In this document: positions 1 to 64,000 of the stretch, piece after piece | Layout: every line of letters starts with the position of its first letter | How positions within the stretch are numbered: the first letter of the stretch is position 1 | DNA from: a virus | Taxonomy: Duplodnaviria; Caudoviricetes | Length of the DNA: 64,000 nt | Virus record (IMG/VR): IMGVR_UViG_3300014205_000181 | Coordinates: 1-64,000 of that record | Direction: 5' to 3' (one strand) | The notes under the pieces: model-generated | Seen by the model: only the letters and a program-made list of their open reading frames with translations | The model's database searches: none | What the model was told of the DNA's origin: nothing | Translations under genes and position numbers: made by a program

Positions 1-238
1 CATCTTTCTTGAATAAATCGAGTTTATATTTATTTTCCTGATTATATATTTTAATAAGTTCAGTCCTCTTTTCTATCTGTTCCTTGTTAAATGCTGATAA
101 ATAGAAACCACATTCAATGCAAAATTTTACCCCAGCACCGGAATAATTACCGCAATGAGGGCAACTATTTGATACAGGTGGTGGATATTTAGCTTCGCTA
201 ACATAATAACCATTTTTAAGTTTTTCGTAAATATTCAT
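1..238 (-). CDS. Zinc-ribbon protein (partial, runs off window)
   Basis: Manual translation MNIYEKLKNGYY...CPHCG...CIECG; two CxxC pairs. Confidence 0.55.
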   Translation of the reverse strand, partial: MNIYEKLKNGYYVSEAKYPPPVSNSCPHCGNYSGAGVKFCIECGFYLSAFNKEQIEKRTELIKIYNQENKYKLDLFKKD

Positions 239-293
239 GGTGTTTATCCTTCGCAATTTCACCAACAATTTAGCAAACAATTTCATCTACAAT

Positions 294-995
294 TTAGCAA
301 GCAAATAAATCAGGGAGTTCAGCCTTCCCGTCAATCTCAGGAATATATTCCATATCAATTACTAATTCCCTCTGGTCTGATAAAACCAAGAGTTTATTAA
401 CTGGCAAGATTACATCATCAAGCCTCTTGTATCTACCCCTGTAGTCCCTTATGGACCTTTTTAAGTCTGTTCCATTGGTCGTCATATTGAGCTTCACCGT
501 TTTCAAAAGCCAGACGCCAATTATTGAACAAAGTGTACTATTGTATTCTTTTATATTAGATGTCGAAAGTACGACATAATTATTACTATGGTTGAGAAAA
601 GAGGCAAACGCTTTTACTTCTGACACCTTAGCTCTGTCCGACAGCCCAAGCAAATGGACCTCATCGAGAAAAAAAATGGAATTGGTCTTATCGCTTAAAT
701 GAGAAATACAAGAAACTTCAATTGCTTTTAGGTTTTTAGTTGCCCATTCTTGTGTTCGTTCTGTCAATCCATAAGTATAAATTTGAACACTTGGACAAAG
801 ATCATGAAAATTTTTCAACAGATACATTATCGAATTGGTCTTCCCGCTTGAGCCAACACCAGCCAATCCAGCTACGCGAACCCCTTCTGAGAATACTTGC
901 CTTAGTATAGGCTCTTGTTTCACAGCCATGCTTGAGACCGGAACAGCCGGAACACTTGGGGCGACTTCTTTTTTTGATTTCAATGTCCCGGCCAT
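294..995 (-). CDS. Small P-loop NTPase
   Basis: Walker A GVGSSGKT, Walker B IFFLDE. Confidence 0.65.
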   Translation of the reverse strand: MAGTLKSKKEVAPSVPAVPVSSMAVKQEPILRQVFSEGVRVAGLAGVGSSGKTNSIMYLLKNFHDLCPSVQIYTYGLTERTQEWATKNLKAIEVSCISHLSDKTNSIFFLDEVHLLGLSDRAKVSEVKAFASFLNHSNNYVVLSTSNIKEYNSTLCSIIGVWLLKTVKLNMTTNGTDLKRSIRDYRGRYKRLDDVILPVNKLLVLSDQRELVIDMEYIPEIDGKAELPDLFAC

Positions 996-1037
996 GATAA
1001 TACCTCTTTAATTTGTATTAATAAAAGTTTTGTTAAT

Positions 1038-1242
1038 CAACAATGGCAGGACTCGAACCTGCATAGGTCTTATGTGCTTCTCGATTCGGTCTTTGCAGTA
1101 TAGAGGAAATATCTGCATGAGCCTAAGTCTTACATCAATGCCTTTATCAACCAACCCCTACTGGCCCAGATTCGCATCTCTAAATGCCCCGGTTTCCGTC
1201 TACTCATTGGCCTATAGCGTCTACCAATTCCGCCACACTGTT
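1038..1242 (-). ncRNA. tRNA-like RNA (Leu-type D and T arms) with a 143-nt insert in place of the anticodon loop and variable arm
   Basis: Minus strand: AACAGTG-TG-GCGGAATTGGTAGACGC-T-ATAGG-[143 nt]-CCTAT-GCAGGTTCGAGTCCTGC-CATTGTT-G; acceptor, D and T arms pair; sigma70 promoter immediately upstream. Confidence 0.8.
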
Positions 1243-1257
1243 GATTTCGTTATAGAT

Positions 1258-1286
1258 ATAATACAAAACTCTTAAGAGAATGTCAA
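1258..1286 (-). promoter_or_regulatory. sigma70 early-type promoter
   Basis: TTGACA-17-TATTAT with extended TG; spacer contains TTAAGAGTTTTG, shared with sister promoters. Confidence 0.75.
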
Positions 1287-1780
1287 CGAATTTCCTTAAA
1301 TTTAATCATCGCTTTTGCTCTTTCAATAGCGTCTTCTTTATTCAGATAAACTAAACCAGATTCCAAATGAACTATATCAAATGGAGAACCGTCCCAACCA
1401 TAATCCTCACAAAAATCATCTTCATCCGTACCGGAACATCCACTTATAGCTACGACCTGTGGCACATAATAATCATCACCAAATCTAGGCTCCTTCGTTT
1501 CCGGGGCAGGAACTTCAATCCCGTTTACGAGAATACTTTTCTTAGGATAAATAATTTTGTATAAGTCAATGCAAGCACACGAATCAAATCCCGCTGTTTC
1601 ACAAACACAACCATCATAAAAGCATCAATTATTCTCTTGTCTATACCCGCTTTTTCATAGCATTAGATACGGAACCAAGAATGAAGAAAGCGTTTCCGTC
1701 TTTCTCGGTTAATTTAACTTTTACCCCTTCACAAATAGGCATAAGCCCTCCCTTTGCAATTAGTATGTTTAGAAAAATAA

Positions 1781-2092
1781 TTACGGCTTAATGGCATCTA
1801 CCGCTTTAAGATTATAAATATGGTACTCATTCCCCCACCTCTGCAAACATCCAAGATAGGTAATTCCGTTATCGGGAACCTTATTAACTACATACCATAC
1901 ATGCGCTCCTCCATAATTCCAATTAACAGGAAATGTAAACCCGTATTGGTATCCTTCATATCCAATAATTTTAAATCCAGCTTGGCCCCAAACCCCTTCC
2001 GCATTTCCCTTAACATTTTCAAGATTGCTAGACGAACAACCAGACAACATTAGAACACCAACCAACAGCACAAACAGAATAATTTTCTTCAT
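1781..2092 (-). CDS. Putative lipoprotein
   Basis: MKK, hydrophobic stretch, lipobox LSGC. Confidence 0.65.
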   Translation of the reverse strand: MKKIILFVLLVGVLMLSGCSSSNLENVKGNAEGVWGQAGFKIIGYEGYQYGFTFPVNWNYGGAHVWYVVNKVPDNGITYLGCLQRWGNEYHIYNLKAVDAIKP

Positions 2093-2117
2093 TTTCTTTC
2101 TCCAATTTATTAAAGTT

Positions 2118-2474
2118 TTAAACGCCTTTTACTACACTCTTCTTAGGAGTAGCTTTAATTGCCGCTTTCGGAGTCTGCATTACTTTCTTCTTAGCTGTTG
2201 CGGCTGCTTTACCAACAATAGATTCCTGTACTTTATCAACCTTCTTGGCCTGTACAGGAGGATTTTTCAGCGTCAGATTAAAAGAAATATTCTCCTGTAC
2301 TTCATAAATTGCTGAGGTTCTTCCACGCTGCTTATCGCGTTTCTCCAACTTCCCAATCTGTTTTGCAGAACCATTCGCTTTAGCGTATTTCATAAACAAA
2401 TTCGCATCTACGATTCCCAACTTTTCGCCGTTCAACAAACATTCCTCTGCCAACTGCTTAATTGTTACCTGCAT
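2118..2474 (-). CDS. Hypothetical basic protein with a histone-like K/A-rich C-terminus
   Basis: ORF with GGAG RBS; KAAATAKKK...TPKAAIKATPKK. Confidence 0.55.
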   Translation of the reverse strand: MQVTIKQLAEECLLNGEKLGIVDANLFMKYAKANGSAKQIGKLEKRDKQRGRTSAIYEVQENISFNLTLKNPPVQAKKVDKVQESIVGKAAATAKKKVMQTPKAAIKATPKKSVVKGV

Positions 2475-2518
2475 TTTGTTTCTCCCTTTGATTTTGTGGT
2501 TATACTTTCTTCAAATTA

Positions 2519-3199
2519 TTAATATTTATTTGACTTTCCAGAATTACAGTTAAAACATAGAGTTTGTAGGTTACTCTCTTCTGTTTCTCCTCCTTTCTCC
2601 CATGGAATTTTATGATCAACCTGCAACCGAGTCCCAATGTTTAATGCAGGAGAGTCTCCACATTTGACACATCTAAAATTATCTCTTTTTAAAACAAAAT
2701 ATCTCAAGGAAAGATTAATATTCCTATTAGTTTTATGGACGACGCTAATAGATTTTTCAATATTATTTTCGGCAAGGTCGAGTTTTATTTCTTCAATTGG
2801 TATTGAGCATTTCCACGACATGAATTCAAGACAAATCTCATACCAATTCTTTTTAAATGTTCTCCTATATTGCGAACATGATATAGGAGAAAGAGGTTGT
2901 TTCATTTCTTTTGACCGAGGCTGCCTTCCAATTTCTTCCCAGACTTTGTTTAAATTAATGAATAATAATTCTTTTGTTGTTCTTTTATTATATTTCGGTT
3001 CAAGTTCTGCCTTTTTACAAAAATCATGCCACGTTTTAAAAATTCTTTGAATTGTTCCTTCTGATATACTCATCCAAGTACAAAATTGCGCAGATGATAT
3101 ATTTTTAATTTTATTGTCATTTGCATATTTTTTAAGAGCGGTCAGTAGCTCTTCCTCGGTATATGTATTGTACCTTTTTATTTCTAAATTTCCTTTCAC
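2519..3199 (-). CDS. HNH endonuclease with N-terminal homing-endonuclease-associated repeats
   Basis: RDNFRCVKCG...LQVDHKIPWEKGG...NLQTLCFNCNSGK. Confidence 0.9.
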   Translation of the reverse strand: MKGNLEIKRYNTYTEEELLTALKKYANDNKIKNISSAQFCTWMSISEGTIQRIFKTWHDFCKKAELEPKYNKRTTKELLFINLNKVWEEIGRQPRSKEMKQPLSPISCSQYRRTFKKNWYEICLEFMSWKCSIPIEEIKLDLAENNIEKSISVVHKTNRNINLSLRYFVLKRDNFRCVKCGDSPALNIGTRLQVDHKIPWEKGGETEESNLQTLCFNCNSGKSNKY

Positions 3200-3384
3200 T
3201 ACTCCTCCTTCTCTCGATACCCTCCATCAAATGCTCGTATAAGTTTTGCTACAGGTTCGGGAATTTGCTTTTCATTTCTGATATAGCCGTGTATAGTTCT
3301 TTCTCCAACCCCAATTCTTTTAGCTAATTCTCTCTTGTTCCAGCCAAGTCGTTTCCTAATTTCGTCCATTTCTATATAATTCAT
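3199..3384 (-). CDS. XRE-family HTH protein
   Basis: RKRLGWNKRELAKRIGVGERTIHGY; translationally coupled to the HNH gene. Confidence 0.85.
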   Translation of the reverse strand: MNYIEMDEIRKRLGWNKRELAKRIGVGERTIHGYIRNEKQIPEPVAKLIRAFDGGYREKEE

Positions 3385-3402
3385 ATTTCCTCCTTAATAT
3401 AT

Positions 3403-3432
3403 CTTATCGGCATAATGTATGCAATACTTTAA
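3403..3432 (-). promoter_or_regulatory. sigma28/FliA-like promoter
   Basis: TTAAAGTATTGCATACATTATGCCGATAAG (TAAA-N16-GCCGATAA). Confidence 0.75.
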
Positions 3433-4232
3433 CATTATTTTGGTTAGTGGACAAATTATTTTACATTATCAACGAATTGATAACGGAAGTACGCGACTCT
3501 TCTTAGCCAAGCGGCTTATTTTATGCGCTAGCGATTTAAGGATGCCAATGCAACCCACATTATCAAATTATTAATAAATCTGTTTCAGTCCCTTAATCTC
3601 ATTTTCTAGACTCACTGATTTTTCTTTGATTCCATTTTCTTCGTCCATAGTGGTAAAACTAGGGCAGTCAAGATCATAAACTCTTACATCTAAAATTTCA
3701 TCGGAGTGAACTGCCTGAACTATACCCCCTTCAATATGGATAATTACCCTTGTCATTTTCTTCCCTCTATTTAGTGGTGGGCCATTTTCATCTTCCCCGG
3801 CCCAGATAATCCGTCCAGATAATCCGTTCATAAATTCTCCTTATAATGACTTCTGGATTTCAGAACGTAAGCGTTCTACTTCCCCAGCCCAATAAGACAA
3901 ACCGTGAAAATCAACGTTGCTGTTTGCGTGTTCAACTAGCCATATTACACTCTTTTTCGCATATTCCAGTTTTTCTATCAACGTGTTCATAAATTCCTCC
4001 TTTATATCCTTAAAGCTTGTCGCTATGATGATAAGATCCTTCTCCTAAATAAACCCTATCCCCATTGCTCCATTCGGAACTAAGAGCTTTACAAGTCAAT
4101 CCTTTTCCTAATTGGACTTGTGCAACAAAAGCGGAAACTGATACGCCATAAATATCTATATAAATAAATTCAGTTCCTTTCATAGCTAGGACTTCTTCAG
4201 GTGTAAGATCGTTCATTTTGTTCTCCTTATTT

Positions 4233-4544
4233 TTAATCATTCATTTGTTTTGTACAAAGAACATACCACATATCTCTGAATTCAGAGATAACAACCCCTG
4301 TATTATGCCTATTGGAATATTGCGGATATTCATAAGCGTTCAGAATAATAGTCTCGAACAATTTACTCCCATTTGCTGCTTGGATTAGACTTGAAAGGGG
4401 GACGCCTTGTTGTCTTGCGTGCATTGCTTTTTCGGCATAAATAGAAACATGACGACAAAAACTCTCATTGCTTTCCGCAAAAGAATTTGAATAAGTAAAA
4501 ACTGTCAAAATGATAATTACTATTTTTAAAGTTTTCATCGTCAT
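4233..4544 (-). CDS. Hypothetical secreted protein
   Basis: N-terminal signal peptide ending SFA. Confidence 0.55.
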   Translation of the reverse strand: MTMKTLKIVIIILTVFTYSNSFAESNESFCRHVSIYAEKAMHARQQGVPLSSLIQAANGSKLFETIILNAYEYPQYSNRHNTGVVISEFRDMWYVLCTKQMND

Positions 4545-4575
4545 CCCCTTGAATTGGAATTAACCTATTACAGCT

Positions 4576-4604
4576 ATTGTACAAAACTCTTAATGCTTTG
4601 TCAA
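4576..4604 (-). promoter_or_regulatory. sigma70 early-type promoter
   Basis: TTGACA-17-TACAAT; spacer contains TTAAGAGTTTTG. Confidence 0.75.
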
Positions 4605-4694
4605 CGTTTTATTTCTCCCATCTCGGTCTTGAAGTACTGCAACCATTCAGTCAGGGCAATCTCTTACATCATCGAGAAATATTTTCATTTTAAT

Positions 4695-5000
4695 CTACTT
4701 TAATTTATTTTCAATTAGTTCTTCAATCCCTTCTGTCAACTCTCTTACTTTTTCTTCAAACGGATCTAGAATATCATTTTTCATCTCTTGAACCATTTTC
4801 TTAGCTTCTTTTTCTACCAACCCATCGAATTCTTCCTCTAGTCTCGACAACGCTTTTTCTGGATTTATTTCTACTCCATTTATCTGCATTGTAATAACTC
4901 TCGGGATGCTCTTTATCTCTTCCGTTATATCTATTCCAGACAATGCAGAAATCATAAACCAATGATGAAATGATTTTGTGTCAGTAAATTTATTTTCCAT
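4695..5000 (-). CDS. Hypothetical protein
   Basis: ORF with AGGAGG RBS. Confidence 0.6.
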   Translation of the reverse strand: MENKFTDTKSFHHWFMISALSGIDITEEIKSIPRVITMQINGVEINPEKALSRLEEEFDGLVEKEAKKMVQEMKNDILDPFEEKVRELTEGIEELIENKLK

Positions 5001-5156
5001 TTAATCCTCCTTTAATTATTATTCCAATAATCTGAGATGAATTTCATTTGTTCGGCGTATGCTTCACACCATGACATCAATCCGGGTTGAGGATCAGAAA
5101 GAAGAGAATTTAAAATCTTAACCCTATCTTGAAGGTCCATAAATTTAACTGTCATT

Positions 5157-5366
5157 TTAATTCTCCTCGTTAATATCTTCATCCTCAAGACCTTCCGCAA
5201 CTTGTCTACACAAACGGACGAACCTTTTCATACCTGCGGCTTCGTATTCTGAAGAAGCATATTTAATCATTTTCCAAATATCCCAATCGTTCTCATTCAG
5301 GACATTAATACAATCCGCAATATCTTTACTCGTATTTTCAAACCGGCAATAGCTCATGTTAGGCAT
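5157..5366 (-). CDS. Hypothetical phage protein
   Basis: N-terminus MPNMSYCRFENT, a motif common in small phage proteins; RBS present. Confidence 0.6.
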   Translation of the reverse strand: MPNMSYCRFENTSKDIADCINVLNENDWDIWKMIKYASSEYEAAGMKRFVRLCRQVAEGLEDEDINEEN

Positions 5367-5375
5367 AGTTCTCTC

Positions 5376-6077
5376 CTATTTAATTTGAATTATATCTTTA
5401 TACAAAGCATGAAAAATCCCATCTATATTTTCATCTTCGTGAAAATGACCAAAAAACATTTTTCTGAATGAAACAAATTGAATTATCTCTTCAAAATACT
5501 TATTTAAATTTTCCAGCTTATCACCATAAGAGACACCGCAAATAGTACCTAATCTTTTCAAAACAGAAATAGGACAAGTATGCCCTACAATATAATCAAC
5601 TTTATTCCCTACTTTCTCAAGATTATCTAACCCTTCTGACAATTCTTGATAATTAGGTTCTTCTTCAGCCCACCATGAAATCCATTCTGTCCTATGCTGT
5701 TTATCAATACTTTTCGCGCCACCCATTACGAAGAAAGTATTTTCGTTTATATTGTAAACTTGTCCTCTTCGTAAATGAAAAATTGAATCGTGTACTTGGC
5801 CTACAATGCCACCGAATTTTTCTACCCTGGGAAGATTGTTTAAACGGGTGAAATTGCAATGATTACCATCGCAAAATACTGTTGTCCATGGGCGATCATT
5901 CAGCCAATTCAACCAATACGTTTCGTCTTTATCTGGGGTGTTGAGCCAAATCCCACCGAAATCTCCTGTGATAATGCAGACATCTTCTTTTGTCAGGATT
6001 CTACCCAAAGGCCAATTCTTAAAGCTGAATCGTTTAAAGTAGCCGTGGGTATCACCTGAGATAAAAATCTTGTTCAT
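5376..6077 (-). CDS. Calcineurin-like metallophosphoesterase
   Basis: GDTHG, GDFG, DGNH, HTCP, FGHFH motifs. Confidence 0.9.
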   Translation of the reverse strand: MNKIFISGDTHGYFKRFSFKNWPLGRILTKEDVCIITGDFGGIWLNTPDKDETYWLNWLNDRPWTTVFCDGNHCNFTRLNNLPRVEKFGGIVGQVHDSIFHLRRGQVYNINENTFFVMGGAKSIDKQHRTEWISWWAEEEPNYQELSEGLDNLEKVGNKVDYIVGHTCPISVLKRLGTICGVSYGDKLENLNKYFEEIIQFVSFRKMFFGHFHEDENIDGIFHALYKDIIQIK

Positions 6078-6247
6078 ACCGTATCCTAATGAAGATTCTC
6101 AATTAACCTAATATCCATGCCATGTAATCCTGTTTCCTTTATAAATTTCTCGATTGTTTCCCAAATATTATCATTAGTTTTCGATTCCCAAACAGTGCCG
6201 TTGTAGCAAGTAATTCTATACATAATCTTTTCTTCTTAATGAAGAGT

Positions 6248-6276
6248 ACTATACAAAATTTATAAGAAAATTACAA
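6248..6276 (-). promoter_or_regulatory. sigma70 early-type promoter
   Basis: TTGTAA-17-TATAGT; ~60-bp context nearly duplicated at 8873-8935. Confidence 0.55.
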
Positions 6277-6753
6277 GATATTATTTCTTAATTCAAAAAT
6301 AAATTGCTGGCCTTTATTTAATGTTTTTAAGTTATATCGACAACCCATTGTCTGACATATATTCAAAATCGCCATTGGTTAATTGATCTTCCCGACAACG
6401 TAAATTCAGATAGCCATTCTCTACTTTTTTACTAAAACAATGCAATCCTTCACAGAACCCATACCAGATAAAGAACTATATTTTGTATCAATAAATTCAT
6501 GTTTATAAAAAAGTCCACGGTCCAGGTGTATGTTTCATATATTGTTCCTTTTATATTTCCTAAAATTAGGATGATTCTCAATTTCTGTATTGATTGGAAG
6601 TTCTGCTATTTGAGCATAAACATAAATTTTCTTATATCCCTTACCAATATTTTGACGAGATACTTCGACATCTATACTTCCTATGATTTTTCCTTCCTTA
6701 GTAACTAGATTTACTCTCATTTCTTTGTTTTTCATAATCACTCCTTTTACAAT

Positions 6754-7080
6754 TTAAACAAATGCACAATTTGGTCGCCCTGCATATACTGAGCTAGGAA
6801 CATACATCCCTGTATCTCTTATTTCAGCAAGGCATTCCAAAGATGTATGCGGAGTATGTTTTTTAAAATCAGCACTCAAAACGCAAAATGTCCCGTCTTC
6901 CTCTGTCATTCCTCTACTAGGCGTCCAGCCATTACGGGTATAAGTATCAAGAGACATACACGTAAACCCAATTTTAGGATCGAACTTATTGACATATGCC
7001 TGGATAGTATCACCATCAGGATAAACATAGGTGAACTCGGTTCCTACCATTGCCTTTGCTTCTTCGATTGTTACTTGCAT
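6754..7080 (-). CDS. Hypothetical protein, paralogous to ORF 4010..4240
   Basis: Shared AMxGTEFxY...G..AxV...GxTC pattern. Confidence 0.55.
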   Translation of the reverse strand: MQVTIEEAKAMVGTEFTYVYPDGDTIQAYVNKFDPKIGFTCMSLDTYTRNGWTPSRGMTEEDGTFCVLSADFKKHTPHTSLECLAEIRDTGMYVPSSVYAGRPNCAFV

Positions 7081-7108
7081 TTGTGTTCTCCTTTTCAAAT
7101 TATGGTAT

Positions 7109-7137
7109 ATTCTATAAAATATTTAAAACTTTGTCAA
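7109..7137 (-). promoter_or_regulatory. sigma70 early-type promoter
   Basis: TTGACA-17-TAGAAT. Confidence 0.65.
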
Positions 7138-7140
7138 TGG

Positions 7141-7860
7141 TTATTTGATTTTCAACATAATAGCTTCTTGCACGTATTCAGGCAAGCATTTAATTCTTTC
7201 TGAATTTATTTCTTTATAATCATAACCCTTAACTTTTGAATCCATATAATTTAAAAGCCATAGGAATGGAGACTTAACCCATTTGGAAAGAAATTCACCA
7301 TTAGCTTCCATTTCATTAATACATAATCTAAACCCCTCTCTTATATCTCTTGATCCCTCGTATACTTCAATTCCATTAATTTCTTCAGCAAAACCGCTAG
7401 AACACCGATCCATTGCGCTTCTAGGGCCTTTATAATTAAAATAGGCCGTTCCGCCATTAATGGAAGTATCATCATGATAAGAATCACAGAATATCAAGAT
7501 TCCATCTCTCCAGAAAATACGATATTTATCTTCCGTCCCTTGAATATCAACACAAGACAACATAATGAATCCCATATTCTCAATTACACCCAAGAATTCC
7601 ATTAATGACTGACCACAATAGGTATCTTTATTTTCAGAAAGGACTTTTCGTTTATTTTGATTATGATCAAGGTGCAAGATAAATCCTAAGTCAGAGGTGA
7701 AACTATCCTTTTTATAACTTTTGCCAGTGATTTTCTCAGCTTCAGAAAGCGGGTCAAAACTCAACAAGGATTTAATGTCGTTCATTTTTTTCCTCCTTAA
7801 ATTGTGGTCTGTCTGCCCCGCATCTAGTACAGAAGTTAAATTCTTTCCAAGAAAATTCAC
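7141..7860 (-). CDS. Hypothetical protein (true start probably the internal MNDIKS)
   Basis: Long ORF; AGGAGG precedes the internal ATG. Confidence 0.6.
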   Translation of the reverse strand: MNFLGKNLTSVLDAGQTDHNLRRKKMNDIKSLLSFDPLSEAEKITGKSYKKDSFTSDLGFILHLDHNQNKRKVLSENKDTYCGQSLMEFLGVIENMGFIMLSCVDIQGTEDKYRIFWRDGILIFCDSYHDDTSINGGTAYFNYKGPRSAMDRCSSGFAEEINGIEVYEGSRDIREGFRLCINEMEANGEFLSKWVKSPFLWLLNYMDSKVKGYDYKEINSERIKCLPEYVQEAIMLKIK

Positions 7861-7890
7861 ATTTACCGCACATATTTCTTTCTCCTTAAA

Positions 7891-8397
7891 TTAAAACCAA
7901 TCTTTTTCACCAGCAGCCTTTTTCTTTTCACGGGCTACATAGAAAGAACTAAGGATTTTAGAAGCATTCTCATTACCAAGAACAATCCAAAAATCATTAT
8001 CAATATCCCACCATATGTCGTACATCTGACGAGCTTCAAGCTTCCTGTTATCCCATCCACCAAATCCAGTAACAGATTCTTTGATTGAAGTCCTCTCTTT
8101 AAGACATATGGGGTTATTACTAATCTGATTATCAACAAATTCCTGAATTTCCTTAAGAGAAACATTTTCAGGATTATGAATTAAACAAAAATGAACATCC
8201 ATTAAATTCTTTGTGCTGAGTTTAGAAATAACGTATTTGTCAAGATTCTTGCAGATACGTTTAAGACTTTTGGGCAATGCTCCGAACTCAAATTCAGCAC
8301 TACCCATATATTCAAAATTTACTAAATCGTCAACTGAAGGACCGTCTTTCTGAGTATTTTTCAATTTACCAATCTGAACCAAGTATGGCGTTTCCAT
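7891..8397 (-). CDS. Conserved phage hypothetical protein
   Basis: YMGSAEFEFGALPKSL motif; RBS. Confidence 0.65.
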   Translation of the reverse strand: METPYLVQIGKLKNTQKDGPSVDDLVNFEYMGSAEFEFGALPKSLKRICKNLDKYVISKLSTKNLMDVHFCLIHNPENVSLKEIQEFVDNQISNNPICLKERTSIKESVTGFGGWDNRKLEARQMYDIWWDIDNDFWIVLGNENASKILSSFYVAREKKKAAGEKDWF

Positions 8398-8872
8398 TAT
8401 TTCTCCTTATTTAAACGACAAAGGGTTAAGTATAGACAATTCTACTTCTAAAATAGGGCTATTTGTGCCGGGCATAAAACTATGTGTAACTCCACAAACG
8501 TATAGAATTTTCCCGCTTTGTGATTGTACCCTATCACCAATCAAGGGGCGACAGCACATTTCAGTAGGAAATCGCGCTCTTTGATAGTCATCCAAATTTG
8601 TGCGGCAATGGGTTTTAATGTTCATGACTTTCTCCGCTGCTTTCATTTTATTCCTCCTATTCTAAATCTAATTTCAAAAACCCTTTCACATTTCAACTAT
8701 GGATGGAATTAAAAATCTTCCCAACTCTTTCTAGTAATTCGTTAGCAGCGTCTTCACGCGATGGCTTTTCATCCCGTTTTAACATCTGAGCGCACACATG
8801 AGCGATACTTTTAAGCAGTTCAAGCTCTTGGTCTACTTCTCTTTGTTCCATGTCCCAATCCCCATTTTCTAT

Positions 8873-8901
8873 ATAGTACAAAAATTATAAGAGAATTGCA
8901 A
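8873..8901 (-). promoter_or_regulatory. sigma70 early-type promoter
   Basis: TTGCAA-17-TACTAT with extended TG. Confidence 0.55.
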
Positions 8902-9686
8902 GATATAATTTCTTAATCAATAAAATAAATTGCTAGGGCTTTTCTAGTGAGAATCTTTATTAATGTTCAAGAATTCCACATAAATCCTTATATGCACCTG
9001 TACAGGAAACATAATTATGTTTCCTCGCAAATTCACCACTTGCCCATATCATCCGGTTATATTTCGAGCAATCTTTTCCAGACAATGAGGTTCTGGCTAA
9101 ATGGTAAAGATTGACCAATTCGGGAACATGAGATAGCTTGACAAAACGTATTTTGTATTCTTCAGAGATATTCATAATATCATTTCCTATCGAAATAAAT
9201 CCCATATAATCACCTCATTTAATTATGGTATGGAGAAATTGGAAATTCCAATCTGAATAGTTTAAAATAAAATCTTCTTCAGCAGATGTACCTGGATTAG
9301 TTATGATTCGACAATTAGCTGACCCTACATCAACAATAGGTCCAACAATTAGATTAGGGCTAAAAGTAGATTTAATCTTTCTTCTAGCGGCAACAGAATC
9401 TCCTATTTTAAGAATATATTTATCCATGATTTACCTTAACAATTCAGGTTGACCAGCAAAGGAAATCCGTAATGCGTTTCTTGATTCTACAAAACAAGTT
9501 GAGGAAAACCATTTAAAACGGTCTTGTTTGCTCTTTCTCTCAGCTTCTCGTCTTGCCCAAAGTAGCCAACCATTTAAACTTCTTTCTTTAGGTTTCCAAT
9601 CTTCACCTCTTATATAATCGCATCCCTGAATTGCTTTCATCTTTTCCCTCAAATTATATTTTAATAACTAATTTTCCCTTTCTCAT

Positions 9687-9715
9687 ATAGTACAAAGTTC
9701 TTAAAAGATTGTCAA
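9687..9715 (-). promoter_or_regulatory. sigma70 early-type promoter
   Basis: TTGACA-17-TACTAT; spacer contains TTAAGAACTTTG. Confidence 0.75.
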
Positions 9716-9834
9716 CAATATTAAATTACAACCACAAATAAAAGTACCTTGATAATCAAACTAATTGGACTTAAAATATAAAGAATAAATTCATGCATCT
9801 AAAAAGAAATTACGAAAGAACTATATTAATAAAT

Positions 9835-9902
9835 GTAAAGATATGTTGATACAGATAATCAATAAAAGTTGATACAAAATAAAAAGTAAAGATATGTTGA
9901 TA
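9835..9902. repeat. 17-bp direct repeat in a non-coding block
   Basis: GTAAAGATATGTTGATA at 9835 and 9886. Confidence 0.7.
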
Positions 9903-10546
9903 TTCCTTTGGCGTATATTGAAGAGTAAAAGAGATATGGTAATGTTATATAAGTTGTCTTTAAAGAAATTATATAATGTATTTTAATTATTAGGTTCGCA
10001 GGTTTCAAGTGTAATTAATTTTATCTTGTTTTCCTGTAAAACCTGTATATGCCGAGCCACACACGTCCCTTTTCTCAATATAAGCTTTAGCATACACCAC
10101 AAAGGACCACAATAAGGCCCATTGCCCCACTTTAACCTATTTTAAAAAATCCAGCAAAATCTTTTTCTCAATTATCCTGTTTTATCTATACAGGTACAAA
10201 GAAGTATTGTATTAAGGTTATTTGTTTTATTATTTAATCAGATTAGAATACAACTAGAATAATGCAGAGGACTACAGGAGGGATTGAAACAATATGAAAC
10301 TATCTTACTTCTTAACACCAAAGAACAATTCACGTGCTTGTATTTCAGTGCTCCAGGGTTTACAATAACCGTATCTGAGCATTAAGGGCTTACACAAGGG
10401 ATAAGCATGTATTGGAGCTAGATCGTCTTTAGGGATTATGTTAAAAGAATTTGTACTAGGGTAATGATAGAAGGCGTGTACTTTGTTTTTTCTTATTAGT
10501 TTGTGCATATATCACCTGATATATATATATCGTATGTAATAATTGT

Positions 10547-10575
10547 TTAAAGTTTCCTTTGTTTATACCGATAAG
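10547..10575 (+). promoter_or_regulatory. sigma28/FliA-like promoter
   Basis: TTAAAGTTT...ACCGATAAG (TAAA-N15-ACCGATAA). Confidence 0.7.
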
Positions 10576-10632
10576 GTGTTCAGGAATGAACGTACAAAGA
10601 TGAACGCGACCAGATATGAACAGGAGAAAACT

Positions 10633-10845
10633 ATGAATAATGAAGAGTTTGAACAAAAACTATTTATTCTCAATTGGGATAATACAGAATCGGCAAATAA
10701 AATTGGTATTAGTAGGACTTCCCTTATTAAATATCTAAAACCTGATACCAAAATACCACGATGGTTAGAAAAATTTTTAGATATGTATATTGAATTAGAG
10801 AAACTTAAACACTCTAAAGTGAAGGGAACAAAGAAAGTTAAATAA
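10633..10845 (+). CDS. Small HTH protein
   Basis: NWDNTESANKIGISRTSLIKY...KIP; AGGAG RBS; resembles the HTHs at 3199 and 18241. Confidence 0.75.
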   Translation: MNNEEFEQKLFILNWDNTESANKIGISRTSLIKYLKPDTKIPRWLEKFLDMYIELEKLKHSKVKGTKKVK

Positions 10846-11637
10846 TTTATTTAAAACAATACAATATCTCAGCATCAGGGAATTCTAATTTCAATTCCTC
10901 AAGGCTCAAGTTGTACCGTTTCAAGATTAAAGGACTTGTATACGGTTTTCTTGCTATGCTGAAGTGGATTACTTTGTATGTTGTGTTTTTCATTTCTTCA
11001 CCATAAACACGTTATACCCTTGTCTGGCAAGGTTGTTTAATCGAGCCATAGTCTTTCCTGTAGTGTATCCATATTCACCTTCAGGAAGCTCTACAACGGC
11101 AGCATAACGATAAGGATAATAAGACAAGAACCTTATACAGGCTTGTGTCGCTTCTTCTTTATCTTTGCATATTGTAATAATGTCGATTGCTGGCATCTTG
11201 GTTTCCTTTAATTATAATTTACATATACAAATAGTTTCAATTTTATACTTCACGACCCGCCAACCGGCAATCTTTGCCTCATAAAAATTAGCGCCGTGAT
11301 TGTATTCTTCCCAAAGTCTGGCCGCTCCTATTTTGGTATCGGCCATAAGACGGACACTAGCCGTATCAATATGATCTTTGTGGACTACTGCATACATTAT
11401 CATTTGTTTCTCCTCACATATTCAAAAGATTGTTGACTTCTTTTTTAAGCTCATAAGTTATGGGAGAAAAATAGTGTTTAGTTAGCGGGTAAAGTTAATT
11501 TTCCAGTACTCGTGTGAGGTAAACCGGCACGGTATAAAGGCGTGTGCCAGGTGCCAAAGGCAAGCGTTTAAACTTTTAAGAGCAACCATGGCATTGGCTT
11601 TAAAATGAGTCCAGTAGTTCATTTACCCTCCAAAAAT

Positions 11638-11728
11638 CGCTAACAAAGCAATTAAGGCGGAGCCGCCGAGTCCGCCCGTTCAGTTTTCTGGAGCCTCTCG
11701 GCGGCTCCGCTTATTGCAACCGTTATAC
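11638..11728. mobile_element. Integron attC-like recombination site
   Basis: CGCTAAC...GCAATTAAGGCGGAGCCGCCGAG-loop-CTCGGCGGCTCCGCTTATTGC...GTTATAC; imperfect palindrome with AAC/GTT ends and two extrahelical bases. Confidence 0.7.
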
Positions 11729-11751
11729 CCTCATAGAACCGGCAATCAGTT

Positions 11752-11907
11752 TTACTTACAATTAAACGCCATTCCAGTCTTGTTACGCCACTTGCTTGCC
11801 TGACGCTTTGTGGGTTTAATACCGGCCTTTTCACATGCCGCCTGAAAGGATTTAACCGTATTGCTGAAGGTCTTGTTGTTCATTGCGAGAATCTCTTTGA
11901 TTGTCAT
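11752..11907 (-). CDS. Small basic hypothetical protein
   Basis: Manual translation MTIKEILAM...ACEKAGIKPTKRQASKWRNKTGMAF; GGAG RBS. Confidence 0.6.
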   Translation of the reverse strand: MTIKEILAMNNKTFSNTVKSFQAACEKAGIKPTKRQASKWRNKTGMAFNCK

Positions 11908-12333
11908 TTGTTTCTCCCTTTTGGTTTTGGTTATTTATTTACACAGTTAAACACATATCCGCTAATTCATCAGCGAAATAAATTTCTTTTTCTTTTCCTA
12001 CTCTACAAAGAAAACAATCCTTTATGGGGTTATACTTAACCAATTTAATCCATTTAGATTCGCCCTTGATTCTAGCCTGATAATACTTGGAATGTTCCCA
12101 GGTGTCAATATTTGTTTGCATTGGTAGTCTCCTTATTTAAAAGAGTTTAAAACAATTTGCCGTTTTCCGTAAACTCATATTCATTAGCAATTATAGTTTC
12201 TTCAATCGCTCCTTTTAATTATTTAATTCAACGTATCCAACTAAATCCTTTTTCTTATATTATCAACTTGAACAAGTATGTCAAGTATATTTTAAAGTTT
12301 TTTATAATTCTTTTTGTACTTAAGCAAATAATA

Positions 12334-12363
12334 TTAAAGTTTTCTCTTGACTAATCCGATAAG
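12334..12363 (+). promoter_or_regulatory. sigma28/FliA-like promoter
   Basis: TTAAAGTTTT...TCCGATAAG (TAAA-N16-TCCGATAA). Confidence 0.7.
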
Positions 12364-12369
12364 GTGCTT

Positions 12370-12677
12370 AATGTAACGGATTAGTCTTTTACAGAAACGG
12401 TTTCTTATCCAGCGTTCTTTACTCCGTGACCCGCCATGAGGTCTAAAAAGTAGCCTGAGCAGGTTTTATTCATGGCAATAAATTTTTATCCGCCCTTATG
12501 TGTACGGACCGGGGATGTTAATTATTAATAAGCAAATAGCTGAAAGTAATTGACGAAAACAAGTAGAGTGAAATGGGACTCGTAAGAGTATTAGGAATAT
12601 TTGTTCCTCCCCTGGGGTCTGACCAGCCTTAAATTGGTACTTGATAAAGGATACAAAGTTTTCTTAACCGTTTACAT
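12370..12677 (+). ncRNA. Putative structured non-coding RNA (~310 nt)
   Basis: No ORF in the track; ATGTAACGG at the predicted start pairs with CCGTTTACAT at 12668-12677; internal helices GCCATGA/TCATGGC, GACC-GGGGA/TCCCC-GGTC, GCAAATA/TATTTGT, ACTC-GTAA-GAGT. Confidence 0.55.
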
Positions 12678-12770
12678 ATTATTGTTTTCTGTTAAGTTTT
12701 ATTTAGTAAGGGTGAAAAGTATAGGAGCTTGATTCTATACTCCCCTGAAAACTACGGTCCCGAAAAAGGT

Positions 12771-13103
12771 TTAAAATAAAACACCCCTCCTAATTGCTTC
12801 CGCCCCTGCGAATCTATTCAACCATTTAATCCCTACTGCAATATATCTTGGCTCACTGTAATAAACCATATTGCTAAACCCTCTTTTCATATACGCTGAG
12901 GGATGCGCTATTGCTTCGCCCGATTTTGTGTAATATCCCCTTAGCCTTTCCGCTCCGACAATATGAGGTTTCTTACTCCCGTTGACCGCAATCACGTTTA
13001 AATGATTAATATTATCGCCTGCAACCCGCACCATCCGTTTTATTTCTTTTCTTACTATCTCAGCATCATGTTTGTTTAAGTACTGCTCAATTGTAATATT
13101 CAT
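12771..13103 (-). CDS. Hypothetical protein
   Basis: 110-aa ORF in the orientation of its neighbours. Confidence 0.55.
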   Translation of the reverse strand: MNITIEQYLNKHDAEIVRKEIKRMVRVAGDNINHLNVIAVNGSKKPHIVGAERLRGYYTKSGEAIAHPSAYMKRGFSNMVYYSEPRYIAVGIKWLNRFAGAEAIRRGVLF

Positions 13104-13261
13104 TTTTCCTGTTTCCTTTATTTATAAGGGTTTAAAAGGTATATCAATTTTAAACTATCATAAAGGCCCAGTACAGCCGTTTTCAATGCTTACCATCCTA
13201 CCCTATTACCTAGTACCTAATCGTGGCGTGGCGGTCATCCTATACCACTAAATTTCGCATC

Positions 13262-14629
13262 CTAGAGATTCAGCTTCCTTGTAATCTCTTTTCCAGAATC
13301 TGAAGTACTAGCATTCCTGTAGTGCTTCGCTTGTTCCATAGTGCGCTTAATATCATCCTTTCGGGTTTTTTGCATTGTGGGCATGCTTGCAATAATTTCC
13401 TCTATCTCTTCAAAGTGTGAATCCTTCGCAAGTTGTTCAATTTCCGCCCCGGTCCATTGTTCCAGTTTTGAAGCAATACTGCAATCTAATTTTGAATTGT
13501 GCTTTTTGTTCATAATCTCGATGATTGCTTTTCTCTCTTGAAGATTAGGAAAGCCAACAAAGAAAATTGCATCCCAACGCCCAGGACGTAGAAATTCAGG
13601 CGGCAAAGAAGATAGATCATTGCTTGTCGCTACAATGACGCTATCACTTGCCCGGTCATTAAACCATGAAAGGAAATGTCCCACTTGTCCCTTGCTTGTT
13701 CCTGAATCCCCAGAACCCATAGAAAGCATTTTCTCTATTTCATCAAGCAAGACGACACACTTACCAATAGAGTCAACGGTTTTTGTGAATAGCCGGGTTT
13801 TCTTTTCGGTCTCTCCGACAAGTCCGCCCTTCATTGCTCCAGCATCCGCTTGGATAAGGTCCGCCTGCATGATGTTAGCCAACGCCTTTGCAAAGAGGCT
13901 TTTTCCGCATCCTGGTACTCCTACCAGCAGAATAGAACGCAAGCGCGGCATGTGTTCATTGCCTGGATCAAACGCTTTCATTCTAGCCGACAAGAAACGT
14001 TTTGCTTCTTCCATGCCGCCAACGCTTTCCATATTTTCAGGACGTGCAATACTCATAAAACCAGTTTTCTCGATCAGGGCTTTACGGGCAGACAAAACGC
14101 CCTGCCTTGTAATTTCTTTTGTCTCGATTGCCTGGAGAGCAAGACTGTTTTCGGTTTCCTCATATCCTAAACCTAGACAAGAGCAAGCAATATCGTTTTC
14201 TATCGGTAAACCGTATTGCTTGAAATTCTCTACCATTCCCTGAAATGCAGACAAAGACGGCAAAGAATAATCAATATGGTGGAAAATCTTTTTCAGAGTA
14301 TCCGGCAATTCTGCATCCGTGCCAACACAAACAATGCAGACTTGTTTATTCTTCAATGCCTGATAGGTGTTAAGGATCATTTGTTGTATTTCTTTTTTCT
14401 CGAAAAACCAGTTAATATTTTCGCAGATGATAACAGTCTGGGAAAGAGTTTTGGCGTATTCGAGAAGCTCCGCAATGTCCTTGTATTCGCCTTGTATACC
14501 TTCCAGCGGGTTCCACTTCAGAATGGGGAAAGAATCGCCCGTAGTAATGTCTTGAACGGCTCTTTTAATTTCGAGCGTTTCAATACAGACAAGAGGGACA
14601 CCTGCTTTTATGTAGTTTGTGAGATTCAT
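13262..14629 (-). CDS. AAA+ ATPase (Ycf46-like)
   Basis: GVPGCGKS, VLLDEIEK, ATSN, LRPGRWD; likely start MNLTNY. Confidence 0.88.
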   Translation of the reverse strand: MNLTNYIKAGVPLVCIETLEIKRAVQDITTGDSFPILKWNPLEGIQGEYKDIAELLEYAKTLSQTVIICENINWFFEKKEIQQMILNTYQALKNKQVCIVCVGTDAELPDTLKKIFHHIDYSLPSLSAFQGMVENFKQYGLPIENDIACSCLGLGYEETENSLALQAIETKEITRQGVLSARKALIEKTGFMSIARPENMESVGGMEEAKRFLSARMKAFDPGNEHMPRLRSILLVGVPGCGKSLFAKALANIMQADLIQADAGAMKGGLVGETEKKTRLFTKTVDSIGKCVVLLDEIEKMLSMGSGDSGTSKGQVGHFLSWFNDRASDSVIVATSNDLSSLPPEFLRPGRWDAIFFVGFPNLQERKAIIEIMNKKHNSKLDCSIASKLEQWTGAEIEQLAKDSHFEEIEEIIASMPTMQKTRKDDIKRTMEQAKHYRNASTSDSGKEITRKLNL

Positions 14630-14918
14630 TTTGTAGCCTCTTTGTCTAAATGATGTTTGACTAATTTCCAGATATAACCATGCTTGCCTTCTGGGGTACA
14701 TGTTTTCCCCGTACAACAGTGAGAACAAACAAGCATTGAACAACCTTTGCAAGCATGGTTTGCGGGATGATATGGAGTGTCATCCCTTACCAGCTCAAAA
14801 CAATTCCCATCTATATCTATGTATGCTGTATCACTCATTTTGTTCCCCTTTCTTTGTTTTAATTATAAACTCCACAAAGGGGATGTTTCTCAATTCATCC
14901 CCTCAAGCAATCTACAAT

Positions 14919-15893
14919 TTAATTCAGGGACAATACCCTGTTCCCAATTTCCTCAATTACAGAATCCGGGGTACTGCCCAAAATCAAGTCAAATGCTTTT
15001 TCTGCAAACTTCTGACTTGTCCCAAACAAAGAAGACTCCATTCTATCCGTATTCTTTCTCAGGCTGTTTTCATGTGTAGTGAGGTACGTCACTCCATTGA
15101 ACAGATCCCAACCCGTGCCGCGCTGCCCTGGCGGGATTTTGGAAGCATTGTCGCCGATGATCTGCGCGAGCTTTTCCATATTGTTTTTCGATCTGGTACT
15201 TTCCTTTTCGCCGTACAGCTTGGAAATGATAGCGGCCTGAGATTCAGGACTAAAACGCATCTTGGCAAGCGTCTTGAATTTGTCTTGCAACGTCTGGTTT
15301 GCTTCCCGCATTTCGTTGAATGCTTTTACCCACAATCCAAGACGGTCCCCGGCCTTTGCCGTCTGTTTCGTGCTGAAAACCTCGTCAGCGTTCAAGCTCT
15401 TTTTCCATTGGGTAAACGTGTTTGCGCATTCAACGCGAATGATAGACAATCCAAGCGTCAATTTCATTGTTCCATCATGGGGCAGCGCGGCCACAATGTG
15501 TGTCTGCATGGTGTTGCCTTCACCCACGTTGTAGCCGTCACTGCTCATATTAAAAAACACCTTTTCACCATTACCGATTGCGCCGCAACTTTCCATTTCC
15601 CCAAGCTGATCAAGGATAGAAAAAATCGCTTCGCTTTGGTTCGGCACAAAACGCCCTTTACAAACGCGCAAGGTGGCCCCGTTGTTGTCGTTCACAAGGT
15701 GGCTATAGTCCTGTATGGTGTCGCCGTTGCGGTCATATACAGGATGCAAAGATACGTTAAAATCAGCCTTGCTTGCAGAAAACAATTCCCGATTAGTTGC
15801 ATCAGGGAAGCTGTAATTTTCCTCTTCTTTTGCCCACCACGGTTGTTTCTCGGATTTTGTTGCAAACATCTTGTTTTCCATATTAGCGGCCAT
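14919..15893 (-). CDS. DUF932-family (phage/plasmid-like TIGR03299) protein
   Basis: HDG...IRVECANT...GTGWDLFNGVTYLTTH. Confidence 0.85.
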   Translation of the reverse strand: MAANMENKMFATKSEKQPWWAKEEENYSFPDATNRELFSASKADFNVSLHPVYDRNGDTIQDYSHLVNDNNGATLRVCKGRFVPNQSEAIFSILDQLGEMESCGAIGNGEKVFFNMSSDGYNVGEGNTMQTHIVAALPHDGTMKLTLGLSIIRVECANTFTQWKKSLNADEVFSTKQTAKAGDRLGLWVKAFNEMREANQTLQDKFKTLAKMRFSPESQAAIISKLYGEKESTRSKNNMEKLAQIIGDNASKIPPGQRGTGWDLFNGVTYLTTHENSLRKNTDRMESSLFGTSQKFAEKAFDLILGSTPDSVIEEIGNRVLSLN

Positions 15894-15935
15894 GATCTTT
15901 CCCCTTTAAAATTGATTAGTTAAATAATAAATAAA

Positions 15936-16220
15936 CTACATTCTTTCGTTGCATACAATGCGGGAAACATATTCCTTTCCGTCATTATAAAAAGTTTCAA
16001 GGTCCGAAATTAACTCTTGTAAGTTTTCGTCAAAAGAAAAACAATTATCAATTTCCATATAGCCAGATTCTAATAAACCTACATTGCAATTGCCGCCGAA
16101 AACAATCCGGCTATCTGTTTTTAATATCTCGAAATTATGATACTCTCCCTCATTGTCTTGAAATTCGATGATTCCAACGTACTCCGCTTTGTCTGTATTG
16201 GTTGCTTCCCATTGTTTCAT
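15936..16220 (-). CDS. Hypothetical acidic protein
   Basis: ORF; shares a 22-bp leader with the DUF932 gene. Confidence 0.6.
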   Translation of the reverse strand: MKQWEATNTDKAEYVGIIEFQDNEGEYHNFEILKTDSRIVFGGNCNVGLLESGYMEIDNCFSFDENLQELISDLETFYNDGKEYVSRIVCNERM

Positions 16221-17584
16221 ATCGTTTCCCCTTTAAAATTGATTAGGTTTAAAAACTCTTAAATACCTTATAATTCTTTTAAACAAATAAAACAAAAAAT
16301 AATTCATTTAATAAAGAATCCATCTACCACATGACCGAACCCCGTTTTTATAATCCAGCCAACTCTGGAAGCATTCAGCAAAATAAAGCATCATATCCAG
16401 AGAGACAAAGGCCAGAATGATTATCAATACGGAAATTGCTGTTCTCATTTCTCAAACCTCCTTTCAAAACCAGATTATTCTAACGACAACAAAGAGACCC
16501 CATACAAAGAGAGTTGAACCAATTGCCCAAACAATCATAAAGCACAAAACCTTTATCCAATATCGCATTTATCTTTTCCTCCTATGTTGTGAAGCAATGC
16601 GCTTTGTCCGCTCTCTTATATTCTCCGCCATCCCAAGGGCAACCCCATAATCAAGCGTATTAAAATCATCTTGCGGCCTGTACTTGCCATCAACAAAGAG
16701 CTGCACCGTGTACCCTTCCTGGCCCTCTACAATCTTTGTTTTAACTTTCATAGCAATCAATCCTGATAGTAAGGAATTGTCAGACATAAGGCTACACTTG
16801 CCCGTGTTACAAGATATGATACACTTTGCCATATTCTACCATTAAGGCAGTAGATGACAAGACTTTGTGTGTGGTTCTGGAAAAGGATTGTGGTTGTCAT
16901 GGCGTGGTCTCCTTACTCTTGACCCATATCAATACAGTCAGGGCAAAAAATCCCTTCTGACTCTCCGATGATGCAATCTTCCCAGCCGCCCAGGTTTAAG
17001 GCCTCTGTTAACTCTTCTATAGTTTCGGCCTCTTCAAATTTGAACCCTCCGCATAAATGGCATTCAAACCTAAATAATCTTGTCGCCCCTGATTTCACGT
17101 CTGCTTCTTTAATCATATTCAGCTCCTTTTTAAATCAGTAAATCCAAGGGCGATTAATTTCTCTCTTGCCTCTTCTTTACTGGTAAAGCATTTGTGCGCC
17201 TCTTCCGTGTTTTCTTCCTGGCTCGCCTTTGTTTCCATATACGTCCAAACAACCATGGAGTTGATAAGGCTGGAGACTTCCTTATTTAATTTATTGCTGA
17301 TTTTCATTGTCCCGCCCTCCTGAATAAAGATTAAATAAACTGTATGACTATTCTTACCATAAACAAATAAACTTTGTCACGAAAATAATGCATACAAGTT
17401 AAATAATTCTTTTAGCTCAAACAAATACTTTAATGTATAAATAGCAAGTACTATGCCATAAGTATTAAAGATAATACTACACAAGATACCCGCAAACATG
17501 CATGGTTATAGGGAAAACGCTGTAGCAAAGCGATAAAAACTTTATAAGGCATAGACATACCAAACAACATAAACCCCTCTGCAA

Positions 17585-18110
17585 GCGTTTAAACGCATAA
17601 TAAAGGTATGTCAATACGTTGACACTGTATGCTATGTAAAGAAAGTTTATAAGGGATAACAGAGAAGATAAGGGAAGGTGGATAGTGTACTATAGCAATG
17701 AAGATTGTTAGGTACAATTAACTATGATAGGTATGGTTAAAGAGTTAAGCATAGTACAATGTAGTACAGATATGCGGACATAGTACGTCGATGCGTCAAG
17801 TGTTAGGTACGTTAAAGAGTGTATGTACTATGTTAGATAGTACAAGAGGTACAATGATGTTAGAGGACTGTGATATAGTTAGGTATATGGTGCATGTGTT
17901 AGGTAAGGCTAACAAGGTATGTTTTGCAGTAGAAGATGCGACGTGGTGTAGTGTGTTAGTGGCGCTTGATGGAGTGGGTAATGGTTGATAGAGTTATATA
18001 GTGTGTAGATTGTTAGAGGAGCATGACATAGTAAGGGAGGTGGATAGTGTTAGGGGTATGGCATCGGAAATACGGGCATGGTACCCACCACTTCCGGCTG
18101 CCCGGTGTCA
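17585..18110. repeat. Strand-skewed non-coding block with clustered GTAC and TGTTAG motifs (candidate terminus/pac/ori)
   Basis: 9 GTAC in 17687-17852; ~8 TGTTAG; + strand C-poor; GGTGGATAGTGT occurs twice. Confidence 0.55.
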
Positions 18111-18182
18111 TTTACAAGATTTTATATTTTTGAACCAGTATTTTACACTATGATATATTTTCACATTATATTACATTATTTG

Positions 18183-18211
18183 TTAAAGTTATCTGAAATT
18201 ATGCCGATAAG
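18183..18211 (+). promoter_or_regulatory. sigma28/FliA-like promoter
   Basis: TTAAAGTTATCTGAAATTATGCCGATAAG (TAAA-N15-GCCGATAA). Confidence 0.8.
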
Positions 18212-18240
18212 GTATTATAACTAATTTAACCGGAGGTAAT

Positions 18241-18417
18241 ATGAACAAAGAAGAATTTGATACAAAGAGAAAAGAACTTGGTTGGTCAAAGAGAGAATTA
18301 GCAAATCGTCTTGGGATTACGGAGAGAACGATTCATGGGTACATGGCTGGAAACAAGATTCCCCAAACCGTTGAATATCTTTTCAATATGTTATATTTAA
18401 AACATGGAGGTCAATAA
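18241..18417 (+). CDS. XRE-family HTH protein (58 aa, not in the ORF track)
   Basis: MNKEEFDTKRKELGWSKRELANRLGITERTIHGYMAGNKIP; GGAGG RBS; TAATG overlap with the next gene. Confidence 0.85.
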   Translation: MNKEEFDTKRKELGWSKRELANRLGITERTIHGYMAGNKIPQTVEYLFNMLYLKHGGQ

Positions 18418-19235
18418 TGGAACAAATACCAGAGGCTTATTTAATATCAGCGGGTATATCTAAACTAACCGGAGAATCAAAATATCACGGACAAAAGAAA
18501 CACCCACTATATGGAAGATGGATGAGAATGAAGAGAAGATGTTACGATACAAACAATAAAAGCTATAAGAGTTACGGAGCGAAGGGCGTCTATGTTTGTA
18601 ATGAATGGTTACATGATTTTAAACCATTTTACGATTGGTGCATGGATAATGGGTATTCTCAAGAATTAGATATTGATAGAATTAATCCATGTGGCCCGTA
18701 CTCACCATGTAATTGTCGGTTCATAACTAAATTTGAAAATTCTCAGAATAAAAGAAAGAAAACTGATTATAGAGGAGTTTCGTTTAATAAAACTAAAAAT
18801 ATATATTCTGGAACATTAACATTAAACCGAAGCGTTATTTTTAGAAGAAACTTTAAAGACGAATTAAGAGCGGCGATTATGAGAGATAAATTTATTGCAC
18901 AGAATAATCTCCCGCACGAAATGAATTTTCCAGAAAGAAGAGATGAATTTGTAGTAGGACCAAAAGTTAAAGCGTTTAGTACTAGAAAATCATCTGGGTT
19001 TACAATTCATGGATTATCAAAGTCCCCTATACACAAAAGATGGGATCTGATTAAAAAGAGACGCAACGAAACTAAAGGACGAATAACTATCTGTGAAGAA
19101 TGGGATAAAAATTTTATGTCATTTTATAATTGGTCAATAGAAAATGGGTTCGACGAAAAATTAGCACTATTTAGAAAAGATATAAGTTTAGGATATTCAC
19201 CGGATAATTGTGAATATAAAGAAATGGTATATTAA
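18417..19235 (+). CDS. HNH-type homing endonuclease with an AP2-like domain
   Basis: HPLY.RW..MKRRC...YG.KGV.VC.EW...IDRI...YSP.NCRF; YRGVSF. Confidence 0.8.
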   Translation: MEQIPEAYLISAGISKLTGESKYHGQKKHPLYGRWMRMKRRCYDTNNKSYKSYGAKGVYVCNEWLHDFKPFYDWCMDNGYSQELDIDRINPCGPYSPCNCRFITKFENSQNKRKKTDYRGVSFNKTKNIYSGTLTLNRSVIFRRNFKDELRAAIMRDKFIAQNNLPHEMNFPERRDEFVVGPKVKAFSTRKSSGFTIHGLSKSPIHKRWDLIKKRRNETKGRITICEEWDKNFMSFYNWSIENGFDEKLALFRKDISLGYSPDNCEYKEMVY

Positions 19236-19892
19236 GTTAGTGAGGAGTAGTCTAGGTATAAATAATATGATCTATGACACTTTAACTTATTTCTTGACAA
19301 GGGATAGGCATTACATTTACAAAAATAATCTAAACCAAAATACCTTAATAAAAATATTATATAATTTTACAAATACTAAATATTCTGTTTTAATCTTTGA
19401 TAACTATTTTAACTTTTCCATATCTCCTTATACTGTATTTATAAATATTATCTTATCCGTGGGCAAAATTCTGGAGCCTTGTAATATTTATCATAATTAG
19501 TTCCCTTTCTACCTACAACAGGGTGAGAGCAAACATTACTATCTTCTGAAGCGAATTTACACTTATCGCATCTTATTTTTATCACTCTTTACAATCTCCC
19601 CATCAACTCTAATACTATCTACCTGATATGCCCAATGAACTGTAAGGTAATCTTGTAAAGCCTCTTCCCCTGAAGTATAACTATTCCCCTTTGTCCTTGC
19701 TAAGTCTTTCATAACTTGAATAGCTTTTTCTTCTGAAATAATATGGACTCTATTTTCATCTAAATAATTAGGTGTTTCATAAACTATCATTTATTCTCCT
19801 ATGGAGTATGGGTACCTTTATTCAAAAGTTTTTTGATTAGAAAAGTGAATCCAAAAATATTATAATATATTTTCTGGACTAAATATTCTGTT

Positions 19893-20342
19893 TTATTTAA
19901 CTTTCCTTGTCGGCCCATTTAATAGAGAACTTCTAATTTCCATAATCATTTTACCAAGATTGTTTTGGCCTTGTCCAGTTTTAAGGCAAATGCCCCAAAT
20001 TTTATCGTTCCAATTATTTCCTTCTTCTATAGCTAAATTAGCTGTATTTATCAACTTTGATTTGTATGGTTCTTGTCTGAATTTCTGTTCTAAACATTTT
20101 CTCATTACATTGAATTTTTCTTTATTCCAATTGTCAATTAGTTTTATACTCCTTGACTGCTTTTTAACAGTTCCTGCAAATTTAGTATCTTGACAAAACG
20201 CTTTCCATTCTATATTGTCTGATTTGGCTGACATATACGCATGTTCTACGCTTTCATAAATAATCCCATCTAATTTAACCTTACATGGAGCAAAATTCGA
20301 CAACCATCTATATTCACCTTGGAACTCTTTGATCTTTTTCAT
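19893..20342 (-). CDS. NADAR/YbiA family protein
   Basis: WLSNF...SVEHAY...KF.Q...EGN.W.D..WG...GQNNLGKMIMEIR. Confidence 0.9.
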   Translation of the reverse strand: MKKIKEFQGEYRWLSNFAPCKVKLDGIIYESVEHAYMSAKSDNIEWKAFCQDTKFAGTVKKQSRSIKLIDNWNKEKFNVMRKCLEQKFRQEPYKSKLINTANLAIEEGNNWNDKIWGICLKTGQGQNNLGKMIMEIRSSLLNGPTRKVK

Positions 20343-20343
20343 T

Positions 20344-20715
20344 TTAATCTCCCTTAAACCAATGCTTAGATTTTGACACTTTAAAATTTCCTCGAATAAT
20401 TATTCCATTCTCAAATAAAATGTATCCTTCCTCGAATCCATGGCCGCAACATGCGTAGCGCACACCAGGAAGGTTTCTAATGCATGGATCATGTCCTTCT
20501 ATGGTCTCTTTATCGCCGCATTTAGGACAAGGTCTATTATGCTCGTATATTGATTCGTCATTATCTATAAATTTATAATTATCGAATTCGTATTTTCCAT
20601 CTGGCTCGTCACAATAAGATTCGTATCCAAAGTGCCTGCCTCTTCCGTTCATATACTTCTCTTGATCTTTCATTTCTTTCCTAAAATTTGAATTTAAATA
20701 AAATACATCCGCCAA
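20344..20715 (-). CDS. Hypothetical Cys/His-rich protein
   Basis: RPCPKCG...GHDPCI..LPGV..ACCGHG. Confidence 0.6.
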   Translation of the reverse strand: MADVFYLNSNFRKEMKDQEKYMNGRGRHFGYESYCDEPDGKYEFDNYKFIDNDESIYEHNRPCPKCGDKETIEGHDPCIRNLPGVRYACCGHGFEEGYILFENGIIIRGNFKVSKSKHWFKGD

Positions 20716-20942
20716 TTAATTCTTTGTTCTCGATTTCTATTCCTTTAATCACAATAGGTATATTTATTTTGGTATAGTACTCTTTCTTTTCGAGAATGTC
20801 AATCCATTGTGTTTGTATTAGGTACGGTAATATTAGTATGATTAAGAGGTGCTTAATCGTTCGTCCTTCATGTAATTTTCTGAGTCCGTTGAAAAAATCA
20901 TCCGCATCAATCGGTTGTTTAGTAATCCATTTCTTAAATTGT

Positions 20943-21332
20943 TTATACATAATATACGAATACCTTTAGATTCAATTCTTTAGCTGTGTTAATCATATTA
21001 TGAGTTCCTTTACTTTTACCATCCCATAAAGCGATCAATGCCTCTGCATTTTCCGCCATTTGTCTATTTCTTCGATGTCCAGCCTTAGCATCATAAGGTT
21101 TACCATTTCTTCCTATTTTTATAACAGCATCGGGGTGAGATAAATCCTCCCAATCTGCTGGGTATGGATCTATTGTAATTTTATGTCTATTTGCATAAAA
21201 TTCACCTAATTTATCTGCTCCTCTAGCTCTACCGCTTATTACTGTAGATATAGTAAAACCTGACTCTTTAACTGCTTTTATGAGATTTATATAATTTGTT
21301 GCGTCTCTCGATCCAGCTATGATTGTTTTAAC
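20943..21332 (-). CDS. SLOG-superfamily (DUF2493/YspA-like) protein lacking a canonical start codon
   Basis: Manual translation VKTIIAGSR...VISGRARGAD...YPADW...AGHRRNRQM...ALWDGKSKGTHNMI; first codon would be GTT. Confidence 0.75.
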   Translation of the reverse strand, partial: VKTIIAGSRDATNYINLIKAVKESGFTISTVISGRARGADKLGEFYANRHKITIDPYPADWEDLSHPDAVIKIGRNGKPYDAKAGHRRNRQMAENAEALIALWDGKSKGTHNMINTAKELNLKVFVYYV

Positions 21333-21353
21333 AGTTAACCCTTAATTTGATAT

Positions 21354-21662
21354 TCAACTCATAAATACAACTTCTTTGATTCCATATTTATCCATTACCT
21401 TCTTACAATTATCACAGCAATATGTGTGACCGAATAAATATAGCGTTAATCCTTTAGCAAATTCTCCGGCATTTACACAAGCATTAACTTCCGCATGATT
21501 TGTTTGCTGACAAATATCTTTACACAATTCATATCCTGTACCGGATTCCATGTTTTGTCTTGGGCATACTTCTTGTGGGGTTAGGCAATTATTCGTGCCA
21601 TAAAATATTTTATCTTTATTTACGATAACGGCTAGGACTGTTTGTTTATCGCATTTACCCAT
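21354..21662 (-). CDS. dCMP/cytidine deaminase-like zinc protein
   Basis: HAE and CxxC zinc motif. Confidence 0.75.
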   Translation of the reverse strand: MGKCDKQTVLAVIVNKDKIFYGTNNCLTPQEVCPRQNMESGTGYELCKDICQQTNHAEVNACVNAGEFAKGLTLYLFGHTYCCDNCKKVMDKYGIKEVVFMS

Positions 21663-22906
21663 TATTTAATGCCTTTGAAAATATGAGCAATTACATCAAC
21701 TGTCCATCCGTTACCTAGCATTTTATATCTTTGTGAATTACTAACACAGTCTGTATAATTATCTGGAACAGTTTGTAGCCTTTCGCATTCTATTGGGGTT
21801 AGTTTCCTCCAACCAATAGAATTATCATTAACCCACATATTGCCATTTGAATAATTAGTCCTTATAGTTGTTGACTTATCCCCCTTCAATTGTTTTTTAT
21901 TATACGGATCACAAAATAATGAGTCTGTGTTGGCTACATACTTTTCAATACTACCTTCTGAAATTTTATATTTTATAATATCTTCTGATATTAATACGTT
22001 ACCTACTCCGGCAGTACCTCCACTATTGGAAGATAGAGTTGGAGATTTCCCTAAAACAGAATAAATTCTTTCTCCTTGTGAGAAATTGCGTTGAAGATTC
22101 TTCCCGTCATCTAACCACTTTTTATTCTTATTTAATCCTCCAATACAAATCAACCCATCATTAGATTTATGATTTTCTATCTTGGTAACACCATTGTCAT
22201 ATATGGCATAATTACCGGATGTACATTCTCTTAAAGAATCAAATTTATCTTTCTCTTTGATACCACCTTTATTCCAACCATGCGGCTTCTCAAAAACTAA
22301 TTGTCTCCTACTATCTGAAAAGTAACTTTTCAGATTTCCGCCCTTGAAGTAATTAGCATCTACACAATAACTTTTATCTCTATCAACCAATCCATGCTCT
22401 ATAATATCTTTTAAGAAAATCCATTTATCTTCTGGTTGATCTATATCAGGAATATTTGTCCAATAAAGTCTTTTTCTATTCTGGGCAGATACTAAAGAAG
22501 AATTTATCATAATTGGCTCAACACCTAGTAACTCTGAAATTACATCTTGATATTCTTTCTTCATTTTAACATTTTCTAGAAGGAAATACTTAGGATTTAA
22601 TTCATTTTTCAACCTTACGAATTCAAAGAAAAGTTTACTTCTTGGGTCTTCAAAATTTAATTGTTTTCCAGCAAAGCTAAATCCCTGGCATGGACTACCA
22701 CCAATAAGCAAATCAATTTTAGGTAAGTCTTCTACTTTAACATCAACTACAGAGCCAATGTGTTTAGTATTAGGATAATTTTTCTGAGTTACTTTAATTG
22801 CATACTTATCAATTTCGGAAGCATAATAATTATCTACTTTTATACCTGTTCGTTCCAAAGCAATTTGACCACAAGACATTCCATCGAAGACGGATAATAC
22901 ATTCAT
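21662..22906 (-). CDS. DNA (cytosine-5) methyltransferase
   Basis: FDGMSCG, GGSPCQ, LENV, QxRxR, RKLTPIECERLQ, LGNGW. Confidence 0.95.
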   Translation of the reverse strand: MNVLSVFDGMSCGQIALERTGIKVDNYYASEIDKYAIKVTQKNYPNTKHIGSVVDVKVEDLPKIDLLIGGSPCQGFSFAGKQLNFEDPRSKLFFEFVRLKNELNPKYFLLENVKMKKEYQDVISELLGVEPIMINSSLVSAQNRKRLYWTNIPDIDQPEDKWIFLKDIIEHGLVDRDKSYCVDANYFKGGNLKSYFSDSRRQLVFEKPHGWNKGGIKEKDKFDSLRECTSGNYAIYDNGVTKIENHKSNDGLICIGGLNKNKKWLDDGKNLQRNFSQGERIYSVLGKSPTLSSNSGGTAGVGNVLISEDIIKYKISEGSIEKYVANTDSLFCDPYNKKQLKGDKSTTIRTNYSNGNMWVNDNSIGWRKLTPIECERLQTVPDNYTDCVSNSQRYKMLGNGWTVDVIAHIFKGIK

Positions 22907-23139
22907 TCGTAAATTCTCCTGTTCTCAATTGAAGCTAATTGTTCATATCCACATCTATCAATTATATTTAAATTTTTCATATTTCTACTTCTGCTTATAA
23001 GAGGCATACATTTTGATCTGCCAATAGCACAACCAACACCAATAAAAGAACCATTACCAATATGCCATTCCACCATTTGCATCTGAATTTCTGTTAAATC
23101 TTCACAATATTTACTAATAAAATCTAATTCATTCACTGA

Positions 23140-23547
23140 TCAATGCTCCTCATATTTAATTTTAGCGTTTAGAAAATACTCTTCGGCACTTCTTATATCT
23201 TCCTTTAATTTATTACTTGATTTTCTTAATTTATATACATCATGTGCCGCTTCAGTGTATAATTCAATAATATCTTTATTTATGTAAATTTTTCTATTTT
23301 TCTGTTTCTTATTTTTTATAATAATATAATGCCATTCCTCTAAAATAGCGAGTAGTCTTGAAACCGTCCTCTCATCCACAAAGAGTAGTTTAGAAAAATA
23401 TTGGTTCCCGGCAAAACATCCATCTTTATTGCTGCTAAAATAATATATAATACTATACAACTTCTTAGCCATTTCTTGTATATTAATATTATAAACTATC
23501 CATTCGTGATAAGTATAGTGTGGTATTTTTGATTTCTGTTCTTTCAT
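23140..23547 (-). CDS. Winged-HTH protein resembling a phage replication initiator N-terminus
   Basis: KLY.II...GCFAGNQYF...VDERTVSRLL..LE...YI. Confidence 0.65.
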   Translation of the reverse strand: MKEQKSKIPHYTYHEWIVYNINIQEMAKKLYSIIYYFSSNKDGCFAGNQYFSKLLFVDERTVSRLLAILEEWHYIIIKNKKQKNRKIYINKDIIELYTEAAHDVYKLRKSSNKLKEDIRSAEEYFLNAKIKYEEH

Positions 23548-23571
23548 TTTATCCTCTTTAGTTAAGAGCAA

Positions 23572-23600
23572 ATTATAATCACGATGTTTTGAAATGTCAA
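23572..23600 (-). promoter_or_regulatory. Consensus sigma70 promoter
   Basis: TTGACA-17-TATAAT. Confidence 0.8.
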
Positions 23601-23631
23601 GGCTAAATAGTAGACATTTGTGTCATTTGAG

Positions 23632-23682
23632 ACGGACATTTCGGTCAGATGCTAGTGAAAATAAAATGACCGAAATGTCCGT
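23632..23682. repeat. Perfect 16-bp inverted repeat (ori/operator candidate)
   Basis: ACGGACATTTCGGTCA-N19-TGACCGAAATGTCCGT; related GACATTTGTGTCA at 23613. Confidence 0.8.
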
Positions 23683-23862
23683 ATAATAGAAGAGTATAAT
23701 AATGTACTAATAAATACATTAATAGTATTTTCTAAAGAAAATACAAGAAGCGTTTTTAATTTAACACATATCGTTAGTTGCTGGCGCAACTAATTAACGG
23801 GCCAAAGGCCCGTTAATTCCAATTCTATTTATTTTTGTTCCAATTGTTTATTGCGTAATTTA

Positions 23863-23892
23863 TTAAAGTTTTATATTAATTATGCCGATAAG
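23863..23892 (+). promoter_or_regulatory. sigma28/FliA-like promoter
   Basis: TTAAAGTTTTATATTAATTATGCCGATAAG; 32 bp identical to 25281-25312. Confidence 0.8.
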
Positions 23893-23964
23893 GACTATAA
23901 TTGACACATTAAATTGATTAAGAGTTAATTAATGGCATATAACACTCTAATTACTTTGATATAC

Positions 23965-23993
23965 TTGACAAATATACGTATCATGATTATTAT
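23965..23993 (+). promoter_or_regulatory. sigma70 promoter
   Basis: TTGACA-17-TATTAT. Confidence 0.6.
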
Positions 23994-24734
23994 ATAGCAA
24001 ATAACACTAAAGAGGAATTTATGGGTCAAGAAGACATTAAAATTGATGAAATACCATTTGGCGAATATTGTTATGAAATTCAAGATATTGATTTAAAAAC
24101 AATGATAGCAAAAATTAGAATATGCCCATTTTGGAGTAAAGACGAAACGAAGACAGAGCAAGAAAATGGATATTGTTCATATTTAGATCAAGGAGATTGG
24201 GATGGATTCGGCCTTTTATGGGATCAAGTGAAAGAATGTAGTATTAATTTATCTGAAGATATTTGAGGAATAAATATGTTAATTAGGGATACAAAAGAAG
24301 TATACCGTTTTAAAGTTGAAAACGCCGTTGGTAAAAATGCGACAGCTAAAAATGTCTTAGATTATTTATTCGGGGAATATCTTGACGAAAGAGGCAAGGC
24401 TAATTTCGTATTACGAGAGTGGAGCACAGATCATAAGACCGCTCTAAATAGAATTAATATGTTTTGGGCTATTCCATTCACGTTGATATGTTCTCCATAT
24501 CGGTATATTACTAAAGGCTTTATTGGCTGGGATACTAAAACTGTGCTCGGTAGATTTATTTTAAGAGTAACTGGACATTTGCGAGAAACTTAAGGAGGGA
24601 TATTATGTTTCAATATCTTTGCAGGACTTGTAATCATATCTTTTGTAATTCTGATGGGTGTTTGTCTTATCCATGTGAGAAATGTGGTTGTGAAGCTAAG
24701 AGAATTAATTAGTATATTTTAGTTGGTATTCATT

Positions 24735-25085
24735 ATGAAAGAATTATTATCTTCAATCACGAAGAAAGATTTCAAAATTGACTTTTTCTCCGGTACAGGG
24801 GCAGGAGGTCAACACAGAAATAAACACCAGAATTGTGTAAGATTAACTCACATTGATTCTGGTGTAATGTCTACGGGACAATCAAGTAGAGATAGGATTG
24901 CTAACCAAAGAGAAGTATTTGAATCATTAGTAAATAATCCTAAATTCAAATTATGGCACAATCAAAAATGTATAGAATTAATGACGGGCAAAACAATCGA
25001 ACAAAAAGTTGATGAATCTATGGTAGAAGAAAATCTTAAATTTGAATGTAGAGACGCCGAAAGCGGAATATGGATAAATTTTTAA
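24735..25085 (+). CDS. Peptide chain release factor-like protein (GGQ domain, ArfB/PrfH-like)
   Basis: SGTGAGGQHRNKHQNCVRLTH...SRDRIANQR. Confidence 0.85.
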   Translation: MKELLSSITKKDFKIDFFSGTGAGGQHRNKHQNCVRLTHIDSGVMSTGQSSRDRIANQREVFESLVNNPKFKLWHNQKCIELMTGKTIEQKVDESMVEENLKFECRDAESGIWINF

Positions 25086-25282
25086 AGGAACCAAAATGTT
25101 AGATGATTTTGACGAAGAAAGAGAAAAAAGAAATCACAAAAATAAAGGAAAGAAAAAATCTAAAGAATTGAGAGACAGATTTAATAAAATGCAAAAATAT
25201 AAAAAAGAAGAAGACGAATCTAAAGAAAATCTAAATAAATGGATCAGAGGAATTGACGATTCCGATTAAATATTAAAAAGTA

Positions 25283-25312
25283 TTAAAGTTTTATATTAAT
25301 TATGCCGATAAG
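25283..25312 (+). promoter_or_regulatory. sigma28/FliA-like promoter upstream of the packaging genes
   Basis: TAAA-N16-GCCGATAA. Confidence 0.8.
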
Positions 25313-25549
25313 TACAATTAGTAAATAGGAGGTTTTAAAAAATGTAATGAAAAATTCATTCGAAGATGATTCAAAATTTAAAGACATTCTAGAAAGACTA
25401 GAAACTGAAGTCAATTCATTTCAAGAAGAGATTATAAAACTAGACGAATTAGTTGATTATTTTCCAGAATTAGCCGTAGAAGCTACAGTAAAAAAAGACC
25501 AGCTTGAAGAAATAATTGAAAAAATTCAAGAGATAATTGAAGATTATTC

Positions 25550-26269
25550 ATGAAAACCAAAAAAGTAAAAGTTATCACGACTGATTTAAGCACGGACTTA
25601 GATACCGAACAACCACAAAATCCAGCAACATATTCTGACTATATTCAAGAAACAGAAGATATGATAAATAGCACTGATTATAGTGCTGACGAATTTAACC
25701 AAGCAATAAAAATTATTCAATCAATAACCGATGCAGATGAATTGCCTTGGAAGGTTCAAAGATTCTGCTCTGAATATGTTGTCCACTACGATGGACAGAA
25801 ATCAGCTATAAAGGCTGGATGGCCAGAATGGAATGCTAATACATTTGCAAAAAGGTTATTATCTCATCCAAGAGTCCGAGCAGAAATTGAACGCCTTCAA
25901 AAAAATGTAGCGACTAAACTTCAGATTACTCAAGAACGAGTCCTAGAAGAAATTGCACATATGGCCTACGGGAACGTTGCAAATTTTTATGATGAAGAAG
26001 GTGTATTAATTCCTGTTCATAAATTAGAGAAACATATTAGTGCCAGTATTCAGGATATGGTCTATGATAGAGGCGGAAGATTACTAGGTTATAAACTAGC
26101 GGCGAAGAGTGTTGCCCTTGATGCCCTTTCTAAGACACTTGGTATATTCGATAAAGGTTCAGATAGAACTCTCCCAGTTGATTTAAAACAATTCCTCTCC
26201 ATGTTGCCACAAGAATTGCAAGAAACCATCCGCGTGGGATTAGCCAAACGCATTTCAAATAAGAAATAA
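25550..26269 (+). CDS. terS: Terminase small subunit
   Basis: RFCSEY..YDGQKSAIKAGW...AKRLL.HPRV...ITQERVLEEIA.MAY; position upstream of terL. Confidence 0.85.
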   Translation: MKTKKVKVITTDLSTDLDTEQPQNPATYSDYIQETEDMINSTDYSADEFNQAIKIIQSITDADELPWKVQRFCSEYVVHYDGQKSAIKAGWPEWNANTFAKRLLSHPRVRAEIERLQKNVATKLQITQERVLEEIAHMAYGNVANFYDEEGVLIPVHKLEKHISASIQDMVYDRGGRLLGYKLAAKSVALDALSKTLGIFDKGSDRTLPVDLKQFLSMLPQELQETIRVGLAKRISNKK

Positions 26270-26458
26270 TATGCTAGATTATTTAATTCATGTATCTAAA
26301 ATAGAATACGGTAGTACGGCTTATTACAGGTCATTCTTTATTTCTGAAAATAAAATAGAACCACTTTGTAATTGTAAAAATGGACATCAAGACCATTCTG
26401 ATGCTTTGTACTGTAAAAAAGCAGTTAAGAAAGGTATAGAATATGTTGTGAATTGTGT

Positions 26459-28180
26459 ATGATTGATTTCGATGATGATATTTTAGATAATTTAGCGAGT
26501 ATATTTGGCGAAGATCAGATAAAAGAAGTGGTCGAGGGTAACTTAACTAGATATCAGAATGACCCTGTAGGATTCATGAAGAATGTTCTAAAAATAGAAC
26601 ACATAAGCGATGATTTAATTAGTGCTTGTGAAAGCGTTTTAAAAAATAAAATTACTATTGCTCAATCTGCAAATGCAACAGGTAAAACATGGCTCCTTGG
26701 ACATCTAGCGATTTGGTTTTATTTATGTTTCGAAGAATCGCAGGTAATAATGATTGCATCCCCTCCAGAGAGTAACCTTAAGGAGAAGAGCTTTGCTGAG
26801 GTTCTAAAGGTATTTTATAAGAATAAACATCTCTTTGACGGTAAGCATGTAGTAACAACTCTTAAAATAGCAGAAAGTGGCAAGGGAACTGATGCCAACC
26901 CGAAGCATTTTATTATTGGGAAAGCAATCCCTTCTTCTGGCTCTCCCGAAGAAAGGACTGCTAAGTTCTCTGGGAGCCACTCTCCCCAGATGCTCGTCTT
27001 AGTCGATGAGGCAAATGGGTGTCCCGATGAGATTTTCGTAGCACTCGAAGGTGTTTTGTCTGGGTCTTGGAATAAAATGTTTTGTACATTAAATCCAAGA
27101 CAAAAATCTGGAGCTTGCTACCAGATGACAAAAACTGATAAAGCAAATACATTAGTGCTATCGGCATTTTCTCATCCGAATGTCGTGACTGGGGAAGATA
27201 TTGTTCCAGGAGCTGTAAGCCGTGAGAAAACGGTACAACGGATTACTGAGTGGACCCAACCATTACCGGATGGTGAAGAACCCACGAGAGATTGTTTTGA
27301 AGTACCAGAATATTTAGTCGGATGTTCTGCAATATCTGGCTCAGGAAAACAACTAGAAACATTAGCGGCTGGATGGAGAAGGATAACATATCCACCCTTT
27401 TCGACAATAGTATTAGGCCAGTACCCATCAACAGATGCTAATACATTAATTGATGAGACATGGATTGATGCGGCGGTGTCAAGATGGAAACTATACACAG
27501 CACAATATGGGAAAGATAGTACAAAGGGGATAAATTGTGTGCTAGGCTGTGATATAGCGGATCAAGGTATGGACTTCTGCTGTGTAGCAAAAAGATATGG
27601 GAGTTATATTTCTGGATTTGAAAGATGGCGTGGATTAGACTTAGATATATCTAGCGATAAAATATCTCAAATATATATATCTGCTAATGCTTATCAGTGT
27701 AACGTAGAGGCGGACGGTATAGGTGCTGCAATTCCCCCTAAAGTGTCAAGACAAGGATTTTGGAAGTGTGAGAATAAAGAATGCGAAGGGTATGACACTA
27801 ATTATATTGACGATAATGTATTTAAGTGCCCCATTTGTCAAAAAGAAATGTCTAGGAAACATATTAACGTAAGAAAAGTATATGTTTCCTCCCCTTCTAA
27901 TAAAAAATGTGATCTGGGTAAGTTTGGGTTAGTTAGGGATGAGTTGTACTGGCTAGTTGCGGATTGGCTTAAAAGAGATCCATCGGCCATGATTCCAGAT
28001 ATTCCAGAATTGAGAGAGGAGATGTTAGCCTTCGAGTATTTTGAAGATCAAAGTTCTGGGAAAATTAAGGTTTCTGATAAAAAATCAGTAGTTAAAAAAA
28101 TACAGAGAAGTCCTGACTATTTCGCATCACTAATTCAATGTTTTTTCGAACCAAAAATTCCAAGCATTAGGGTAATATGA
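26459..28180 (+). CDS. terL: Terminase large subunit
   Basis: SANATGKT, VLVDEA, TLNP, LGCDIA, EADGIG, RSPD. Confidence 0.92.
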   Translation: MIDFDDDILDNLASIFGEDQIKEVVEGNLTRYQNDPVGFMKNVLKIEHISDDLISACESVLKNKITIAQSANATGKTWLLGHLAIWFYLCFEESQVIMIASPPESNLKEKSFAEVLKVFYKNKHLFDGKHVVTTLKIAESGKGTDANPKHFIIGKAIPSSGSPEERTAKFSGSHSPQMLVLVDEANGCPDEIFVALEGVLSGSWNKMFCTLNPRQKSGACYQMTKTDKANTLVLSAFSHPNVVTGEDIVPGAVSREKTVQRITEWTQPLPDGEEPTRDCFEVPEYLVGCSAISGSGKQLETLAAGWRRITYPPFSTIVLGQYPSTDANTLIDETWIDAAVSRWKLYTAQYGKDSTKGINCVLGCDIADQGMDFCCVAKRYGSYISGFERWRGLDLDISSDKISQIYISANAYQCNVEADGIGAAIPPKVSRQGFWKCENKECEGYDTNYIDDNVFKCPICQKEMSRKHINVRKVYVSSPSNKKCDLGKFGLVRDELYWLVADWLKRDPSAMIPDIPELREEMLAFEYFEDQSSGKIKVSDKKSVVKKIQRSPDYFASLIQCFFEPKIPSIRVI

Positions 28181-28508
28181 AAATTAAAGAAATGTTCCAA
28201 AAACTATTAACATTTATTAAATTACTTCTCGCAGATAAAGAGGAAATTTATTACTTCCTTGAATGCAAATTAACAACCGAGTTTCCAAGAAGTATGATGA
28301 TTCCGTATAACGGAATTGAATTTTATGTAAAAGATTATTCAAGTAATGAGTTCTTTATTAAAAAAGAATTAAAATACTTTGAGCACCAATTATTTATTAT
28401 ATGTGAATATTTTGATTTTGATAAAAAGGAATTCTTAGAAAAGACATTCCATGAAGACTTTCTGAGAAATAGAATAAAAGTTTTGAGAATGATGGAGTAA
28501 CTTAATAT

Positions 28509-29888
28509 ATGGCGACACCATTTGATTTAGAAATAAAAGCTAGGCGGTCAAGTAATGCATCGACTAGAAAGACTTCTCTACCTTGGCTGAATCAATATCA
28601 GTACGGTAGAGAATTGTATAGTGATGATAATTTTTACGCAATGATAAATGCGTATAAGAGTTGGGTATATGTGGCGGCTAGTAAAAATGCTACAACGTGT
28701 GCGAGTACACCCCTGAGACTCTATGTTGCTAAAAATAACAAAGGTAGTCTAAAGGGGTATCCGACAAGGAAAGTAACGAAGCAAGCTGAAAGGTATTTAA
28801 GGGAAAATTCTTCGTTAGAGAATATTCCGGCGTTTAGGAAGGCGGTGGAGATTGAAGAGGTGCTTCAGCATCCGTTTTTGGATTTAAAAACTAATGTAAA
28901 CCCCTTTCTTAATTCATTTGATCTTATGGAAATGACTCAATTAAACCAGGAGCTTACAGGAAATGCGTACTGGCAAATCATCACAGATCGTATGGGGGTT
29001 CCAAAAGAAATTTGGATTATTCCAACTACCGACTGCAAAATAATCCCGCATCCCACAAAATTTATCTCTGGGTATAAATATATCAAAGGGTCAACAGAAA
29101 TAGATTTATCCGAAAAAGAGGTGATTCATTTCAAAATGCCAAATCCAAAATCTCAATATTATGGATTTGCACCTTTTTCATCTGTAGGTGATATATATAA
29201 TTTAGATCGTTCTATCAACGAATATGAGGAATCGATCTTTAGAAATGGTGGTACACTAAGTGGCATATTTGAGACGGAGGAGGCCCTTGGTGATCACGAG
29301 TATCAGAGATTGAAGGAAGAAATTAAAGAGAACTTCACTGGCAAAGCAAATGTTGGCAAAATGCCCCTCCTTGATAATGGGCTAAAATATAAACAATTAG
29401 GTACTTCCCCCAAGGAGATGTCCCATTTGGGTGGCAGAGAGTATGTCAAAGAATCTATCCTCAATGCTTTTGGCATCAGTTTGGGTATGTTTTCAAAAGA
29501 CTCGAATAGGGCCAACGTCCAAGGTGCAATAAAACAGTACACGGAATTCACGATTAAACCGAGACTAATAAGATTTCAAGAAAAACTTAATGAAAAACTC
29601 ATTCCAATGTATGACGAAAAGCTTTTTGTAGCCTTTAATTCTCCAGTTCCTGAGGATGAGGAGTTTGCTCTTAATCAGAGAGTCAAGCACGTTAATTTTG
29701 GAATAGAAACGATAAATGAAGTGAGGAGAGAACTAGGGAAAGAACCATTTGATTCACGTTTTGACGAGCCGATTATTCCGGTAAATATGACCCATATTGA
29801 TAATATTCTTGCTAGTATTGCTAACGGCACAGGAGAAGGGAACATTGTCGATTCTCCTGGCAAAATGCTTAAATTATTAAATAGATAG
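28509..29888 (+). CDS. Portal protein (HK97 family)
   Basis: LTGNAYW, EVIHFK.PNP...YG..P, TINEVRRELGKEP. Confidence 0.92.
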   Translation: MATPFDLEIKARRSSNASTRKTSLPWLNQYQYGRELYSDDNFYAMINAYKSWVYVAASKNATTCASTPLRLYVAKNNKGSLKGYPTRKVTKQAERYLRENSSLENIPAFRKAVEIEEVLQHPFLDLKTNVNPFLNSFDLMEMTQLNQELTGNAYWQIITDRMGVPKEIWIIPTTDCKIIPHPTKFISGYKYIKGSTEIDLSEKEVIHFKMPNPKSQYYGFAPFSSVGDIYNLDRSINEYEESIFRNGGTLSGIFETEEALGDHEYQRLKEEIKENFTGKANVGKMPLLDNGLKYKQLGTSPKEMSHLGGREYVKESILNAFGISLGMFSKDSNRANVQGAIKQYTEFTIKPRLIRFQEKLNEKLIPMYDEKLFVAFNSPVPEDEEFALNQRVKHVNFGIETINEVRRELGKEPFDSRFDEPIIPVNMTHIDNILASIANGTGEGNIVDSPGKMLKLLNR

Positions 29889-29890
29889 CT

Positions 29891-29986
29891 ATTAAGCGGA
29901 TAGGCTGACGGGCCGATAAATTAGCATTCCGAACTAATTTCCGCTTAATTTTTAAAATCGGAATAAATGCTACGGAGGTATTTATG
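29891..29986 (+). promoter_or_regulatory. Endonuclease-leader RNA motif, copy A
   Basis: P1 ATTAAGCGGA/TCCGCTTAAT; TAGGC-N6-GCCGATA; P3 AATTAG/CTAATT; loop ATTCCGA complementary to TCGGAAT at 29958. Confidence 0.75.
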
Positions 29987-31050
29987 AAAAAACTAAAATA
30001 TGTAAAGAGTGTAAAACTGAGAAAAATTCATCCGAATTTTATAATATGAAAAATACAAAGGATGGGTTACACATAAACTGTAAAGATTGTTGTTGTAAAA
30101 TATCGAGAGATAAAAGAAAGGAATATAGGAATAATTTAATTATAAGAGATCTTAAAGAAAATAAAAAATGTAGGATATGTGGAATAATAAAAGATATTGC
30201 GGAATTTCATAAAAACAAATCGTCGTTTGATGGTCGTGCATATATTTGTTCAGATTGCGCTTGTAACGAGAGTAAAAGATATAGAGGTATGTATAAAGAA
30301 ATTAATGAGATAGGGAATATCTGCCATGATGTGAAAAGATGTAGCCATTGTAAGGAAGAAAAAGAGATAGAAAATTTTAATTCAGATATTTCAAGTTTTG
30401 GAGGATTTGACAAATATTGTAAAGAATGTCGTTCTATCATGAATAAAGAATATTCTGAGAAAAATAAAGATAGGATTTCTGAATTTAGGAAAATAAATTA
30501 TATAAAAAATAGAGATTTAATTTTAGATAGACAGAGAAAATCTATGGAGGATATTGCGACATTTGCTAGATTTGGGCATAGATTGACTTCTGAAGAAGAG
30601 GCAATAGAAGGGGAAAATGGGGCTTTGTTGATTAAATGTACACATTGTAAAAAATATCATGTACAGAAAAACAAAGTAGTCCTGAATAGAATTGCTGCAT
30701 TAAATACCCCAGGCGGTAGCGAATCGAGGATTTATTGTTCTGACCAATGTAAACAAGATTGCGACATTTATTGGGCAAAGCTAATCCCCAAATCGCTTAG
30801 GAATATTGCAAGCAAATCTCGCTGTAACCAGAATAGAGTAAGAGAAATTTTACTAGATATTCAATTTGACGAAATGGGATGTAACTGGTGCGACAAATGC
30901 GGTGATATATTTGGACCAGAAGATTTATTCTTCCACCACAATATCCCGATTGGTGATGACCCAACAGAATACGATAACGCAGCTCATTATATGCTTGTTT
31001 GTAAAGATCATCACGAACATAAAGGTTGTCTTGGAAATAAATATGAATAA
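29984..31050 (+). CDS. Zn-finger-repeat/HNH-like endonuclease with an apparent frameshift just after the start
   Basis: Repeated C-x2-C...EF...DG...C-x2-C units; C-terminal CDKC...HH...LVCKDHH; the RBS-linked ATG at 29984 is out of frame with the main ORF (30046..31050). Confidence 0.65.
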
Positions 31051-31137
31051 TTCTCTACCACTAGAGAATCTATAAAGGCAACTCTGAGCCAGTCTGACGA
31101 ATCAGAGATTCTTTTAATCAAAACGGGAGAAGAAACT

Positions 31138-32370
31138 TTGCAAGAAAATCAACCAAACGATTTAGAACTTACAATCCAAACTTACCTTGACTTAGGTAAA
31201 AATGCAAGAGCTACAGCTAAAGCATTAAACCTTCCAAGAAGTACAGTCCGCAATCGTTTGAAGAAAGCAAAAAATAATCCTAAATATAAAGCATTATTAA
31301 ACATATCAGAAGATTTTAAAGTAACAGATACAAATATTTTAAATCAACAAATCCAAGAATTAAGAAGGCAGTTAAATTCTGCTCAAAAGAGTACTTTATT
31401 CACAGAACAGATTAAGAAATTTGTACTTAAATTAAAAGATTCAGACCCTATTTATCCTGAGTGGTTGGATAATTGCTTTGGTATTAAAAAAGACGATATA
31501 ATTGGTGTTCCTACTTTAATACTAAGCGATTGGCATTACGGGGAGGTAGTAGATCCAAATCAGATATTCGGCGTAAATGAATACAATATGGAGATTGCAA
31601 AGGAAAGGTCAAAAATTGTAGTTGATAAATGTATTGACCTTGCTTTTAATCATATCGCTAATCCAAAATATCCTGGAATTATTGTGGCATTGCTTGGAGA
31701 TATGACTACTGGACTTATCCATGATGAATTAAAAATTACTGGCGAAAAGGAAGTTCTCCAAGTTACATTAGAACTTCTTGGGGTAATGATTGAAGCTATT
31801 AATAAATTAGCAGATGCTTTCGGAAAGGTATTCTTGCCTTGTGTTGCTGGTAATCATGGAAGACTGACTCTCAAGCCAAGGGCAAAGGGTTATGCATACG
31901 ACTCCACCGATTGGCTATTATTTCAACTACTTGCGAAGTTCTTTGAAAATGATAAACGAGTAAAGTTTTTAATTTCGGATGGTGAAGATGCACAATATAA
32001 AGTTTACGATTTTACTTATAGGATTTCACACGGATCGCAGTTTAAAACGGGAGATGCAATCATAGGCAGCGCGGGAAGTATTATCAGAGGAGATATTCGG
32101 AAGCGTTCTTCTGCTCGTTCAATGGATGCGGAATATGATGTGCTGTTAATAGGCCATTTTCACCAATCAATGACAATTGCCCAAAGGTGTATTTGTAATG
32201 GATCGTTGGTTGGTTATAGTGAATATGCTGCTAAATGCAACTTTCCGTTTGAACCACCTACACAAAATTTCTTTATTACCCATCCAATTCATGGGGTGAC
32301 ATTTAACTTACCAATTAGAATAGAGAACAAGGTACAAGAAAAGAAAGAATGGGTTTCCTGGGAGGAATAA
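31138..32370 (+). CDS. HTH plus calcineurin-like phosphoesterase/nuclease
   Basis: N-terminal HTH (ARATAKALNLPRSTVRNRL); SDWH, LGD, GNHG, SHG, GHFH. Confidence 0.8.
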   Translation: MQENQPNDLELTIQTYLDLGKNARATAKALNLPRSTVRNRLKKAKNNPKYKALLNISEDFKVTDTNILNQQIQELRRQLNSAQKSTLFTEQIKKFVLKLKDSDPIYPEWLDNCFGIKKDDIIGVPTLILSDWHYGEVVDPNQIFGVNEYNMEIAKERSKIVVDKCIDLAFNHIANPKYPGIIVALLGDMTTGLIHDELKITGEKEVLQVTLELLGVMIEAINKLADAFGKVFLPCVAGNHGRLTLKPRAKGYAYDSTDWLLFQLLAKFFENDKRVKFLISDGEDAQYKVYDFTYRISHGSQFKTGDAIIGSAGSIIRGDIRKRSSARSMDAEYDVLLIGHFHQSMTIAQRCICNGSLVGYSEYAAKCNFPFEPPTQNFFITHPIHGVTFNLPIRIENKVQEKKEWVSWEE

Positions 32371-32903
32371 AATGAGAGCTTGTAATTGTACACTACCTTA
32401 TATAAATCCAGATGCTTGTAGTAATTGTCAAAACAGATCTACATTTGATGAGTATAAATTTTTAAATGATTTTATAGAGCAGCAAGAGCCATTACCACCC
32501 GAATTTCAGAAAGTACTGGATGACAACTTTTGGGAATTACTAGAAGAATGAACGCCATAAAATATTATATACTAAAATACCACCATTATATCTTTAATGA
32601 ATACCTACAAGTTCTAGGATTCGTAATATTTTTCAAGGTTAAAAACATATGGCTTTAATTTATCATTTAGTCCGTATAAAGCAGAATACACATGGACAAT
32701 TAGAACCTGTAAATAGAGATTATTGCCCTTTATATAAGGATAAAAACGAAATATCAGTATGTCAAGATGGAGATAATTATTGTGTAGGTATTGAACAAGG
32801 AAATGTTATAAAACAACTAGACAGTATTACATATTTAATTCAATGTAATTATTTTAATACAAAAAGAAGTAAAGCAATAGATAAATAAGATAGGAGGAAT
32901 ATA

Positions 32904-35552
32904 ATGACTGTAAATAAAGCATTTGCGTATATTAAAAAAGATGATTCTTTGGATTCTGAGCGTAGTATTATTTGCTATGCTTCTACTAATAGCGTTGATC
33001 GTCATGGAGATATGATCTTGCCTACGGCATGGTCCGAAAAAGGCATGAAGAATTACCGTAAGAATCCGGTAATTTTGCTTAATCATGACTACCATAATAC
33101 ATTGCCTGTTGGTAAATCTTTATGGCAGAAGACTGATGATAAAGGGTTAAAATTTAAAATCCAGTTTGCCGATACGGATCTAGGAAGGGAATTATATTAC
33201 CTATATTCTGGTGGCTATATGTCAAGCTTCAGCGTGGGTTTTCGTCCAGTGAAAACGTATGATAATGAAGATACTAAAAAATATAAGGATGAAGATGGTA
33301 ATATTCCCCATACAGTTTATGAAGAATGTGAACTATTAGAATTATCAGCCGTAAATTTGCCTGCAAATGCCGATGCTAACATGATTAGAACCGTAAAAGG
33401 GTTAGTAGAACAAGAAAAAGGTGGGTTTGTAAAATCTAAAGAATTGATTGATTTTATTGGCGGTATCAAGAGTTCAAAAGAATATATTGAATTAATTTCT
33501 GAGGACGAAGCAAAAGAAGCTCCACAAGAAAAAGCGAAAATTGTAGGGCATATCGATTTAGATTTTGACAATAAATATGTGAATGAAGATGAAATGATGA
33601 TTATTCCACTTAAAAAGAAATATGAAGATTGTGAAAATAAATGCGATAGTTGTAAAGATTGTAATAACGAAGAATTAACTGGAATTGTTGAAGAACCCGT
33701 TGAAGAAAAGTCACAAGATGATACTGATATCCAAGAGAAGGCTGAAGAGAAAGCAAAGAAACCATGTAAGAAAGAAGACGGCTGTGATGGTGAGTGCATT
33801 GGCGATGAATGTGATGAGTATGATTCATGTGATGAAGAAATGAAGAAACAATTCGTTGAGGTTTCTATTAATAAAGAAGTTATAGAGGAGATTACCGAAG
33901 AAAAACAAATTGAAGAAGTTGTTGAAACGGAAATCAAATCAGAATTGGATGAAATTATTGAAGATTCAATTAAAGAATTAGAAGAGGAAAATATAGAAAT
34001 AAAAGACACTTCTTACATTCAAAAAACGATTGATTTGTTTAATTCTTTAAATATTAAAAATATTACTCCAGAAATGAAAGAACAAATCAAAAAACAATAC
34101 GGAGAAGAGTTTGATATTTCAAGTGTAAAAGTAGAACCATATGGTTTTGAATATAAAATTTTCTGTAAGTTCCTTGGTTGTAAAGTAAAAGAAATTTTTA
34201 CTAATGACTTTTTTATTCCTACTGTAGAAAGAGGGAATTACCTTTCTGCCATTAAGACTGTGTTAAAAGATGCAACTCTCCTTGATCAAAGGGCATTTAC
34301 TCAAAATGGTTGCGAAGTTCCGCTTAAATATAGCACTATTAAATTAAATTCAAAAAGATCAGATGAATTTTTAATTACCGGGACTCAATTTTATAAATCC
34401 ACTGATGGTGAATCATTCATCCTTCAATTCTACCCTGTCTGGGGAGGAATGATAGCAGATATCTATTGTTCAAAAGACAAAAATAAAATAGCAAAATCAT
34501 TATTTGTTGATTCTGTTAAGTGGGTAGAAAAAAATAATTTTCTTAGAGGTGAAAAATTTTCCGTTAGCGGTGAATTTTTAGAAAGAAAATTATTTGAATG
34601 GGATGATGTAATTTATTCAAGTGATAAAGATAAAGAGACTATCAAGAAGAATGTTGAGAAGTTGTCAGAAACCTCTCCTAGTCGGGGGATGATGCTTGTT
34701 GGCCCTCCAGGAAACGGCAAAACTACCCTCGGCAAAGTTATGATGAATAAAATGGATTCAACATTTATTTGGGCTAGTTCAAAAGATTTTGAATGGGGTG
34801 CGGATTATACATTAGGTATTGGCTTTGAGATGGCTAGAAAATTAGCCCCCGCTGTATTTTTTATTGAGGATATTGATGGTTGGTTAAATGCTTATACTGT
34901 TGATCTTCTCAAGACAGAAATGGATGGTATTAGAGACAATAAAGGCGTTCTTACTATCTTAACAAGTAATTTCCCCGAAAATATGCCAGATGCATTGATT
35001 GATCGCCCAGGCAGATTCCATCATATTATAAATTTTTCTTTACCAAATAAAGAAAATAGAATAAAATTATTAAAGTTTTTTACTGAAAATGCCGATAAGG
35101 AAAGTATAGAAAAATTTGCAGATATGACAGAAGGATATAGTGGTTCACATCTAAGAGAATTAGTAGATTTTGCAAAAATGATTTCCGAAGATGAAGAAAT
35201 TTCAATAGACGAAGCATTAATGAAATCGTTTGAACAAATGAAAGAGCAAAGACAATTAATCCATGATATTAAAAATGAACCGAAGAAGAAAGAATTTATT
35301 GATATCGAAACTGTAGAAGTTAAAGATTCTAGTATTGATTTTGAAATTAAAAATACTGAAGAGGAAACGGTAATTAAAGAAACGATTGATTTTGAGATTA
35401 AAGAAACTAAACAAAGTGTAGATTTTAATATTACTAAAGAAGAGGCTCAAGAGATAATTAAAAATTCAATTATTAATGTAGCACAAGAAATGCAATCGAT
35501 TGAAGACTTAGTTGATGAAAGAATTAAAAGAGCAAAGGGTATTATTTTTTAA
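32904..35552 (+). CDS. HK97-family prohead protease fused to an AAA+ ATPase
   Basis: aa1-165: DRHGD, NPVILLNHD, PVGK, FSVGF, LLELSAV..PAN; C-terminal half: GPPGNGKT, FFIEDID, TSN, RPGRF, YSGSHLRE. Confidence 0.9.
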   Translation: MTVNKAFAYIKKDDSLDSERSIICYASTNSVDRHGDMILPTAWSEKGMKNYRKNPVILLNHDYHNTLPVGKSLWQKTDDKGLKFKIQFADTDLGRELYYLYSGGYMSSFSVGFRPVKTYDNEDTKKYKDEDGNIPHTVYEECELLELSAVNLPANADANMIRTVKGLVEQEKGGFVKSKELIDFIGGIKSSKEYIELISEDEAKEAPQEKAKIVGHIDLDFDNKYVNEDEMMIIPLKKKYEDCENKCDSCKDCNNEELTGIVEEPVEEKSQDDTDIQEKAEEKAKKPCKKEDGCDGECIGDECDEYDSCDEEMKKQFVEVSINKEVIEEITEEKQIEEVVETEIKSELDEIIEDSIKELEEENIEIKDTSYIQKTIDLFNSLNIKNITPEMKEQIKKQYGEEFDISSVKVEPYGFEYKIFCKFLGCKVKEIFTNDFFIPTVERGNYLSAIKTVLKDATLLDQRAFTQNGCEVPLKYSTIKLNSKRSDEFLITGTQFYKSTDGESFILQFYPVWGGMIADIYCSKDKNKIAKSLFVDSVKWVEKNNFLRGEKFSVSGEFLERKLFEWDDVIYSSDKDKETIKKNVEKLSETSPSRGMMLVGPPGNGKTTLGKVMMNKMDSTFIWASSKDFEWGADYTLGIGFEMARKLAPAVFFIEDIDGWLNAYTVDLLKTEMDGIRDNKGVLTILTSNFPENMPDALIDRPGRFHHIINFSLPNKENRIKLLKFFTENADKESIEKFADMTEGYSGSHLRELVDFAKMISEDEEISIDEALMKSFEQMKEQRQLIHDIKNEPKKKEFIDIETVEVKDSSIDFEIKNTEEETVIKETIDFEIKETKQSVDFNITKEEAQEIIKNSIINVAQEMQSIEDLVDERIKRAKGIIF
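35070..35099 (+). promoter_or_regulatory. sigma28/FliA-like promoter inside the protease gene, upstream of the capsid gene
   Basis: TTAAAGTTTTTTACTGAAAATGCCGATAAG. Confidence 0.7.
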
Positions 35553-35979
35553 AGGATATTTATGAATAAATATTATGGTCGTAGATGTATGGGACATTAT
35601 GTAAAATGTGATGATATTCCTAGTTTATTCAAACCAACAACTGTTGGTCGTTCAATTAAAATAGTACATGGCATTCCTGATGATTCGCAATTGATTGATC
35701 TAGTAATTCAAGATGGATATGATGGGAAAGAGTGCATGTTTGTGTTTGAAAGTGAAGAATTCGACGTATTTGAATATGGGGCAAAATCACTTCCTGGTAT
35801 TTCGGTTAGATATAGTTATTATACAATTAAAGAGTGATTTTTTAAATAAAACATAAATTATGGTTATACATCCTCAGTATAAAATATACCAAAAATCACT
35901 AAGGATGTCAAGAAAATTGCTGGAGATACTTTAGAGGTATTAGGCGATTATTAAAATAAAATATTTGGAGGAATTAAAT

Positions 35980-37227
35980 ATGGAAAAAAGTGAATTTGAA
36001 GCACTTGTAAAGGACACTACTACTGAAGCCGTTAAGGGTATTATGGATGCTAATAACGAGAAGCTTGCGGACGTTATTGATGCTAAGATCAAGGAAGCGG
36101 TAGTTGATGTAGAGAAGCGGATTGTGGTAGGGAAGGAAGAAATGGAAAAGGATAAGAAAGCTGGGTTTAAATCATTTACTCATTTTTGTGTAGACATCGC
36201 AAAGGCCTCTGCGTCTGGTTTTCGTAAAGTAAGTTCTGAACTCGAGAAATGGGAAACTCATTGCACTAAAGCTGCTGGGTCTCCTTCTCAGAATGTTTCT
36301 GATGGTGAAGCTGGTGGTTATCTTGTTCCTGAAGAGTTTCGTCAGAACCTCCTAGTTGCGACTAGAGAAAAAAATGAGTTCATGTCCCGTTGTACTCAGA
36401 TTCCCATGCAGAGTAATGTAGTTAAAATCCCCTATGTAAATGGCTTCGATAAATCAGGGAATCTTGTATATGGTAATGTAGCTTGGCAGTGGACCCAAGA
36501 AGAAGAAGATTTCACCGCTAAAAACGTGAAGTTCGGTTATATTAACCTTGCTCTTCATAAGGTAACTGGTATGGCTTACGTTTCTGATGAGATTCTTCGG
36601 TTCTCTCCTATGAGTATGGAGAACATCCTTCAAGAAGGATTTATTGATGGATTTAATTATGAAATGAACCGGGTTATTCTTAAAGGAACAGGAGCTGGCC
36701 AACCGCAGGGCATTCTTTCGGCCCCTGCAACTATTAGTATTGCTGCCGAATCTGGGCAAACGTCCACTCAGATTCTTTGGGAAAACGTGATTAAGATGTA
36801 CGCTCGTTGTATCAATCCCGCAAATGCAATTTGGATTGCTAATCCAAATACCCTTCCTCAATTAGCTTCTATGAGCCTTGCTATAGGAACAGGCGGAATT
36901 CCTGTATTTATGCCTGCTGGGGGAGCTGCCGGTCAGCCTTATGCAACTCTATTTGGTCTTCCCCTTGTATTTAGCCATCATGCTAAGTCTTTGGGTACTG
37001 CTGGAGATTTAGTCCTTGCTGATATGAAACAGTATCTCTTGGGTATGCTTGCTGGCGATGAAGGTATGAGATTTGATACTTCTATGCATATTAAATTTGA
37101 AACGGACCAGCAGGCTTTCCGTTTTGCGTTCTATGTGGCCGGACAGAGTTGGATGCCAACATACCTTACTCCTCCTGAAGCTACGTCTGACACTCTTTCT
37201 CCGTTTATTATGATTGCCACTCGGTAA
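35980..37227 (+). CDS. Major capsid protein (HK97 fold)
   Basis: GGYLVPEEF, GTGAGQPQGIL, TLFGLP; N-terminal delta-like domain. Confidence 0.93.
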   Translation: MEKSEFEALVKDTTTEAVKGIMDANNEKLADVIDAKIKEAVVDVEKRIVVGKEEMEKDKKAGFKSFTHFCVDIAKASASGFRKVSSELEKWETHCTKAAGSPSQNVSDGEAGGYLVPEEFRQNLLVATREKNEFMSRCTQIPMQSNVVKIPYVNGFDKSGNLVYGNVAWQWTQEEEDFTAKNVKFGYINLALHKVTGMAYVSDEILRFSPMSMENILQEGFIDGFNYEMNRVILKGTGAGQPQGILSAPATISIAAESGQTSTQILWENVIKMYARCINPANAIWIANPNTLPQLASMSLAIGTGGIPVFMPAGGAAGQPYATLFGLPLVFSHHAKSLGTAGDLVLADMKQYLLGMLAGDEGMRFDTSMHIKFETDQQAFRFAFYVAGQSWMPTYLTPPEATSDTLSPFIMIATR

Positions 37228-37268
37228 TTGATTTATTTGATAAATGATTATAATATAATGCTATGTGT

Positions 37269-37361
37269 TTTGGGATAGGACGGCCATCCGACAAGTTGAG
37301 AATTCTCCCGCTCAATTTCCCAAATTTAAAATTTACGGGAACATATGGGGATATGTAAATG
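37269..37361 (+). promoter_or_regulatory. Endonuclease-leader RNA motif, copy B
   Basis: P1 TTTGGGA/TCCCAAA; TAGGACGGCCATCCGACA; P3 AGTTGAG/CTCAATT; loop TCCCG complementary to CGGGA at 37336. Confidence 0.75.
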
Positions 37362-38456
37362 GCAAGAAAAGCAAATAAAGTAGAAGTAAAATGTGAAACG
37401 TGTGGCATCCAAAAGATTATCACTGAAAGAGCATATAACGACAATAAAACAAAGAGGTTTTATTGTAATTCTGAATGTAGAAGTAAAGATAGATTTAAAC
37501 AAATAGATGTTAGTTGTCCTAATTGTGGGAAAGAATTTTGGGTTCCAGAATCGCAATTTAATCGGACAAAATCTAAAAAGTTTTATTGTAGTGTAAAATG
37601 TAGGAGTGAACATTCTAATATTTTATCTATTTGCTCCGGTTGCGGAAAAGAGTTTATAAAGAAATCTTATGACAAAGGCGGTCTATTTTGCAGTAATGAA
37701 TGTTACTTTAAAAGCATAAGAAACAGGGTTAAAACAAATTGCGCTTTTTGTGGGAAAGAAATAGAAAAATCTAGACATCAATTTGATACTCAAGATAATT
37801 GTTTTTGCTCAAGGGAGTGTTTGTTTAGCTGGCAACGTGAAAATTGGCAAGGAGAGAGCCATCCTAATTATTCCCAAATTGAAATATCTTGTGGTTTTTG
37901 TGGTAAACAGATATCGAGAAATAAATGGCAGGTAGAGAATAGAAAATATCTCTTTTGTGATTCTTCTTGTCTTCACGATTTTATGAAAAGTGACAAGTCA
38001 TGGGGAAGAAAAGATAAACATTTAGTACCGTGTTCGAATTGTGGCAAAGAATTACTGGTTTCACCTGCTGAAGTGGATCGATATTGTAAACATTTTTGTG
38101 ATTCTTCTTGTAAGAGTGAATTTAATGTCGGAGAGAATAATCCTAACTGGAGAGGTGGATTATCATTCCAAGATTATGGGATGGAATTCAATGAAACACT
38201 AAAAGGGGTTGTTAGAAACAGGGATAATAGGACTTGTCAGTTATGTGGAGAGGTGGAAACGGATAGAAAGCATGACTGTCACCACATTGATTATTGCAAG
38301 GAAAATAATGTAGAAGAAAATCTTATTTCTTTATGTAGAGCGAATGGATGCCACTCAAAAACAAATGGGAATAGGAAGTATTGGGAAAAATATTTTAAGG
38401 AATTAATAGAACAAAAGTATAATAATCTTTTGGATGCTGCACGTTCAACAACATAA
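37359..38456 (+). CDS. HNH endonuclease with multiple CxxC...FCSxxC zinc-finger repeats
   Basis: Six Zn-finger repeats; NPNWRGG; RDNRTCQLCG...HHIDY...NLISLC. Confidence 0.85.
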   Translation: MARKANKVEVKCETCGIQKIITERAYNDNKTKRFYCNSECRSKDRFKQIDVSCPNCGKEFWVPESQFNRTKSKKFYCSVKCRSEHSNILSICSGCGKEFIKKSYDKGGLFCSNECYFKSIRNRVKTNCAFCGKEIEKSRHQFDTQDNCFCSRECLFSWQRENWQGESHPNYSQIEISCGFCGKQISRNKWQVENRKYLFCDSSCLHDFMKSDKSWGRKDKHLVPCSNCGKELLVSPAEVDRYCKHFCDSSCKSEFNVGENNPNWRGGLSFQDYGMEFNETLKGVVRNRDNRTCQLCGEVETDRKHDCHHIDYCKENNVEENLISLCRANGCHSKTNGNRKYWEKYFKELIEQKYNNLLDAARSTT

Positions 38457-38485
38457 AACGTATAAAAATTTAGGAGGAATAAATT

Positions 38486-38971
38486 ATGAGTGGAAGACTT
38501 TTTCAAGAAGTTCATGTAGTAAATGCTATGCCTGCCGCTAATCAGGCGGCTTATGAAGATATTTTTAATGGTAGCCCAAGTACTGATATCGTTAACCTTG
38601 GTAAATATGAAAAATGTCTTTGGATTCTTCAGAAAGCTGCTGGTGCAACTGGTAGCGCTGTAATCACAGTTGGTTCTTGCGATACTGTTGTCCCAGGTAC
38701 TGCTACCGCAGTTGCCTTCAATTATTGGACTTGTACAAGTGGTGATACTTGGTCTGATATGCAGACCGCGACTTCCGCAGGTTTTACAACCACTGTAGGG
38801 ACTGACCAAGCATATGCGATTGAAATTAATAGTTCTGAACTTTATAGCACCGATAAGTATGCTAGAATGACCATGACAGAATCCGTTAACGATCCTGTAG
38901 ACGGTACTGTAGTCTGTATTATGGGTGGTGGTCGTTCTGTTCACGAAGTTTCTGACACCGCAATCGTTTAA
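38486..38971 (+). CDS. Putative head decoration/structural protein
   Basis: Position after capsid; T/A/G-rich; strong RBS. Confidence 0.55.
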   Translation: MSGRLFQEVHVVNAMPAANQAAYEDIFNGSPSTDIVNLGKYEKCLWILQKAAGATGSAVITVGSCDTVVPGTATAVAFNYWTCTSGDTWSDMQTATSAGFTTTVGTDQAYAIEINSSELYSTDKYARMTMTESVNDPVDGTVVCIMGGGRSVHEVSDTAIV

Positions 38972-38998
38972 ACATAGCGGTAACCAGTAATAATCAAC

Positions 38999-39041
38999 AC
39001 CCACTTACCTCTGATTATTTTAAATTGAGAGGTAAGTGGGT
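38999..39041 (+). terminator. 14-bp hairpin (terminator or processing site)
   Basis: ACCCACTTACCTCT/AGAGGTAAGTGGGT; U-tract is weak. Confidence 0.5.
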
Positions 39042-39048
39042 TAATTGT

Positions 39049-39123
39049 AGCGGGTTGGAGAAGTAGGAACTCGTCAGGCTCATATCCTGAAGATCATAGG
39101 TGCAAATCCTATACCCGCTACCA
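39049..39123 (+). tRNA. tRNA-Met (CAT), initiator-like
   Basis: AGCGGGT/ACCCGCT acceptor; TCAGG-CTCATAT-CCTGA; encoded CCA. Confidence 0.88.
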
Positions 39124-39145
39124 ATATCAATAGAGGATTTAAAAT

Positions 39146-39412
39146 TTGGGAAACGAATACGTTAAAGTCAAATTCCTTTCAGATTGGATGGGTCATCCCG
39201 AAGGTTCCACCCTAACAATCATGAAGGTAAAAGCGAATGAATTAAAGGCGAGGAATATTATTAAACTAGTTGATACAGTTGATTCTAAATCTTTGATTGA
39301 TTTAAATAATAAGATTAAAGAAGAAATTAAAAACCTTGATTCTCCGCCTATGAATAAAATGATAGATTCCCCTCAAATTAAAAAATCTAGTGGTAGACCG
39401 AAAAAGAAGTGA
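39146..39412 (+). CDS. Hypothetical head-region protein
   Basis: ORF between tRNAs; basic C-terminus GRPKKK. Confidence 0.55.
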   Translation: MGNEYVKVKFLSDWMGHPEGSTLTIMKVKANELKARNIIKLVDTVDSKSLIDLNNKIKEEIKNLDSPPMNKMIDSPQIKKSSGRPKKK

Positions 39413-39421
39413 ATTGATTAT

Positions 39422-39499
39422 CTGTGTGTAGCTCAGTCTTAGTAGAGTAACCGCCTTGGACGCGGGAAGTCGGAGGTTCGAATCCTCCCACCCAGACCA
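39422..39499 (+). tRNA. tRNA-Pro (TGG)
   Basis: CTGTGTG/CACCCAG acceptor; loop CTTGGAC; GTTCGAAT; CCA. Confidence 0.85.
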
Positions 39500-39520
39500 T
39501 AATAGAATAGATTTTTAACG

Positions 39521-39596
39521 GCTGGATTAGCTCAGTTGGTAGAGCATCTGCCTTGTAAGCAGGCGGTCACGGGTTCGATGCCTGTATCCAGCTCCA
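39521..39596 (+). tRNA. tRNA-Thr (TGT)
   Basis: GCTGGAT/ATCCAGC acceptor; loop CTTGTAA; GTTCGA; CCA. Confidence 0.92.
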
Positions 39597-39660
39597 CAAA
39601 TAGGCGGAACTGCCGCCAAGAAACGCAATAATATTTGCGTACAGATAGGAGGAATAAATT

Positions 39661-39978
39661 ATGCCTGTAACACTCGTAAAAAGTTCATGGGAAAGTGGGA
39701 ATTTAGTATTTAAGAAAGTAGGTACTTGGGCTACTACTGGGATTACTCTCGGTGAAGATGCAACCGGGTTAGATTTTAAATGTTTTGGCGATACTACTGG
39801 CAAATACATGCTTTGGGACCAGTCAGCCGACAAACTTATCATAATTGGGACAAGTGACTTGGGAACAAGCGCGGAGGCAGATGCATACACAGTCGGGGGC
39901 ACGGCGGGGGTAGATTTTGCTTCTGGCGCAATTACCAGCTTGCAGGTAATCAAGGGAATCGTGACATATGCCGCGTAA
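39661..39978 (+). CDS. Putative virion structural protein
   Basis: Strong AGGAGG RBS; G/T/A-rich. Confidence 0.55.
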   Translation: MPVTLVKSSWESGNLVFKKVGTWATTGITLGEDATGLDFKCFGDTTGKYMLWDQSADKLIIIGTSDLGTSAEADAYTVGGTAGVDFASGAITSLQVIKGIVTYAA

Positions 39979-39999
39979 ATAGTTGACCTAATTACATAT

Positions 40000-40087
40000 T
40001 TGGGGATAGGGCTGTACACCTGACAAGAAGACTTAATCCATCTTCTTCCCCAATTTTATTTTAAGGACCATAGGAGGAATAACTATG
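40000..40087 (+). promoter_or_regulatory. Endonuclease-leader RNA motif, copy C
   Basis: P1 TTGGGGA/TCCCCAA; TAGG-N8-CCTGACA; P3 AGAAGA/TCTTCT; loop CTTAA complementary to TTAAG at 40061. Confidence 0.7.
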
Positions 40088-40786
40088 GAAAATGTATTAG
40101 GTAATAGGTACGGAAGATGGATTGTAATAAACAACAATCCGAGTATCAGGACGAAGAAAAGAAGATCGGTCATTTGTCAATGTTCATGTAAAAAGAAAAC
40201 CGTTAGGGAAGTAACTATTGTAGATTTGAAAATGGGTAAATCTAATTCTTGCGGATGTCTCCAAAGAGAAAGGGCAGCAGAATCGAATAGTACTCATGGG
40301 CTTTATAGGCACCCTTTGTATAATATCTGGGGTTTAATGATGGGAAGATGCTATAACAAAAATGGAGTTCAATATAAGGATTGGGGCGGTAGAGGAATAA
40401 TAGTTTGCGATGAGTGGAAATATAATCCCGAATTATTTATAGAATGGTGTTTAGAAAACGGATGGGTTCAGGGATTAGAAATTGATAGAGAAAACAATGA
40501 CGGGAATTATGAACCAAATAATTGTAGATTTGTAACATCTCAGATAAATATAATAAACATGAGATTAATTCAATCAAACAACACATCTGGATATAGGGGC
40601 GTTTATTATAATAAACGCAAAAGAAGTTATTGTTGCCAAATTGGATATAACAAGAAATATATTTTAAGTGAATCTGGCTTCAAAACACCAGAACAGGCGG
40701 CGAAAGCACGGGATATATTTATTATAAAAAACGATTTGCCTCATAAATTAAATTTCCCAGAACTAGCAATTAACGGGCCGCTATGA
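40085..40786 (+). CDS. HNH-AP2 homing endonuclease
   Basis: SCGC, RCY, WGGRGI.VC.EW, IDR.NNDGNYEP.NCRFV, NTSGYRGV. Confidence 0.85.
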   Translation: MENVLGNRYGRWIVINNNPSIRTKKRRSVICQCSCKKKTVREVTIVDLKMGKSNSCGCLQRERAAESNSTHGLYRHPLYNIWGLMMGRCYNKNGVQYKDWGGRGIIVCDEWKYNPELFIEWCLENGWVQGLEIDRENNDGNYEPNNCRFVTSQINIINMRLIQSNNTSGYRGVYYNKRKRSYCCQIGYNKKYILSESGFKTPEQAAKARDIFIIKNDLPHKLNFPELAINGPL

Positions 40787-41394
40787 AAAATATTAATATA
40801 GCAATCGTTTTGCCTGTAAGCTGGGAATATTTACCAATACAATTTTTCAAATCCTGGATAACTTTAAAGAAACCAGAGCACTCTGTCATTATCCCAACGA
40901 GAGGAAGAATTGATGACATGCGGAATGCAGCAATAAACTCTGTGCTTAAAGATGGTAGTTTTAGCCACATTTTATTTTTAGATACAGACCACTTTCATCA
41001 TCCAGACACAATACCAAAATTGCTTTCTCACAATAAACACATTGTATCTGGATTAAGTTTTAGAAGGTCAGAACCGTATGACCCTATAATGTTCGTTAAG
41101 GATTACAAAAAATTTAAAAACATTACAGAGTGGAAAGATGGTGAGTTATTAGAGGTAGATGTAATAGGAGCGGCCTCATTACTCGTAGATGTAGAAGTTT
41201 TTAATAGAATGAAAGCTCCATATTTTGAAATGAACTACCCATATATGGATGGTGTTATTTCAGAAGATTTTGCGTTTTGTTTAAAAGCACAAGAACTTGG
41301 GTATGAAGTCTATTGTGATACAAGTTGCACGAATGATCATATTGGCACTTTGAATATCAATAAAAAAGTTTGGGAGAAATTTTGTGGAAAATAA
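40783..41394 (+). CDS. GT-A fold glycosyltransferase-like protein (paralog 1)
   Basis: HILFLDTD, SED..FC, CDTS. Confidence 0.75.
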   Translation: MKNINIAIVLPVSWEYLPIQFFKSWITLKKPEHSVIIPTRGRIDDMRNAAINSVLKDGSFSHILFLDTDHFHHPDTIPKLLSHNKHIVSGLSFRRSEPYDPIMFVKDYKKFKNITEWKDGELLEVDVIGAASLLVDVEVFNRMKAPYFEMNYPYMDGVISEDFAFCLKAQELGYEVYCDTSCTNDHIGTLNINKKVWEKFCGK

Positions 41395-41707
41395 AAAATT
41401 AAGTGTATTTGATAGAATTATACTTTTGAATATTTTACCTAATATTGAAGAAGTAGATAGAACGATGTTTGGACTTTATCATGATTTTTTAAAAGAGCTT
41501 TCGTTTACACAAGAAGAGCATGATAAGTTTCAAATCACCCACGATGAAAATGGACAAGTGAAATGGACAAACAATGAAGAAAAAGAATTTATCATTTGTA
41601 ATAAAGTACAAAATATAATTGTTGGTAGATTAAAAGCTTGCAAAGAAAAAGAATTGCTCCAAGAAGAACATTTGGAATTATATAATAAATTTGTTAATGA
41701 GGATTAA
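41384..41707 (+). CDS. Hypothetical protein
   Basis: ORF coupled to both neighbours. Confidence 0.55.
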   Translation: MENKKLSVFDRIILLNILPNIEEVDRTMFGLYHDFLKELSFTQEEHDKFQITHDENGQVKWTNNEEKEFIICNKVQNIIVGRLKACKEKELLQEEHLELYNKFVNED

Positions 41708-43276
41708 ATGATAACAATAAATGGGTTAGATAGCGATGTGTTTAATGATCGAACTCCGGTAGATTTTACGAGTTTGCCATCTGCTGCCAGTAATAACGGT
41801 GTAGTCCGTAGGTGCAACCCACTTGTTGCAGGCCAGGAGGATTTCTATGTGGTCAGCAACGGAACATCATGGCTGCCATATCACACTAAAAACCGGCCAT
41901 TTATGGATTTGACGTATGCTCGGAAGGTGCAGGCCGCGCCTGTTACAATCACATCAAATGCCACAAACACCTCTGCGACTGCTCCCCTGCTGTGGCCAGC
42001 AACAAACTTTGCTAGCGGAACAAGCAATGTTTTAACCGGTGGAAATTTTACATACACCAGATGCGGTAAAAATGTCAGACCATACTCTGCAACCGGAACT
42101 ACTCTGGTCACTGCCGATACCATTCAGTGGACTACAACCCCTACATATAACCGCTTGGAATTTGGTGTGAGGTTTTATCACACCGGCAGGTATTTGGACA
42201 TTAAAACTGCGAATGGCTTGATGATGGTTAAAGTTGATGGAGAATATACATCGCTAACGCCAATCGCAATCACTGGCATACTGTATAACTACATCGATTT
42301 TGGGTCTGTAGCCACCAGGCTTGTTGAGGTAGTTCTTACATCTGGGCTGTTCGGCGGCGTGTATACGGGGGCCACCGATACTATTTCATCAGCCCCAGCA
42401 AAGGGGCCGAAAACTGTAATAGTTGGCGATTCGTTTTCTGGTGGAACGGGCACATCAGCCGAGATGGGGCTGCGGGGGGCGTTCCCGGCATGGTTTGCTG
42501 ATCTGATTGGATGGGATGACGTAATCGTTTCAGGCATTGGATCAACCGGATATTTGGCGGATGCGTCAGGCGTTGCAACCACATACCGCCAAAGAGTGCA
42601 ACATGACGTGATTGATAACGCCCCAGACGTGATTGTTTTCACAGGTGGATACAATGACAGAGCACAGACAGGGGCGGCTATTTATGCAGAGGCCTGCTTG
42701 CTTTTTAAACAGGTACGTGATGCCCTCCCGTTTGCTGAAGTAATTGTTTTCTCACCATTCTGGTACAAGGGATGCACGTCGTTTAAATCAGCGGCTGCTG
42801 ACATTATACCAATACGTGATGCCCTGAGAGATGCGGCAGCATTGTATAGCTGCCATTTCTGTGACATGCTCGAAATGGATCTGCCTATAGGTACGCCACT
42901 GGCTGCTGCTGGGTTGCTGACCTCGAATATCACGGCTGGAGCAACCACGTTTGTTGCTGATACACTTTTCGCAGTGCCTGGAACAGTAACCATCGGTACT
43001 GACCGCGTGCGTTATTCATCTGTAAGCGGGACCGGTCCGTTCACCTACACATTACAGAGTGCTGGCACTATTTACCAGGCGCACAGTATCGGCGATGCCG
43101 TGACTCCGGTTGGCAACTCATTTTGGACCGGGACCGGAAATGCCGCTGTGCCTACCGGGATAGGCAACTGCGATCTGATTACCACCTCTGCTGTGGATAT
43201 TCATCCTACCGACACCGGCCACAGGATGATCGGAGAGTATGTGGCGAAGAGGTTGCATGAGATATTGTCACAGTAG
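41708..43276 (+). CDS. SGNH/GDSL hydrolase-domain protein, probably virion-associated
   Basis: VGDSF, G.GSTGY, GGYND, DIHPTDTGH; visibly higher GC than flanks. Confidence 0.85.
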   Translation: MITINGLDSDVFNDRTPVDFTSLPSAASNNGVVRRCNPLVAGQEDFYVVSNGTSWLPYHTKNRPFMDLTYARKVQAAPVTITSNATNTSATAPLLWPATNFASGTSNVLTGGNFTYTRCGKNVRPYSATGTTLVTADTIQWTTTPTYNRLEFGVRFYHTGRYLDIKTANGLMMVKVDGEYTSLTPIAITGILYNYIDFGSVATRLVEVVLTSGLFGGVYTGATDTISSAPAKGPKTVIVGDSFSGGTGTSAEMGLRGAFPAWFADLIGWDDVIVSGIGSTGYLADASGVATTYRQRVQHDVIDNAPDVIVFTGGYNDRAQTGAAIYAEACLLFKQVRDALPFAEVIVFSPFWYKGCTSFKSAAADIIPIRDALRDAAALYSCHFCDMLEMDLPIGTPLAAAGLLTSNITAGATTFVADTLFAVPGTVTIGTDRVRYSSVSGTGPFTYTLQSAGTIYQAHSIGDAVTPVGNSFWTGTGNAAVPTGIGNCDLITTSAVDIHPTDTGHRMIGEYVAKRLHEILSQ

Positions 43277-43405
43277 TTGTGGACGGTATACGAGGATGGC
43301 GACGAGCTACCGTATGTGCCGCAATATATAGACCAAACTATGTGACGGTAGATGATTTATGATATTTTGTCAGATTAAATAATTAAATTATAAGAGGGAC
43401 AATAT

Positions 43406-43729
43406 ATGAGAGTGAGTAGAGAGACAGCAGCATCCGGGGCAATATCACTAACAGTTGATCCTGGTATTCCATTTAGGTTAATAGCCATTAAAGTGCATTT
43501 GAGCGCAGTCGGTGGGGCTGGCAATTTAACCGCAACGACAGATTCAATTATCGGGGCTACTTATGACGCAGTATTAACTCTTCAAGATATGACCGCCGTA
43601 ACAGATTATATTTATGTACCAGACAACCCGATCCCATTTGTAGATGGTGATAAAGTTGTAATTGCATGGGCTAATGCAAGTAATGTTACTTATGGGATAG
43701 AAGCGTTTTGGGTTCCAGACAATATATAA
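43406..43729 (+). CDS. Hypothetical structural protein
   Basis: ORF in the virion module. Confidence 0.55.
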   Translation: MRVSRETAASGAISLTVDPGIPFRLIAIKVHLSAVGGAGNLTATTDSIIGATYDAVLTLQDMTAVTDYIYVPDNPIPFVDGDKVVIAWANASNVTYGIEAFWVPDNI

Positions 43730-43732
43730 TCC

Positions 43733-45523
43733 ATGATACTTGAATCTTCCATAAAAAGATTTTCTGGGATATCTTCTGATTCCAAGCCAGATACCGATGT
43801 TCCATCTGGTTCTGAATTTTTTGAATTAGACACAGGAAATACTTTTAAATTCCATGATTCATCATGGTACCCATTTGGGATATCGATTAATGATGGTAAT
43901 GGATTTAATATTGGTATAAATAGCCCATTGCCTACTAATGGAGATTCTGTTTATTATAAAGATATTGATTTAGATAGGTGTAATATAACTGGATGGACAG
44001 GGACAGTACTTGATTTATTCACTGGTGTTCATTCTGGTATAGAAAATACAGGTTCTAGTAATCCTAAAACAATTATTATTCATTTTGAAAGAACGATTGA
44101 GTTTGGTTCAGTCACCATAGGTAGTGCAGATGGAGGTAATTTTAGTAATGTCAAAGTGACTGTTAGAAATCCAGGTATAATTGAAACGATAGTTGTAGAT
44201 GAGTCTAGCGATTCCACTAATCTAACAAATAAAACGTATAACTTTGAAGATATACACAGGGTAGAATCATTAAAAATAGAATTTTATACCGCTGATATAG
44301 TTGAAGTAACACAAATATTTATTCCAAAAATTAAAACTGTAAAAATTGACCCAAATAATAAAAGTCACCCTATACATTTTATAGATACTGATCATTCTGG
44401 AAGAGCTGCTCAGAATTCAATTTTTGGAGATAGGATAGTAGGATGGAAAAAAACTTCAATGGCATTCCAATTTAATTATGGCTTTAGAACAAGAGATTTT
44501 ACATTAACACAAACAAATGGAGGAACTGTAACTTCTTCTGATAGTGTTATTATATTATCTACAAGTACGAATGTTGGTGGAGTTGCTGCTGCTGAAACAG
44601 TAGATTCTTTAAGGTATGTCCCAGGTAATGAAGCGTACGCATTTTTTACAGCTATATTTTCTACTCCAAAGGTAAATTCATATCAAAGAGCCGGGATATT
44701 TGACTCTAAAAATGGATTTTTTATCGGGTATGAATGTACTGATTTTAAAATTACTAGAAGAATAAATCAAATTGACTACCCACAAACTATTGATGTTTCA
44801 AAAGTTCTACCATTAGAAGCATTTGATCCAACAAAAGGTAATGTATATAAAATAAGTTTCGGATATCTCGGATTTGCAACAATAAATTTTGAAATAATGA
44901 ATCCAGAGGGAGAATGGAATTCAATTGGGCAGATTGAATTCCCAAATGCATATACTGAGACTAGCATTGCAAGTACAAATCTTCCAATGAGGGGAGAAGT
45001 AGGCAATACAGGTAATAATACAGATATTGTAGTTAAAAGTGGAAGCATTACTGCTGGTATTATTGATGGCGGTGATGATGACCCAAGCGCAAGAAGTTAT
45101 ACATATAGCAGGGGAACTGCCACAATATCTGCTGGAGATAACATGTTGGTTGCTTTTAGAAATATAACTACATTTGCAGGTAGAACGAATAGGGTAAAGG
45201 CAATAGCGCAACTATTGACTTCTGCGACGGAAGGAACAAAGCCAGTTAGGTGGAAGATTGTTTTCAATCCAACATTTACAAATACCCCAACATGGGCAGC
45301 AATAAATTCAGACTCAATAATTGAGTATTCAACAAATGCAACTATAACATTTGGGACTGGAGAAATAGGGACAGAATGGAATATGGCAAAAGCAGATTCA
45401 TTTTTTGAAGATGTAGAATCTCTTGGAGGGCATATGTATCCTGGTCAAACTGCTGTAGTTGTCGTCAATTCTGCTGGATCAAACGATACTGAATTTTCTA
45501 TTAGATGGAAGGAGCTATTTTAA
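43733..45523 (+). CDS. Large beta-rich putative virion protein
   Basis: RYVPG...G.FD..NGFF segment and WKELF terminus; S/T/G-rich. Confidence 0.6.
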   Translation: MILESSIKRFSGISSDSKPDTDVPSGSEFFELDTGNTFKFHDSSWYPFGISINDGNGFNIGINSPLPTNGDSVYYKDIDLDRCNITGWTGTVLDLFTGVHSGIENTGSSNPKTIIIHFERTIEFGSVTIGSADGGNFSNVKVTVRNPGIIETIVVDESSDSTNLTNKTYNFEDIHRVESLKIEFYTADIVEVTQIFIPKIKTVKIDPNNKSHPIHFIDTDHSGRAAQNSIFGDRIVGWKKTSMAFQFNYGFRTRDFTLTQTNGGTVTSSDSVIILSTSTNVGGVAAAETVDSLRYVPGNEAYAFFTAIFSTPKVNSYQRAGIFDSKNGFFIGYECTDFKITRRINQIDYPQTIDVSKVLPLEAFDPTKGNVYKISFGYLGFATINFEIMNPEGEWNSIGQIEFPNAYTETSIASTNLPMRGEVGNTGNNTDIVVKSGSITAGIIDGGDDDPSARSYTYSRGTATISAGDNMLVAFRNITTFAGRTNRVKAIAQLLTSATEGTKPVRWKIVFNPTFTNTPTWAAINSDSIIEYSTNATITFGTGEIGTEWNMAKADSFFEDVESLGGHMYPGQTAVVVVNSAGSNDTEFSIRWKELF

Positions 45524-45682
45524 ATGAAATTAGGATATAGAATTTCTGGGTTACACGTAGAAAATGTTATAGGTAGTATAATTAAATTTTCTATATTTTC
45601 TTTACCATTCGCGATTTGGAAAATGTCTGAAGTGTTTATTGTATTTGTTAATATTATAAATTCTTTGAAGTAAGTGAATGAT

Positions 45683-46837
45683 ATGGCGATAACTACACTA
45701 GATGATATTTTAGAGTTTCTGGATCTGGATACGGCATATTTTGTTATTACGCCATCAAATAATGTATTAAATTTTACTTCATCTTCGGGTGGCCCTGTCG
45801 ATATCACATTGACAGATGGTAATTATGATGGGGTAACATTGGCCTCTCATTTACAAACGCAAATGAACGCCAATACGACATTAACTGGGACAGGAACAAT
45901 AACATTTGCTATATCATATAGCACTACAACAAGAAAATTCACAATCAATTCTGGAACTGGCAAAACTGTTGCGTACACTCATACATCTTCTGATGCTGGT
46001 TTAACGTTTGGTTTTACAGCAAATAAAACCGCTGCGCAAACCATAGTATCTGACATAGAAGCTGGAGATCCTAGTCAAATTGTATCTAGTATCAAGGATT
46101 CTACTGAAACACTCGTTTCGGAATATTGTAATAGGATATTTGAAGAAACATCTTATACTTGTGAGAGATATGACGGAAATAATAAAGGTATTTTAACTCT
46201 TAAAAATTTCCCGGTTACAGCGGTAGATAAAGTTTCAATTGGGACTTTAGATGTTATTCAGATTAGCAATTCCAACCAGACTTCTACAGCTTCCGTTTCT
46301 GCTACTACTACGGGTCTCAGGCTTGTTTTAGACGGCACGGCGGATACCAGTATTACTTATGCCGCAAACGCGACTATGACGGCTGTAGTAAACGCTGTGA
46401 ACGCGTTAGGAAATGGATGGGCGGCTAGACTTAATTCTAGTATTTACGGTAATTTTAAATCAACCGAAATTATCCCAAGGTATGGATTGAATGCGATTGA
46501 TACAAATTGGGTAGATCTGTCGATGGTTGATGACCCATTAGATGATATTGATGTTTACCTTGAAAGAGGGCAAATATTAAAATATGGAGGGTGGCCTAAA
46601 GGAACTAGAAATATTTATATAGATTATACTGCTGGATTTACATCTGACAATATGCCGAATGATTTAAAATTAGCTGTAAAAATTCTAGTAAAATTTTTCT
46701 ATAATAAAATGGATGATGATAGCTATGGAGTGGAAGAGTACAGAGCGCATAATTTATGGGCTTCGTTTAACAAAGAAGAAACAATTCCAAAAGAAGCTAA
46801 AATGATATTAATGAGATATAAAAGGTTTCATACATAA
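45683..46837 (+). CDS. Head-tail connector (gp6/gp15-like) with inserted domains
   Basis: TTLDDILEFL; EYCNR.F...ERYDG; NIYIDYTAGF..MP.DLKLAV; L.RYKR. Confidence 0.75.
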   Translation: MAITTLDDILEFLDLDTAYFVITPSNNVLNFTSSSGGPVDITLTDGNYDGVTLASHLQTQMNANTTLTGTGTITFAISYSTTTRKFTINSGTGKTVAYTHTSSDAGLTFGFTANKTAAQTIVSDIEAGDPSQIVSSIKDSTETLVSEYCNRIFEETSYTCERYDGNNKGILTLKNFPVTAVDKVSIGTLDVIQISNSNQTSTASVSATTTGLRLVLDGTADTSITYAANATMTAVVNAVNALGNGWAARLNSSIYGNFKSTEIIPRYGLNAIDTNWVDLSMVDDPLDDIDVYLERGQILKYGGWPKGTRNIYIDYTAGFTSDNMPNDLKLAVKILVKFFYNKMDDDSYGVEEYRAHNLWASFNKEETIPKEAKMILMRYKRFHT

Positions 46838-47154
46838 TGCCTGGACCAAAAGCTACTTTAGAGTTGCAGAGGAAAACTGATGTTAGTGATGGAATGGGTG
46901 GTTTTACTTCTGTATGGTATGGTAAGGCAAGCCTAAAGGGTACATTTACTTCAGTTGATAAATGGGAAAAATTTATTGCTGATTCTACTAAGGTGAAATC
47001 TACGCATTGGTTCCATGTGAGATACCAGGAAGGAATTGTACCAACTTCAAAAGATAGGTTTAGAAATGGTTCTGAAATTTATGAAATTATTTTAGTTGAT
47101 AATGTTGCTTTAAAAAATAGATTTTGGGAATTCTTTCTAGCTAAGATAGAATAG
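46837..47154 (+). CDS. Head closure protein (SPP1 gp16-like)
   Basis: SDGMGG...W; THWFHVRY; YEI; synteny. Confidence 0.8.
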   Translation: MPGPKATLELQRKTDVSDGMGGFTSVWYGKASLKGTFTSVDKWEKFIADSTKVKSTHWFHVRYQEGIVPTSKDRFRNGSEIYEIILVDNVALKNRFWEFFLAKIE

Positions 47155-47161
47155 GTGGATA

Positions 47162-47626
47162 ATGGCAAGAGTTACCTGGAATAGTAAACAAGTTATAGAT
47201 TCTATAAAAGCAACTCAATCACAGTCGATGAATGACGCTTGTGAATTTTTAAGTGATAAAATAAAGGATTCCATGAAGCCTGGAACTGGTAGATGGTGGC
47301 CTTCTAAAAAGGGCGATGGCTCTTTACACCAAGCTTCGATCCCTAATACAGCACCAGCCCCAGATACGGAAGAATTGAAAAATTCAATTTCTTGGGCGGC
47401 ATCAACTGGTAGTAGCGGTGGGGGAGAAGGTAGTGAAAAAGTAACCGCACCTTTTTACGGCGCGAATACCAATATCATTGCTGGGAAAATAGGAACAACT
47501 AACGGAAAAGGTATTCTCCATGAGATGGCTTGGACGATTGACGGAGCTAAAAGACCGTTTATAAGACCAGCATTCACTGAAAGCGAAGATGAATTAATCA
47601 GAATACTTGGGAAAAATAAAATATGA
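47162..47626 (+). CDS. HK97 gp10-like neck/tail completion protein
   Basis: APAPDT..LKNSI; RPFIRPAF. Confidence 0.75.
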   Translation: MARVTWNSKQVIDSIKATQSQSMNDACEFLSDKIKDSMKPGTGRWWPSKKGDGSLHQASIPNTAPAPDTEELKNSISWAASTGSSGGGEGSEKVTAPFYGANTNIIAGKIGTTNGKGILHEMAWTIDGAKRPFIRPAFTESEDELIRILGKNKI

Positions 47627-48045
47627 GTATAAGCGAATTAGCAACAGGGGTATATAATTATTCACAAGTAGCGAGTAATTTTAAAACGAGTATCAATGGT
47701 AGGGTTTATCAAGTTCGTGCTCCTCAAAATCCTACATATCCATTTGTTATATTCTTCTTCCCTGTCGATACCATTACGCATTTTATGAACGAACAAGCTG
47801 TAGCGGCAAATGCAGTATTAAATATTAGTTTACAGTTTAATATTTATTCTCAAAATCAGTCCACAAGTGAAATTAATACCATAGATGGATATTTAACGGA
47901 TAGATTTGATTTCGCTAACTTAACTGTATCTGGATATTATTGCTTTGATTTGTATAGAACTCATAAAATCCCCCCTATGTGGGTAGAAGACATCCAAGGT
48001 TATATTTCTTCCGTAATTTATCAAGTGCAATTACAAAAAAATTAA
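47623..48045 (+). CDS. Tail terminator (DUF3168-like)
   Basis: GRVY..RAPQ...YPFV; QFNIYS; synteny. Confidence 0.75.
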   Translation: MSISELATGVYNYSQVASNFKTSINGRVYQVRAPQNPTYPFVIFFFPVDTITHFMNEQAVAANAVLNISLQFNIYSQNQSTSEINTIDGYLTDRFDFANLTVSGYYCFDLYRTHKIPPMWVEDIQGYISSVIYQVQLQKN

Positions 48046-48070
48046 AGTTTCTGCAATTTTTACCGATAAG
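48042..48070 (+). promoter_or_regulatory. sigma28/FliA-like promoter at the start of the glycan cluster
   Basis: TTAAAGTTTCTGCAATTTTTACCGATAAG (N15); the ATG lies ~7 nt after the -10 box, so the mRNA may be leaderless. Confidence 0.7.
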
Positions 48071-48076
48071 CAATTC

Positions 48077-48703
48077 ATGAAAAATATTAAACTTGCAATA
48101 GCAGTCCCATTAAGTCATAACAGCGTTCCATTACAGTTCTTCGAGTCATATGTAGCGATGTTGAAGCCATGTAGACATATGTTCATTCATGCTAGTAGCT
48201 ATCAAGGTGTCGATCATATGCGCAATCAGTTAATTGAAGGAGCAATAGTATACAATTGTTCACATATATTATTCCTTGATGTAGACCATCGGCATCATCC
48301 AGAAACAATTACAAAACTATTATCTCATAAATTGCCCATTGTCTCAGGTCTTTCATATATGCGCAATGCTGATTATGAACCATGTATGTTTCGTGGGATG
48401 ATAAATAAATATGAAACGATTACAGAGTGGGAAGAAAATTCTTTGGTTGAAGTAGATAGTGTTGGCGCTGCCTGTTTATTAGTTGATATGAAAGTATTTA
48501 ACGACATACAAAGGCCATATTTCAAATTTATGGAAAATCCCGACCCAACTGCAAAATATGGAATAGGAGAAGACGTAGTATTCTGCAATAAGGCAAAACA
48601 AGCAGGATATAAAATTTATGTAGACACAAGCTGTACTAATAAACACATTGGACAAATTGAAGTAGATGGAGATATTTATAAAAAATGGAATGGTGCTAAT
48701 TAA
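48077..48703 (+). CDS. GT-A fold glycosyltransferase-like protein (paralog 2)
   Basis: HILFLDVD, GED..FC, VDTS. Confidence 0.75.
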   Translation: MKNIKLAIAVPLSHNSVPLQFFESYVAMLKPCRHMFIHASSYQGVDHMRNQLIEGAIVYNCSHILFLDVDHRHHPETITKLLSHKLPIVSGLSYMRNADYEPCMFRGMINKYETITEWEENSLVEVDSVGAACLLVDMKVFNDIQRPYFKFMENPDPTAKYGIGEDVVFCNKAKQAGYKIYVDTSCTNKHIGQIEVDGDIYKKWNGAN

Positions 48704-49275
48704 TGTTAAACTATAAAGATGTATACAATAAAGTTTATTCTGAAAAAGATGATTATGGAGACATAAAGCATTCAAGGCCAGATTTAAAAGAAAAAGTTAT
48801 TTTGGACTTTATCGATAACAAAGATGGGACGGTATTGGATATCGGTTCTGGTTCTGGTTATTATTTATCCTCATTGATTAATCATGGAATACACGCCTTC
48901 GGTATAGAAGTTAGTGATATTTGCTGTGAAAAATATCTAACAAGCTTACCACATAAATGTACAGATATAATTAAATATTCTAAATTCAATACCACTCCTA
49001 AATTTGATTATGCAATATGCAACGATTTTATTGAACATATTTATATTGAAGATTTAGACAGCGTGTTAAAATCAATTGTTAAATTAAGTGGCGATTGTTT
49101 ATTTGGAATTGCTAATCACAATGAATTTTTGTGCGGTATGCAAATTCACCAGATAGTCCAAGGTGTTAACTTTTGGATTGAAAAACTAAATGAATACTAT
49201 AAAAATGTAGAATTGGTTTCTATTTTAATGGATTCTAGGTTCTTTTTTGTAAAATGTTCTAACAAAAAAAGATGA
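48703..49275 (+). CDS. Class I SAM-dependent methyltransferase
   Basis: VLDIGSGSG, GIEVS, DFIEH. Confidence 0.85.
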   Translation: MLNYKDVYNKVYSEKDDYGDIKHSRPDLKEKVILDFIDNKDGTVLDIGSGSGYYLSSLINHGIHAFGIEVSDICCEKYLTSLPHKCTDIIKYSKFNTTPKFDYAICNDFIEHIYIEDLDSVLKSIVKLSGDCLFGIANHNEFLCGMQIHQIVQGVNFWIEKLNEYYKNVELVSILMDSRFFFVKCSNKKR

Positions 49276-49362
49276 TATTTCAGAAACTAATGAAGGATTT
49301 TATGACGCTATCAAATCAACTAATACTGATGAGACTAATAATTTATCGGGTGAGTTAATTAA

Positions 49363-50220
49363 ATGAAAATTTTGGTCTTAGGTGCTAGTGGGATGCTTGG
49401 CAGTTCTATGCTAAATGTAATGAGCGAAAATAAAAAATTAGATGTATTCGGAACAGTAAGGGGAAAATCAGATAAGAAATTTTTTACCCAACAAATCCAA
49501 GATAAAGTTCTCCATAACGTAAATATAGAAAATGAAAATACATTAAATGGATTGTTCGTTTCTTTAAAGCCAGACGTAGTTATTAATTGTGTTGGGATAG
49601 TAAAGCAAATTGATGACGCGAATAGTCCGTTAAAATCTATAGCTATAAATTCTTTGTTCCCCCATAAATTGAAATCATTATGCGATTCTTTTGATTCTAG
49701 GTTAATACATATCAGTACAGATTGTGTATTCTCTGGTAAATATGGGATGTATAAAGAAGAAGATGTCTCTGACTGTACAGATTTTTATGGCAAGACTAAA
49801 TATTTAGGAGAGGTTATTTCAGATAGATCGTTAACGATAAGAACCTCTATAATTGGCCCAGAGTTAAAAACGAACCATGGATTACTTAACTGGTTTTTAA
49901 GTCAAGGAAAAGAATGCAATGGGTATAGCAATGCGGTTTTTAGTGGTTTCCCAACTGTAGTATTGTCCCAGATATTAAGAGATATCATTATTCACGATGA
50001 GTCGATTAGTGGGTTATATAACATTGCTTCTGAAAAAATTTCAAAATTTGATTTACTGAGATTAATAGCTGATATTTATAAAAAAGATATTAAAATTAAT
50101 GACTATAAAGATTTTACAATCGATAGGTCTTTAGATGGTTCTAAATTTAATTTAAAGTCTGGGTACATAACTCCTAATTGGGAAAGCATGATTAATACAA
50201 TGAGAGGTATTAATGTTTAG
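49363..50220 (+). CDS. RmlD-like NDP-4-keto-6-deoxyhexose reductase (QnlA/WbvR type)
   Basis: GASGMLG, HISTDCVFSG, YGKTK, IRTSIIG; no C-terminal cupin. Confidence 0.88.
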   Translation: MKILVLGASGMLGSSMLNVMSENKKLDVFGTVRGKSDKKFFTQQIQDKVLHNVNIENENTLNGLFVSLKPDVVINCVGIVKQIDDANSPLKSIAINSLFPHKLKSLCDSFDSRLIHISTDCVFSGKYGMYKEEDVSDCTDFYGKTKYLGEVISDRSLTIRTSIIGPELKTNHGLLNWFLSQGKECNGYSNAVFSGFPTVVLSQILRDIIIHDESISGLYNIASEKISKFDLLRLIADIYKKDIKINDYKDFTIDRSLDGSKFNLKSGYITPNWESMINTMRGINV

Positions 50221-51223
50221 TAACAAAACGGTATTAATAACAGGTGGAACGGGATCATTTGGGAGCGTTGTCGCGAAACGGTTACTGACTAACAACGTAA
50301 AAGAAGTTCGGATATTTAGCCGCGACGAAAAGAAACAAGAAGATATGAGAATCTCGGTGAACGATGCGAGATTGAAATTCTATATTGGTGATGTCAGAGA
50401 TTACGGTAGTGTTGATTCTGCGATGATAGGGGTCAATTATGTATTCAATGCCGCCGCACTTAAGCAAGTACCTTCATGCGAATTTTTCCCAATGGAGGCG
50501 ATAAAAACCAATGTTATTGGTGCCGATAATGTGATGAGTTCTGCAATAAAGAATAATGTAGAGCGGGTTGTTATTTTAAGTACTGATAAATCTGTTTATC
50601 CAATTAATGCAATGGGCATGACGAAAGCTATTTCTGAAAAGGTAATGGTCTCAAAGGCGATGAAACAACGTGCTGGAGAAACGGTATTATGTGCTACTAG
50701 ATATGGTAATGTAATGGCTTCCCGTGGATCTGTAATTCCCTTGTTTGTATCTCAATTAAAAAATAATGAGGAATTAACGGTAACAGACCCAGATATGACA
50801 AGATTTCTTATGTCCTTAGACGATTCAATAGATTTGGTATTTTATGCTTTGATAAATGGTGGACAAGGTGATATTTTTGTTCAAAAGTCTCCAGCATCGA
50901 CCGTGGGTGTTTTGGCCCAAGCATTAAAAGAAATGTTTGCAAAAGATAATAATATAAAAATTATTGGAACTCGACACGGAGAAAAATTATTTGAATCACT
51001 TATTTCAAGGGAAGAGATGGTAAGAGCCGTTGATCATGGGGATTATTATTGTATTAATCCGGATAATAGGGATTTAAATTATAATAAGTATTTCGATTCA
51101 GGAAATACGAATATTGATAAGATACAAGATTACACTTCACATAATACTACTAGATTGAGCATTGAAGAAACTAAAGAATTGTTGTTTTCATTGGATTATA
51201 TTAAGGAAGAGTTGAATGCTTAA
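50213..51223 (+). CDS. fnlA: UDP-GlcNAc 4,6-dehydratase/epimerase (FnlA/WbjB/CapE)
   Basis: GGTGSFG, SRDEKKQ, AALKQVPSCEFFP, STDK, RYGNVMASRGSV, MTRF. Confidence 0.92.
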   Translation: MFSNKTVLITGGTGSFGSVVAKRLLTNNVKEVRIFSRDEKKQEDMRISVNDARLKFYIGDVRDYGSVDSAMIGVNYVFNAAALKQVPSCEFFPMEAIKTNVIGADNVMSSAIKNNVERVVILSTDKSVYPINAMGMTKAISEKVMVSKAMKQRAGETVLCATRYGNVMASRGSVIPLFVSQLKNNEELTVTDPDMTRFLMSLDDSIDLVFYALINGGQGDIFVQKSPASTVGVLAQALKEMFAKDNNIKIIGTRHGEKLFESLISREEMVRAVDHGDYYCINPDNRDLNYNKYFDSGNTNIDKIQDYTSHNTTRLSIEETKELLFSLDYIKEELNA

Positions 51224-52322
51224 GGTGATGACAATTGTTGGGACTAGGCCCGAATTAATAAAAATGTCTAGGGTTATAGATAAATTAGATAAAAATACAA
51301 ATCATATTTTAGTACATACTGGTCAGAATTATGACTATGAGTTGAATCAGATTTTTTTCGACGAACTTAAAATAAGAAAACCAGATTATTTTTTAGAAGT
51401 TGCTGGTGAAAATACAGCACAAACGATAGCAAACATTATCGAAAGAACAGATAAGGTAATAGAGGCAGAAAGTCCAGATGCTTTTGTAATATACGGAGAT
51501 ACCAATTCGTGTCTTTCTGTAATTTCAGCCAAAAGGAGAAAAGTGCCTGTATTCCATATGGAAGCAGGCAATAGGTGTTTTGATCAAAGAGTTCCAGAAG
51601 AATTAAATAGAAAGATAATAGACCAGTTATCTGATATTAATATTGTTTTATCTGATAGAGCTAGAGAAAATCTTGTACTAGAAGGAATAAGACCAGAAAC
51701 TATATTTAAGTCTGGTTCTCATATGAAAGAAGTTTTAGATTACTACATGTCTGATGTGTATAGGTCAGACGTACTAAATAGATTAAAATTAAAAAGTTCA
51801 AGTTATTTTGTGTTTAGTTTTCATAGGGAAGAAAATATTGACGACATAGATAATTTAAAAACTATAATTAAATCGATAAAGGCAGTATCTGCAACATATA
51901 ACCTCCCTGTTATAGTATCCACTCACCCTAGAACAAAGAAAGCATTAGATGATTTAAATATTAGTACAGATGAAAAGATTATTTTTAGTAAGCCGTTTGG
52001 GTTATTTGATTACATAAAGTTGCAAATCAATGCAAAATGTGTTGTCTCAGATAGCGGTACAATAACAGAAGAGAGTTCTCTACTCGGTTTTCCTGCTGTT
52101 ACTATTAGGAATACTCATGAAAGGCCAGAGGGAATGGATAATGGTGTTTTAATCATGTCTGGTGTAGATACTGGGTCAATAATGGATTCGGTAGATGTTG
52201 CTATAAAATGCGGCAAGCCACATGCGATTGATGAATACAATAAACAAGATGTATCTACCCATATATTAAAATTGATATATAGTCATACTGGATACATTAA
52301 TAGAACCGTATGGCATAAATAA
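51216..52322 (+). CDS. Non-hydrolysing UDP-N-acetylhexosamine 2-epimerase (FnlC/QnlB/WbjD type)
   Basis: GTRPE, HTGQNYD, GDTNS, HMEAGNR, SDSGT.EE, ERPEG. Confidence 0.92.
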   Translation: MLKVMTIVGTRPELIKMSRVIDKLDKNTNHILVHTGQNYDYELNQIFFDELKIRKPDYFLEVAGENTAQTIANIIERTDKVIEAESPDAFVIYGDTNSCLSVISAKRRKVPVFHMEAGNRCFDQRVPEELNRKIIDQLSDINIVLSDRARENLVLEGIRPETIFKSGSHMKEVLDYYMSDVYRSDVLNRLKLKSSSYFVFSFHREENIDDIDNLKTIIKSIKAVSATYNLPVIVSTHPRTKKALDDLNISTDEKIIFSKPFGLFDYIKLQINAKCVVSDSGTITEESSLLGFPAVTIRNTHERPEGMDNGVLIMSGVDTGSIMDSVDVAIKCGKPHAIDEYNKQDVSTHILKLIYSHTGYINRTVWHK

Positions 52323-52353
52323 TGATAACGGTTAATGTGTTATTAGTGAAGCA

Positions 52354-53178
52354 ATGAAAAGAATACCTAAGATAGTTCATATGTATTGGGACGGAACACC
52401 TATGTCTAAACTACAGACTTTTACTGTAACTTCTTTTTGTAGGTTAAATCCAGATTGGAAAGTAATAGTACATCTTGATAAATTAAGGTATCGTGGGAAC
52501 AATAAATATATACCTTCCTATGTACGAGAAGATTATTTCCATATAGTGAAGGATAATAAACAAGTTAATATAGATGAAGTAAATCTTTCTGATTATGGCG
52601 TCAGTGGAGATTTACATCCGATATTAAGATCAGATATATTGAGGTATCATTGGCTATATAATGAGGGAGGTGTTTGGTCAGATTTTGATGTTATTTGGTT
52701 AAAACCTATTCATTATTTAAGCACTATAGCTGGAACTGATTCATTTGGGGTTACTTTATGCATGTACGATGGGAAAAAGAAACATCATAATGTAAGTGTA
52801 TTGGTCAGTTCCAAAGGCCACGAATTTTATAGGTATGCCATATATTTATGCAATGAAATAAAAAATAAAATAACAGAAAACCCGGACCATCAGGAGTTCG
52901 GGAATTCAATTTTTAATAAAGCATTCCCTAAGCCTGAAGACGCCTTGAGTAAATTCCCAGATATGATTAATTTAAAATATGAAACATTTTTCCCGTATTC
53001 TATTTTTAATATGGACGCGCTGTATTTAAGTACGGACTTAACGTATATAACAGACTCGGTTATTGGTGTACATTGGTTTAACGGCCACAAGTATAGTAAG
53101 GACTACGTAAATAACAATGGTTTCAGTAGAGATTGTAGTATGACAGAAATCATTAAAAATGAGGGTTATAATGACTAA
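52354..53178 (+). CDS. DXD glycosyltransferase (GT32/Och1-like)
   Basis: IPKIVH.YW, SDILR..LY.EGGVWSDFD, VHWF. Confidence 0.85.
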   Translation: MKRIPKIVHMYWDGTPMSKLQTFTVTSFCRLNPDWKVIVHLDKLRYRGNNKYIPSYVREDYFHIVKDNKQVNIDEVNLSDYGVSGDLHPILRSDILRYHWLYNEGGVWSDFDVIWLKPIHYLSTIAGTDSFGVTLCMYDGKKKHHNVSVLVSSKGHEFYRYAIYLCNEIKNKITENPDHQEFGNSIFNKAFPKPEDALSKFPDMINLKYETFFPYSIFNMDALYLSTDLTYITDSVIGVHWFNGHKYSKDYVNNNGFSRDCSMTEIIKNEGYND

Positions 53179-54004
53179 AAGAAATATTTTTTTATTTAAG
53201 GCAGAAGGAAAAGAAAATTTCGGAGAATACTTATGTAAGAGTGTTATACAAAAGATGGGGTTTGGACTTAATAATTATTCTAATGTTAACCAGATAACAG
53301 AACCAATTGATTATATAATGACTGGGATAGGTGGATTTCTAAACAATGAAATCCATTCTTTATATTTAACTAAAGCCAAGAAGTGGTATGTGTGGGGTAG
53401 CGGAGTTCATTGCATTCCTTTACCTTGGCATAAATTATCGGAAGACATCATAAAGAACAAATGTATTATAACTGCTTTAAGAGGTCCGATGACCAGGGAT
53501 TATTACGGGATCAAAGATGATATTACACTAGGTGATGCTGGCTACTTAGCTTCTTATTTTTTTAAATTCCCAGTAAATGAGAAGAAGAAGAATGTACTCA
53601 TTAATCATCATTATGATAATGTTAAAAAACCGATGAAAGGAATAGATATTCATATATCGTCTTTGATGGACTCAGACATTAATGGTTCTTTTGACAATCA
53701 GTTTAAATACATATTGAATAGTATATGTAACGCAAATATAGTAATGACTAGCTCTATGCACGTAGCTATAGTTGCTTATTCTTATGGTATTCCCTTTGCA
53801 ATGGTAGCCAAGAGAGAGACTGATTTAGTTAAAGAGTGGAAGTGGCATGATACATTATTGAATATGGGCATAACAAAGAAAATAGTATTGTGTGAGAGTA
53901 TAGAAGATGGTTGGGCTTGGTGGAACAGTGTTCAGAAAGATATACGTCCAATTACTAAAGAATATCAGGGAACAATAATAAAGGCATTTCCCGTAATACT
54001 ATGA
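53171..54004 (+). CDS. Polysaccharide pyruvyltransferase-like protein
   Basis: NFGE, WGSG, LRGP.T, GD, TSSMH...AYSYGIP. Confidence 0.8.
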   Translation: MTKRNIFLFKAEGKENFGEYLCKSVIQKMGFGLNNYSNVNQITEPIDYIMTGIGGFLNNEIHSLYLTKAKKWYVWGSGVHCIPLPWHKLSEDIIKNKCIITALRGPMTRDYYGIKDDITLGDAGYLASYFFKFPVNEKKKNVLINHHYDNVKKPMKGIDIHISSLMDSDINGSFDNQFKYILNSICNANIVMTSSMHVAIVAYSYGIPFAMVAKRETDLVKEWKWHDTLLNMGITKKIVLCESIEDGWAWWNSVQKDIRPITKEYQGTIIKAFPVIL

Positions 54005-54822
54005 AGTGTTATTTAGCATATTCAGCAAATCCAGATGTAAGACATAAAGCGTCAACTGGGGGATTTTGCAAAGAATTTTTACGTTTTTGCATAGAGGGGA
54101 AAATAATAGATAAGTCAATACTAACAATTCTTGGAGAAGGAGAAGAAGCTTTAATCCCAAGAACTATAATTACTGATGATATAGAGAAGATAATGTCTAC
54201 GAAGAGTAATTCTATATATGATAAAACTAATCCATTATCCATTTTATCTAGTTTGAATAAAAACGAAAGTTATATTTTTGTAGGTTTGCCATGTCATATT
54301 TACTCAGTTAAAAAATATTGCAGCAAACACAATATCCGAATTATAACAATATCTTTATTCTGCAATCATACATCAGACAATAAATATTATAAAAGTGTTT
54401 TAGATAAAGCAAACCTGAGTGAAATAGATGTAAAACATTTCGAATATAGAGGATCTGGATGGCCTGGGTTTGAAAAAATAATTACCAATGAAGACCAGGA
54501 AATTAAGATTGACCATATAGAGGGATGGGATAATTATGTAAAAAAATATATGCAAATGCTACCAAAATGCAAGGTGTGCACCAGAATGATTTCGGAAGAA
54601 GCAGACATATGTGTTGGCGATGCATGGATGCAAAAAGTATTAAATAACGATAGCAATGGAACTAATATGGTTGTGGCGATGACCACAACAGCGGATAAAC
54701 TTGTAATGGATTGTTGTAAAAGTGGATATATTCATATTGAACATTTAGATATATCTGAATTTGAGGCCCAGAATAATAGGTCTGTTAAAATTAAGAAAGA
54801 TAGAAGAGAGGCTTATGAATAG
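54001..54822 (+). CDS. F420 hydrogenase/dehydrogenase beta-subunit (FrhB)-like Fe-S protein
   Basis: ASTGG, FVGLPC, LFC, YRGSGWPG, CKVC...ADICVGDAW. Confidence 0.8.
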   Translation: MKCYLAYSANPDVRHKASTGGFCKEFLRFCIEGKIIDKSILTILGEGEEALIPRTIITDDIEKIMSTKSNSIYDKTNPLSILSSLNKNESYIFVGLPCHIYSVKKYCSKHNIRIITISLFCNHTSDNKYYKSVLDKANLSEIDVKHFEYRGSGWPGFEKIITNEDQEIKIDHIEGWDNYVKKYMQMLPKCKVCTRMISEEADICVGDAWMQKVLNNDSNGTNMVVAMTTTADKLVMDCCKSGYIHIEHLDISEFEAQNNRSVKIKKDRREAYE

Positions 54823-55675
54823 CTGGAGTATGTCGATCCCTAAGGTTCTCAATTTGTATTGGGGTAAAAATAAACCATTATCTTTTATGAAGTACCTGAC
54901 CGCTTTATCTTTTGTGAAACATAACCCAGATTGGGAGATAATAGTTTATTACCCATCTGTGGTAGAAAGTAAAATATTGTGGGATAGCAATGAACAAAAA
55001 GAATATAATTATGATGACATTGATTATTTTGATAGATTAAGTAATATTAAAAATTTATCTTTAAGGAAAACCGAGTTTGGTGAATTTTCAAACTTATCAG
55101 AAGTACATAAATCAGATCTCATTAGGCTTAAAATATTATCAACATCAGGTGGGGTTTGGTCAGATTTTGATATTTTTTATACAAAATCGATTAATGAATT
55201 CGATCTAAATAATACTGACAATAAATTAAAAGATACATTTGTTTGCTTCACTAGTTATCATAGTATCGGGTTTTTAATGAGTTCTGGGAATAATAAATTC
55301 TTTGAAGAACTATATAAAATGGCAATATATAATATAAAAAATGCTGAAAATCTACAATACCAAAATTTAGGTAGGGATTTATATAATTATTTTTTTAAAT
55401 ATAATGATTATAAAGCGATTAATTATTCAATTAAATTCAATTGTAACATTGCAAACATTACATTTGAAACGGTATATCCACTACAATGGAACCAGATAGA
55501 TTTAATATTTGGCGATAACAAACAGCGATTACCAGAAAATACAGTTGGCGTACATTGGTTTGCTGGATCTCCAATAACATCTAGTGTAGAGAATAAAATT
55601 ACAGAAGAAAATATCCACCTTAATAAAGATAAATTCCTTCTAAAACTAATGTGTGAATTACTTGAAGAAATATAG
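54815..55675 (+). CDS. DXD glycosyltransferase (GT32-like)
   Basis: IPK...YW, KSDLIRL..L..SGGVWSDFD, VHWFAG. Confidence 0.85.
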   Translation: MNSWSMSIPKVLNLYWGKNKPLSFMKYLTALSFVKHNPDWEIIVYYPSVVESKILWDSNEQKEYNYDDIDYFDRLSNIKNLSLRKTEFGEFSNLSEVHKSDLIRLKILSTSGGVWSDFDIFYTKSINEFDLNNTDNKLKDTFVCFTSYHSIGFLMSSGNNKFFEELYKMAIYNIKNAENLQYQNLGRDLYNYFFKYNDYKAINYSIKFNCNIANITFETVYPLQWNQIDLIFGDNKQRLPENTVGVHWFAGSPITSSVENKITEENIHLNKDKFLLKLMCELLEEI

Positions 55676-56462
55676 TATTGTGTTTCCTTATTATAAAAGA
55701 TCTAGTCAACTCCATAATTCACTTATTTCGTTCCAACATCACTATAAAGATAGAAATGATTATGAAGTAATTGTCGTTGAAGATATTAAAAACTATAATA
55801 ATGCAGAAGAACACGAAAAACTATTAAAAGTATTAAAGTTTTATACACAAAATGCCGATAAGGTAGTTAATATAAAACTGATAAAATCGAGCTTTGAGAA
55901 TTGTTATAATCCAGCTCCTTTATTTAATTTAGGAGTGAAAAACGCTAGTGGCGAATATTTAATTATAACAAATCCAGAGATATTCCATAAAGATAATATA
56001 TTGAGTGCATGTGATGATATATTGTCTAAATACGATGACCATTATATAGTATTTTCTTGCCTTAATGTTGATGAGTATCCTAAAAGTGTATCTGATTTTG
56101 ATGAATTTACTTTTAAACCAAAAATGTGGTATCAACATTTAAAATATAGAAATGCTTTATTCCATTTCTGTTCCTGCTTGTCGAAGAGACAGTATGAAGA
56201 AATTGGGGGATTTGATGAAATATATTCATTAGGTATTGCATACGATGATGACGATTTCAGAGAAACAATAAATAAAGCAGGGATTCAATTCATAGCAACT
56301 GATTCATTTTTAACATTGCATCAAGATCATGGAAGTGTGTTTGATAAATTGCCTGATTATGAAAAGAGATTGAATAGAAATAAAGCGTTGTATTATTTGA
56401 AGAAGCAAAATAAGTCAAGTGAGTATATTAACCAATTTTTAGGAGAGAATTTTGGTGGATAA
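55653..56462 (+). CDS. GT2-family glycosyltransferase
   Basis: SIVFPYY, YEVIVVED, N.GV..A.G, IGGFDE, YDDDDF. Confidence 0.85.
   Translation: MNYLKKYSIVFPYYKRSSQLHNSLISFQHHYKDRNDYEVIVVEDIKNYNNAEEHEKLLKVLKFYTQNADKVVNIKLIKSSFENCYNPAPLFNLGVKNASGEYLIITNPEIFHKDNILSACDDILSKYDDHYIVFSCLNVDEYPKSVSDFDEFTFKPKMWYQHLKYRNALFHFCSCLSKRQYEEIGGFDEIYSLGIAYDDDDFRETINKAGIQFIATDSFLTLHQDHGSVFDKLPDYEKRLNRNKALYYLKKQNKSSEYINQFLGENFGG
55833..55862 (+). promoter_or_regulatory. sigma28/FliA-like promoter inside the GT2 gene, upstream of the major tail gene
   Basis: TTAAAGTTTTATACACAAAATGCCGATAAG. Confidence 0.7.
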
Positions 56463-57135
56463 AGAGAACATCCGTTTGGGAATTGGGCTTCCATTGGTAG
56501 ACGACAAGGTACACACTGCATTTTTAGATTCCTTTGTGATGATGAAGAAGCCAAATTTCGTATATATTAGGCCAACATTCCCATCAATGCAGATTGATGT
56601 AATTAGAAATCAATTGGTTAAGCAAGCATTAGAATCTGGTTGTACTCATTTGTTGATGCTAGATACGGATCAGGTATACCATGACCCAGATATGATTAGT
56701 AAAATGCTGGAACACGATAAAGATGTTGTATCAGCTATCGTACATAGGCGCTATCCTGGCTTTGATCCCATCACTCTAAGGGGTGAACCTGGGAAGTACT
56801 TAATGGTTCCAGATGAAGAAATTTTAGCAGCAAGAGAATTAGATAACCACCTAATTGAAATAGACGCGACAGGTGGAGGTTGTTTACTTTACAAGACTGA
56901 AGTATTTTTAAAAATCCCGCCAGCTTGGTTTGAATTTTCAAGAACTGAAGGCGGCGATGTCATAGGAGAGGATGTAAATTTTTGTTATAAATTGAAGCAA
57001 AATGGATATAAGATATATTGTGATACGTCTATTGATATTGGGCATTTAAGCAATTTAGAAATAAATTGGGCGACATATCGGCTTTACGGCCACTTAAAGA
57101 AACTACAAAAAGAAGATGAAAATAAGAAATTATAA
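56452..57135 (+). CDS. GT-A fold glycosyltransferase-like protein (paralog 3)
   Basis: THLLMLDTD, GEDVNFC, CDTS..IGH. Confidence 0.75.
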   Translation: MVDKENIRLGIGLPLVDDKVHTAFLDSFVMMKKPNFVYIRPTFPSMQIDVIRNQLVKQALESGCTHLLMLDTDQVYHDPDMISKMLEHDKDVVSAIVHRRYPGFDPITLRGEPGKYLMVPDEEILAARELDNHLIEIDATGGGCLLYKTEVFLKIPPAWFEFSRTEGGDVIGEDVNFCYKLKQNGYKIYCDTSIDIGHLSNLEINWATYRLYGHLKKLQKEDENKKL

Positions 57136-57168
57136 ATAAGCAATTATAAATAAGCAGGAGGTATAAAT

Positions 57169-57585
57169 ATGGCACAAGCATATGCTGGACGTGAAACACA
57201 GGTAACATTGAATGGTGGCACAATTAGTCTTTTAGGGTCTTGGACTCTTAATGGGCAGGAAGTTGAGCTTTTGGAGCAAACTGCTTTCGGAGACACCTAT
57301 CGTCAGTTTTTGCCCGGTTTGAAGAGCGGAGGCACTATTTCTTTTAACGGTTTGTACGATGGCACCGATACTGCGGGCCAAACCGCCCTTCGGAATTATA
57401 ACGCTAACAATACTAGCGTGACTGACATTAAGTTATACGTGGATGATACCAGCTATTATACGCCGAGTACCACAAATCCATTATCATATTGCTGGGTGAC
57501 TGGCTTTGATGTTGGCTCTGAGGTCGGTGGCTTAGTCACTGCTACATTTTCACTCGCCGTGTCTGGCAAGATGGTACTCGTATAA
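57169..57585 (+). CDS. Major tail (tube) protein
   Basis: TAFGD.....PGLKSGG.ISF.G; strong RBS; synteny. Confidence 0.8.
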   Translation: MAQAYAGRETQVTLNGGTISLLGSWTLNGQEVELLEQTAFGDTYRQFLPGLKSGGTISFNGLYDGTDTAGQTALRNYNANNTSVTDIKLYVDDTSYYTPSTTNPLSYCWVTGFDVGSEVGGLVTATFSLAVSGKMVLV

Positions 57586-57599
57586 TAAATTAAATAATT

Positions 57600-57687
57600 G
57601 TGGGATAGGACGGCCATCCGATAAGCATAGACCTAGCTATGTTTCCCACTCTTTACAATTTCTAGGTTTCTGCTAGGAGAAAATATG
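57600..57687 (+). promoter_or_regulatory. Endonuclease-leader RNA motif, copy D
   Basis: P1 GTGGGA/TCCCAC; TAGGACGGCCATCCGATA; P3 AGCATAG/CTATGTT; loop ACCTAG fully complementary to CTAGGT at 57662. Confidence 0.78.
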
Positions 57688-58551
57688 GAAGAATTAAGGT
57701 TTTGTGAATGCAATTGTGGTGAGAGAGTTAAAAATAATAGGTATCGATTTTTATCGGGTCATGCTAAGAATCTAGCTAACCAAGAACCTCCGTTGTGTGC
57801 TTGTAATTGTGGGCAGAGAGTTGAATTTGATCATTGGAAAAATCGGTGGAATAAATTTGTAAATAATCATTACGTCCCTACAGAACAAGCAGTAAAAAAT
57901 ATTTCAAAAGCGAAAATTAAAAGTAACGAAACCAAAAGAATGAATAGGATAAAGGAATTGGGCCATCCTCCTGATTGCGCCTGTGGTTGTGGTGGAAAAG
58001 TATCGATGAATAGGAATCATTCAAAGTGGAACGATTATTTAGTTGGTCATTTCCCAAAGGTTAGAAAAGTATCAGAAATTACTAAACAAAAGTTATCTGA
58101 TATTGGGAAAGAGTTGGTCGGAGAGAAAAATCCATTTTACGGGAAATGTCATTCAAAAGAAACTAAAGAAAAATTAAGTCTATTAGCTATTGCGATGGGA
58201 AAGACAGGAGAAAAAGCTAATAATTGGAAAGGTGGAATACACCCGATCTACCAGACAATAAGAAATTGTGAAAAATATCAATATTGGAGACTTAAAACAT
58301 TCACCAGAGACGGGTTCGCTTGCCAAGAATGTGGAGACACAAAATCCAGGTTTAATGCTCACCACATATATCAATTTAAGCAAATTTTAGATGATTATAA
58401 TATTACCACTCTTGAACAAGCCATAGCATGTGACGCTTTATGGGATATAGATAATGGAATCACACTTTGTAAGGAATGTCATAAAGAATTGCATAAAGCC
58501 ATGAATAAGGCACTACGTAGAAAACAAAAGTTGCTTAAGACTATCAATTAA
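57685..58551 (+). CDS. NUMOD3/HNH homing endonuclease
   Basis: CxCxCG repeats, GEKNPFYGK.HS.ETK, NWKGG, RD.F.CQECG...HH...NGITLC..CH. Confidence 0.88.
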   Translation: MEELRFCECNCGERVKNNRYRFLSGHAKNLANQEPPLCACNCGQRVEFDHWKNRWNKFVNNHYVPTEQAVKNISKAKIKSNETKRMNRIKELGHPPDCACGCGGKVSMNRNHSKWNDYLVGHFPKVRKVSEITKQKLSDIGKELVGEKNPFYGKCHSKETKEKLSLLAIAMGKTGEKANNWKGGIHPIYQTIRNCEKYQYWRLKTFTRDGFACQECGDTKSRFNAHHIYQFKQILDDYNITTLEQAIACDALWDIDNGITLCKECHKELHKAMNKALRRKQKLLKTIN

Positions 58552-58901
58552 AAATTTTACCAAGTATTTAAGTATTCAGTTAAGAAACTATCTAACCAAA
58601 TATCTAAACATCGTTAATAAGTACCTAAAGAGTAACCACAACTTAGGAGACCGCCTTGCATAATGTAAAAATTACATTAAAAAACGGTTCTAGTACTACT
58701 GGAATCGTAGAAGTAGATGGTAAAATTATGAAATGCAAGAGGGTAGAGTTCAAGGCTGATATTAATGATACTCCTACTGTAATACTAACCATAGTACCAA
58801 ACATTGTTGAAATCAAAGCAGATGCTTTTGTTTTAGAAGACACTACATCTATGGGAGATGAGTGGCGTAGTTTTAAAAAATATGATGGAGGTAATGAATA
58901 A

Positions 58902-59312
58902 ATGACATGGGATCTCGAAAATATTAATCCAAGCGTCAGGCACAACTTCAACGACGATGAGTACGTAGATTTTAGATTGGTTAGTGATGAGAAGATGCAG
59001 GAAATCCGCAAAGAAGTTGGCCTGAAAACAAAGCAGCGTTATATTCCTAATCCGAATACCAAACGCATGGATGTAGTACAGGATATGGACTTCAACGATG
59101 ATCTAATGACTAAGTTCAATGATGCCATTATTTGTTACCAGATTGATAATTGGAATCTTAAACAACCTACTGGATTAGAAATTCCATGTACCGATGAGAA
59201 CAAGAAGAAGTTGTACTATGGCTCTCCGGTTTTCTCTAAATGGGCGAATAATTGTTTAGCTAAGATGCAGTCAAAGGTTGATGAAATTGAGGAAGTAGAA
59301 GTAAAAAACTAA
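58902..59312 (+). CDS. Tail assembly chaperone (gpG-like)
   Basis: Upstream of tape measure; ends GTA AAA AAC TAA. Confidence 0.8.
   Translation: MTWDLENINPSVRHNFNDDEYVDFRLVSDEKMQEIRKEVGLKTKQRYIPNPNTKRMDVVQDMDFNDDLMTKFNDAIICYQIDNWNLKQPTGLEIPCTDENKKKLYYGSPVFSKWANNCLAKMQSKVDEIEEVEVKN
59303..59309 (+). other. Programmed -1 frameshift site A AAA AAC giving a gpGT-like fusion
   Basis: The -1 frame reads AAA AAA CTA ATC AGC TAC ATG, in frame with ORF 59321..59656. Confidence 0.85.
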
Positions 59313-59320
59313 TCAGCTAC

Positions 59321-59656
59321 ATGGAGAGGATTGAGAAAAAGCCTAGATGTAGTACTTGCAGGAAATTGAAACAGCATCGGAACTCTCCTCCACCGTGTAG
59401 CGAATGTGTGCCAGAATTATATGAAAGTAACCGAGACGCAGCTAAGATTTGGAATCTAGTGCAAGATCAACGGATTTGGGTTGGTGGCGGGATGGGGGAA
59501 CCAATTTCTGTAGCTCTTGAGCAAGCAGCGTTGTGGAAACTTTTAGATGAATTCAAAGTACAAGATAGAATAAAAACGTTTATTAAAGTCCTGAAAGTGT
59601 TTGAACATTTTCATGGAATAGAGATGAGGCAAAGAGCTATGAGGAATTCTAAGTAG
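59321..59656 (+). CDS. Tail assembly chaperone extension (gpT-like)
   Basis: Reached by the -1 frameshift; directly precedes the tape measure gene. Confidence 0.75.
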   Translation: MERIEKKPRCSTCRKLKQHRNSPPPCSECVPELYESNRDAAKIWNLVQDQRIWVGGGMGEPISVALEQAALWKLLDEFKVQDRIKTFIKVLKVFEHFHGIEMRQRAMRNSK

Positions 59657-59678
59657 TGATTAAGTTTGGTGAGTTTCC

Positions 59679-62600
59679 ATGATTAAATTAGGTGAGATTT
59701 TTGTCTCTCTAAAGCTGGACTATTCTCAGTATGCTTCTGATTTAAAAAAACAGGAGCAAGCGGCGCTGACTTCCGCCCAGAGGATTGAGAAAGCGAATGT
59801 TTCCTCTAATCAAAAAATTGTTCAATCGCAAGTTGATTCCGGCTCTAAACAACTATCGGCATACGATAAATTCATCGCAGATAAAGATAGATTAACTCAA
59901 AGGTCTGCTGCTGCTATGATAGCGACTCAAGACAAAGCTGCCGCTGCAATAATGAGCAATAATGTAAGGCAAGATGCATTGTTGCGAAAGGTGTCAGACG
60001 ATTATACTTCTTATGATGCCAAAGCTCAATATACCAGGACGCAGTTGGCACAAAAAGCTGCTGCTGCACAGCTACAAATAGATGAAAAACTAAATGCTTC
60101 TATTCTGGCTTCAAAAAAAGCATTAAATCAACAGAGATTAAAAGAAGAATCTGCCGCAGCAAAGGGAGACGAAACCAGCTTTTTTGCGAAAAACGTTGAG
60201 GCGTTAACAAAACGTATTCTAGTGACATCTGCCGCATTGACTATTTTTTATGGCTCTATGAGGGCTATTCGTGCTGAGTTTATGGCTGGATTGGCAGCAG
60301 TAGAAGACTATGAATTAAAAGTCGCATCAATGTCTGCTTTCTTGACTACCTTTAGTAAAAATCTCACAAAGACAAATGCATCTGAAGTCTATCGACAATC
60401 TAATGCCGAAGCGCAAAAACTTGTCCAAACTATGGAAATATTGGACGCTAGGACTATTGCATCTGGTAAAGATTTAACCACAATGGCCGAGCAGTTTATT
60501 AAGGGCGGAATCAAGATTGATACCCAAAATAAAGCCGCCATGGACGGATTTGTAAATATTGCTAACGCCTTAAAATTATTAACAAAGGGGCAGAACCAAG
60601 AAATCCAAATGCGCCAAGAAATCAGGGCGCTGTCTCAAGGGCAAGTAAGAGACCAAAATATTCTTGTTCAGACATTGAAAGGGATTGATCCGCAAATTAA
60701 AGAACATATAAAACTGTGGAAACAACAAGGAACCGTTCTGGAAAATGTTGGCATTCTATTGAAGGGTTTCGGCCCTGCTGCAAAAGACTTAGGCAATACT
60801 TGGGCCGTTGTTGGTAGTACGATGGAAACGATCCACAATAGAGTTTTAAGGGATGCTTTTAGACCGACCTACGAATCTCTAATCGAATCCGCCAAGGCAT
60901 GGAATGCTATGTTGATGAATGTAGACGGGACATTGACGAACTTTGCGAAAACACTAAGTTTTGTTATCGGGTTTATTTCAAAGTTCGTGGAGAATTTTGT
61001 CACAATGGTTGCTATAATTACCCCAATAGCTGCAATAGTTGGTCTTATTGCAGCGGCATTCGGAGTGTTGAACTTTGCGATAAGTGCCTTGACTATAACT
61101 ATGTTGGCGAATCCGTTGACTGCTGGTTTGGTTGTGGTGACAATGGCATTAACCGCTAAAACCGTATATGATTTGGCAAAATCACAAGATTCCCTTAATG
61201 ATAAAACAAAAGAGCTTACGAATTCAACTTATGGATTAAACCAAGAAATAAATAAAACTGGATCGTCTAGTAAAAATAATGGACTGCTTGCCTTCTTGGA
61301 TGAAGCGACAAAGAAGGCAAGCACATTATACACTGAACTAAATAAATTGAAAGGCATAGACGTTAGAGGAATTGGAGGTATGGATAAACCACAAGTACCT
61401 CTCATAAGTAGAGACGTAAGTTTGACTTCTGGCACACAAACTGCTCAATTGGCAACAGCTAGGGGCGAAGTGGATAAAGAAGAATTAGACAATGGTATAG
61501 AATCACTCAAAAAATTAAAGTTGCAATTATCAGACCAAAATGCGCTATATGAGAAAAATAATGAATCCTCAATGAAATATAGGTTGTCGCTTGGGGATTT
61601 AGCAAAAACAATTAGGGATTTAGAATCTACGGGGCAAAAAACTACGGCTGATGCATGGAAACGTTCTCTTTTAATGGAGGCAAGGACTAAAGATGAATTA
61701 GAAGCAAGAACTAAAGCCAATAAAGACGCAGTTTCTGCCCAAGAAAAAGCAGACCGAGATAGAATACAATCATTAGAAAGGTATGAAGATTTAAAAAGAA
61801 GTCTTTACAAAGAAGAAAAAGATAGATTAGAAAAATCTTCCAAAACAGCAGACGATTATTTCGGTAAGCTTCAGAATAAATTAGAATCGCTAGAAGCATC
61901 ACCAGGAGAGACCGAACAATTATTAAATTGGGAAGATAAATTTACGGAAGCAATGTTTGCTGCTGGTAATTCTGTTTCAATAACTTCGGAAGAGCTTGAT
62001 AAATTATATGAAAAAATGGCAAAATTTGATGAAACGATGGGCAAAACAAAAGCAAAGTTAGGCCAAAAAGAAGTAAAAGATTCAAATATCAGAACAGATA
62101 AATTAATGGAGCAAATCTTTCCTAATCAAAAGAGAGAATTAAAGGGAGAGACATTAAAAGATAAATTAGATAAAGAAAAAGCGTTATGGAACACATATAC
62201 TGAAGAGCAAAAGAAACTCTCTGAAATGACGGAAGAAGATTGGACAAAAGCATATGATGGTATAGCTGCTCAACAAGATACTTTTTTTAATGGAGCAAGA
62301 GATGGATTCGATAAATATGCAACAAACACAACTTCTGCTTTTAAAACTGCGTCAGATTCTGTTCAACGAGCCTTTAAGGGTATGGAAGACGCATTAGTCG
62401 AATTTGTAAAAACTGGTAAAATTAGCTTTACCGATATGGTTGATAGTATGGTGAATGATCTAATTAGATATCAAGTTCAACAAAGCATTACTACCCCATT
62501 AGCAGAAGGTTCTAGTTCGTTGTTAGGATTGGCAGGAGCCGCGATAGCTAGTTATTTCGGGGGGGGCGGAGGTGGCACGCCAGAAGCATTTTCCCAAGTA

Positions 62601-63050
62601 AGTTCCTATGATTCGATGGTCGGCACTTCACAACCATTTTCTATGGGATCAGCAAATGGCAATATCTTCAACCAAAGTGGATTCCAAAAATTCGCTAATG
62701 GAGGAGCATTTACTAATTCAGTGGTCTCTAAGCCTACCATTTTCCCATTCGCCAATGGAGTAGGCTTAATGGGCGAAGCTGGTCCAGAAGCGATTATGCC
62801 ACTAAAGAGAACCTCCAGTGGGGCGTTAGGTGTAGTCTCTGAAGGTGGTGGAGCTGTTACAAATGTAATTATAAATAATAATACCTCTGCAACAGCAACC
62901 ACTTCTGAAACACAGAATTCTTCCGGGGGAAAAGATATAACAGTAATGATTGATGAAGTAGTTGGCAACTTGATAATGTCTGGAAGGGGTAAGACTAATA
63001 AAGCTATGCGCTCTACATTTGGCGCTAATCCGATATTGGCTGGGAGATAA
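59679..63050 (+). CDS. Tail tape measure protein
   Basis: 1123 aa, helical and Ala-rich; central hydrophobic segment; lambda-like C-terminal FVKTGK.SF and MGEAGPEAIMPL. Confidence 0.92.
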   Translation: MIKLGEIFVSLKLDYSQYASDLKKQEQAALTSAQRIEKANVSSNQKIVQSQVDSGSKQLSAYDKFIADKDRLTQRSAAAMIATQDKAAAAIMSNNVRQDALLRKVSDDYTSYDAKAQYTRTQLAQKAAAAQLQIDEKLNASILASKKALNQQRLKEESAAAKGDETSFFAKNVEALTKRILVTSAALTIFYGSMRAIRAEFMAGLAAVEDYELKVASMSAFLTTFSKNLTKTNASEVYRQSNAEAQKLVQTMEILDARTIASGKDLTTMAEQFIKGGIKIDTQNKAAMDGFVNIANALKLLTKGQNQEIQMRQEIRALSQGQVRDQNILVQTLKGIDPQIKEHIKLWKQQGTVLENVGILLKGFGPAAKDLGNTWAVVGSTMETIHNRVLRDAFRPTYESLIESAKAWNAMLMNVDGTLTNFAKTLSFVIGFISKFVENFVTMVAIITPIAAIVGLIAAAFGVLNFAISALTITMLANPLTAGLVVVTMALTAKTVYDLAKSQDSLNDKTKELTNSTYGLNQEINKTGSSSKNNGLLAFLDEATKKASTLYTELNKLKGIDVRGIGGMDKPQVPLISRDVSLTSGTQTAQLATARGEVDKEELDNGIESLKKLKLQLSDQNALYEKNNESSMKYRLSLGDLAKTIRDLESTGQKTTADAWKRSLLMEARTKDELEARTKANKDAVSAQEKADRDRIQSLERYEDLKRSLYKEEKDRLEKSSKTADDYFGKLQNKLESLEASPGETEQLLNWEDKFTEAMFAAGNSVSITSEELDKLYEKMAKFDETMGKTKAKLGQKEVKDSNIRTDKLMEQIFPNQKRELKGETLKDKLDKEKALWNTYTEEQKKLSEMTEEDWTKAYDGIAAQQDTFFNGARDGFDKYATNTTSAFKTASDSVQRAFKGMEDALVEFVKTGKISFTDMVDSMVNDLIRYQVQQSITTPLAEGSSSLLGLAGAAIASYFGGGGGGTPEAFSQVSSYDSMVGTSQPFSMGSANGNIFNQSGFQKFANGGAFTNSVVSKPTIFPFANGVGLMGEAGPEAIMPLKRTSSGALGVVSEGGGAVTNVIINNNTSATATTSETQNSSGGKDITVMIDEVVGNLIMSGRGKTNKAMRSTFGANPILAGR

Positions 63051-63053
63051 AAT

Positions 63054-63401
63054 ATGGCTACTTGGCCTGCAACATTACCACAATTACCTTTAGAAGCAGG
63101 GTATTCTGAGAGCACAATAGATACGTCCATTAGAACATCTATGGACGTTGGCCCAGCTAAAGTTAGGCGTAGGATTTCTGCCGGGACTAGAGATCACCAA
63201 ATGCAATTTATCATGACATCTGCCCAATTGTCAGATTTTAAAACATTCTACGAAACTACCTTATTATCTGGCTCATTATCTTATACTTGGGATCATCCAA
63301 GATCAGGGACAAATTATTCATGGAGGATAAAAAAAGCGCCTCAATGGTCTAAACAAGGAGCGTATTATATTGTTCCTCTTGAATTAGAGCAGATACCATG
63401 A
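63054..63401 (+). CDS. Distal tail protein-like
   Basis: WP..LP, IRTSMDVGPAKVRRR, FY...L..G. Confidence 0.75.
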   Translation: MATWPATLPQLPLEAGYSESTIDTSIRTSMDVGPAKVRRRISAGTRDHQMQFIMTSAQLSDFKTFYETTLLSGSLSYTWDHPRSGTNYSWRIKKAPQWSKQGAYYIVPLELEQIP

Positions 63402-63904
63402 GTCGTTCTACATCTGCTACGTTTAGGGACGCTGTATATCGCCCAGAGACTGGTGAGGTTTATGTTTTATTATTAACTGTTAATCACGATGATTTAACAA
63501 CGCCGATTAGAGTTTCTACTGATAATAATGATACATTTACTGTAGATAGCACAACGGTAAGGGGTACTATATCAAATGGAAATAATTTTATTTATCTTCC
63601 AATGGAGATAACATTGCCTGATGATAGTGATGAGTCTATATCACAGGCAAAAATATCTATAGATAATATAGATAGAGATATTTTAAGAAGTATAAGGTCA
63701 CTTGAATCTCCTCCTACTGTTTCAATTCAGGTTGTGTTGGCATCTTCTCCAAATACATACGAAGCTCAATTCAATAACTTTGTTTTGAGAGACGTAACTG
63801 CTGATTCTTTAGTAATAAGCGGAACCCTATCATTGAGTAATTTTCTTAATGAGCCTTTTCCAGGTGGGACAATACTTCCATCAAACTTTCCTGGTATTTT
63901 CTAA
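63398..63904 (+). CDS. DUF1833-like tail tip protein
   Basis: LLT..H..L..PIR; ISIDN; VLASSP; EPFP; FPG.F. Confidence 0.75.
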   Translation: MSRSTSATFRDAVYRPETGEVYVLLLTVNHDDLTTPIRVSTDNNDTFTVDSTTVRGTISNGNNFIYLPMEITLPDDSDESISQAKISIDNIDRDILRSIRSLESPPTVSIQVVLASSPNTYEAQFNNFVLRDVTADSLVISGTLSLSNFLNEPFPGGTILPSNFPGIF

Positions 63905-64000
63905 TGATTGAAATAGATGTTAGCGAATATTGTGATGTGCCATTTTTAGAGAAAGGTCGGTCTATAGAAGGTTGGGATTGTTGGGGGCCTGCATATATCA
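63904..64000 (+). CDS. NlpC/P60 tail-tip protein (partial)
   Basis: Y..VPF...GR...GWDCWG. Confidence 0.7.
   Translation, partial: MIEIDVSEYCDVPFLEKGRSIEGWDCWGPAYI

Follow-up and report, generated by a model that had tools for sequence, protein, structure and literature searches.

A set of sigma-28-class promoters in an uncultured phage that may be read by the flagellar sigma factor of its host

Phages are known to use the housekeeping sigma factor of their host, to remodel that sigma factor, or to bring a sigma factor or RNA polymerase of their own. Regulons governed by phage-encoded sigma factors include those of gp28 and gp33/34 of SPO1 and of gp55 of T4. In the sigma appropriation by AsiA and MotA of T4, and in the promoter switching by gp39 of a Thermus phage, the housekeeping sigma factor is remodelled and a sigma-70-type -10 element is kept (PMC3950348). 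Promoters of the flagellar sigma-28 (FliA) class have the consensus TAAAGTTT-N11-GCCGATAA (PMC2859248, PMC7286023), and the start point of one of them, the E. coli aer promoter, lies 6 bp after the -10 octamer (PMC2859248).

We analyzed a window that comprises the first 64 kb of a 144.5-kb contig (C1) from an uncultured phage. A previous, sequence-only reading of this window had listed nine promoter-like sites; all nine are present, each with TTAAAGT and CCGATAAG, and together they describe the motif TTAAAGT(T/A)(T/A)-N11/12-(G/A/T)CCGATAAG, in the same orientation as the downstream genes (Table 1). (Note that in that reading each site is numbered from the T that precedes TAAAG, one base earlier than here.) Three of the nine sites have an 11-nt spacer between the octamers and six a 12-nt spacer. 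The motif is far more frequent than in shuffled sequence: TAAA-N14-17-CCGATAA occurs 11 times in the window, against an expectation of 0.37 +/- 0.65, and 0 of 100 shuffles reached 11. For CCGATAA by itself, the count is 20 and the expectation 7.8. Two of the 11 loose matches (44721- and 50502+) are without TAAAGT, lie within genes and score below 18 bits, and for these reasons we do not count them as members of the motif.

Five more sites lie on the contig outside the window, giving 14 in total. When the assembly of 3.7 Mb was scanned with a matrix built from these sites, the 14 themselves scored 30-41 bits and the next best site 22.4 bits. Similarly, TAAAGT-N13-16-CCGATAA occurs 13 times on the phage contig and once in the other 3.57 Mb of the assembly, and a reversed control pattern occurs once in the whole assembly. 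The orientation of the following gene is shared by all 14 sites (p = 6e-5); non-coding DNA, which makes up 11% of the contig, contains at least 10 of them (10-12; p = 2e-7 for at least 10); and at most sites a start codon follows 7-130 nt downstream. Upstream regions of the contig are enriched in 7-mers that are parts of the motif; these rank near the top of the list, behind Shine-Dalgarno words. The 14 sites include two pairs with identical 28-mers.

Table 1. Promoter-type sites in the window, the genes around them, and the positions of counterparts in the relatives G002 and G003
Feature	Position	Strand	Boxes, score or match	Context	Counterparts
HNH endonuclease gene	2519-3199		HNH 1e-13	After 61-aa HTH gene	
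61-aa XRE-type HTH gene	3199..3384	-	PHROG transcriptional regulator 9e-10	First gene after 3404..3431 promoter	
Sigma-28-type promoter	3404..3431	-	TAAAGTAT-N12-GCCGATAA; 34.2 bits		
Sigma-28-type promoter	10548..10574	+	N11, ACCGATAA; 32.1 bits	Precedes 81-aa gene on + strand island	
Orphan sigma-28-type promoter	12335..12362	+	N12, TCCGATAA		
Sigma-28-type promoter	18184..18210	+	37.3 bits		
58-aa HTH gene	18241-18417			Behind 18184..18210 promoter	
HNH endonuclease gene	18417-19235		HNH 3e-54	Behind 58-aa HTH gene	
Perfect sigma-70 consensus	23572..23600	-	TTGACA-17-TATAAT; 12/12 matches	Intergenic; points into leftward arm	
Sigma-28-type promoter	23864..23891	+	38.7 bits	Start of rightward (structural) arm	G002 (35160)
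Sigma-70-like site	begins 23965			Rightward	
Sigma-28-type promoter	25284..25311	+		Precedes 68-aa acidic protein, terS, terL	G002 (34302), G003 (21090)
terS	25550-26269		2e-17		
terL	26453-28180		1e-16		
Protease-AAA gene	32904-35552				
Sigma-28-type promoter	35071..35098	+	39.9 bits	Within 3' part of protease-AAA gene; 91-aa gene, then major head gene ahead	G002 (25350), G003 (9910)
Major head gene	35965-37227		3e-45		
Sigma-28-type promoter	48043..48069	+	N11, ACCGATAA	Start of glycosyltransferase cluster	G002 (17764), equivalent place
GT2-like gene	55653-56462				
Sigma-28-type promoter	55834..55861	+	40.7 bits (best site)	Within GT2-like gene; glycosyltransferase and major tail genes ahead	G002 (14989), within orthologous gene
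Glycosyltransferase gene	56452-57135				
Major tail gene	57169-57585				

The assignment of the motif to the sigma-28/FliA type is borne out by its fit to the published consensus TAAAGTTT-N11-GCCGATAA (PMC2859248, PMC7286023). In the -35 octamer, TAAAG is found at all 14 sites of the contig and the full TAAAGTTT at 10, the others being one base off; positions 6-8 are T or A in at least 24 of 26 sites of the phage family. In the -10 octamer, CCGATAA is found at all 14 sites, with G (nine sites), A (three) or T (two) as the first base. The spacer is 11 nt at five of the 14 and 12 nt at nine, the published consensus having 11 nt (PMC2859248); spacers of 11 and 12 nt number 8 and 18 in the phage family as a whole, and 13 and 2 in two unrelated phages, G001 and G005. 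In many named bacteria, flagellar genes are preceded by the strict motif TAAAGTTT-N11/12-GCCGATAAGG (18 bases plus the variable spacer). The genes behind it, which were recognised from the N-terminal sequences of a crude ORF call rather than by family searches, encode flagellin, FlgK, a rod protein, an FlgM-like protein, MotA, FliD and a chemoreceptor, and the consensus is common to very many phyla. The occurrence of the strict motif before flagellar genes in so many bacteria argues that the 14 sites of the phage contig are, as judged from sequence, promoters of the sigma-28 (FliA/SigD/WhiG) class.

As had been proposed, the sites stand before the rightward module, terS and terL, the capsid gene, the glycan cluster, the glycosyltransferase and major tail genes, and small HTH genes. 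The leftmost HTH gene has its ATG 19 nt past the box of its promoter, preceded by AAGGAGG, and the 28-mer of that promoter is identical to a second copy at positions 80751-80778 of the contig. The 28-mers of the sites at 23864 and 25284 are likewise identical to each other. The HTH-HNH cassette behind the site at 18184 is also present in L126, a fragment from the same phage family; four small-HTH cassettes are headed by promoters of the contig, two of them shown with HNH endonucleases. Family searches gave no match for the 81-aa ORF. Downstream of the orphan site at 12335 lie about 400 nt without an ORF and then genes on the opposite strand; the putative ncRNA that had been placed here was not substantiated: it matches no Rfam family, folds with a z-score of -0.04 and is not conserved in relatives. 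The first ATG after the site at 48043 is at 48077, only 7 nt past the box, and the mRNA may therefore be leaderless.

The sequence-only reading had also assigned sigma-70 promoters to the early genes and late transcription to the sigma-28 class. Candidate sigma-70 promoters are indeed found in the leftward, early-type region, and a few sigma-70-type promoters probably serve a block of small early-type genes. The late assignment was not supported: beyond the window the same promoter stands before dut and ribonucleotide reductase, before HTH and DnaB helicase genes, before TnpB and before HTH-HNH cassettes, and so the sigma-28-type sites do not form a late class.

The promoters are conserved in two IMG/VR relatives, G002 and G003, whose proteins are 40-80% identical to those of the contig. 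These relatives keep sites before the MCP, terS, arm-start, glycosyltransferase/tail, glycan-start, HTH-DnaB and TnpB genes. In alignment A2, invariance is confined to ATTAAAGTTT, CCGATAAG and a few isolated single columns; at the site within the protease-AAA gene and its two orthologs, only the two boxes are. Among IMG/VR loci, 53 carry the strict motif, about half of them in the same phage family. Motif-bearing loci outside the family include G001, which has nine sites, and G005.

In our best reading, held with moderate confidence, the phage would use the flagellar sigma-28 of its host for these promoters. The reader would be the RNA polymerase of the host in complex with the flagellar sigma-28 of that host, transcripts would begin some 6-8 nt past the -10 box, and the development of the phage would presumably be linked to the motility of the cell. 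Since no sigma factor or RNA polymerase is detectable on the contig, host RNA polymerase with sigma-28 appears the most likely reader; this reading is weakened by the all-or-none distribution of the scores, which is typical of phage-specified promoters.

That distribution bears on a fairly unlikely alternative, in which the promoters are sigma-28-like but are read by a factor that the phage supplies, be it a divergent sigma factor, the product of a gene on an unassembled piece, or a virion-borne protein. In its favour, weak members are missing among the sites, their flanks are specific to the family, a 12-nt spacer is used, and no promoter of the host scores above 22.4 bits on the phage matrix, a poor fit. 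Nevertheless, the FliA-like sigma factor that had been suggested to lie outside the window was not detected on the whole 144.5-kb contig or in the two relatives. Seven independent searches found nothing on the contig: no sigma factor was found with TIGR02479, PF04545 and PF04542 at E<=0.001, with phrog_351 at E<=10, or with an unfiltered HMM of 15 host sigma factors run against 1,829 phage ORFs; TIGR02937 at E<=10 gave only a 37-residue HTH; and hhalign profile-profile comparison of 154 ORFs gave at best a 29% probability over a 26-residue HTH. None of ten large proteins of the leftward arm that were scanned (350-1,111 aa) is an RNA polymerase; the large proteins of this arm include RNR, Pol III alpha, ligase, gp32, RecA, NAMPT and DnaB. 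A local HMM search and a FliA family search found no sigma factor in G002 or G003. A 331-aa ORF of the unrelated phage G001 does match both phrog_351 'RNA polymerase sigma factor' (6e-6) and, among structures, RpoD (8e-6), and because this divergent ORF was missed by the FliA model, the contig may encode a very divergent reader. However, the G001 protein ends before region 4.2, the part that would read the -35 box, and is without a homologue in C1, G002, G003 or G005; moreover, a reader of both canonical octamers at canonical spacing should keep detectable FliA-like regions 2 and 4. The contig has no terminal overlap, a point against use of the host's factor, although one ORF reads in frame across its joined ends, a point against a phage-supplied one.

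The contig was binned with an Ignavibacteriota MAG, and it is binning only that suggests this organism as the host. Somewhat less probable than a phage-supplied factor is that host sigma-28 is used, but that the host is another flagellated bacterium of the community. Consistent with another host, the phage and the MAG are not linked by any CRISPR-like match or by any common gene exceeding 44% identity, the capsid gene of the phage family was not found in 150 other genomes of the phylum, searches of 150 genomes of the phylum and 300 genomes of the order yielded no member of the family, and L126 was binned with an Erysipelotrichaceae MAG; the breadth of phyla that share the consensus points the same way. 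The candidate flagellar promoters of the MAG also differ from the phage sites in spacer (11 nt, versus 12 nt in 9 of 14 phage sites) and in flanks: at the phage sites CCGATAA is followed by an invariant G, where the host candidates read CGATAAta, and the conserved flanks of phage sites are AT before GCCGATAA and an A-rich stretch upstream. Against another host, GC contents are similar in the phage-MAG comparison (35.1% versus 33.1%), and the MAG has flagellar genes, a FliA-like sigma factor and sigma-28-type promoters. The FliA/WhiG-like sigma factor (210 aa, without region 3; 148-158 bits, under the curated cut-off) is encoded beside flhA, flhF and flhG, in the order flhA-flhF-flhG-x-sigma, and its closest relatives with solved structures are WhiG and FliA; the sigma-28-type TAAACTTT-N11-TACGATAA stands before the flagellin gene of the MAG; and a congeneric genome also has the host site TAAAGTTT-N11-ACCGATAA of contig C52. 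It is very improbable that the motif is instead an operator of small phage HTH proteins, or that it marks the ends or targets of mobile cassettes (HTH-HNH and TnpB). Small HTH genes, HNH genes or TnpB do adjoin six of the 14 sites, and the pairs of identical 28-mers point to duplication, but the sites are not palindromic, are uniformly co-oriented with the next gene, and in eight cases stand before genes of ordinary kinds (terS, MCP, tail, dut, DnaB and others). Their boxes are fixed while the spacer sequence is free, they occur once per cassette and only on its 5' side, and the motif is identical to that of authentic flagellar promoters in bacteria.

Use of the host's sigma-28 by the phage can be extended into a broader proposal, tentative and to our minds more doubtful than probable. 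Across a clade of large uncultured phages, most of the program (replication, packaging, head, tail and virion-glycan genes) would run on the host's motility sigma factor, any transcription factor of the phages' own having been given up for it; infection would be productive only where the flagellar checkpoint has released sigma-28; homing endonucleases and TnpB would carry the promoter as a portable part; and G001 and G005 would have converged on it independently. A full-text literature search found no paper describing a phage with host flagellar sigma-28 as its main promoter class. If true, a lytic-type phage with the host sigma-28 consensus as its main promoter class would represent a fourth strategy, and the host physiology to which its development is coupled would be motility and the export of FlgM. 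The idea is readily testable, as the phage consensus is that of E. coli and B. subtilis, and the motif would serve as a sequence signature predicting that an uncultured phage infects flagellated hosts.

How the promoters of this phage relate to described systems can be stated as follows. Like the regulons of SPO1 and T4 sigma factors, they are crisp, near-identical, phage-specific promoters spread over the genome and conserved within the phage family; unlike in those regulons, no sigma gene was found on the contig or in its relatives, and the promoter has a host-class consensus rather than a phage-private one. As with AsiA/MotA and gp39, a phage without its own polymerase would redirect or exploit that of the host, but GCCGATAA, the -10 element here, would need a sigma factor with a region 2 of the sigma-28 type, and no remodelling factor of that kind was identified. 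With class 3 flagellar promoters (FliA of E. coli, Salmonella and Pseudomonas; SigD of B. subtilis; WhiG of Streptomyces) the sites share the octamers TAAAGTTT and GCCGATAA, their separation of 11-12 nt, and their position upstream of and co-oriented with genes. They differ from that class in that the spacer is mostly 12 nt, the -10 box is followed by an invariant G and the flanks are specific to the family, and in density, with 14 near-consensus copies in 144.5 kb compared to about one in the 3.57-Mb host bin. Finally, whereas the class 3 regulon comprises filament, motor, chemotaxis and FlgM genes, the genes behind the sites described here belong to a phage and have to do with packaging, head, tail, glycan, replication and homing nucleases, and none with motility.

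The nine sites in the window that the sequence-only reading had put forward as sigma-28 (FliA)-type promoters are all present, and were recovered among the 11 matches to TAAA-N14-17-CCGATAA found there, against 0.37 expected. Each of the nine carries TTAAAGT...CCGATAAG, with the two octamers separated by 11 or 12 nt. (The two remaining matches, 44721 (-) and 50502 (+), were rejected as members; both are intragenic, lack TAAAGT and score below 18 bits.) Five further sites lie outside the window on the same phage contig, C1 (the last five sites in the table). In a scan of the full genome of the kind proposed by the sequence-only reading, with a position matrix derived from the 14 C1 sites themselves, these sites scored 30-41 bits and the runner-up in the whole assembly, on host contig C52, scored 22.4 bits, with no site between 22.4 and 30 bits; note that the high scores of the 14 follow from the construction of the matrix, whereas the gap without intermediate sites is not a product of it. 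All 14 sites point as the next gene does, and at least 10 of the 14 are in non-coding DNA, which makes up 11% of C1.

In IMG/VR, the strict motif was found at 53 loci, about half of which belong to the C1 phage family. Two relatives, G002 (81 kb) and G003 (74.7 kb), have 60-70 proteins in common with C1 at 40-80% identity, and sites are kept in them ahead of the orthologous MCP, terS, arm-start, GT/tail, glycan-start, HTH-DnaB and TnpB genes. When eight orthologous regions were aligned (A2), the only invariant positions were ATTAAAGTTT, CCGATAAG and a handful of isolated columns; spacers and flanks have diverged, and the same boxes-only invariance is seen at the two sites that lie within coding sequence. 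Invariant boxes with drifted spacers and flanks are, at the level of sequence, the mark that selection for a two-box promoter leaves. Moreover, the motif occurs in two unrelated phages, at nine sites in G001 (136.8 kb, 41% GC) and at five sites by the strict pattern, or six by a looser one, in G005 (50.9 kb, 42% GC); a reversed control pattern was found in neither.

The published sigma-28 consensus is TAAAGTTT-n11-GCCGATAA, and transcription from the E. coli aer promoter starts 6 bp past the -10 octamer (PMC2859248; PMC7286023). As a positive control, the strict phage motif, TAAAGTTT-N11/12-GCCGATAAGG, was searched for across prokaryotes, with each species represented by one genome. The motif was found in flagellated lineages, mostly once per contig, and there it lay upstream of flagellin, FlgK, rod protein, FlgM-like, MotA, FliD and chemoreceptor genes, these having been identified by N-terminal sequences from a crude ORF call and not by family searches. 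A full-text literature search returned no paper describing a phage regulon based on sigma-28 promoters. The C1 sites appear to represent a known promoter class, here in a role not previously described.

Features of C1, of the unrelated phage G001 and of the Ignavibacteriota MAG with which C1 was binned
Feature	Position	Strand	Genes behind the site, content or setting
Site	3431	-	61-aa HTH gene, then HNH endonuclease gene
Site	10548	+	81-aa protein without assigned function
Site	12335	+	no gene downstream
Site	18184	+	58-aa HTH gene, then HNH endonuclease gene
Site	23864	+	opening genes of rightward arm
Site	25284	+	68-aa acidic protein, terS, terL
Site	35071	+	within protease-AAA gene; 91-aa protein, then major head protein
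Site	48043	+	glycan cluster
Site	55834	+	within GT2-like gene; glycosyltransferase, then major tail protein
Site	76232	-	dut, then RNR
Site	80778	-	HTH, then 260-aa protein
Site	112929	+	TnpB
Site	116156	-	winged HTH, then DnaB
Site	141137	-	winged HTH, then 374-aa protein
Rightward arm	23.8-71.5 kb		terS, terL, protease-AAA fusion, major head protein, glycosyltransferase cluster, major tail protein, long tail genes
Leftward arm	72-144.5 kb, then 1-23.7 kb		ribonucleotide reductase with intein, dUTPase, Pol III alpha, ligase, gp32-like SSB; further, RecA-like protein, NAMPT, DnaB, SF2 helicase, RNA ligase, many small genes
Repeated cassette: promoter, Shine-Dalgarno, small HTH gene	window 3190-3470 (-), window 18145-18425 (+), C1:80537-80817 (-), C1:140880-141175 (-)		alignment A1
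Orphan promoter stretch	window 12363-12770	+	faces opposite-strand genes 12771-13103 and AAA ATPase gene 13262-14752
68-aa protein, very acidic, helical	window 25347-25553	+	between 25284 promoter and terS
Perfect sigma-70 consensus TTGACA-17-TATAAT	window 23572-23600	-	divergent control region between arms, near 23864 site
Sigma-70-like site TTGACA-17-TATTAT	from 23965	+	about 100 nt after 23864 sigma-28-type site, same rightward direction
Divergent sigma-like ORF of G001, 331 aa	L099:15710-16702 = IMGVR_UViG_3300031952_000002, 115710-116705	+	directly after SF2 helicase gene
MAG FliA-like sigma, 210 aa	G000:C20:8591-9223 (L033:8591-9220)		then two HDOD-HD domain genes

C1 (144,548 bp, 35.1% GC), of which the window makes up the first 64 kb and which is part of a 3.7-Mb assembly of 301 contigs, is a large tailed phage with genes in two arms; judged from position only, the rightward arm probably holds a portal gene as well. 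The contig has no terminal overlap, and a leftward ORF truncated at its start continues for 27 codons to a stop across the joined ends (window 1-286 plus C1:144276-144548); the genome is therefore likely to be complete or close to it, and the assembly may be a closed circle without overlap. (The gene for the RNR large subunit, C1:72413-75670 (-), is split by an intein with a LAGLIDADG domain.) No match was obtained by megablast of 20 kb against deposited phages, or with terL as a single query in IMG/VR.

The sequence-only reading had made the sites a late class, with early genes left to the housekeeping sigma factor and a putative ncRNA behind one site. The sites precede structural, replication and selfish-element genes alike, and the class is therefore not 'late'. 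Use of a housekeeping sigma factor by the small early-type genes is consistent with what we found, in that strong sigma-70-type matches are mildly enriched on C1 (15 vs 8.4 +/- 3.1) and cluster on the leftward strand of 1-24 kb, the perfect consensus at 23572-23600 (-) being one of them; a search of the C1 upstream regions for a second promoter class brought no motif to the fore except Shine-Dalgarno words and fragments of the sigma-28 motif. The ncRNA was not borne out: the roughly 400 nt without an ORF downstream of the 12335 site gave no Rfam match, folded no better than shuffled sequence (z -0.04) and showed no conservation in relatives. This orphan promoter may give rise to an antisense transcript.

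The first ATG of the glycan cluster (in the stretch 48070-48079 of the window) starts 7 nt past the -10 box of the 48043 site, about where a sigma-28 transcript is expected to start, so that the first glycan gene may be translated from a leaderless mRNA. An FnlA/PseB-like dehydratase of the phage (window 50213-51223, +) is 36-49% identical to genes that sit within a few kb of sigma-28 promoters in bacterial loci (L140, L191 and L214; Burkholderiaceae, Pseudoalteromonas), which hints that the phage glycan island is akin to flagellin-glycosylation islands. An identical 28-mer is common to the 3431 and 80778 copies of the HTH cassette, as one is to the 23864 and 25284 promoters. Behind two of the HTH cassettes lie HNH endonucleases; the promoter thus seems to move along with selfish genes. 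The 68-aa acidic protein is conserved in G002, G003 and two other loci; its weak, sub-threshold match to FliS (18.5 bits, cut-off 26.7) is probably a compositional effect.

The sequence-only reading had allowed for a phage-encoded FliA-like sigma factor beyond the window, and none was found on C1 by family models, local HMM or hhalign. Models for FliA/WhiG and for sigma-70 regions 2 and 4 detected no sigma-70-family protein on C1, and at E<=10 neither phrog_351 nor the ECF superfamily model detected a sigma factor, the latter matching nothing but an HTH of 37 residues in a 410-aa PucR-HTH protein whose short HTH matches were the sole signals in the C1 sigma searches. Similarly, an unfiltered local HMM (15 host sigmas), applied to 1,829 ORFs from five phage contigs, found no sigma factor on C1, and hhalign profile-profile comparison of 154 C1 ORFs found none either (best 29% probability across 26 residues). 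None of the ten large leftward-arm proteins scanned proved to be an RNA polymerase. A search for an FlgM antagonist, also raised by the sequence-only reading, gave no convincing match in the assembly (best E 0.26) and none on C1. We reasoned that FliA-like regions 2 and 4 should be retained in any factor able to read both canonical octamers, and no such factor was found on the phage, so that host sigma-28 would be the most economical reader of the phage promoters; on balance, we favor it as the factor that reads the sites. That a hidden phage factor does so we consider unlikely: the motif-bearing phage G001 has a sigma-like ORF (phrog_351 6e-6, RpoD chains/structures 8e-6, Sigma70_r2 18 bits) that the FliA model overlooked, but this ORF stops just short of region 4.2 and has no homologue in C1, G002, G003 or G005, and the searches of C1 were negative. 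(A protein common to all motif-bearing phages was also rejected as reader; G001 shares only SF2 helicase, Pol III alpha and RNR, and G005 the helicase only.)

The binned MAG is assigned to Ignavibacteriota by the taxa in the cluster of its own FliA-like protein, and the link between phage and host is one of binning only. A host other than this MAG seems improbable to us, although several observations point that way. Short-word BLAST of C1 against the rest of the MAG gave nothing beyond a 58-nt match resembling a tRNA and chance 20-mers, with no spacer-like match, and proteins shared by C1 and the MAG reach 44% identity at most. Across 300 genomes of the order, no C1-family member was found and the strict motif was absent but for one single match; a search of 150 genomes from the phylum did not turn up the capsid gene. 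By tblastn, the capsid protein has relatives at <=37% identity only, so no host can be inferred from them. Moreover, a C1-family fragment, L126 (DITO01000194.1, 7,146 bp), which matches 10 C1 proteins and carries the same promoter-HTH-HNH cassette, was binned in an Erysipelotrichaceae MAG, in conflict with the Ignavibacteriota bin of C1. (Of the three phage tRNA genes, Met-CAT, Pro-TGG and Thr-TGT, at window 39049-39596 (+), the Thr gene and stretches of host contigs C16 and C286 that are presumably tRNA genes share 86% identity across 58 nt.)

If host sigma-28 is the reader, the candidate in the MAG would be its 210-aa sigma factor, for which WhiG and FliA are the best matches by family and by structure and which is encoded in the order flhA-flhF-flhG-(88 aa)-sigma; being short and without region 3, it has an ECF-sigma-like architecture. 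The flagellin gene of the MAG has TAAACTTT-N11-TACGATAA upstream, its flagellar contigs hold several more TAAA-N15-nnCGATAA candidates, and the C52 site, TAAAGTTT-N11-ACCGATAA, was found again in a genome of the same genus. The spacer is 12 nt in most phage sites and 11 nt in the host candidates; after the -10, the phage sites have CCGATAA and an invariant G, whereas the host candidates have CGATAAta; and the phage sites have conserved flanks. By these features of sequence, the phage sites do not simply duplicate the MAG promoters.

Follow-up and report, generated by a model that had tools for sequence, protein, structure and literature searches.

A covarying RNA leader upstream of four phage endonuclease genes, with a loop predicted to pair at or near the ribosome-binding site

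Homing endonucleases are common selfish genes of phage, and their taming inside essential late operons is known for only a few T-even cases. The same problem is posed by an uncultured phage represented by a 64,000-nt stretch of virus DNA (Caudoviricetes; IMGVR_UViG_3300014205_000181), here called the window, in which four endonuclease genes of late operons each follow an RNA leader of one design. What is this leader, how widely is it distributed, and what might it do for the genes behind it? The four genes are:

29984..31050, + strand: endonuclease gene 1, Lar-like Zn finger plus endonuclease VII/HNH
37359..38456, + strand: endonuclease gene 2, zf-FCS plus HNH, phrog_1271 (3.5e-30)
40085..40786, + strand: endonuclease gene 3, AP2 plus HNH, phrog_374 (8.5e-62)
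57685..58551, + strand: endonuclease gene 4, NUMOD3 plus HNH

The earlier note on this DNA described the endonucleases as unrelated and placed each behind a structural gene, and both statements hold in part. The proteins differ in architecture but are not unrelated in catalytic fold, because they fall into different PHROG families while all being of the His-Me/HNH type. Leaders 1, 2 and 4 do follow genes for the portal (Pfam, 1.3e-54), capsid (2.3e-42) and major tail protein (PHROG, 1.6e-12), but the third follows an unassigned 105-aa ORF. The AUG (29984) and the long ORF of gene 1 lie in different frames, which calls for a -1 shift within the A6 tract at 29987-29992, a tract also present in Logan's contig; the PHROG matches begin at residue 2 or 3 of the frame that opens at 29986.

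Four leaders with a covarying three-way junction

The pattern GATAGG-N5-10-CC(N)GAYAA occurs four times in the window (29899, 37274, 40005 and 57604), always on the + strand, against an expectation of 0.04. A covariance model, R1, built from 18 leaders (17 from IMG/VR contigs and window site 3) and run on the window with filters off, aligned end to end with the same four leaders at 58.2, 55.8, 46.1 and 45.7 bits; the next match scored 9.5 bits and the reverse strand at most 9.4 bits, and the whole 301-contig, 3.7-Mb assembly held no leader beyond these four. Pattern count and model pick out exactly the sites at which the shared architecture was first noticed, and nothing else. The fold is a three-way junction consisting of P1 (..GGG/CCC..), AUA, a short P2 hairpin, GAYA and then P3:

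29891..29949, + strand: leader 1 junction, 46.1 bits, visible in the MFE fold
29891-29899/29941-29949, + strand: leader 1 P1
29903-29914, + strand: leader 1 P2, loop UGACGG, non-palindromic
29915-29918, + strand: leader 1 J2/3, GAUA
29919-29924/29934-29939, + strand: leader 1 P3, loop CAUUCCGAA at 29925-29933
37267..37325, + strand: leader 2 junction, 55.8 bits
37267-37274/37319-37325, + strand: leader 2 P1
37278-37289, + strand: leader 2 P2, loop CGGCCA, holding the palindrome GGCC
37294-37300/37311-37317, + strand: leader 2 P3, with J2/3 GACA and loop AAUUCUCCCG at 37301-37310
39998..40054, + strand: leader 3 junction, 58.2 bits
39998-40005/40048-40054, + strand: leader 3 P1
40009-40021, + strand: leader 3 P2, loop C+UGUACA, a 6-nt palindrome
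40026-40031/40041-40046, + strand: leader 3 P3, with J2/3 GACA and loop CUUAAUCCA at 40032-40040
57600..57649, + strand: leader 4 junction, 45.7 bits
57600-57604/57645-57649, + strand: leader 4 P1
57608-57619, + strand: leader 4 P2, identical to that of leader 2 (GGCC)
57624-57630/57637-57643, + strand: leader 4 P3, with J2/3 GAUA and loop ACCUAG at 57631-57636

Across 83 distinct leaders, base pairing is kept in 96.4% of cells, both members have changed in 13 of the 16 pairs, and the covariation score is 0.765, compared with 0.197 for shuffled and at most 0.16 for slid alignments. An ungapped, anchor-based count gave P1 pairs at 78% versus 41%, and P3 offsets 2-5 were paired in 75-78 of the 83 leaders, with all four Watson-Crick types represented. 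The proposal that P1 and P3 vary in sequence yet stay complementary is borne out by these figures, and both stems contain G-U pairs and have changed in a compensatory, strand-specific way, which shows that selection acts on the RNA. Leaders occupy the same positions in the syntenic phages L004 and L092, again with compensatory changes in P1 and P3, as in the orthologue of leader 2 (L004:7538-7596). The orthologue of leader 3 (L004:5078-5138) has a different P2 palindrome, UUCGAA rather than UGUACA, and in that of leader 4 (L092:9916-9975) P1, P3, loop, decoy and ribosome-binding-site (RBS) copy have all changed together, the last three from ACCUAG/CUAGGU/CUAGG to UCAUUCA/UGAAUGA/GAAUGA. In a further relative, L133, the nuclease gene is absent and the junction is kept. 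The four leaders are a real covarying cis-RNA, located directly 5′ of the Shine-Dalgarno sequence (SD) of endonuclease genes in late operons.

Distribution and relation to int-alpA

By a single strict pattern, viral contigs with the leader number more than 118 and bacterial ones more than 100, across GC contents of 37-77%, and copies occur naturally in cultured bacteria, including Paraburkholderia elongata 5N and Neomesorhizobium albiziae DSM 21822, which makes experiments feasible. The earlier note recognized no named family and held that an Rfam match would cost the leader its novelty. Site 1, however, scores 38.1 bits against RF02996 (int-alpA), above the curated gathering cut-off of 35.8, so that the first statement falls; the second applies to site 1, but sites 2, 3 and 4 gave no match to RF02996 at E values up to 10. 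Default Rfam filters miss even site 1. Since site 1 passes this cut-off and related leaders from IMG/VR and bacterial genomes score 22.6-43.9 bits, we regard the leader as a broader form of the known motif, and Rfam appears to hold a large leader family of phage and integrated elements only in the narrow form of int-alpA.

The int-alpA motif comes from a comparative-genomics survey (Weinberg et al. 2017, PMC5737381). Its Rfam consensus consists of P1, UA, a short P2 hairpin, GAAAA, P3 and P1′, and the same junction, P1-UA-P2-GA(N)AA-P3-P1′, is present in all four window leaders. The consensus P3 loop is 9 nt long and contains CCUU; a U-rich linker then leads to a loop-matching AGGG, the consensus ending ...uuuuuuuauaAgGG opposite the loop CCuUu, and in the four window leaders and the family, too, a 3′ linker rich in U and A precedes a purine-rich stretch that is complementary to the loop. 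The Rfam model is narrow and GC-rich, typed "Gene; sRNA" and named for integrase and alpA neighbors, whereas the window leaders head HNH endonuclease genes in the late structural operons of a lytic-type phage and have portal, capsid, tail tube and HNH endonuclease genes for neighbors. The intA-alpA region of E. coli K-12 has no copy of the leader, and we found no published function, pseudoknot analysis or endonuclease link in the literature on int-alpA. If these comparisons hold, int-alpA is far broader than its Rfam model and acts in cis rather than as an sRNA, and the model should be rebuilt.

The genes downstream of the leaders are rich in HNH, GIY-YIG and NUMOD nucleases, and others encode tail chaperones, anti-repressors and replication proteins. 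In a random sample of 20 downstream genes, 9 were nucleases and 11 were not; the leader is therefore not endonuclease-specific, and the earlier note was too narrow on this point. About seven other endonuclease-like ORFs on the window's own contig have no leader, which indicates that the taming of toxic nucleases is not the whole story. A same-strand ORF precedes 73 of 81 leaders, and in 38 of the 81, P1 starts no more than 20 nt from the upstream stop codon.

Loop complementarity and a proposed translational control

The leaders sit 24-45 nt before a same-strand start codon, and this interval contains two distinct sites complementary to the P3 loop, a decoy and one in the ribosome-binding region:

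29958..29986, + strand: leader 1 tail, best loop:tail duplex -9.9 kcal/mol
29958-29964, + strand: leader 1 decoy UCGGAAU, 7 bp with the P3 loop
29963-29985, + strand: leader 1 RBS hairpin, with SD GGAGG (29974-29978) in its loop
29973-29977, + strand: leader 1 RBS-side site CGGAG, pairing read directly from the sequence
29984-29986, + strand: leader 1 AUG, partly within the hairpin stem
37336..37361, + strand: leader 2 tail, duplex -8.9 kcal/mol
37336-37340, + strand: leader 2 decoy CGGGA
37341-37356, + strand: leader 2 RBS hairpin, its loop the GGGG SD (37347-37350); AUG at 37359
40061..40088, + strand: leader 3 tail, duplex only -4.5 kcal/mol
40061-40065, + strand: leader 3 decoy UUAAG, weak, 5 bp
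40068-40088, + strand: leader 3 RBS hairpin, containing SD AGGAGG (40072-40077) and AUG (40085-40087)
57662..57687, + strand: leader 4 tail, duplex with the RBS copy -9.2 kcal/mol
57662-57667, + strand: leader 4 decoy CUAGGU; AUG at 57685
57673-57679, + strand: leader 4 second copy CUAGG, inside the SD region

The loop/target pairs that had been proposed are all in place (ATTCCGA/TCGGAAT, TCCCG/CGGGA, CTTAA/TTAAG and ACCTAG/CTAGGT, in order of site), as is the recurrence of the target at the RBS of site 4; at site 3 both the decoy and the RBS pairings are weak. Two separate sites of at least 5 nt were found in 50 of the 83 leaders, as against 5.6 when loops were swapped (maximum 14). The longest loop-to-tail match in these leaders is 5.78 with the leader's own tail and 4.19 with swapped tails (maximum 4.46), and the difference persists in the decoy region alone (4.04 vs 2.81) and in the RBS region alone (5.03 vs 3.64). 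The loop-to-tail signal was replicated in 59 new leaders from bacterial genomes (5.59 vs 4.25). Local folds of the RBS region have a mean z of -1.05, with the start codon partly paired in 42 of 79 leaders, and in the leaders examined it is mostly the hairpin loop, rather than the stem, that contains the SD.

We consider it probable, though well short of certain, that the leader is a cis-acting translational attenuator in which the balance of loop-RBS and loop-decoy pairing sets a low rate of translation. That it limits translation of the downstream gene, as the earlier note suggested, is still the best reading of a covarying fold and a loop-to-tail pairing 5′ of the SD. A rigid three-way junction, with P1 stacked on P3 and the conserved AUA and GAYA(A) strands, would present the P3 loop of 6-10 nt to either of two partners, the decoy 13-17 nt after P1 or the RBS-region site, which is often carried by the loop of a small hairpin into which part of the start codon also falls. 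Pairing with the RBS should block the 30S subunit, and pairing with the decoy should leave the RBS free; in this phage, the result would be a low translation rate for four HNH-type homing endonucleases in strongly expressed late operons. The balance could be shifted by RNA dimerization through a self-complementary P2 loop, by ribosomes terminating just upstream, or by a ligand or protein at the junction. We infer both that repression is the outcome and which of the two states is the default. Because decoy pairing often equals or exceeds RBS pairing in strength, the net effect could be activation or stabilization, not repression.

P2 loops are often self-complementary, which hints that the leaders form RNA dimers. 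In the IMG/VR set of 51 distinct P2 hairpins, palindromes of at least 4 nt occur in 75% (shuffled 43%, maximum 69%) and of at least 6 nt in 37% (shuffled 10.5%, maximum 23.5%); the signal is weaker in the bacterial-genome set, at 73% versus 46% (maximum 73%) for 4 nt and 21% versus 10% (maximum 27%) for 6 nt. The P2 of site 1 has no palindrome, and some leaders have GNRA-like tetraloops in place of palindromes. We speculate, and regard it as a long shot, that the leader is a concentration-sensing RNA in which P2 loops kiss and the dimer shifts the P3 loop between decoy and RBS. The number of transcript copies, and hence of phage genomes, would then govern how strongly selfish or dosage-sensitive phage genes are translated, with no need of a protein or metabolite; sites 2 and 4, which share GGCC, would be co-regulated, and site 3 (UGUACA) insulated from both. 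The HIV-1 DIS is a kissing-loop dimerization signal whose loop likewise combines one unpaired base with 4-6 nt of self-complementary sequence, variable yet palindromic, although for the leader dimerization is only suggested by the loop sequences.

If attenuation is correct, the leader is one widespread, portable answer to the housing of homing endonucleases in essential late operons. Its logic of an anti-RBS loop, a decoy and a possible dimer loop is testable, and so compact and sequence-programmable a translational throttle could serve synthetic biology.

Alternative readings and comparison with known systems

Some ten junction nucleotides are near-invariant across the whole range of GC content while all stems vary, and they could equally mark a binding pocket. 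A junction (AUA, GAYAA and a U beside three G-C pairs) that bound a small molecule, an ion or a widely conserved protein, as the earlier note proposed for a ligand or protein, would decide between decoy and RBS, and so would extend attenuation rather than contradict it; a loop with two partners is also arranged as an expression platform would be. Any aptamer would have to be very small, however, the downstream genes have no metabolic or transport theme, and the invariant A-rich strand by GGG/CCC may be no more than a structural minor-groove brace, so that we think such a switch unlikely. Somewhat less likely still is a stabilizer or insulator at the transcript 5′ end or just past the upstream stop, which would guard the mRNA from 5′-end-dependent RNases or stop re-initiation and make loop-RBS control secondary. 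Exact TATAAT boxes are present in 22 of the 83 leaders (12 of them TGn-extended), ending 8-22 nt, mostly 9-10 nt, before GGG, and boxes close to the consensus are concentrated between -20 and -1, which suggests that transcription starts at the foot of P1; the short distance from the upstream stop codon in 38 of 81 leaders is also in keeping with this role. It leaves the covariation of the loop with two downstream sites, one in the RBS, unexplained; a plausible -10 box is found in only two of the four window copies, and a generic promoter scan gave no enrichment.

The remaining possibilities seem to us far more remote. The Rfam type of RF02996 would favor an sRNA that pairs in trans with other mRNAs through the P3 loop, but each loop matches, and changes along with, the RBS region of its own gene, the start codon is close and on the same strand, and no terminator follows the junction; we give this little credence. 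We give slightly less to the idea that a small ribozyme cleaves itself and so frees the nuclease mRNA from the late polycistronic transcript. Small size, a conserved junction, a pseudoknot and the phage context fit, and the lariat-capping ribozyme, which lies upstream of homing-endonuclease genes of eukaryotic introns, is a conceptual precedent; but the leaders matched none of the ribozyme families of Rfam 15 (hammerhead, twister, twister-sister, pistol, hatchet, HDV-like and others) at E values up to 10, the junction presumably does not fit hammerhead, twister, pistol, hatchet or HDV cores, and no conserved cleavage dinucleotide is evident. Equally improbable is an element that works as DNA, whether as a target for homing or recombination or as a promoter of the sigma-28 type. 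The sequence CCGATAA is similar to the -10 box GCCGATAA, the phage uses such promoters (13 TAAA-N14-17-CCGATA sites vs 1.07 expected), and the junction is kept in one relative without the nuclease gene. Yet no leader coincides with any of the 13 sites or has a TAAA box at the appropriate distance, and the G-U pairs, the strand-specific compensation and the low reverse-strand scores speak for RNA.

Two further known systems come close to the attenuator we favor. In pseudoknot translational riboswitches (preQ1-II, SAM-II and fluoride), a hairpin loop pairs with the 3′ tail near or over the SD and controls initiation, as proposed here; they differ in that the gene context of the leader implies no ligand, in the lack of an Rfam match between them and the leader, and in the two partners per loop, which are unusual. 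In T-even phages, homing endonucleases are controlled by sequestration of the RBS in RNA structure, as in the hairpins of I-TevI, I-TevII, I-TevIII, segB and Aeh1 mobE (reviewed in PMC2988022). There too, RNA structure over the RBS limits selfish nucleases on long, abundant phage transcripts. The leader model finds no copy in T4, T5, SPO1, K or Aeh1. T-even hairpins are simple and local, have no family-wide sequence conservation, bury the SD in a stable structure, and are relieved by a late promoter within the hairpin, so placed that the 5′ half is missing from late transcripts; in our leaders the SD is mostly in a loop and, because the -10 box, where present, lies upstream of P1, the transcript should include the whole fold. 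The window leaders, unlike the T-even hairpins, have a decoy and a three-way junction that is conserved, and their loop would pair at a distance.

A structured RNA in front of four nuclease genes

The core pattern of the leader, a three-way-junction RNA 5' of a gene, matches the window four times, always on the + strand, against 0.04 matches expected. A covariance model, R1, trained on 18 leaders (17 from other DNA and site 3 of the window), scores these sites at 45.7-58.2 bits with filters off, the next-best match in the window reaching 9.5 bits, and it finds no copies beyond these four in the entire 3.7 Mb, 301-contig assembly. The earlier note had proposed one shared architecture at four places, with a loop and a downstream target that pair at each; pattern and model pick out exactly these four, and every loop/target pair was confirmed at its position. 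At sites 1 and 3 the three-way junction emerges from minimum-energy folds.

Leader copies in the window
29891 (+), site 1, before nuclease gene 1
37267 (+), site 2, before nuclease gene 2
39998 (+), site 3, before nuclease gene 3
57600 (+), site 4, before nuclease gene 4

Parts of the leader
P1: stem terminating in three G-C pairs
J1/2: AUA
P2: hairpin of 3-4 bp, with GG at its start and CC or CU at its end
J2/3: GAYA
P3: stem with A-U and G·U pairs first; loop of 6-10 nt
Between P3 and the P1 3' strand: a single U
Tail: U/A-rich linker, then the decoy, which is complementary to the P3 loop
RBS hairpin: usually next after the decoy; small, its loop holding the SD and its stem part of the AUG; the RBS region repeats part of the decoy sequence

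Covariation was assessed on 108 hits aligned with R1, of which 83 are distinct; in this alignment 96.4% of cells pair, 13 of the 16 pairs show change on both sides among the 83, and the covariation score is 0.765, compared with 0.197 after shuffling and at most 0.16 with slid partners. Since this alignment is fitted to the model, pairs were also counted ungapped, by distance from the invariant anchors. Counted in this way, 78% of cells at P1 offsets 3-7 pair, as opposed to 41% with swapped or slid partners, and at P3 offsets 2-5 between 75 and 78 of the 83 leaders are paired, with all four Watson-Crick types present. The anchor-based counts thus agree with the score, and the covariation asserted in the earlier note holds. 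In copies missed by the pattern, even the "invariant" GGG/CCC pairs have changed in a compensatory way, as has the P2 stem. No counts were taken from the MAFFT alignments of all leaders (A1, A3), in which the 3' side is misregistered. That the leader is a real structured RNA is strongly supported.

The window covers the opening 64 kb of a contig 144.5 kb long. Matching sequencing data come from a single DNA run of a landfill metagenome, whose contigs confirm the sequence, and no RNA run was found among the runs that match window DNA. The terminase shares just 31% identity with cultured phages, nuclease 4 has distant relatives only, and a megablast of 5.5 kb against a phage collection returned no match. 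For the tail-tube protein, a first search found no relatives and an alignment-based search found two.

Genes behind the leader

Nuclease genes 1-4 all encode His-Me/HNH-type endonucleases, each of another PHROG family. Among 58 proteins encoded downstream of IMG/VR leaders many have HNH, GIY-YIG, NUMOD or AP2 domains, and in a random sample of 20 downstream genes nine are nucleases, the remainder being two tail assembly chaperones, one anti-repressor, one structural gene, two replication genes and five unknowns. Leaders follow a same-strand ORF in 73 of 81 cases, and 38 lie no more than 20 nt from its stop codon. An exact TATAAT, often TGn-extended (TGnTATAAT), ends 8-22 nt before the P1 GGG in 22 of 83 leaders; window sites 2 and 4 have TATAAT boxes at 13 and 16 nt. 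In the 50 nt upstream of P1 at IMG/VR loci the distance is most often 9-10 nt, a spacing that places the transcription start at the foot of P1; with such boxes at about a quarter of leaders, many cassettes seemingly carry their own promoter. A generic scan for promoters and terminators revealed no enrichment in the window.

About seven further endonuclease-like ORFs on the contig, C1, have no leader. They adjoin coding sequence on their upstream side, which points to another way of being expressed; nuclease 3 has close paralogues among them (E down to 6e-75).

Leaderless nuclease-like ORFs
Window 2519-3199 (-)
Window 18417-19235 (+)
C1 77370-78128 (-)
C1 79699-80481 (-)
C1 83871-85013 (-)
C1 88325-89026 (-)
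C1 139748-140887 (-)

Other features near the leaders
Window 31138-32370, exonuclease-like gene (phrog_284, 8e-43), between portal/nuclease 1 and the capsid gene
Window 32904-35552, 882-aa ORF, between portal/nuclease 1 and the capsid gene
Window 39049-39596, tRNA genes Met-CAT, Pro-TGG and Thr-TGT, between nuclease gene 2 and leader 3

A related contig, L092, has an extra leaderless AP2/HNH nuclease gene (L092:3072-3611) after its homologue of window 48077-48703; the matching position in the window holds no nuclease. Group I introns are frequent in phage structural genes. The possibility of such an intron, or of a split host gene, was rejected here: the portal and capsid genes match full Pfam profiles, and there is no intron match.

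Junction and nuclease gene can occur apart. In L133, a related phage, the tail-tube gene is followed by a junction and no nuclease gene; relative to L132, exactly 882 nt are absent (L133:3427-3555 versus L132:3429-4369), and the gap starts at the P1 3' end and spans linker, decoy, RBS and ORF, so that the P3 loop has no downstream partner. A deletion may have removed the nuclease unit and spared the junction, or else nucleases insert behind pre-existing junctions; on both readings junction and ORF are separable.

Nuclease gene 1 is unusual in its start. Within window 29984-30050, its AUG (29984) and the long ORF lie in different reading frames; the Zn-finger domain of the ORF begins directly after the AUG, and a -1 frameshift within the A6 run (AUG AAA AAA C) would merge the two frames. 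An independently assembled version of the probable source data contains the same A6. The gene could be a pseudogene, a case of programmed -1 frameshifting, or the product of an error common to the reads.

Loop pairing and its possible role

If the P3 loop has partners in its own tail, the match should fall when tails are exchanged among leaders, and it does. The longest Watson-Crick match averages 5.78 nt with the leader's own tail and 4.19 (maximum 4.46) with swapped tails; the decoy region alone gives 4.04 versus 2.81, and the last 20 nt ahead of the start codon alone 5.03 versus 3.64. Two distinct sites of at least 5 nt occur in 50 of 83 leaders, compared with 5.6 (maximum 14) after swapping, and 59 new leaders from bacterial genomes replicate the loop-tail match (5.59 versus 4.25).

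Contigs L004 and L092 are syntenic with the window phage at roughly 50-70% protein identity and carry leaders at equivalent positions. Between site 4 and L092 there are compensatory changes in P1 and P3, and loop, decoy and RBS-side site are altered jointly, from ACCUAG/CUAGGU/CUAGG to UCAUUCA/UGAAUGA/GAAUGA. P1 and P3 also differ between site 2 and its orthologue in L004, while CUCCCG with ACGGGA is retained. This orthologue comparison is the clearest evidence for the predicted two-partner loop.

A cis-acting translational throttle fits the evidence best. The three-way junction would hold an anti-RBS P3 loop that, paired with the RBS region, would turn expression off and, paired with the decoy, would turn it on. 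That a ligand or a protein operates such a throttle seems unlikely, and that the leader serves as a stabiliser or insulator somewhat more so. We rejected a CsrA-type reading of the two sites that contain GGA, since GGA is absent from many decoys and loop pairing accounts for the decoys. We regard an sRNA, a ribozyme or an element acting at the DNA level as very improbable in each case. The last would include a sigma-28 promoter at CCGATAA, which is similar to the -10 box of that factor in a phage where sigma-28-type sites abound (13 versus 1.07 expected); none of the 13 lies at a leader, however, and we reject this reading. The sites themselves have the form TAAAGTTT-N11-12-GCCGATA and lie mostly 5' of + strand late genes.

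Sigma-28/FliA-like sites
Window 3405-55860, 13 sites, e.g. 23864, 25284, 35071, 48043 and 55834

Besides the throttle, P2 may have a part to play. In many P2 loops a single base is joined to a self-complementary sequence of 4-6 nt (e.g. UUGCAA, CUGCAG, CUUAAG, UGUACA, CUCGAG, AGCU, GGCC), which mostly lies half a base off-centre relative to the stem and so cannot be a mere extension of it. Palindromes of at least 4 nt occur in 75% of 51 distinct IMG/VR P2 hairpins versus 43% after shuffling (maximum 69%), and those of at least 6 nt in 37% versus 10.5% (maximum 23.5%); site 3 and its orthologue have different 6-nt palindromes (UGUACA and UUCGAA). The signal is weaker in the bacterial set, where the 4-nt class does no more than equal the maximum of the shuffles and the 6-nt class lacks significance, and there are exceptions, some leaders having GNRA-like tetraloops and site 1 a P2 loop with no palindrome. 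RNA dimerisation through a P2 kissing loop is a reasonable, if unproven, idea.

Relatives and known systems

One strict pattern matches more than 118 IMG/VR contigs and at least 120 stretches of bacterial genome contigs. Among the matches listed, genomes of cultured bacteria with leaders (L141, L137, L162, L164, L185, L205 and others) include Neomesorhizobium albiziae DSM 21822, Methylocapsa aurea KYG, Paraburkholderia elongata 5N, Ancylobacter tetraedralis DSM 5895, Phyllobacterium sp. and Geobacter sp. AOG1. Within those same matches most proteins downstream of bacterial leaders have no Pfam domain, and in cultured bacteria the leaders stand mostly 5' of such proteins of 200-380 aa. R1 finds no copy in T4, T5, SPO1, K or Aeh1, in intA-alpA of E. 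coli K-12, or, with stricter filters, in a sample of 150 other genomes of the same phylum.

A literature search turned up no publication on the leader. The proposed throttle would work in a mode comparable to the ribosome-binding-site hairpins of T-even homing-endonuclease genes (PMC2988022), but the leader has no embedded late promoter and its pairing acts at a distance; it is not a member of that group.

The closer relation is to int-alpA (RF02996). An Rfam gathering search of the window with default filters returned three tRNAs only, and the earlier note had placed the leader in no named family. That view has to be revised: with laxer filters site 1 scores 38.1 bits on RF02996, above the cut-off of 35.8. 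Sites 2-4 have no match at E up to 10, and relatives form a continuum on the same model (43.9, 43.7, 37.9, 35.4, 35.1, 33.1, 32.9, 30.2 and 22.6 bits, or none). The match of site 1 and this continuum indicate that the leaders are a broad form of int-alpA, covered in part by the present model. The main text of the int-alpA source paper does not mention the motif, other literature gives it by name only, and we found no functional study. The Rfam consensus shares the leader's layout, including the loop CCuUu and a 3' AgGG. The Rfam type of int-alpA is sRNA. Judged from sequence, the leader is a broad and mechanistically informative variant of this catalogued motif.

Follow-up and report, generated by a model that had tools for sequence, protein, structure and literature searches.

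We found that an uncultured phage, represented by a contig of 144.5 kb, probably encodes its own late-expressed, cytoplasmic system for virion glycosylation, whose core target, judged from sequence, would be the tail tube. The analysis covered a 64,000-nucleotide stretch of DNA (the window) and comparisons with about 200 related phage fragments. The original prediction held that an island of glycan-biosynthesis genes in this stretch assembles a glycan on virion proteins in the cytoplasm. Comparative genomics strongly supported this reading, and it could be narrowed to the tail tube as the predicted target because the clade of one island glycosyltransferase, GTA2, was tied to the tail-tube family in every locus examined. 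If true, this suggests that the phage gives its own tail a coat of rare-sugar glycan. To our knowledge, such a coat has so far been demonstrated experimentally only for a few mycobacteriophages.

Gene content and variability of the island

The island comprises 11 tightly packed genes at positions 48077-57135 (all features described here lie on the + strand), with tail-completion genes upstream and a 138-aa tail-tube gene downstream. An ORF check recovered the 11 contiguous genes at these positions, and HMM searches with Pfam/TIGRFAM-type families agreed with the families originally named: five glycosyltransferases, a methyltransferase, a trio formed by FnlA, an RmlD-like reductase and a 2-epimerase, a pyruvyltransferase-like protein and an FrhB-like flavoprotein. 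As to the flanks, the major tail (tail-tube) gene was found downstream as proposed, while the upstream tail terminator, a 140-aa protein (47623-48045), is designated by gene order only, as it matched no Pfam or PHROG family. The island opens with GTA1, an Anp1-like GT-A glycosyltransferase (48077-48703; PF03452, 5.8e-7), and a class I SAM-dependent methyltransferase (48703-49275; PF08242, PF13489). The trio follows. Its first member is an RmlD-like SDR, a 4-reductase of the WbvR/QnlA type (49363-50220; PF04321, 6.5e-25) that was 50% identical to a 284-aa Rickettsia homologue and did not match the FnlB-type model NF047837 in a profile search; by sequence, it is short and RmlD-like rather than FnlB-type. 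The second is an FnlA/CapE/WbvB-type UDP-GlcNAc 4,6-dehydratase/5-epimerase (50213-51223; TIGR04130, 497 bits), which retained the DK...M...K motif and matched the solved structures 4j2o (467 bits) and CapE 3vvb (445 bits). The third is a WecB-type non-hydrolysing UDP-sugar 2-epimerase (WbvD/QnlB/FnlC-like; 51216-52322; PF02350, 7.6e-85), which scored 228 bits against TIGR00236, above the curated cut-off of 210. Homology therefore backs the UDP-L-QuiNAc pathway that had been proposed, the expected products being UDP-L-RhaNAc for the reductase and UDP-L-QuiNAc for the epimerase, as in the WbvB/WbvR/WbvD route (Kneidinger 2003, as cited in PMC6765297 and PMC7685785).

Two paralogous GT32-like glycosyltransferases were present as predicted, but they were not adjacent: the first (52354-53178; Gly_transf_sug with a DXD sugar-binding region, PF04488, 1e-8) is separated from the second (GT32-like/Caps_synth; 54815-55675) by the pyruvyltransferase-like and FrhB-like genes. 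The former of these (53159-54004; PS_pyruv_trans, PF04230, 2.5e-8, 34.6 bits against a cut-off of 25.3) had no solved relative by sequence. The FrhB-like protein (54001-54822), which would be its partner, carried N- and C-terminal domains (PF04432, 2.1e-27; PF04422, 1.2e-6) and matched PDB 8riu_B (4.4e-9); several cysteines, read from the sequence without motif comparison, are candidate Fe-S sites. The second GT32-like ORF was listed from a TTG at 54761 (54761-55675), and its true start is probably the ATG at 54815. It belongs to the conserved frame, with homologues at the same place in the related loci L021 and L024, as does a weak GT2-like glycosyltransferase (55653-56462; PF00535, E = 0.0016; EpsD, 2.1e-6), whose homologues in L021 and L024 are 263-266 aa long.

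Synteny analysis of related phages showed that the same frame was kept and that the pair formed by a glycosyltransferase and the tail-tube gene was constant. Homologues of the 140-aa protein bound a variable cassette, which up to the tail-tube gene, glycosyltransferase included, holds 1 to 7 genes in relatives and 11 here. Ahead of the pair, none to ten genes were found, mostly glycosyltransferases and methyltransferases, which supports the virion-glycan reading. A scan of 47 cassette ORFs returned mostly methyltransferases (15) and GT2-type transferases (13), the remaining families including GT32, GT17, a GDP-mannose dehydratase and a radical SAM enzyme. In the closest relatives, a radical SAM gene and a methyltransferase replace the six genes at 49363-54822. 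An assembly chimera, the artefact that could have undermined the original prediction, is unlikely since relatives share the same frame on both sides of the island, the GC3 of the cassette (0.23-0.30) resembles that of the flanking glycosyltransferase genes and a 97%-identical reductase occurs on 8 other contigs.

A glycosyltransferase paired with the tail-tube gene

The last island gene encodes GTA2 (56452-57135; PF03452, 8.5e-11), an Anp1-like core GT-A glycosyltransferase with invariant residues D71-x-D73, E173-D174 and H198. The nearest solved folds to its structure model (pLDDT 95) were mostly protein-glycosylating GT-A enzymes, namely STIV A197, COLGALT1, the LH3 GT domain, Mimivirus R699 and ppGalNAc-T, at a sequence identity of 11-19% and TM-scores of 0.6-0.67; fold neighbours do not fix the acceptor of GT-A enzymes. 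The first four share the GT-A fold and the DXD motif with GTA2, and their substrates are, or are presumed to be, proteins. Unlike the setting of the collagen glycosyltransferases COLGALT1, LH3 and R699, the phage lacked collagen-like repeats in a sequence scan.

A new finding of the present analysis is that, on the sequences compared, GTA2 and the tail-tube gene are a fixed pair. In IMG/VR loci fetched by glycosyltransferase similarity, a GT-A gene immediately preceded the tail-tube gene in 59/61 and lay within two genes of it in 2/61; with tail-tube similarity as the query, the corresponding figures were 55/61 immediately upstream and 6/61 within three genes. The gene was thus absent in 0/61 loci of either set, which represent related phages and not independent samples. 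The pairing was also present in loci from MAGs of other phyla, and phylogenetic analysis placed all glycosyltransferases adjoining the tail-tube gene, GTA2 included, in one clade. GTA1, a GTA2 paralogue (35% identity, BLASTP 5e-42), fell in a sister clade. A profile search found three members of the GT-A family on the phage contig but none elsewhere in the host MAG. A survey of 185,579 species genomes yielded only 11 loci of the family; 6 of them had a tail-tube gene called beside the glycosyltransferase, others were truncated or wrongly called, and 2-3 distant loci were without phage markers. By this sampling, the family appears essentially phage-specific.

The downstream gene (57169-57585) encodes the candidate acceptor, a 138-aa tail-tube protein (phrog_158, 1.6e-12) whose fold matches include the tubes of monocin MttP, phage R4C and lambda gpV (8qhs and 8gtb among the matches). 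It carries a T94-S95-Y96 motif, after which residues 100-102 form an S/T-rich loop (S-T-T-N-P at 100-104). At the Ser position of the motif, 99/99 distinct glycosyltransferase-linked tail-tube proteins had Ser (98) or Thr (1), and in a sister clade with Asn at this position the GT-A gene was absent in 64/64 loci. As the Asn sequences lacking the glycosyltransferase form a single clade on the protein tree, this correlation counts as one evolutionary event, not as statistical proof. S95 could also be conserved for structural reasons, and the structure model of the tail-tube protein reached only moderate confidence (pLDDT 73), which limits the reading of S95 surface exposure. On these sequences, the leading candidates for the acceptor site are S95, the Ser of the T-S-Y motif, and the S/T-rich loop that follows.

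Gene order in phage structural modules is generally conserved anyway, and the adjacency could be inherited order only, with the glycan carried by tail fibres, the tape measure, a 596-aa virion protein or head proteins. The stretches richest in Ser and Thr indeed belong to the 387-aa head-tail adaptor-like protein and to the 596-aa protein, not to the tail-tube protein, and the third GT-A paralogue, GTA0 (40783-41394; profile match 2.6e-76, weak PF03452), which is kept in L021 and L024, lies within the head-neck module. However, the pairing is maintained at protein identities as low as 27-35%, amid reshuffled genes and inserted homing endonucleases, and the minimal form of the locus consists of terminator, glycosyltransferase and tail tube with no other conserved neighbour, so that we regard these other virion acceptors as unlikely.

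Promoters, solubility and possible non-virion targets

The island had been credited with its own sigma28-like promoter. This promoter (P1, TAAAGTTT-N11-ACCGATAA, 48043-48069) is real: it is near-consensus for sigma28/FliA, ends 8 nt before the first island gene and is kept just upstream of the GTA1 homologue in L021 and L024. However, there are two promoters rather than one. P2 (TAAAGTTT...GCCGATAA, 55838-55865) lies within the GT2-like gene, some 590 bp ahead of the start of GTA2, and recurs at the corresponding position in L021 (9371) and L024 (9176). Moreover, the motif is common across the phage, with nine sites in the window (at least 7 besides P1 and P2) and more beyond it, and therefore represents a phage-wide promoter class.

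None of the 11 island proteins had a hydrophobic segment above threshold or a membrane helix, and no protein of the 144.5-kb contig had four or more hydrophobic segments, as a multi-pass membrane protein would. In agreement with the original prediction, these scans detected no flippase-like or polymerase-like protein, and an initiating transferase was likewise absent. Membrane helices are likewise missing from the soluble glycosyltransferases of O-antigen pathways, so that solubility is also compatible with a lipid-linked acceptor. The island enzymes might then act on undecaprenyl-linked O-antigen or capsule intermediates of the host, or on an S-layer protein, with the host flippase and polymerase completing the pathway and superinfection block or progeny release from debris as the effect. 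O-antigen glycosyltransferases are commonly soluble or peripheral, the contig was binned with a Gram-negative Ignavibacteriaceae MAG, and L-QuiNAc, like pyruvyl and methyl groups, is a typical feature of bacterial surface polysaccharides (PMC7685785, PMC6765297, PMC4616057). Such remodelling of the host envelope nonetheless seems improbable: the GT-A family is missing from the host MAG; it was never lost from phages with the present tail-tube family, whereas accessory genes are usually sporadic; its co-transcription with late tail genes, as read from P2, would be late for exclusion; and the phage is large, with tRNA genes and no sign of lysogeny in the parts examined.

Modification of host flagellin, originally raised as an alternative on account of the sigma28 timing, is very improbable. 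The MAG does encode flagellin and a FliA-like sigma factor, and P1 fits the latter's consensus closely, but the alternative loses its only argument because the motif is used phage-wide, before unrelated genes; in more distant relatives, the pair occurs with no sigma28 motif, and profile searches of the island found no Maf, FlmG or other flagellin-glycosyltransferase family. Anti-restriction glycosylation of phage DNA, for which phage glycosyltransferases are best known and for which diverse glycans have been reported (Pyle 2024, as cited in PMC12619734), is equally hard to credit, given that thymidylate-synthase/hydroxymethylase family genes were not found on the contig or in the MAG and that in all relatives the glycosyltransferase genes sit in the late structural operon beside the tail-tube gene, not in the replication module.

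Predicted pathway and comparison with known systems

From the genes present, the solubility of their products, and the promoter motifs, synteny, folds and conserved residues observed here, we infer each enzymatic step, the acceptor and the production of a glycan itself. Under the preferred reading of tail-tube glycosylation, the conserved core would be the metal-dependent GT-A enzyme GTA2, which is soluble, carries a DXD motif and would be expressed from P2 on one transcript with the tail-tube gene. It would most likely add the first sugar to tail-tube subunits before or during tail assembly, on S95 or in the S/T-rich loop, and the upstream genes would lengthen and decorate the glycan. The trio would convert host UDP-GlcNAc to UDP-L-RhaNAc and UDP-L-QuiNAc, while more sugars would be attached by GTA1, both GT32-like enzymes and the GT2-like enzyme. 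The methyltransferase would O-methylate a sugar, the pyruvyltransferase-like enzyme would transfer a pyruvyl group from PEP, and the FrhB-like flavoprotein might reduce this group. GTA0 may act on a head protein.

The trio consists of the same three enzyme families as the bacterial WbvB/WbvR/WbvD (= FnlA/QnlA/QnlB) pathway, but it is phage-encoded, is unlinked to an O-antigen or capsule export locus and has the order reductase, dehydratase, epimerase. A similar gene content occurs in Megavirus chilensis, whose Mg534-Mg539 cluster combines RhaNAc/QuiNAc enzymes, glycosyltransferases and a pyruvyltransferase for fibril glycans (PMC10117803). Both are clade-specific cassettes for a glycan bound for the virion surface, as predicted for the phage; in contrast, Megavirus is a giant virus of amoebae with glycans on capsid fibrils, and the phage island adds the FrhB-like gene and a methyltransferase. 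A functional parallel would be mycobacteriophages such as Che8, Corndog and Myrna, which are described as glycosylating their own capsid and tail-tube subunits in the cytoplasm with phage-encoded glycosyltransferases, alongside methyltransferases (Freeman et al. 2023, as cited in PMC12363180; PMC12619734); both kinds of gene are in the island. The present system, known from genes alone, differs in host phylum (Ignavibacteriaceae bin), in its Anp1-like GT-A family and in a tail-tube protein that lacks the C-terminal acceptor extension and the mucin-like tract of glycan-carrying mycobacteriophage proteins. Also in contrast to mycobacteriophages, its glycosyltransferase and tail-tube genes are always paired, and the island adds a complete nucleotide-sugar pathway and pyruvylation genes.

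Gene content and surroundings of the island

Eleven plus-strand ORFs, with short gaps or overlaps between them, filled positions 48077-57135. Their families were assigned with Pfam and NCBIfam and comprised, in order, an Anp1-like GT-A glycosyltransferase (GTA1, 48077-48703), a SAM methyltransferase (48703-49275), an RmlD-like SDR (49363-50220), FnlA (50213-51223), a WecB-type 2-epimerase (51216-52322), a GT32-like protein (52354-53178), a pyruvyltransferase-like protein (53159-54004), an FrhB-like protein (54001-54822), a second GT32-like (Caps_synth) protein (54761-55675), a weak GT2 (55653-56462) and another Anp1-like GT-A (GTA2, 56452-57135). These families agreed with the original prediction but their order did not, as the pyruvyltransferase and FrhB genes part the two GT32-like genes. 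GTA1 is a paralogue of GTA2 (35% identity), and the two GT32-like proteins are likewise related as paralogues (28% identity). A third GT-A paralogue, GTA0 (40783-41394), is located in the head-neck module, and the glycosyltransferases encoded by the phage stand within or beside virion structural genes. A sequence search with the pyruvyltransferase-like protein found no solved relative, and no fusion between it and the FrhB-like protein was found among longer proteins, the latter being weak evidence. Upstream, the island was preceded by genes for a Neck1/tail-completion protein (47162-47626) and a 140-aa protein that matched no family (47623-48045). Downstream stood the gene for a 138-aa tail-tube protein (57169-57585; phrog_158, 1.6e-12) with a fold like those of the monocin, phage R4C and lambda tubes. 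The proposed location between tail terminator and major tail genes was thus confirmed on the tail-tube side, the 140-aa protein being a terminator by position only. An assembly chimera is unlikely, since relatives keep the same frame on both sides of the island.

The 144.5-kb contig (GC 35%), whose first 64 kb form the window, reads as a large siphophage with genes for terminase, portal, protease, major capsid, connector, tail-tube and tape-measure proteins, several homing endonucleases and three tRNAs. It was binned with a 3.7-Mb metagenomic genome (MAG) of 301 contigs, placed in Ignavibacteriaceae by the cluster names of its alanyl-tRNA synthetase. Neither a DNA-level relative of the contig nor a tail-tube homologue was found among 50,697 deposited phage genomes, and the latter result indicates a phage group without a cultured member. 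The head-neck module also contains an insertion that is absent from the closest relatives, consisting of genes for a 522-aa GDSL/SGNH hydrolase (41708-43276, plus strand; PF13472, 2e-12), located in a region of about 45% GC compared with 35% for the phage, and a 596-aa virion structural protein (phrog_1645; 43733-45523, plus strand). Possibly, the virion carries this hydrolase as an esterase that removes acetyl groups from a host polysaccharide. HNH/NUMOD homing-endonuclease genes are dispersed in the late operon (30046-31050, 37359-38456, 40085-40786 and 57685-58551, all on the plus strand). One lies immediately 3′ of the tail-tube gene, and relatives carry endonucleases there or between the glycosyltransferase and tube genes.

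Promoters and alternative roles

A Sigma28/FliA class 3 consensus (TAAAGTTT-N11-GCCGATAA), sigma28-like by sequence, is present upstream of the island. This promoter, P1, reads TAAAGTTT-N11-ACCGATAA and its final base falls 8 nt upstream of the first island gene. A second, near-consensus sigma28-like site, P2 (55833-55865, plus strand), lies inside the GT2-like coding sequence (residues LKVLKFYTQNADKV) and precedes GTA2 and the tail-tube gene. The single promoter initially attributed to the island was therefore right as to type but not as to number. Both positions are conserved in the two closest relatives, so that the P2 DNA would double as coding sequence and promoter and, as this conserved site precedes both genes, GTA2 and the tail-tube gene are very probably co-transcribed.

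The sigma28 timing had also raised the alternative that the island remodels the flagellin glycan of the host, and the MAG does encode flagellin and a FliA-like sigma factor. However, the motif TTAAAGTTT...CCGATAAG was also found at 3403 (minus strand), 10547, 12334, 18183, 23863, 25283, 35070 and, as P2, 55833, and it recurs on the contig beyond the window. Being spread over the phage, it is the usual class of promoter there and says nothing about flagella, which weakens the flagellin reading. That the phage alone makes a lipid-linked, exported polymer was not supported, because none of the eleven island proteins has a hydrophobic segment above threshold and every protein of the contig has fewer than four such segments. 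As anticipated, Pfam and NCBIfam scans returned no families matching an initiating phosphoglycosyl transferase, a flippase or ABC exporter, or a polymerase. A glycosylated hydroxymethyl base in the phage DNA was equally unsupported, since the genome carries no thymidylate-synthase/hydroxymethylase family gene (no PF00303 match), the ThyA-family type that forms hydroxymethyl-pyrimidines.

The glycosyltransferase/tail-tube pair and its candidate acceptor

Synteny in relatives supported the predicted cytoplasmic glycosylation of virion proteins and narrowed it to the tail tube, which we infer to be the target of the island. In the closest relatives, GTA2 is 66-83% identical and the island occupies the same place, with a common frame of GTA1, methyltransferase(s), GT32-like, GT2-like, GTA2 and tail tube. 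There, a radical SAM/SPASM gene and a methyltransferase replace the six genes at 49363-54822; the 66% relative has a single methyltransferase, which follows the radical SAM gene. This gene (L021, 6764-7825; L024, 6543-7604) is bordered by methyltransferases in the two closest relatives and may encode a radical sugar-modifying enzyme. A more distant relative has just two glycosyltransferases ahead of the tube gene.

A profile of the GT-A family retrieved more than 574 relatives in IMG/VR. When loci were sampled by the glycosyltransferase, it was directly upstream of the tube gene in 59 and two genes upstream in 2 of the 61 fetched loci with a BLASTP-detectable tail-tube gene. Sampling by the tube protein placed a glycosyltransferase upstream in all 61 loci in which a tube gene was called (adjacent in 55, two genes up in 5 and three genes up in 1, in which an endonuclease was inserted between them). 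On the tree, the tube-adjacent glycosyltransferases, GTA2 included, formed one clade, and GTA1 and GTA0 its sister clade, restricted to the sublineage of this phage. Counting the glycosyltransferase, the stretch from the 140-aa gene to the tube gene contains 1 to 7 intervening genes in relatives and 11 in this phage. The 47 cassette ORFs scanned were mainly GT2-type transferases and methyltransferases, the remainder including GT32, GT17, TOD1/MUCI70, a GDP-mannose dehydratase and a radical SAM enzyme. This variability suggests, speculatively, diversifying selection on a surface feature.

The glycosyltransferase family was present in three copies on the phage contig and in none elsewhere in the MAG. 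Only 11 loci were found in 185,579 species genomes, in MAGs labelled Desulfobacterota, Acidobacteriota, Bacteroidota and others. A tail-tube gene was called beside the glycosyltransferase in 6 of them, others were cut short or miscalled, and two or three distant loci had no phage markers. The tail-tube family comprised 866 representatives at 50% clustering, and no fusion with the glycosyltransferase was detected among the best 150; one candidate (P0334) was rejected because its N-terminal extension is not a GT-A. In some relatives (L072, L080, L099, L197, L198 and L280) the tail-tube gene is doubled in tandem.

The GTA2 model was confident (pLDDT 95), with D71-x-D73, E173-D174 and H198 as invariant residues. 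Its nearest solved folds were STIV A197, human COLGALT1, the LH3 glycosyltransferase domain, Mimivirus R699, Mnn9 and ppGalNAc-transferases. These neighbours, mostly protein-acting enzymes, would point to a protein acceptor, a hint of limited weight given that all GT-A folds resemble one another. The tail-tube proteins have in common a Y-x-D/N-x-T-S-Y-W/Y-T-P motif followed by a variable-length loop somewhat rich in Ser/Thr. At the T-S-Y position (S95 here), the 99 distinct tube sequences linked to a glycosyltransferase had Ser in 98 cases and Thr in one, whereas only 87 of the 150 best family representatives had either residue. The GT-A gene was missing from every fetched locus with an Asn-bearing tube protein (64/64), where the connector genes lead directly into the tube gene. 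These loci look like a natural knockout. The Asn-bearing sequences grouped in a single clade of the tube tree (support 0.86), which takes one parsimony change, and the correlation between Ser and the glycosyltransferase therefore counts as a single event. Other non-Ser variants were interspersed with Ser-bearing sequences in tree order, and further scans for independent Ser losses returned only Ser-bearing relatives, each with the glycosyltransferase upstream. No virion protein has an S/T-rich tail and no contig protein contains collagen-like repeats or mucin-like tracts; the tail-tube protein finishes at its last strand, and no acceptor-type C-terminal extension was found on it.

Sugar supply, proposed mechanism and known systems

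The dehydratase aligned over its full length with solved FnlA (4j2o, 467 bits) and S. aureus CapE (445 bits). It retains the DK...M...K typical of the subfamily (STDK...INAMG..K in the alignment), in which Met replaces the SDR catalytic Tyr, and scored 497 bits with TIGR04130, under the strict cut-off of 730. The 285-aa RmlD-like reductase (PF04321) did not match the FnlB-type model NF047837 and is a member of a large family of bacterial proteins about 284 aa long; a cluster containing Rickettsia conorii AAL02994.1 shares 50% identity with it. Rickettsia carry homologues of WbvB/WbvR/WbvD, the UDP-L-QuiNAc enzymes (PMC6765297), and we infer that AAL02994.1 is the WbvR homologue of the Rickettsia pso operon. 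The epimerase scored 228 bits with TIGR00236 (non-hydrolysing 2-epimerases), over the curated cut-off of 210. With an FnlA/CapE-type dehydratase, a short RmlD-like reductase and a 2-epimerase each matched, the UDP-L-QuiNAc assignment held and, judging from these homologies, the trio should convert UDP-GlcNAc into UDP-L-RhaNAc and UDP-L-QuiNAc rather than lead to L-FucNAc. In phage records, FnlA was closely matched by only two unannotated Staphylococcus entries (60% identity), which are probably host cap genes. The MAG's own PseB/FnlA-like dehydratase (G000 C78:7090-7935) is just 40% identical to the phage protein, which means that the phage gene was not recently copied from this host. A search of IMG/VR with the reductase sequence did not retrieve the cassette.

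In the mechanism that we propose, GTA2 would put the first sugar on the tail-tube subunit in the cytoplasm, late in infection. Four other transferases would lengthen the glycan, drawing on nucleotide sugars of the host and on UDP-L-RhaNAc or UDP-L-QuiNAc made by the phage. The glycan would be decorated by the methyltransferase and by the pyruvyltransferase together with the FrhB-like protein. Speculatively, the FrhB-like protein might reduce a pyruvyl or enolpyruvyl group, and GTA0 may serve a head protein. Many tail tubes carry an Ig-like decoration domain. This domain is absent from the minimal 138-aa tube protein, and one may speculate that the glycan substitutes for it. A broader picture, which we put forward tentatively and hold to be somewhat improbable as a whole, is that of a large, entirely uncultured siphophage group with a glycan 'serotype locus', in which an obligatory glycosyltransferase/tail-tube pair anchors a hypervariable sugar-gene cassette and a lineage-specific tail glycan replaces Ig-like domains. 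This phage would be the most elaborate case, synthesizing L-QuiNAc itself and a glycan with pyruvyl and methyl groups, paralleling giant viruses.

A pair fixed in hundreds of environmental phage contigs would make sugar-coated tails common and old, and GTA2 with the 138-aa tube protein makes up a two-gene system that is simple and amenable to testing. The variability of the cassette suggests a diversification of phage surface glycans comparable to that of bacterial O-antigens, a diversity that bears on adsorption, particle stability and phage recognition by hosts or grazers.

To our knowledge, phage virion glycosylation has been demonstrated experimentally in mycobacteriophages only, in which it changes antibody recognition. 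The nearest experimental precedent is that of mycobacteriophages Che8, Corndog and Myrna (PMC12363180, PMC12619734). The island differs from it in its glycosyltransferase family, in its fixed glycosyltransferase/tail-tube gene pair and in including a whole nucleotide-sugar pathway. Moreover, the mycobacteriophages bear a C-terminal acceptor extension on capsid and tail-tube subunits, in contrast to the tube protein of this phage. We know of 'autonomous glycosylation' being described so far for giant viruses, and a phage-borne UDP-L-QuiNAc pathway together with pyruvylation genes would carry this concept over to bacteriophages. In gene content, the nearest parallel to the island is the Mg534-539 cluster of Megavirus chilensis, which combines RhaNAc/QuiNAc enzymes, glycosyltransferases and a pyruvyltransferase in cassettes that are clade-specific (PMC10117803).
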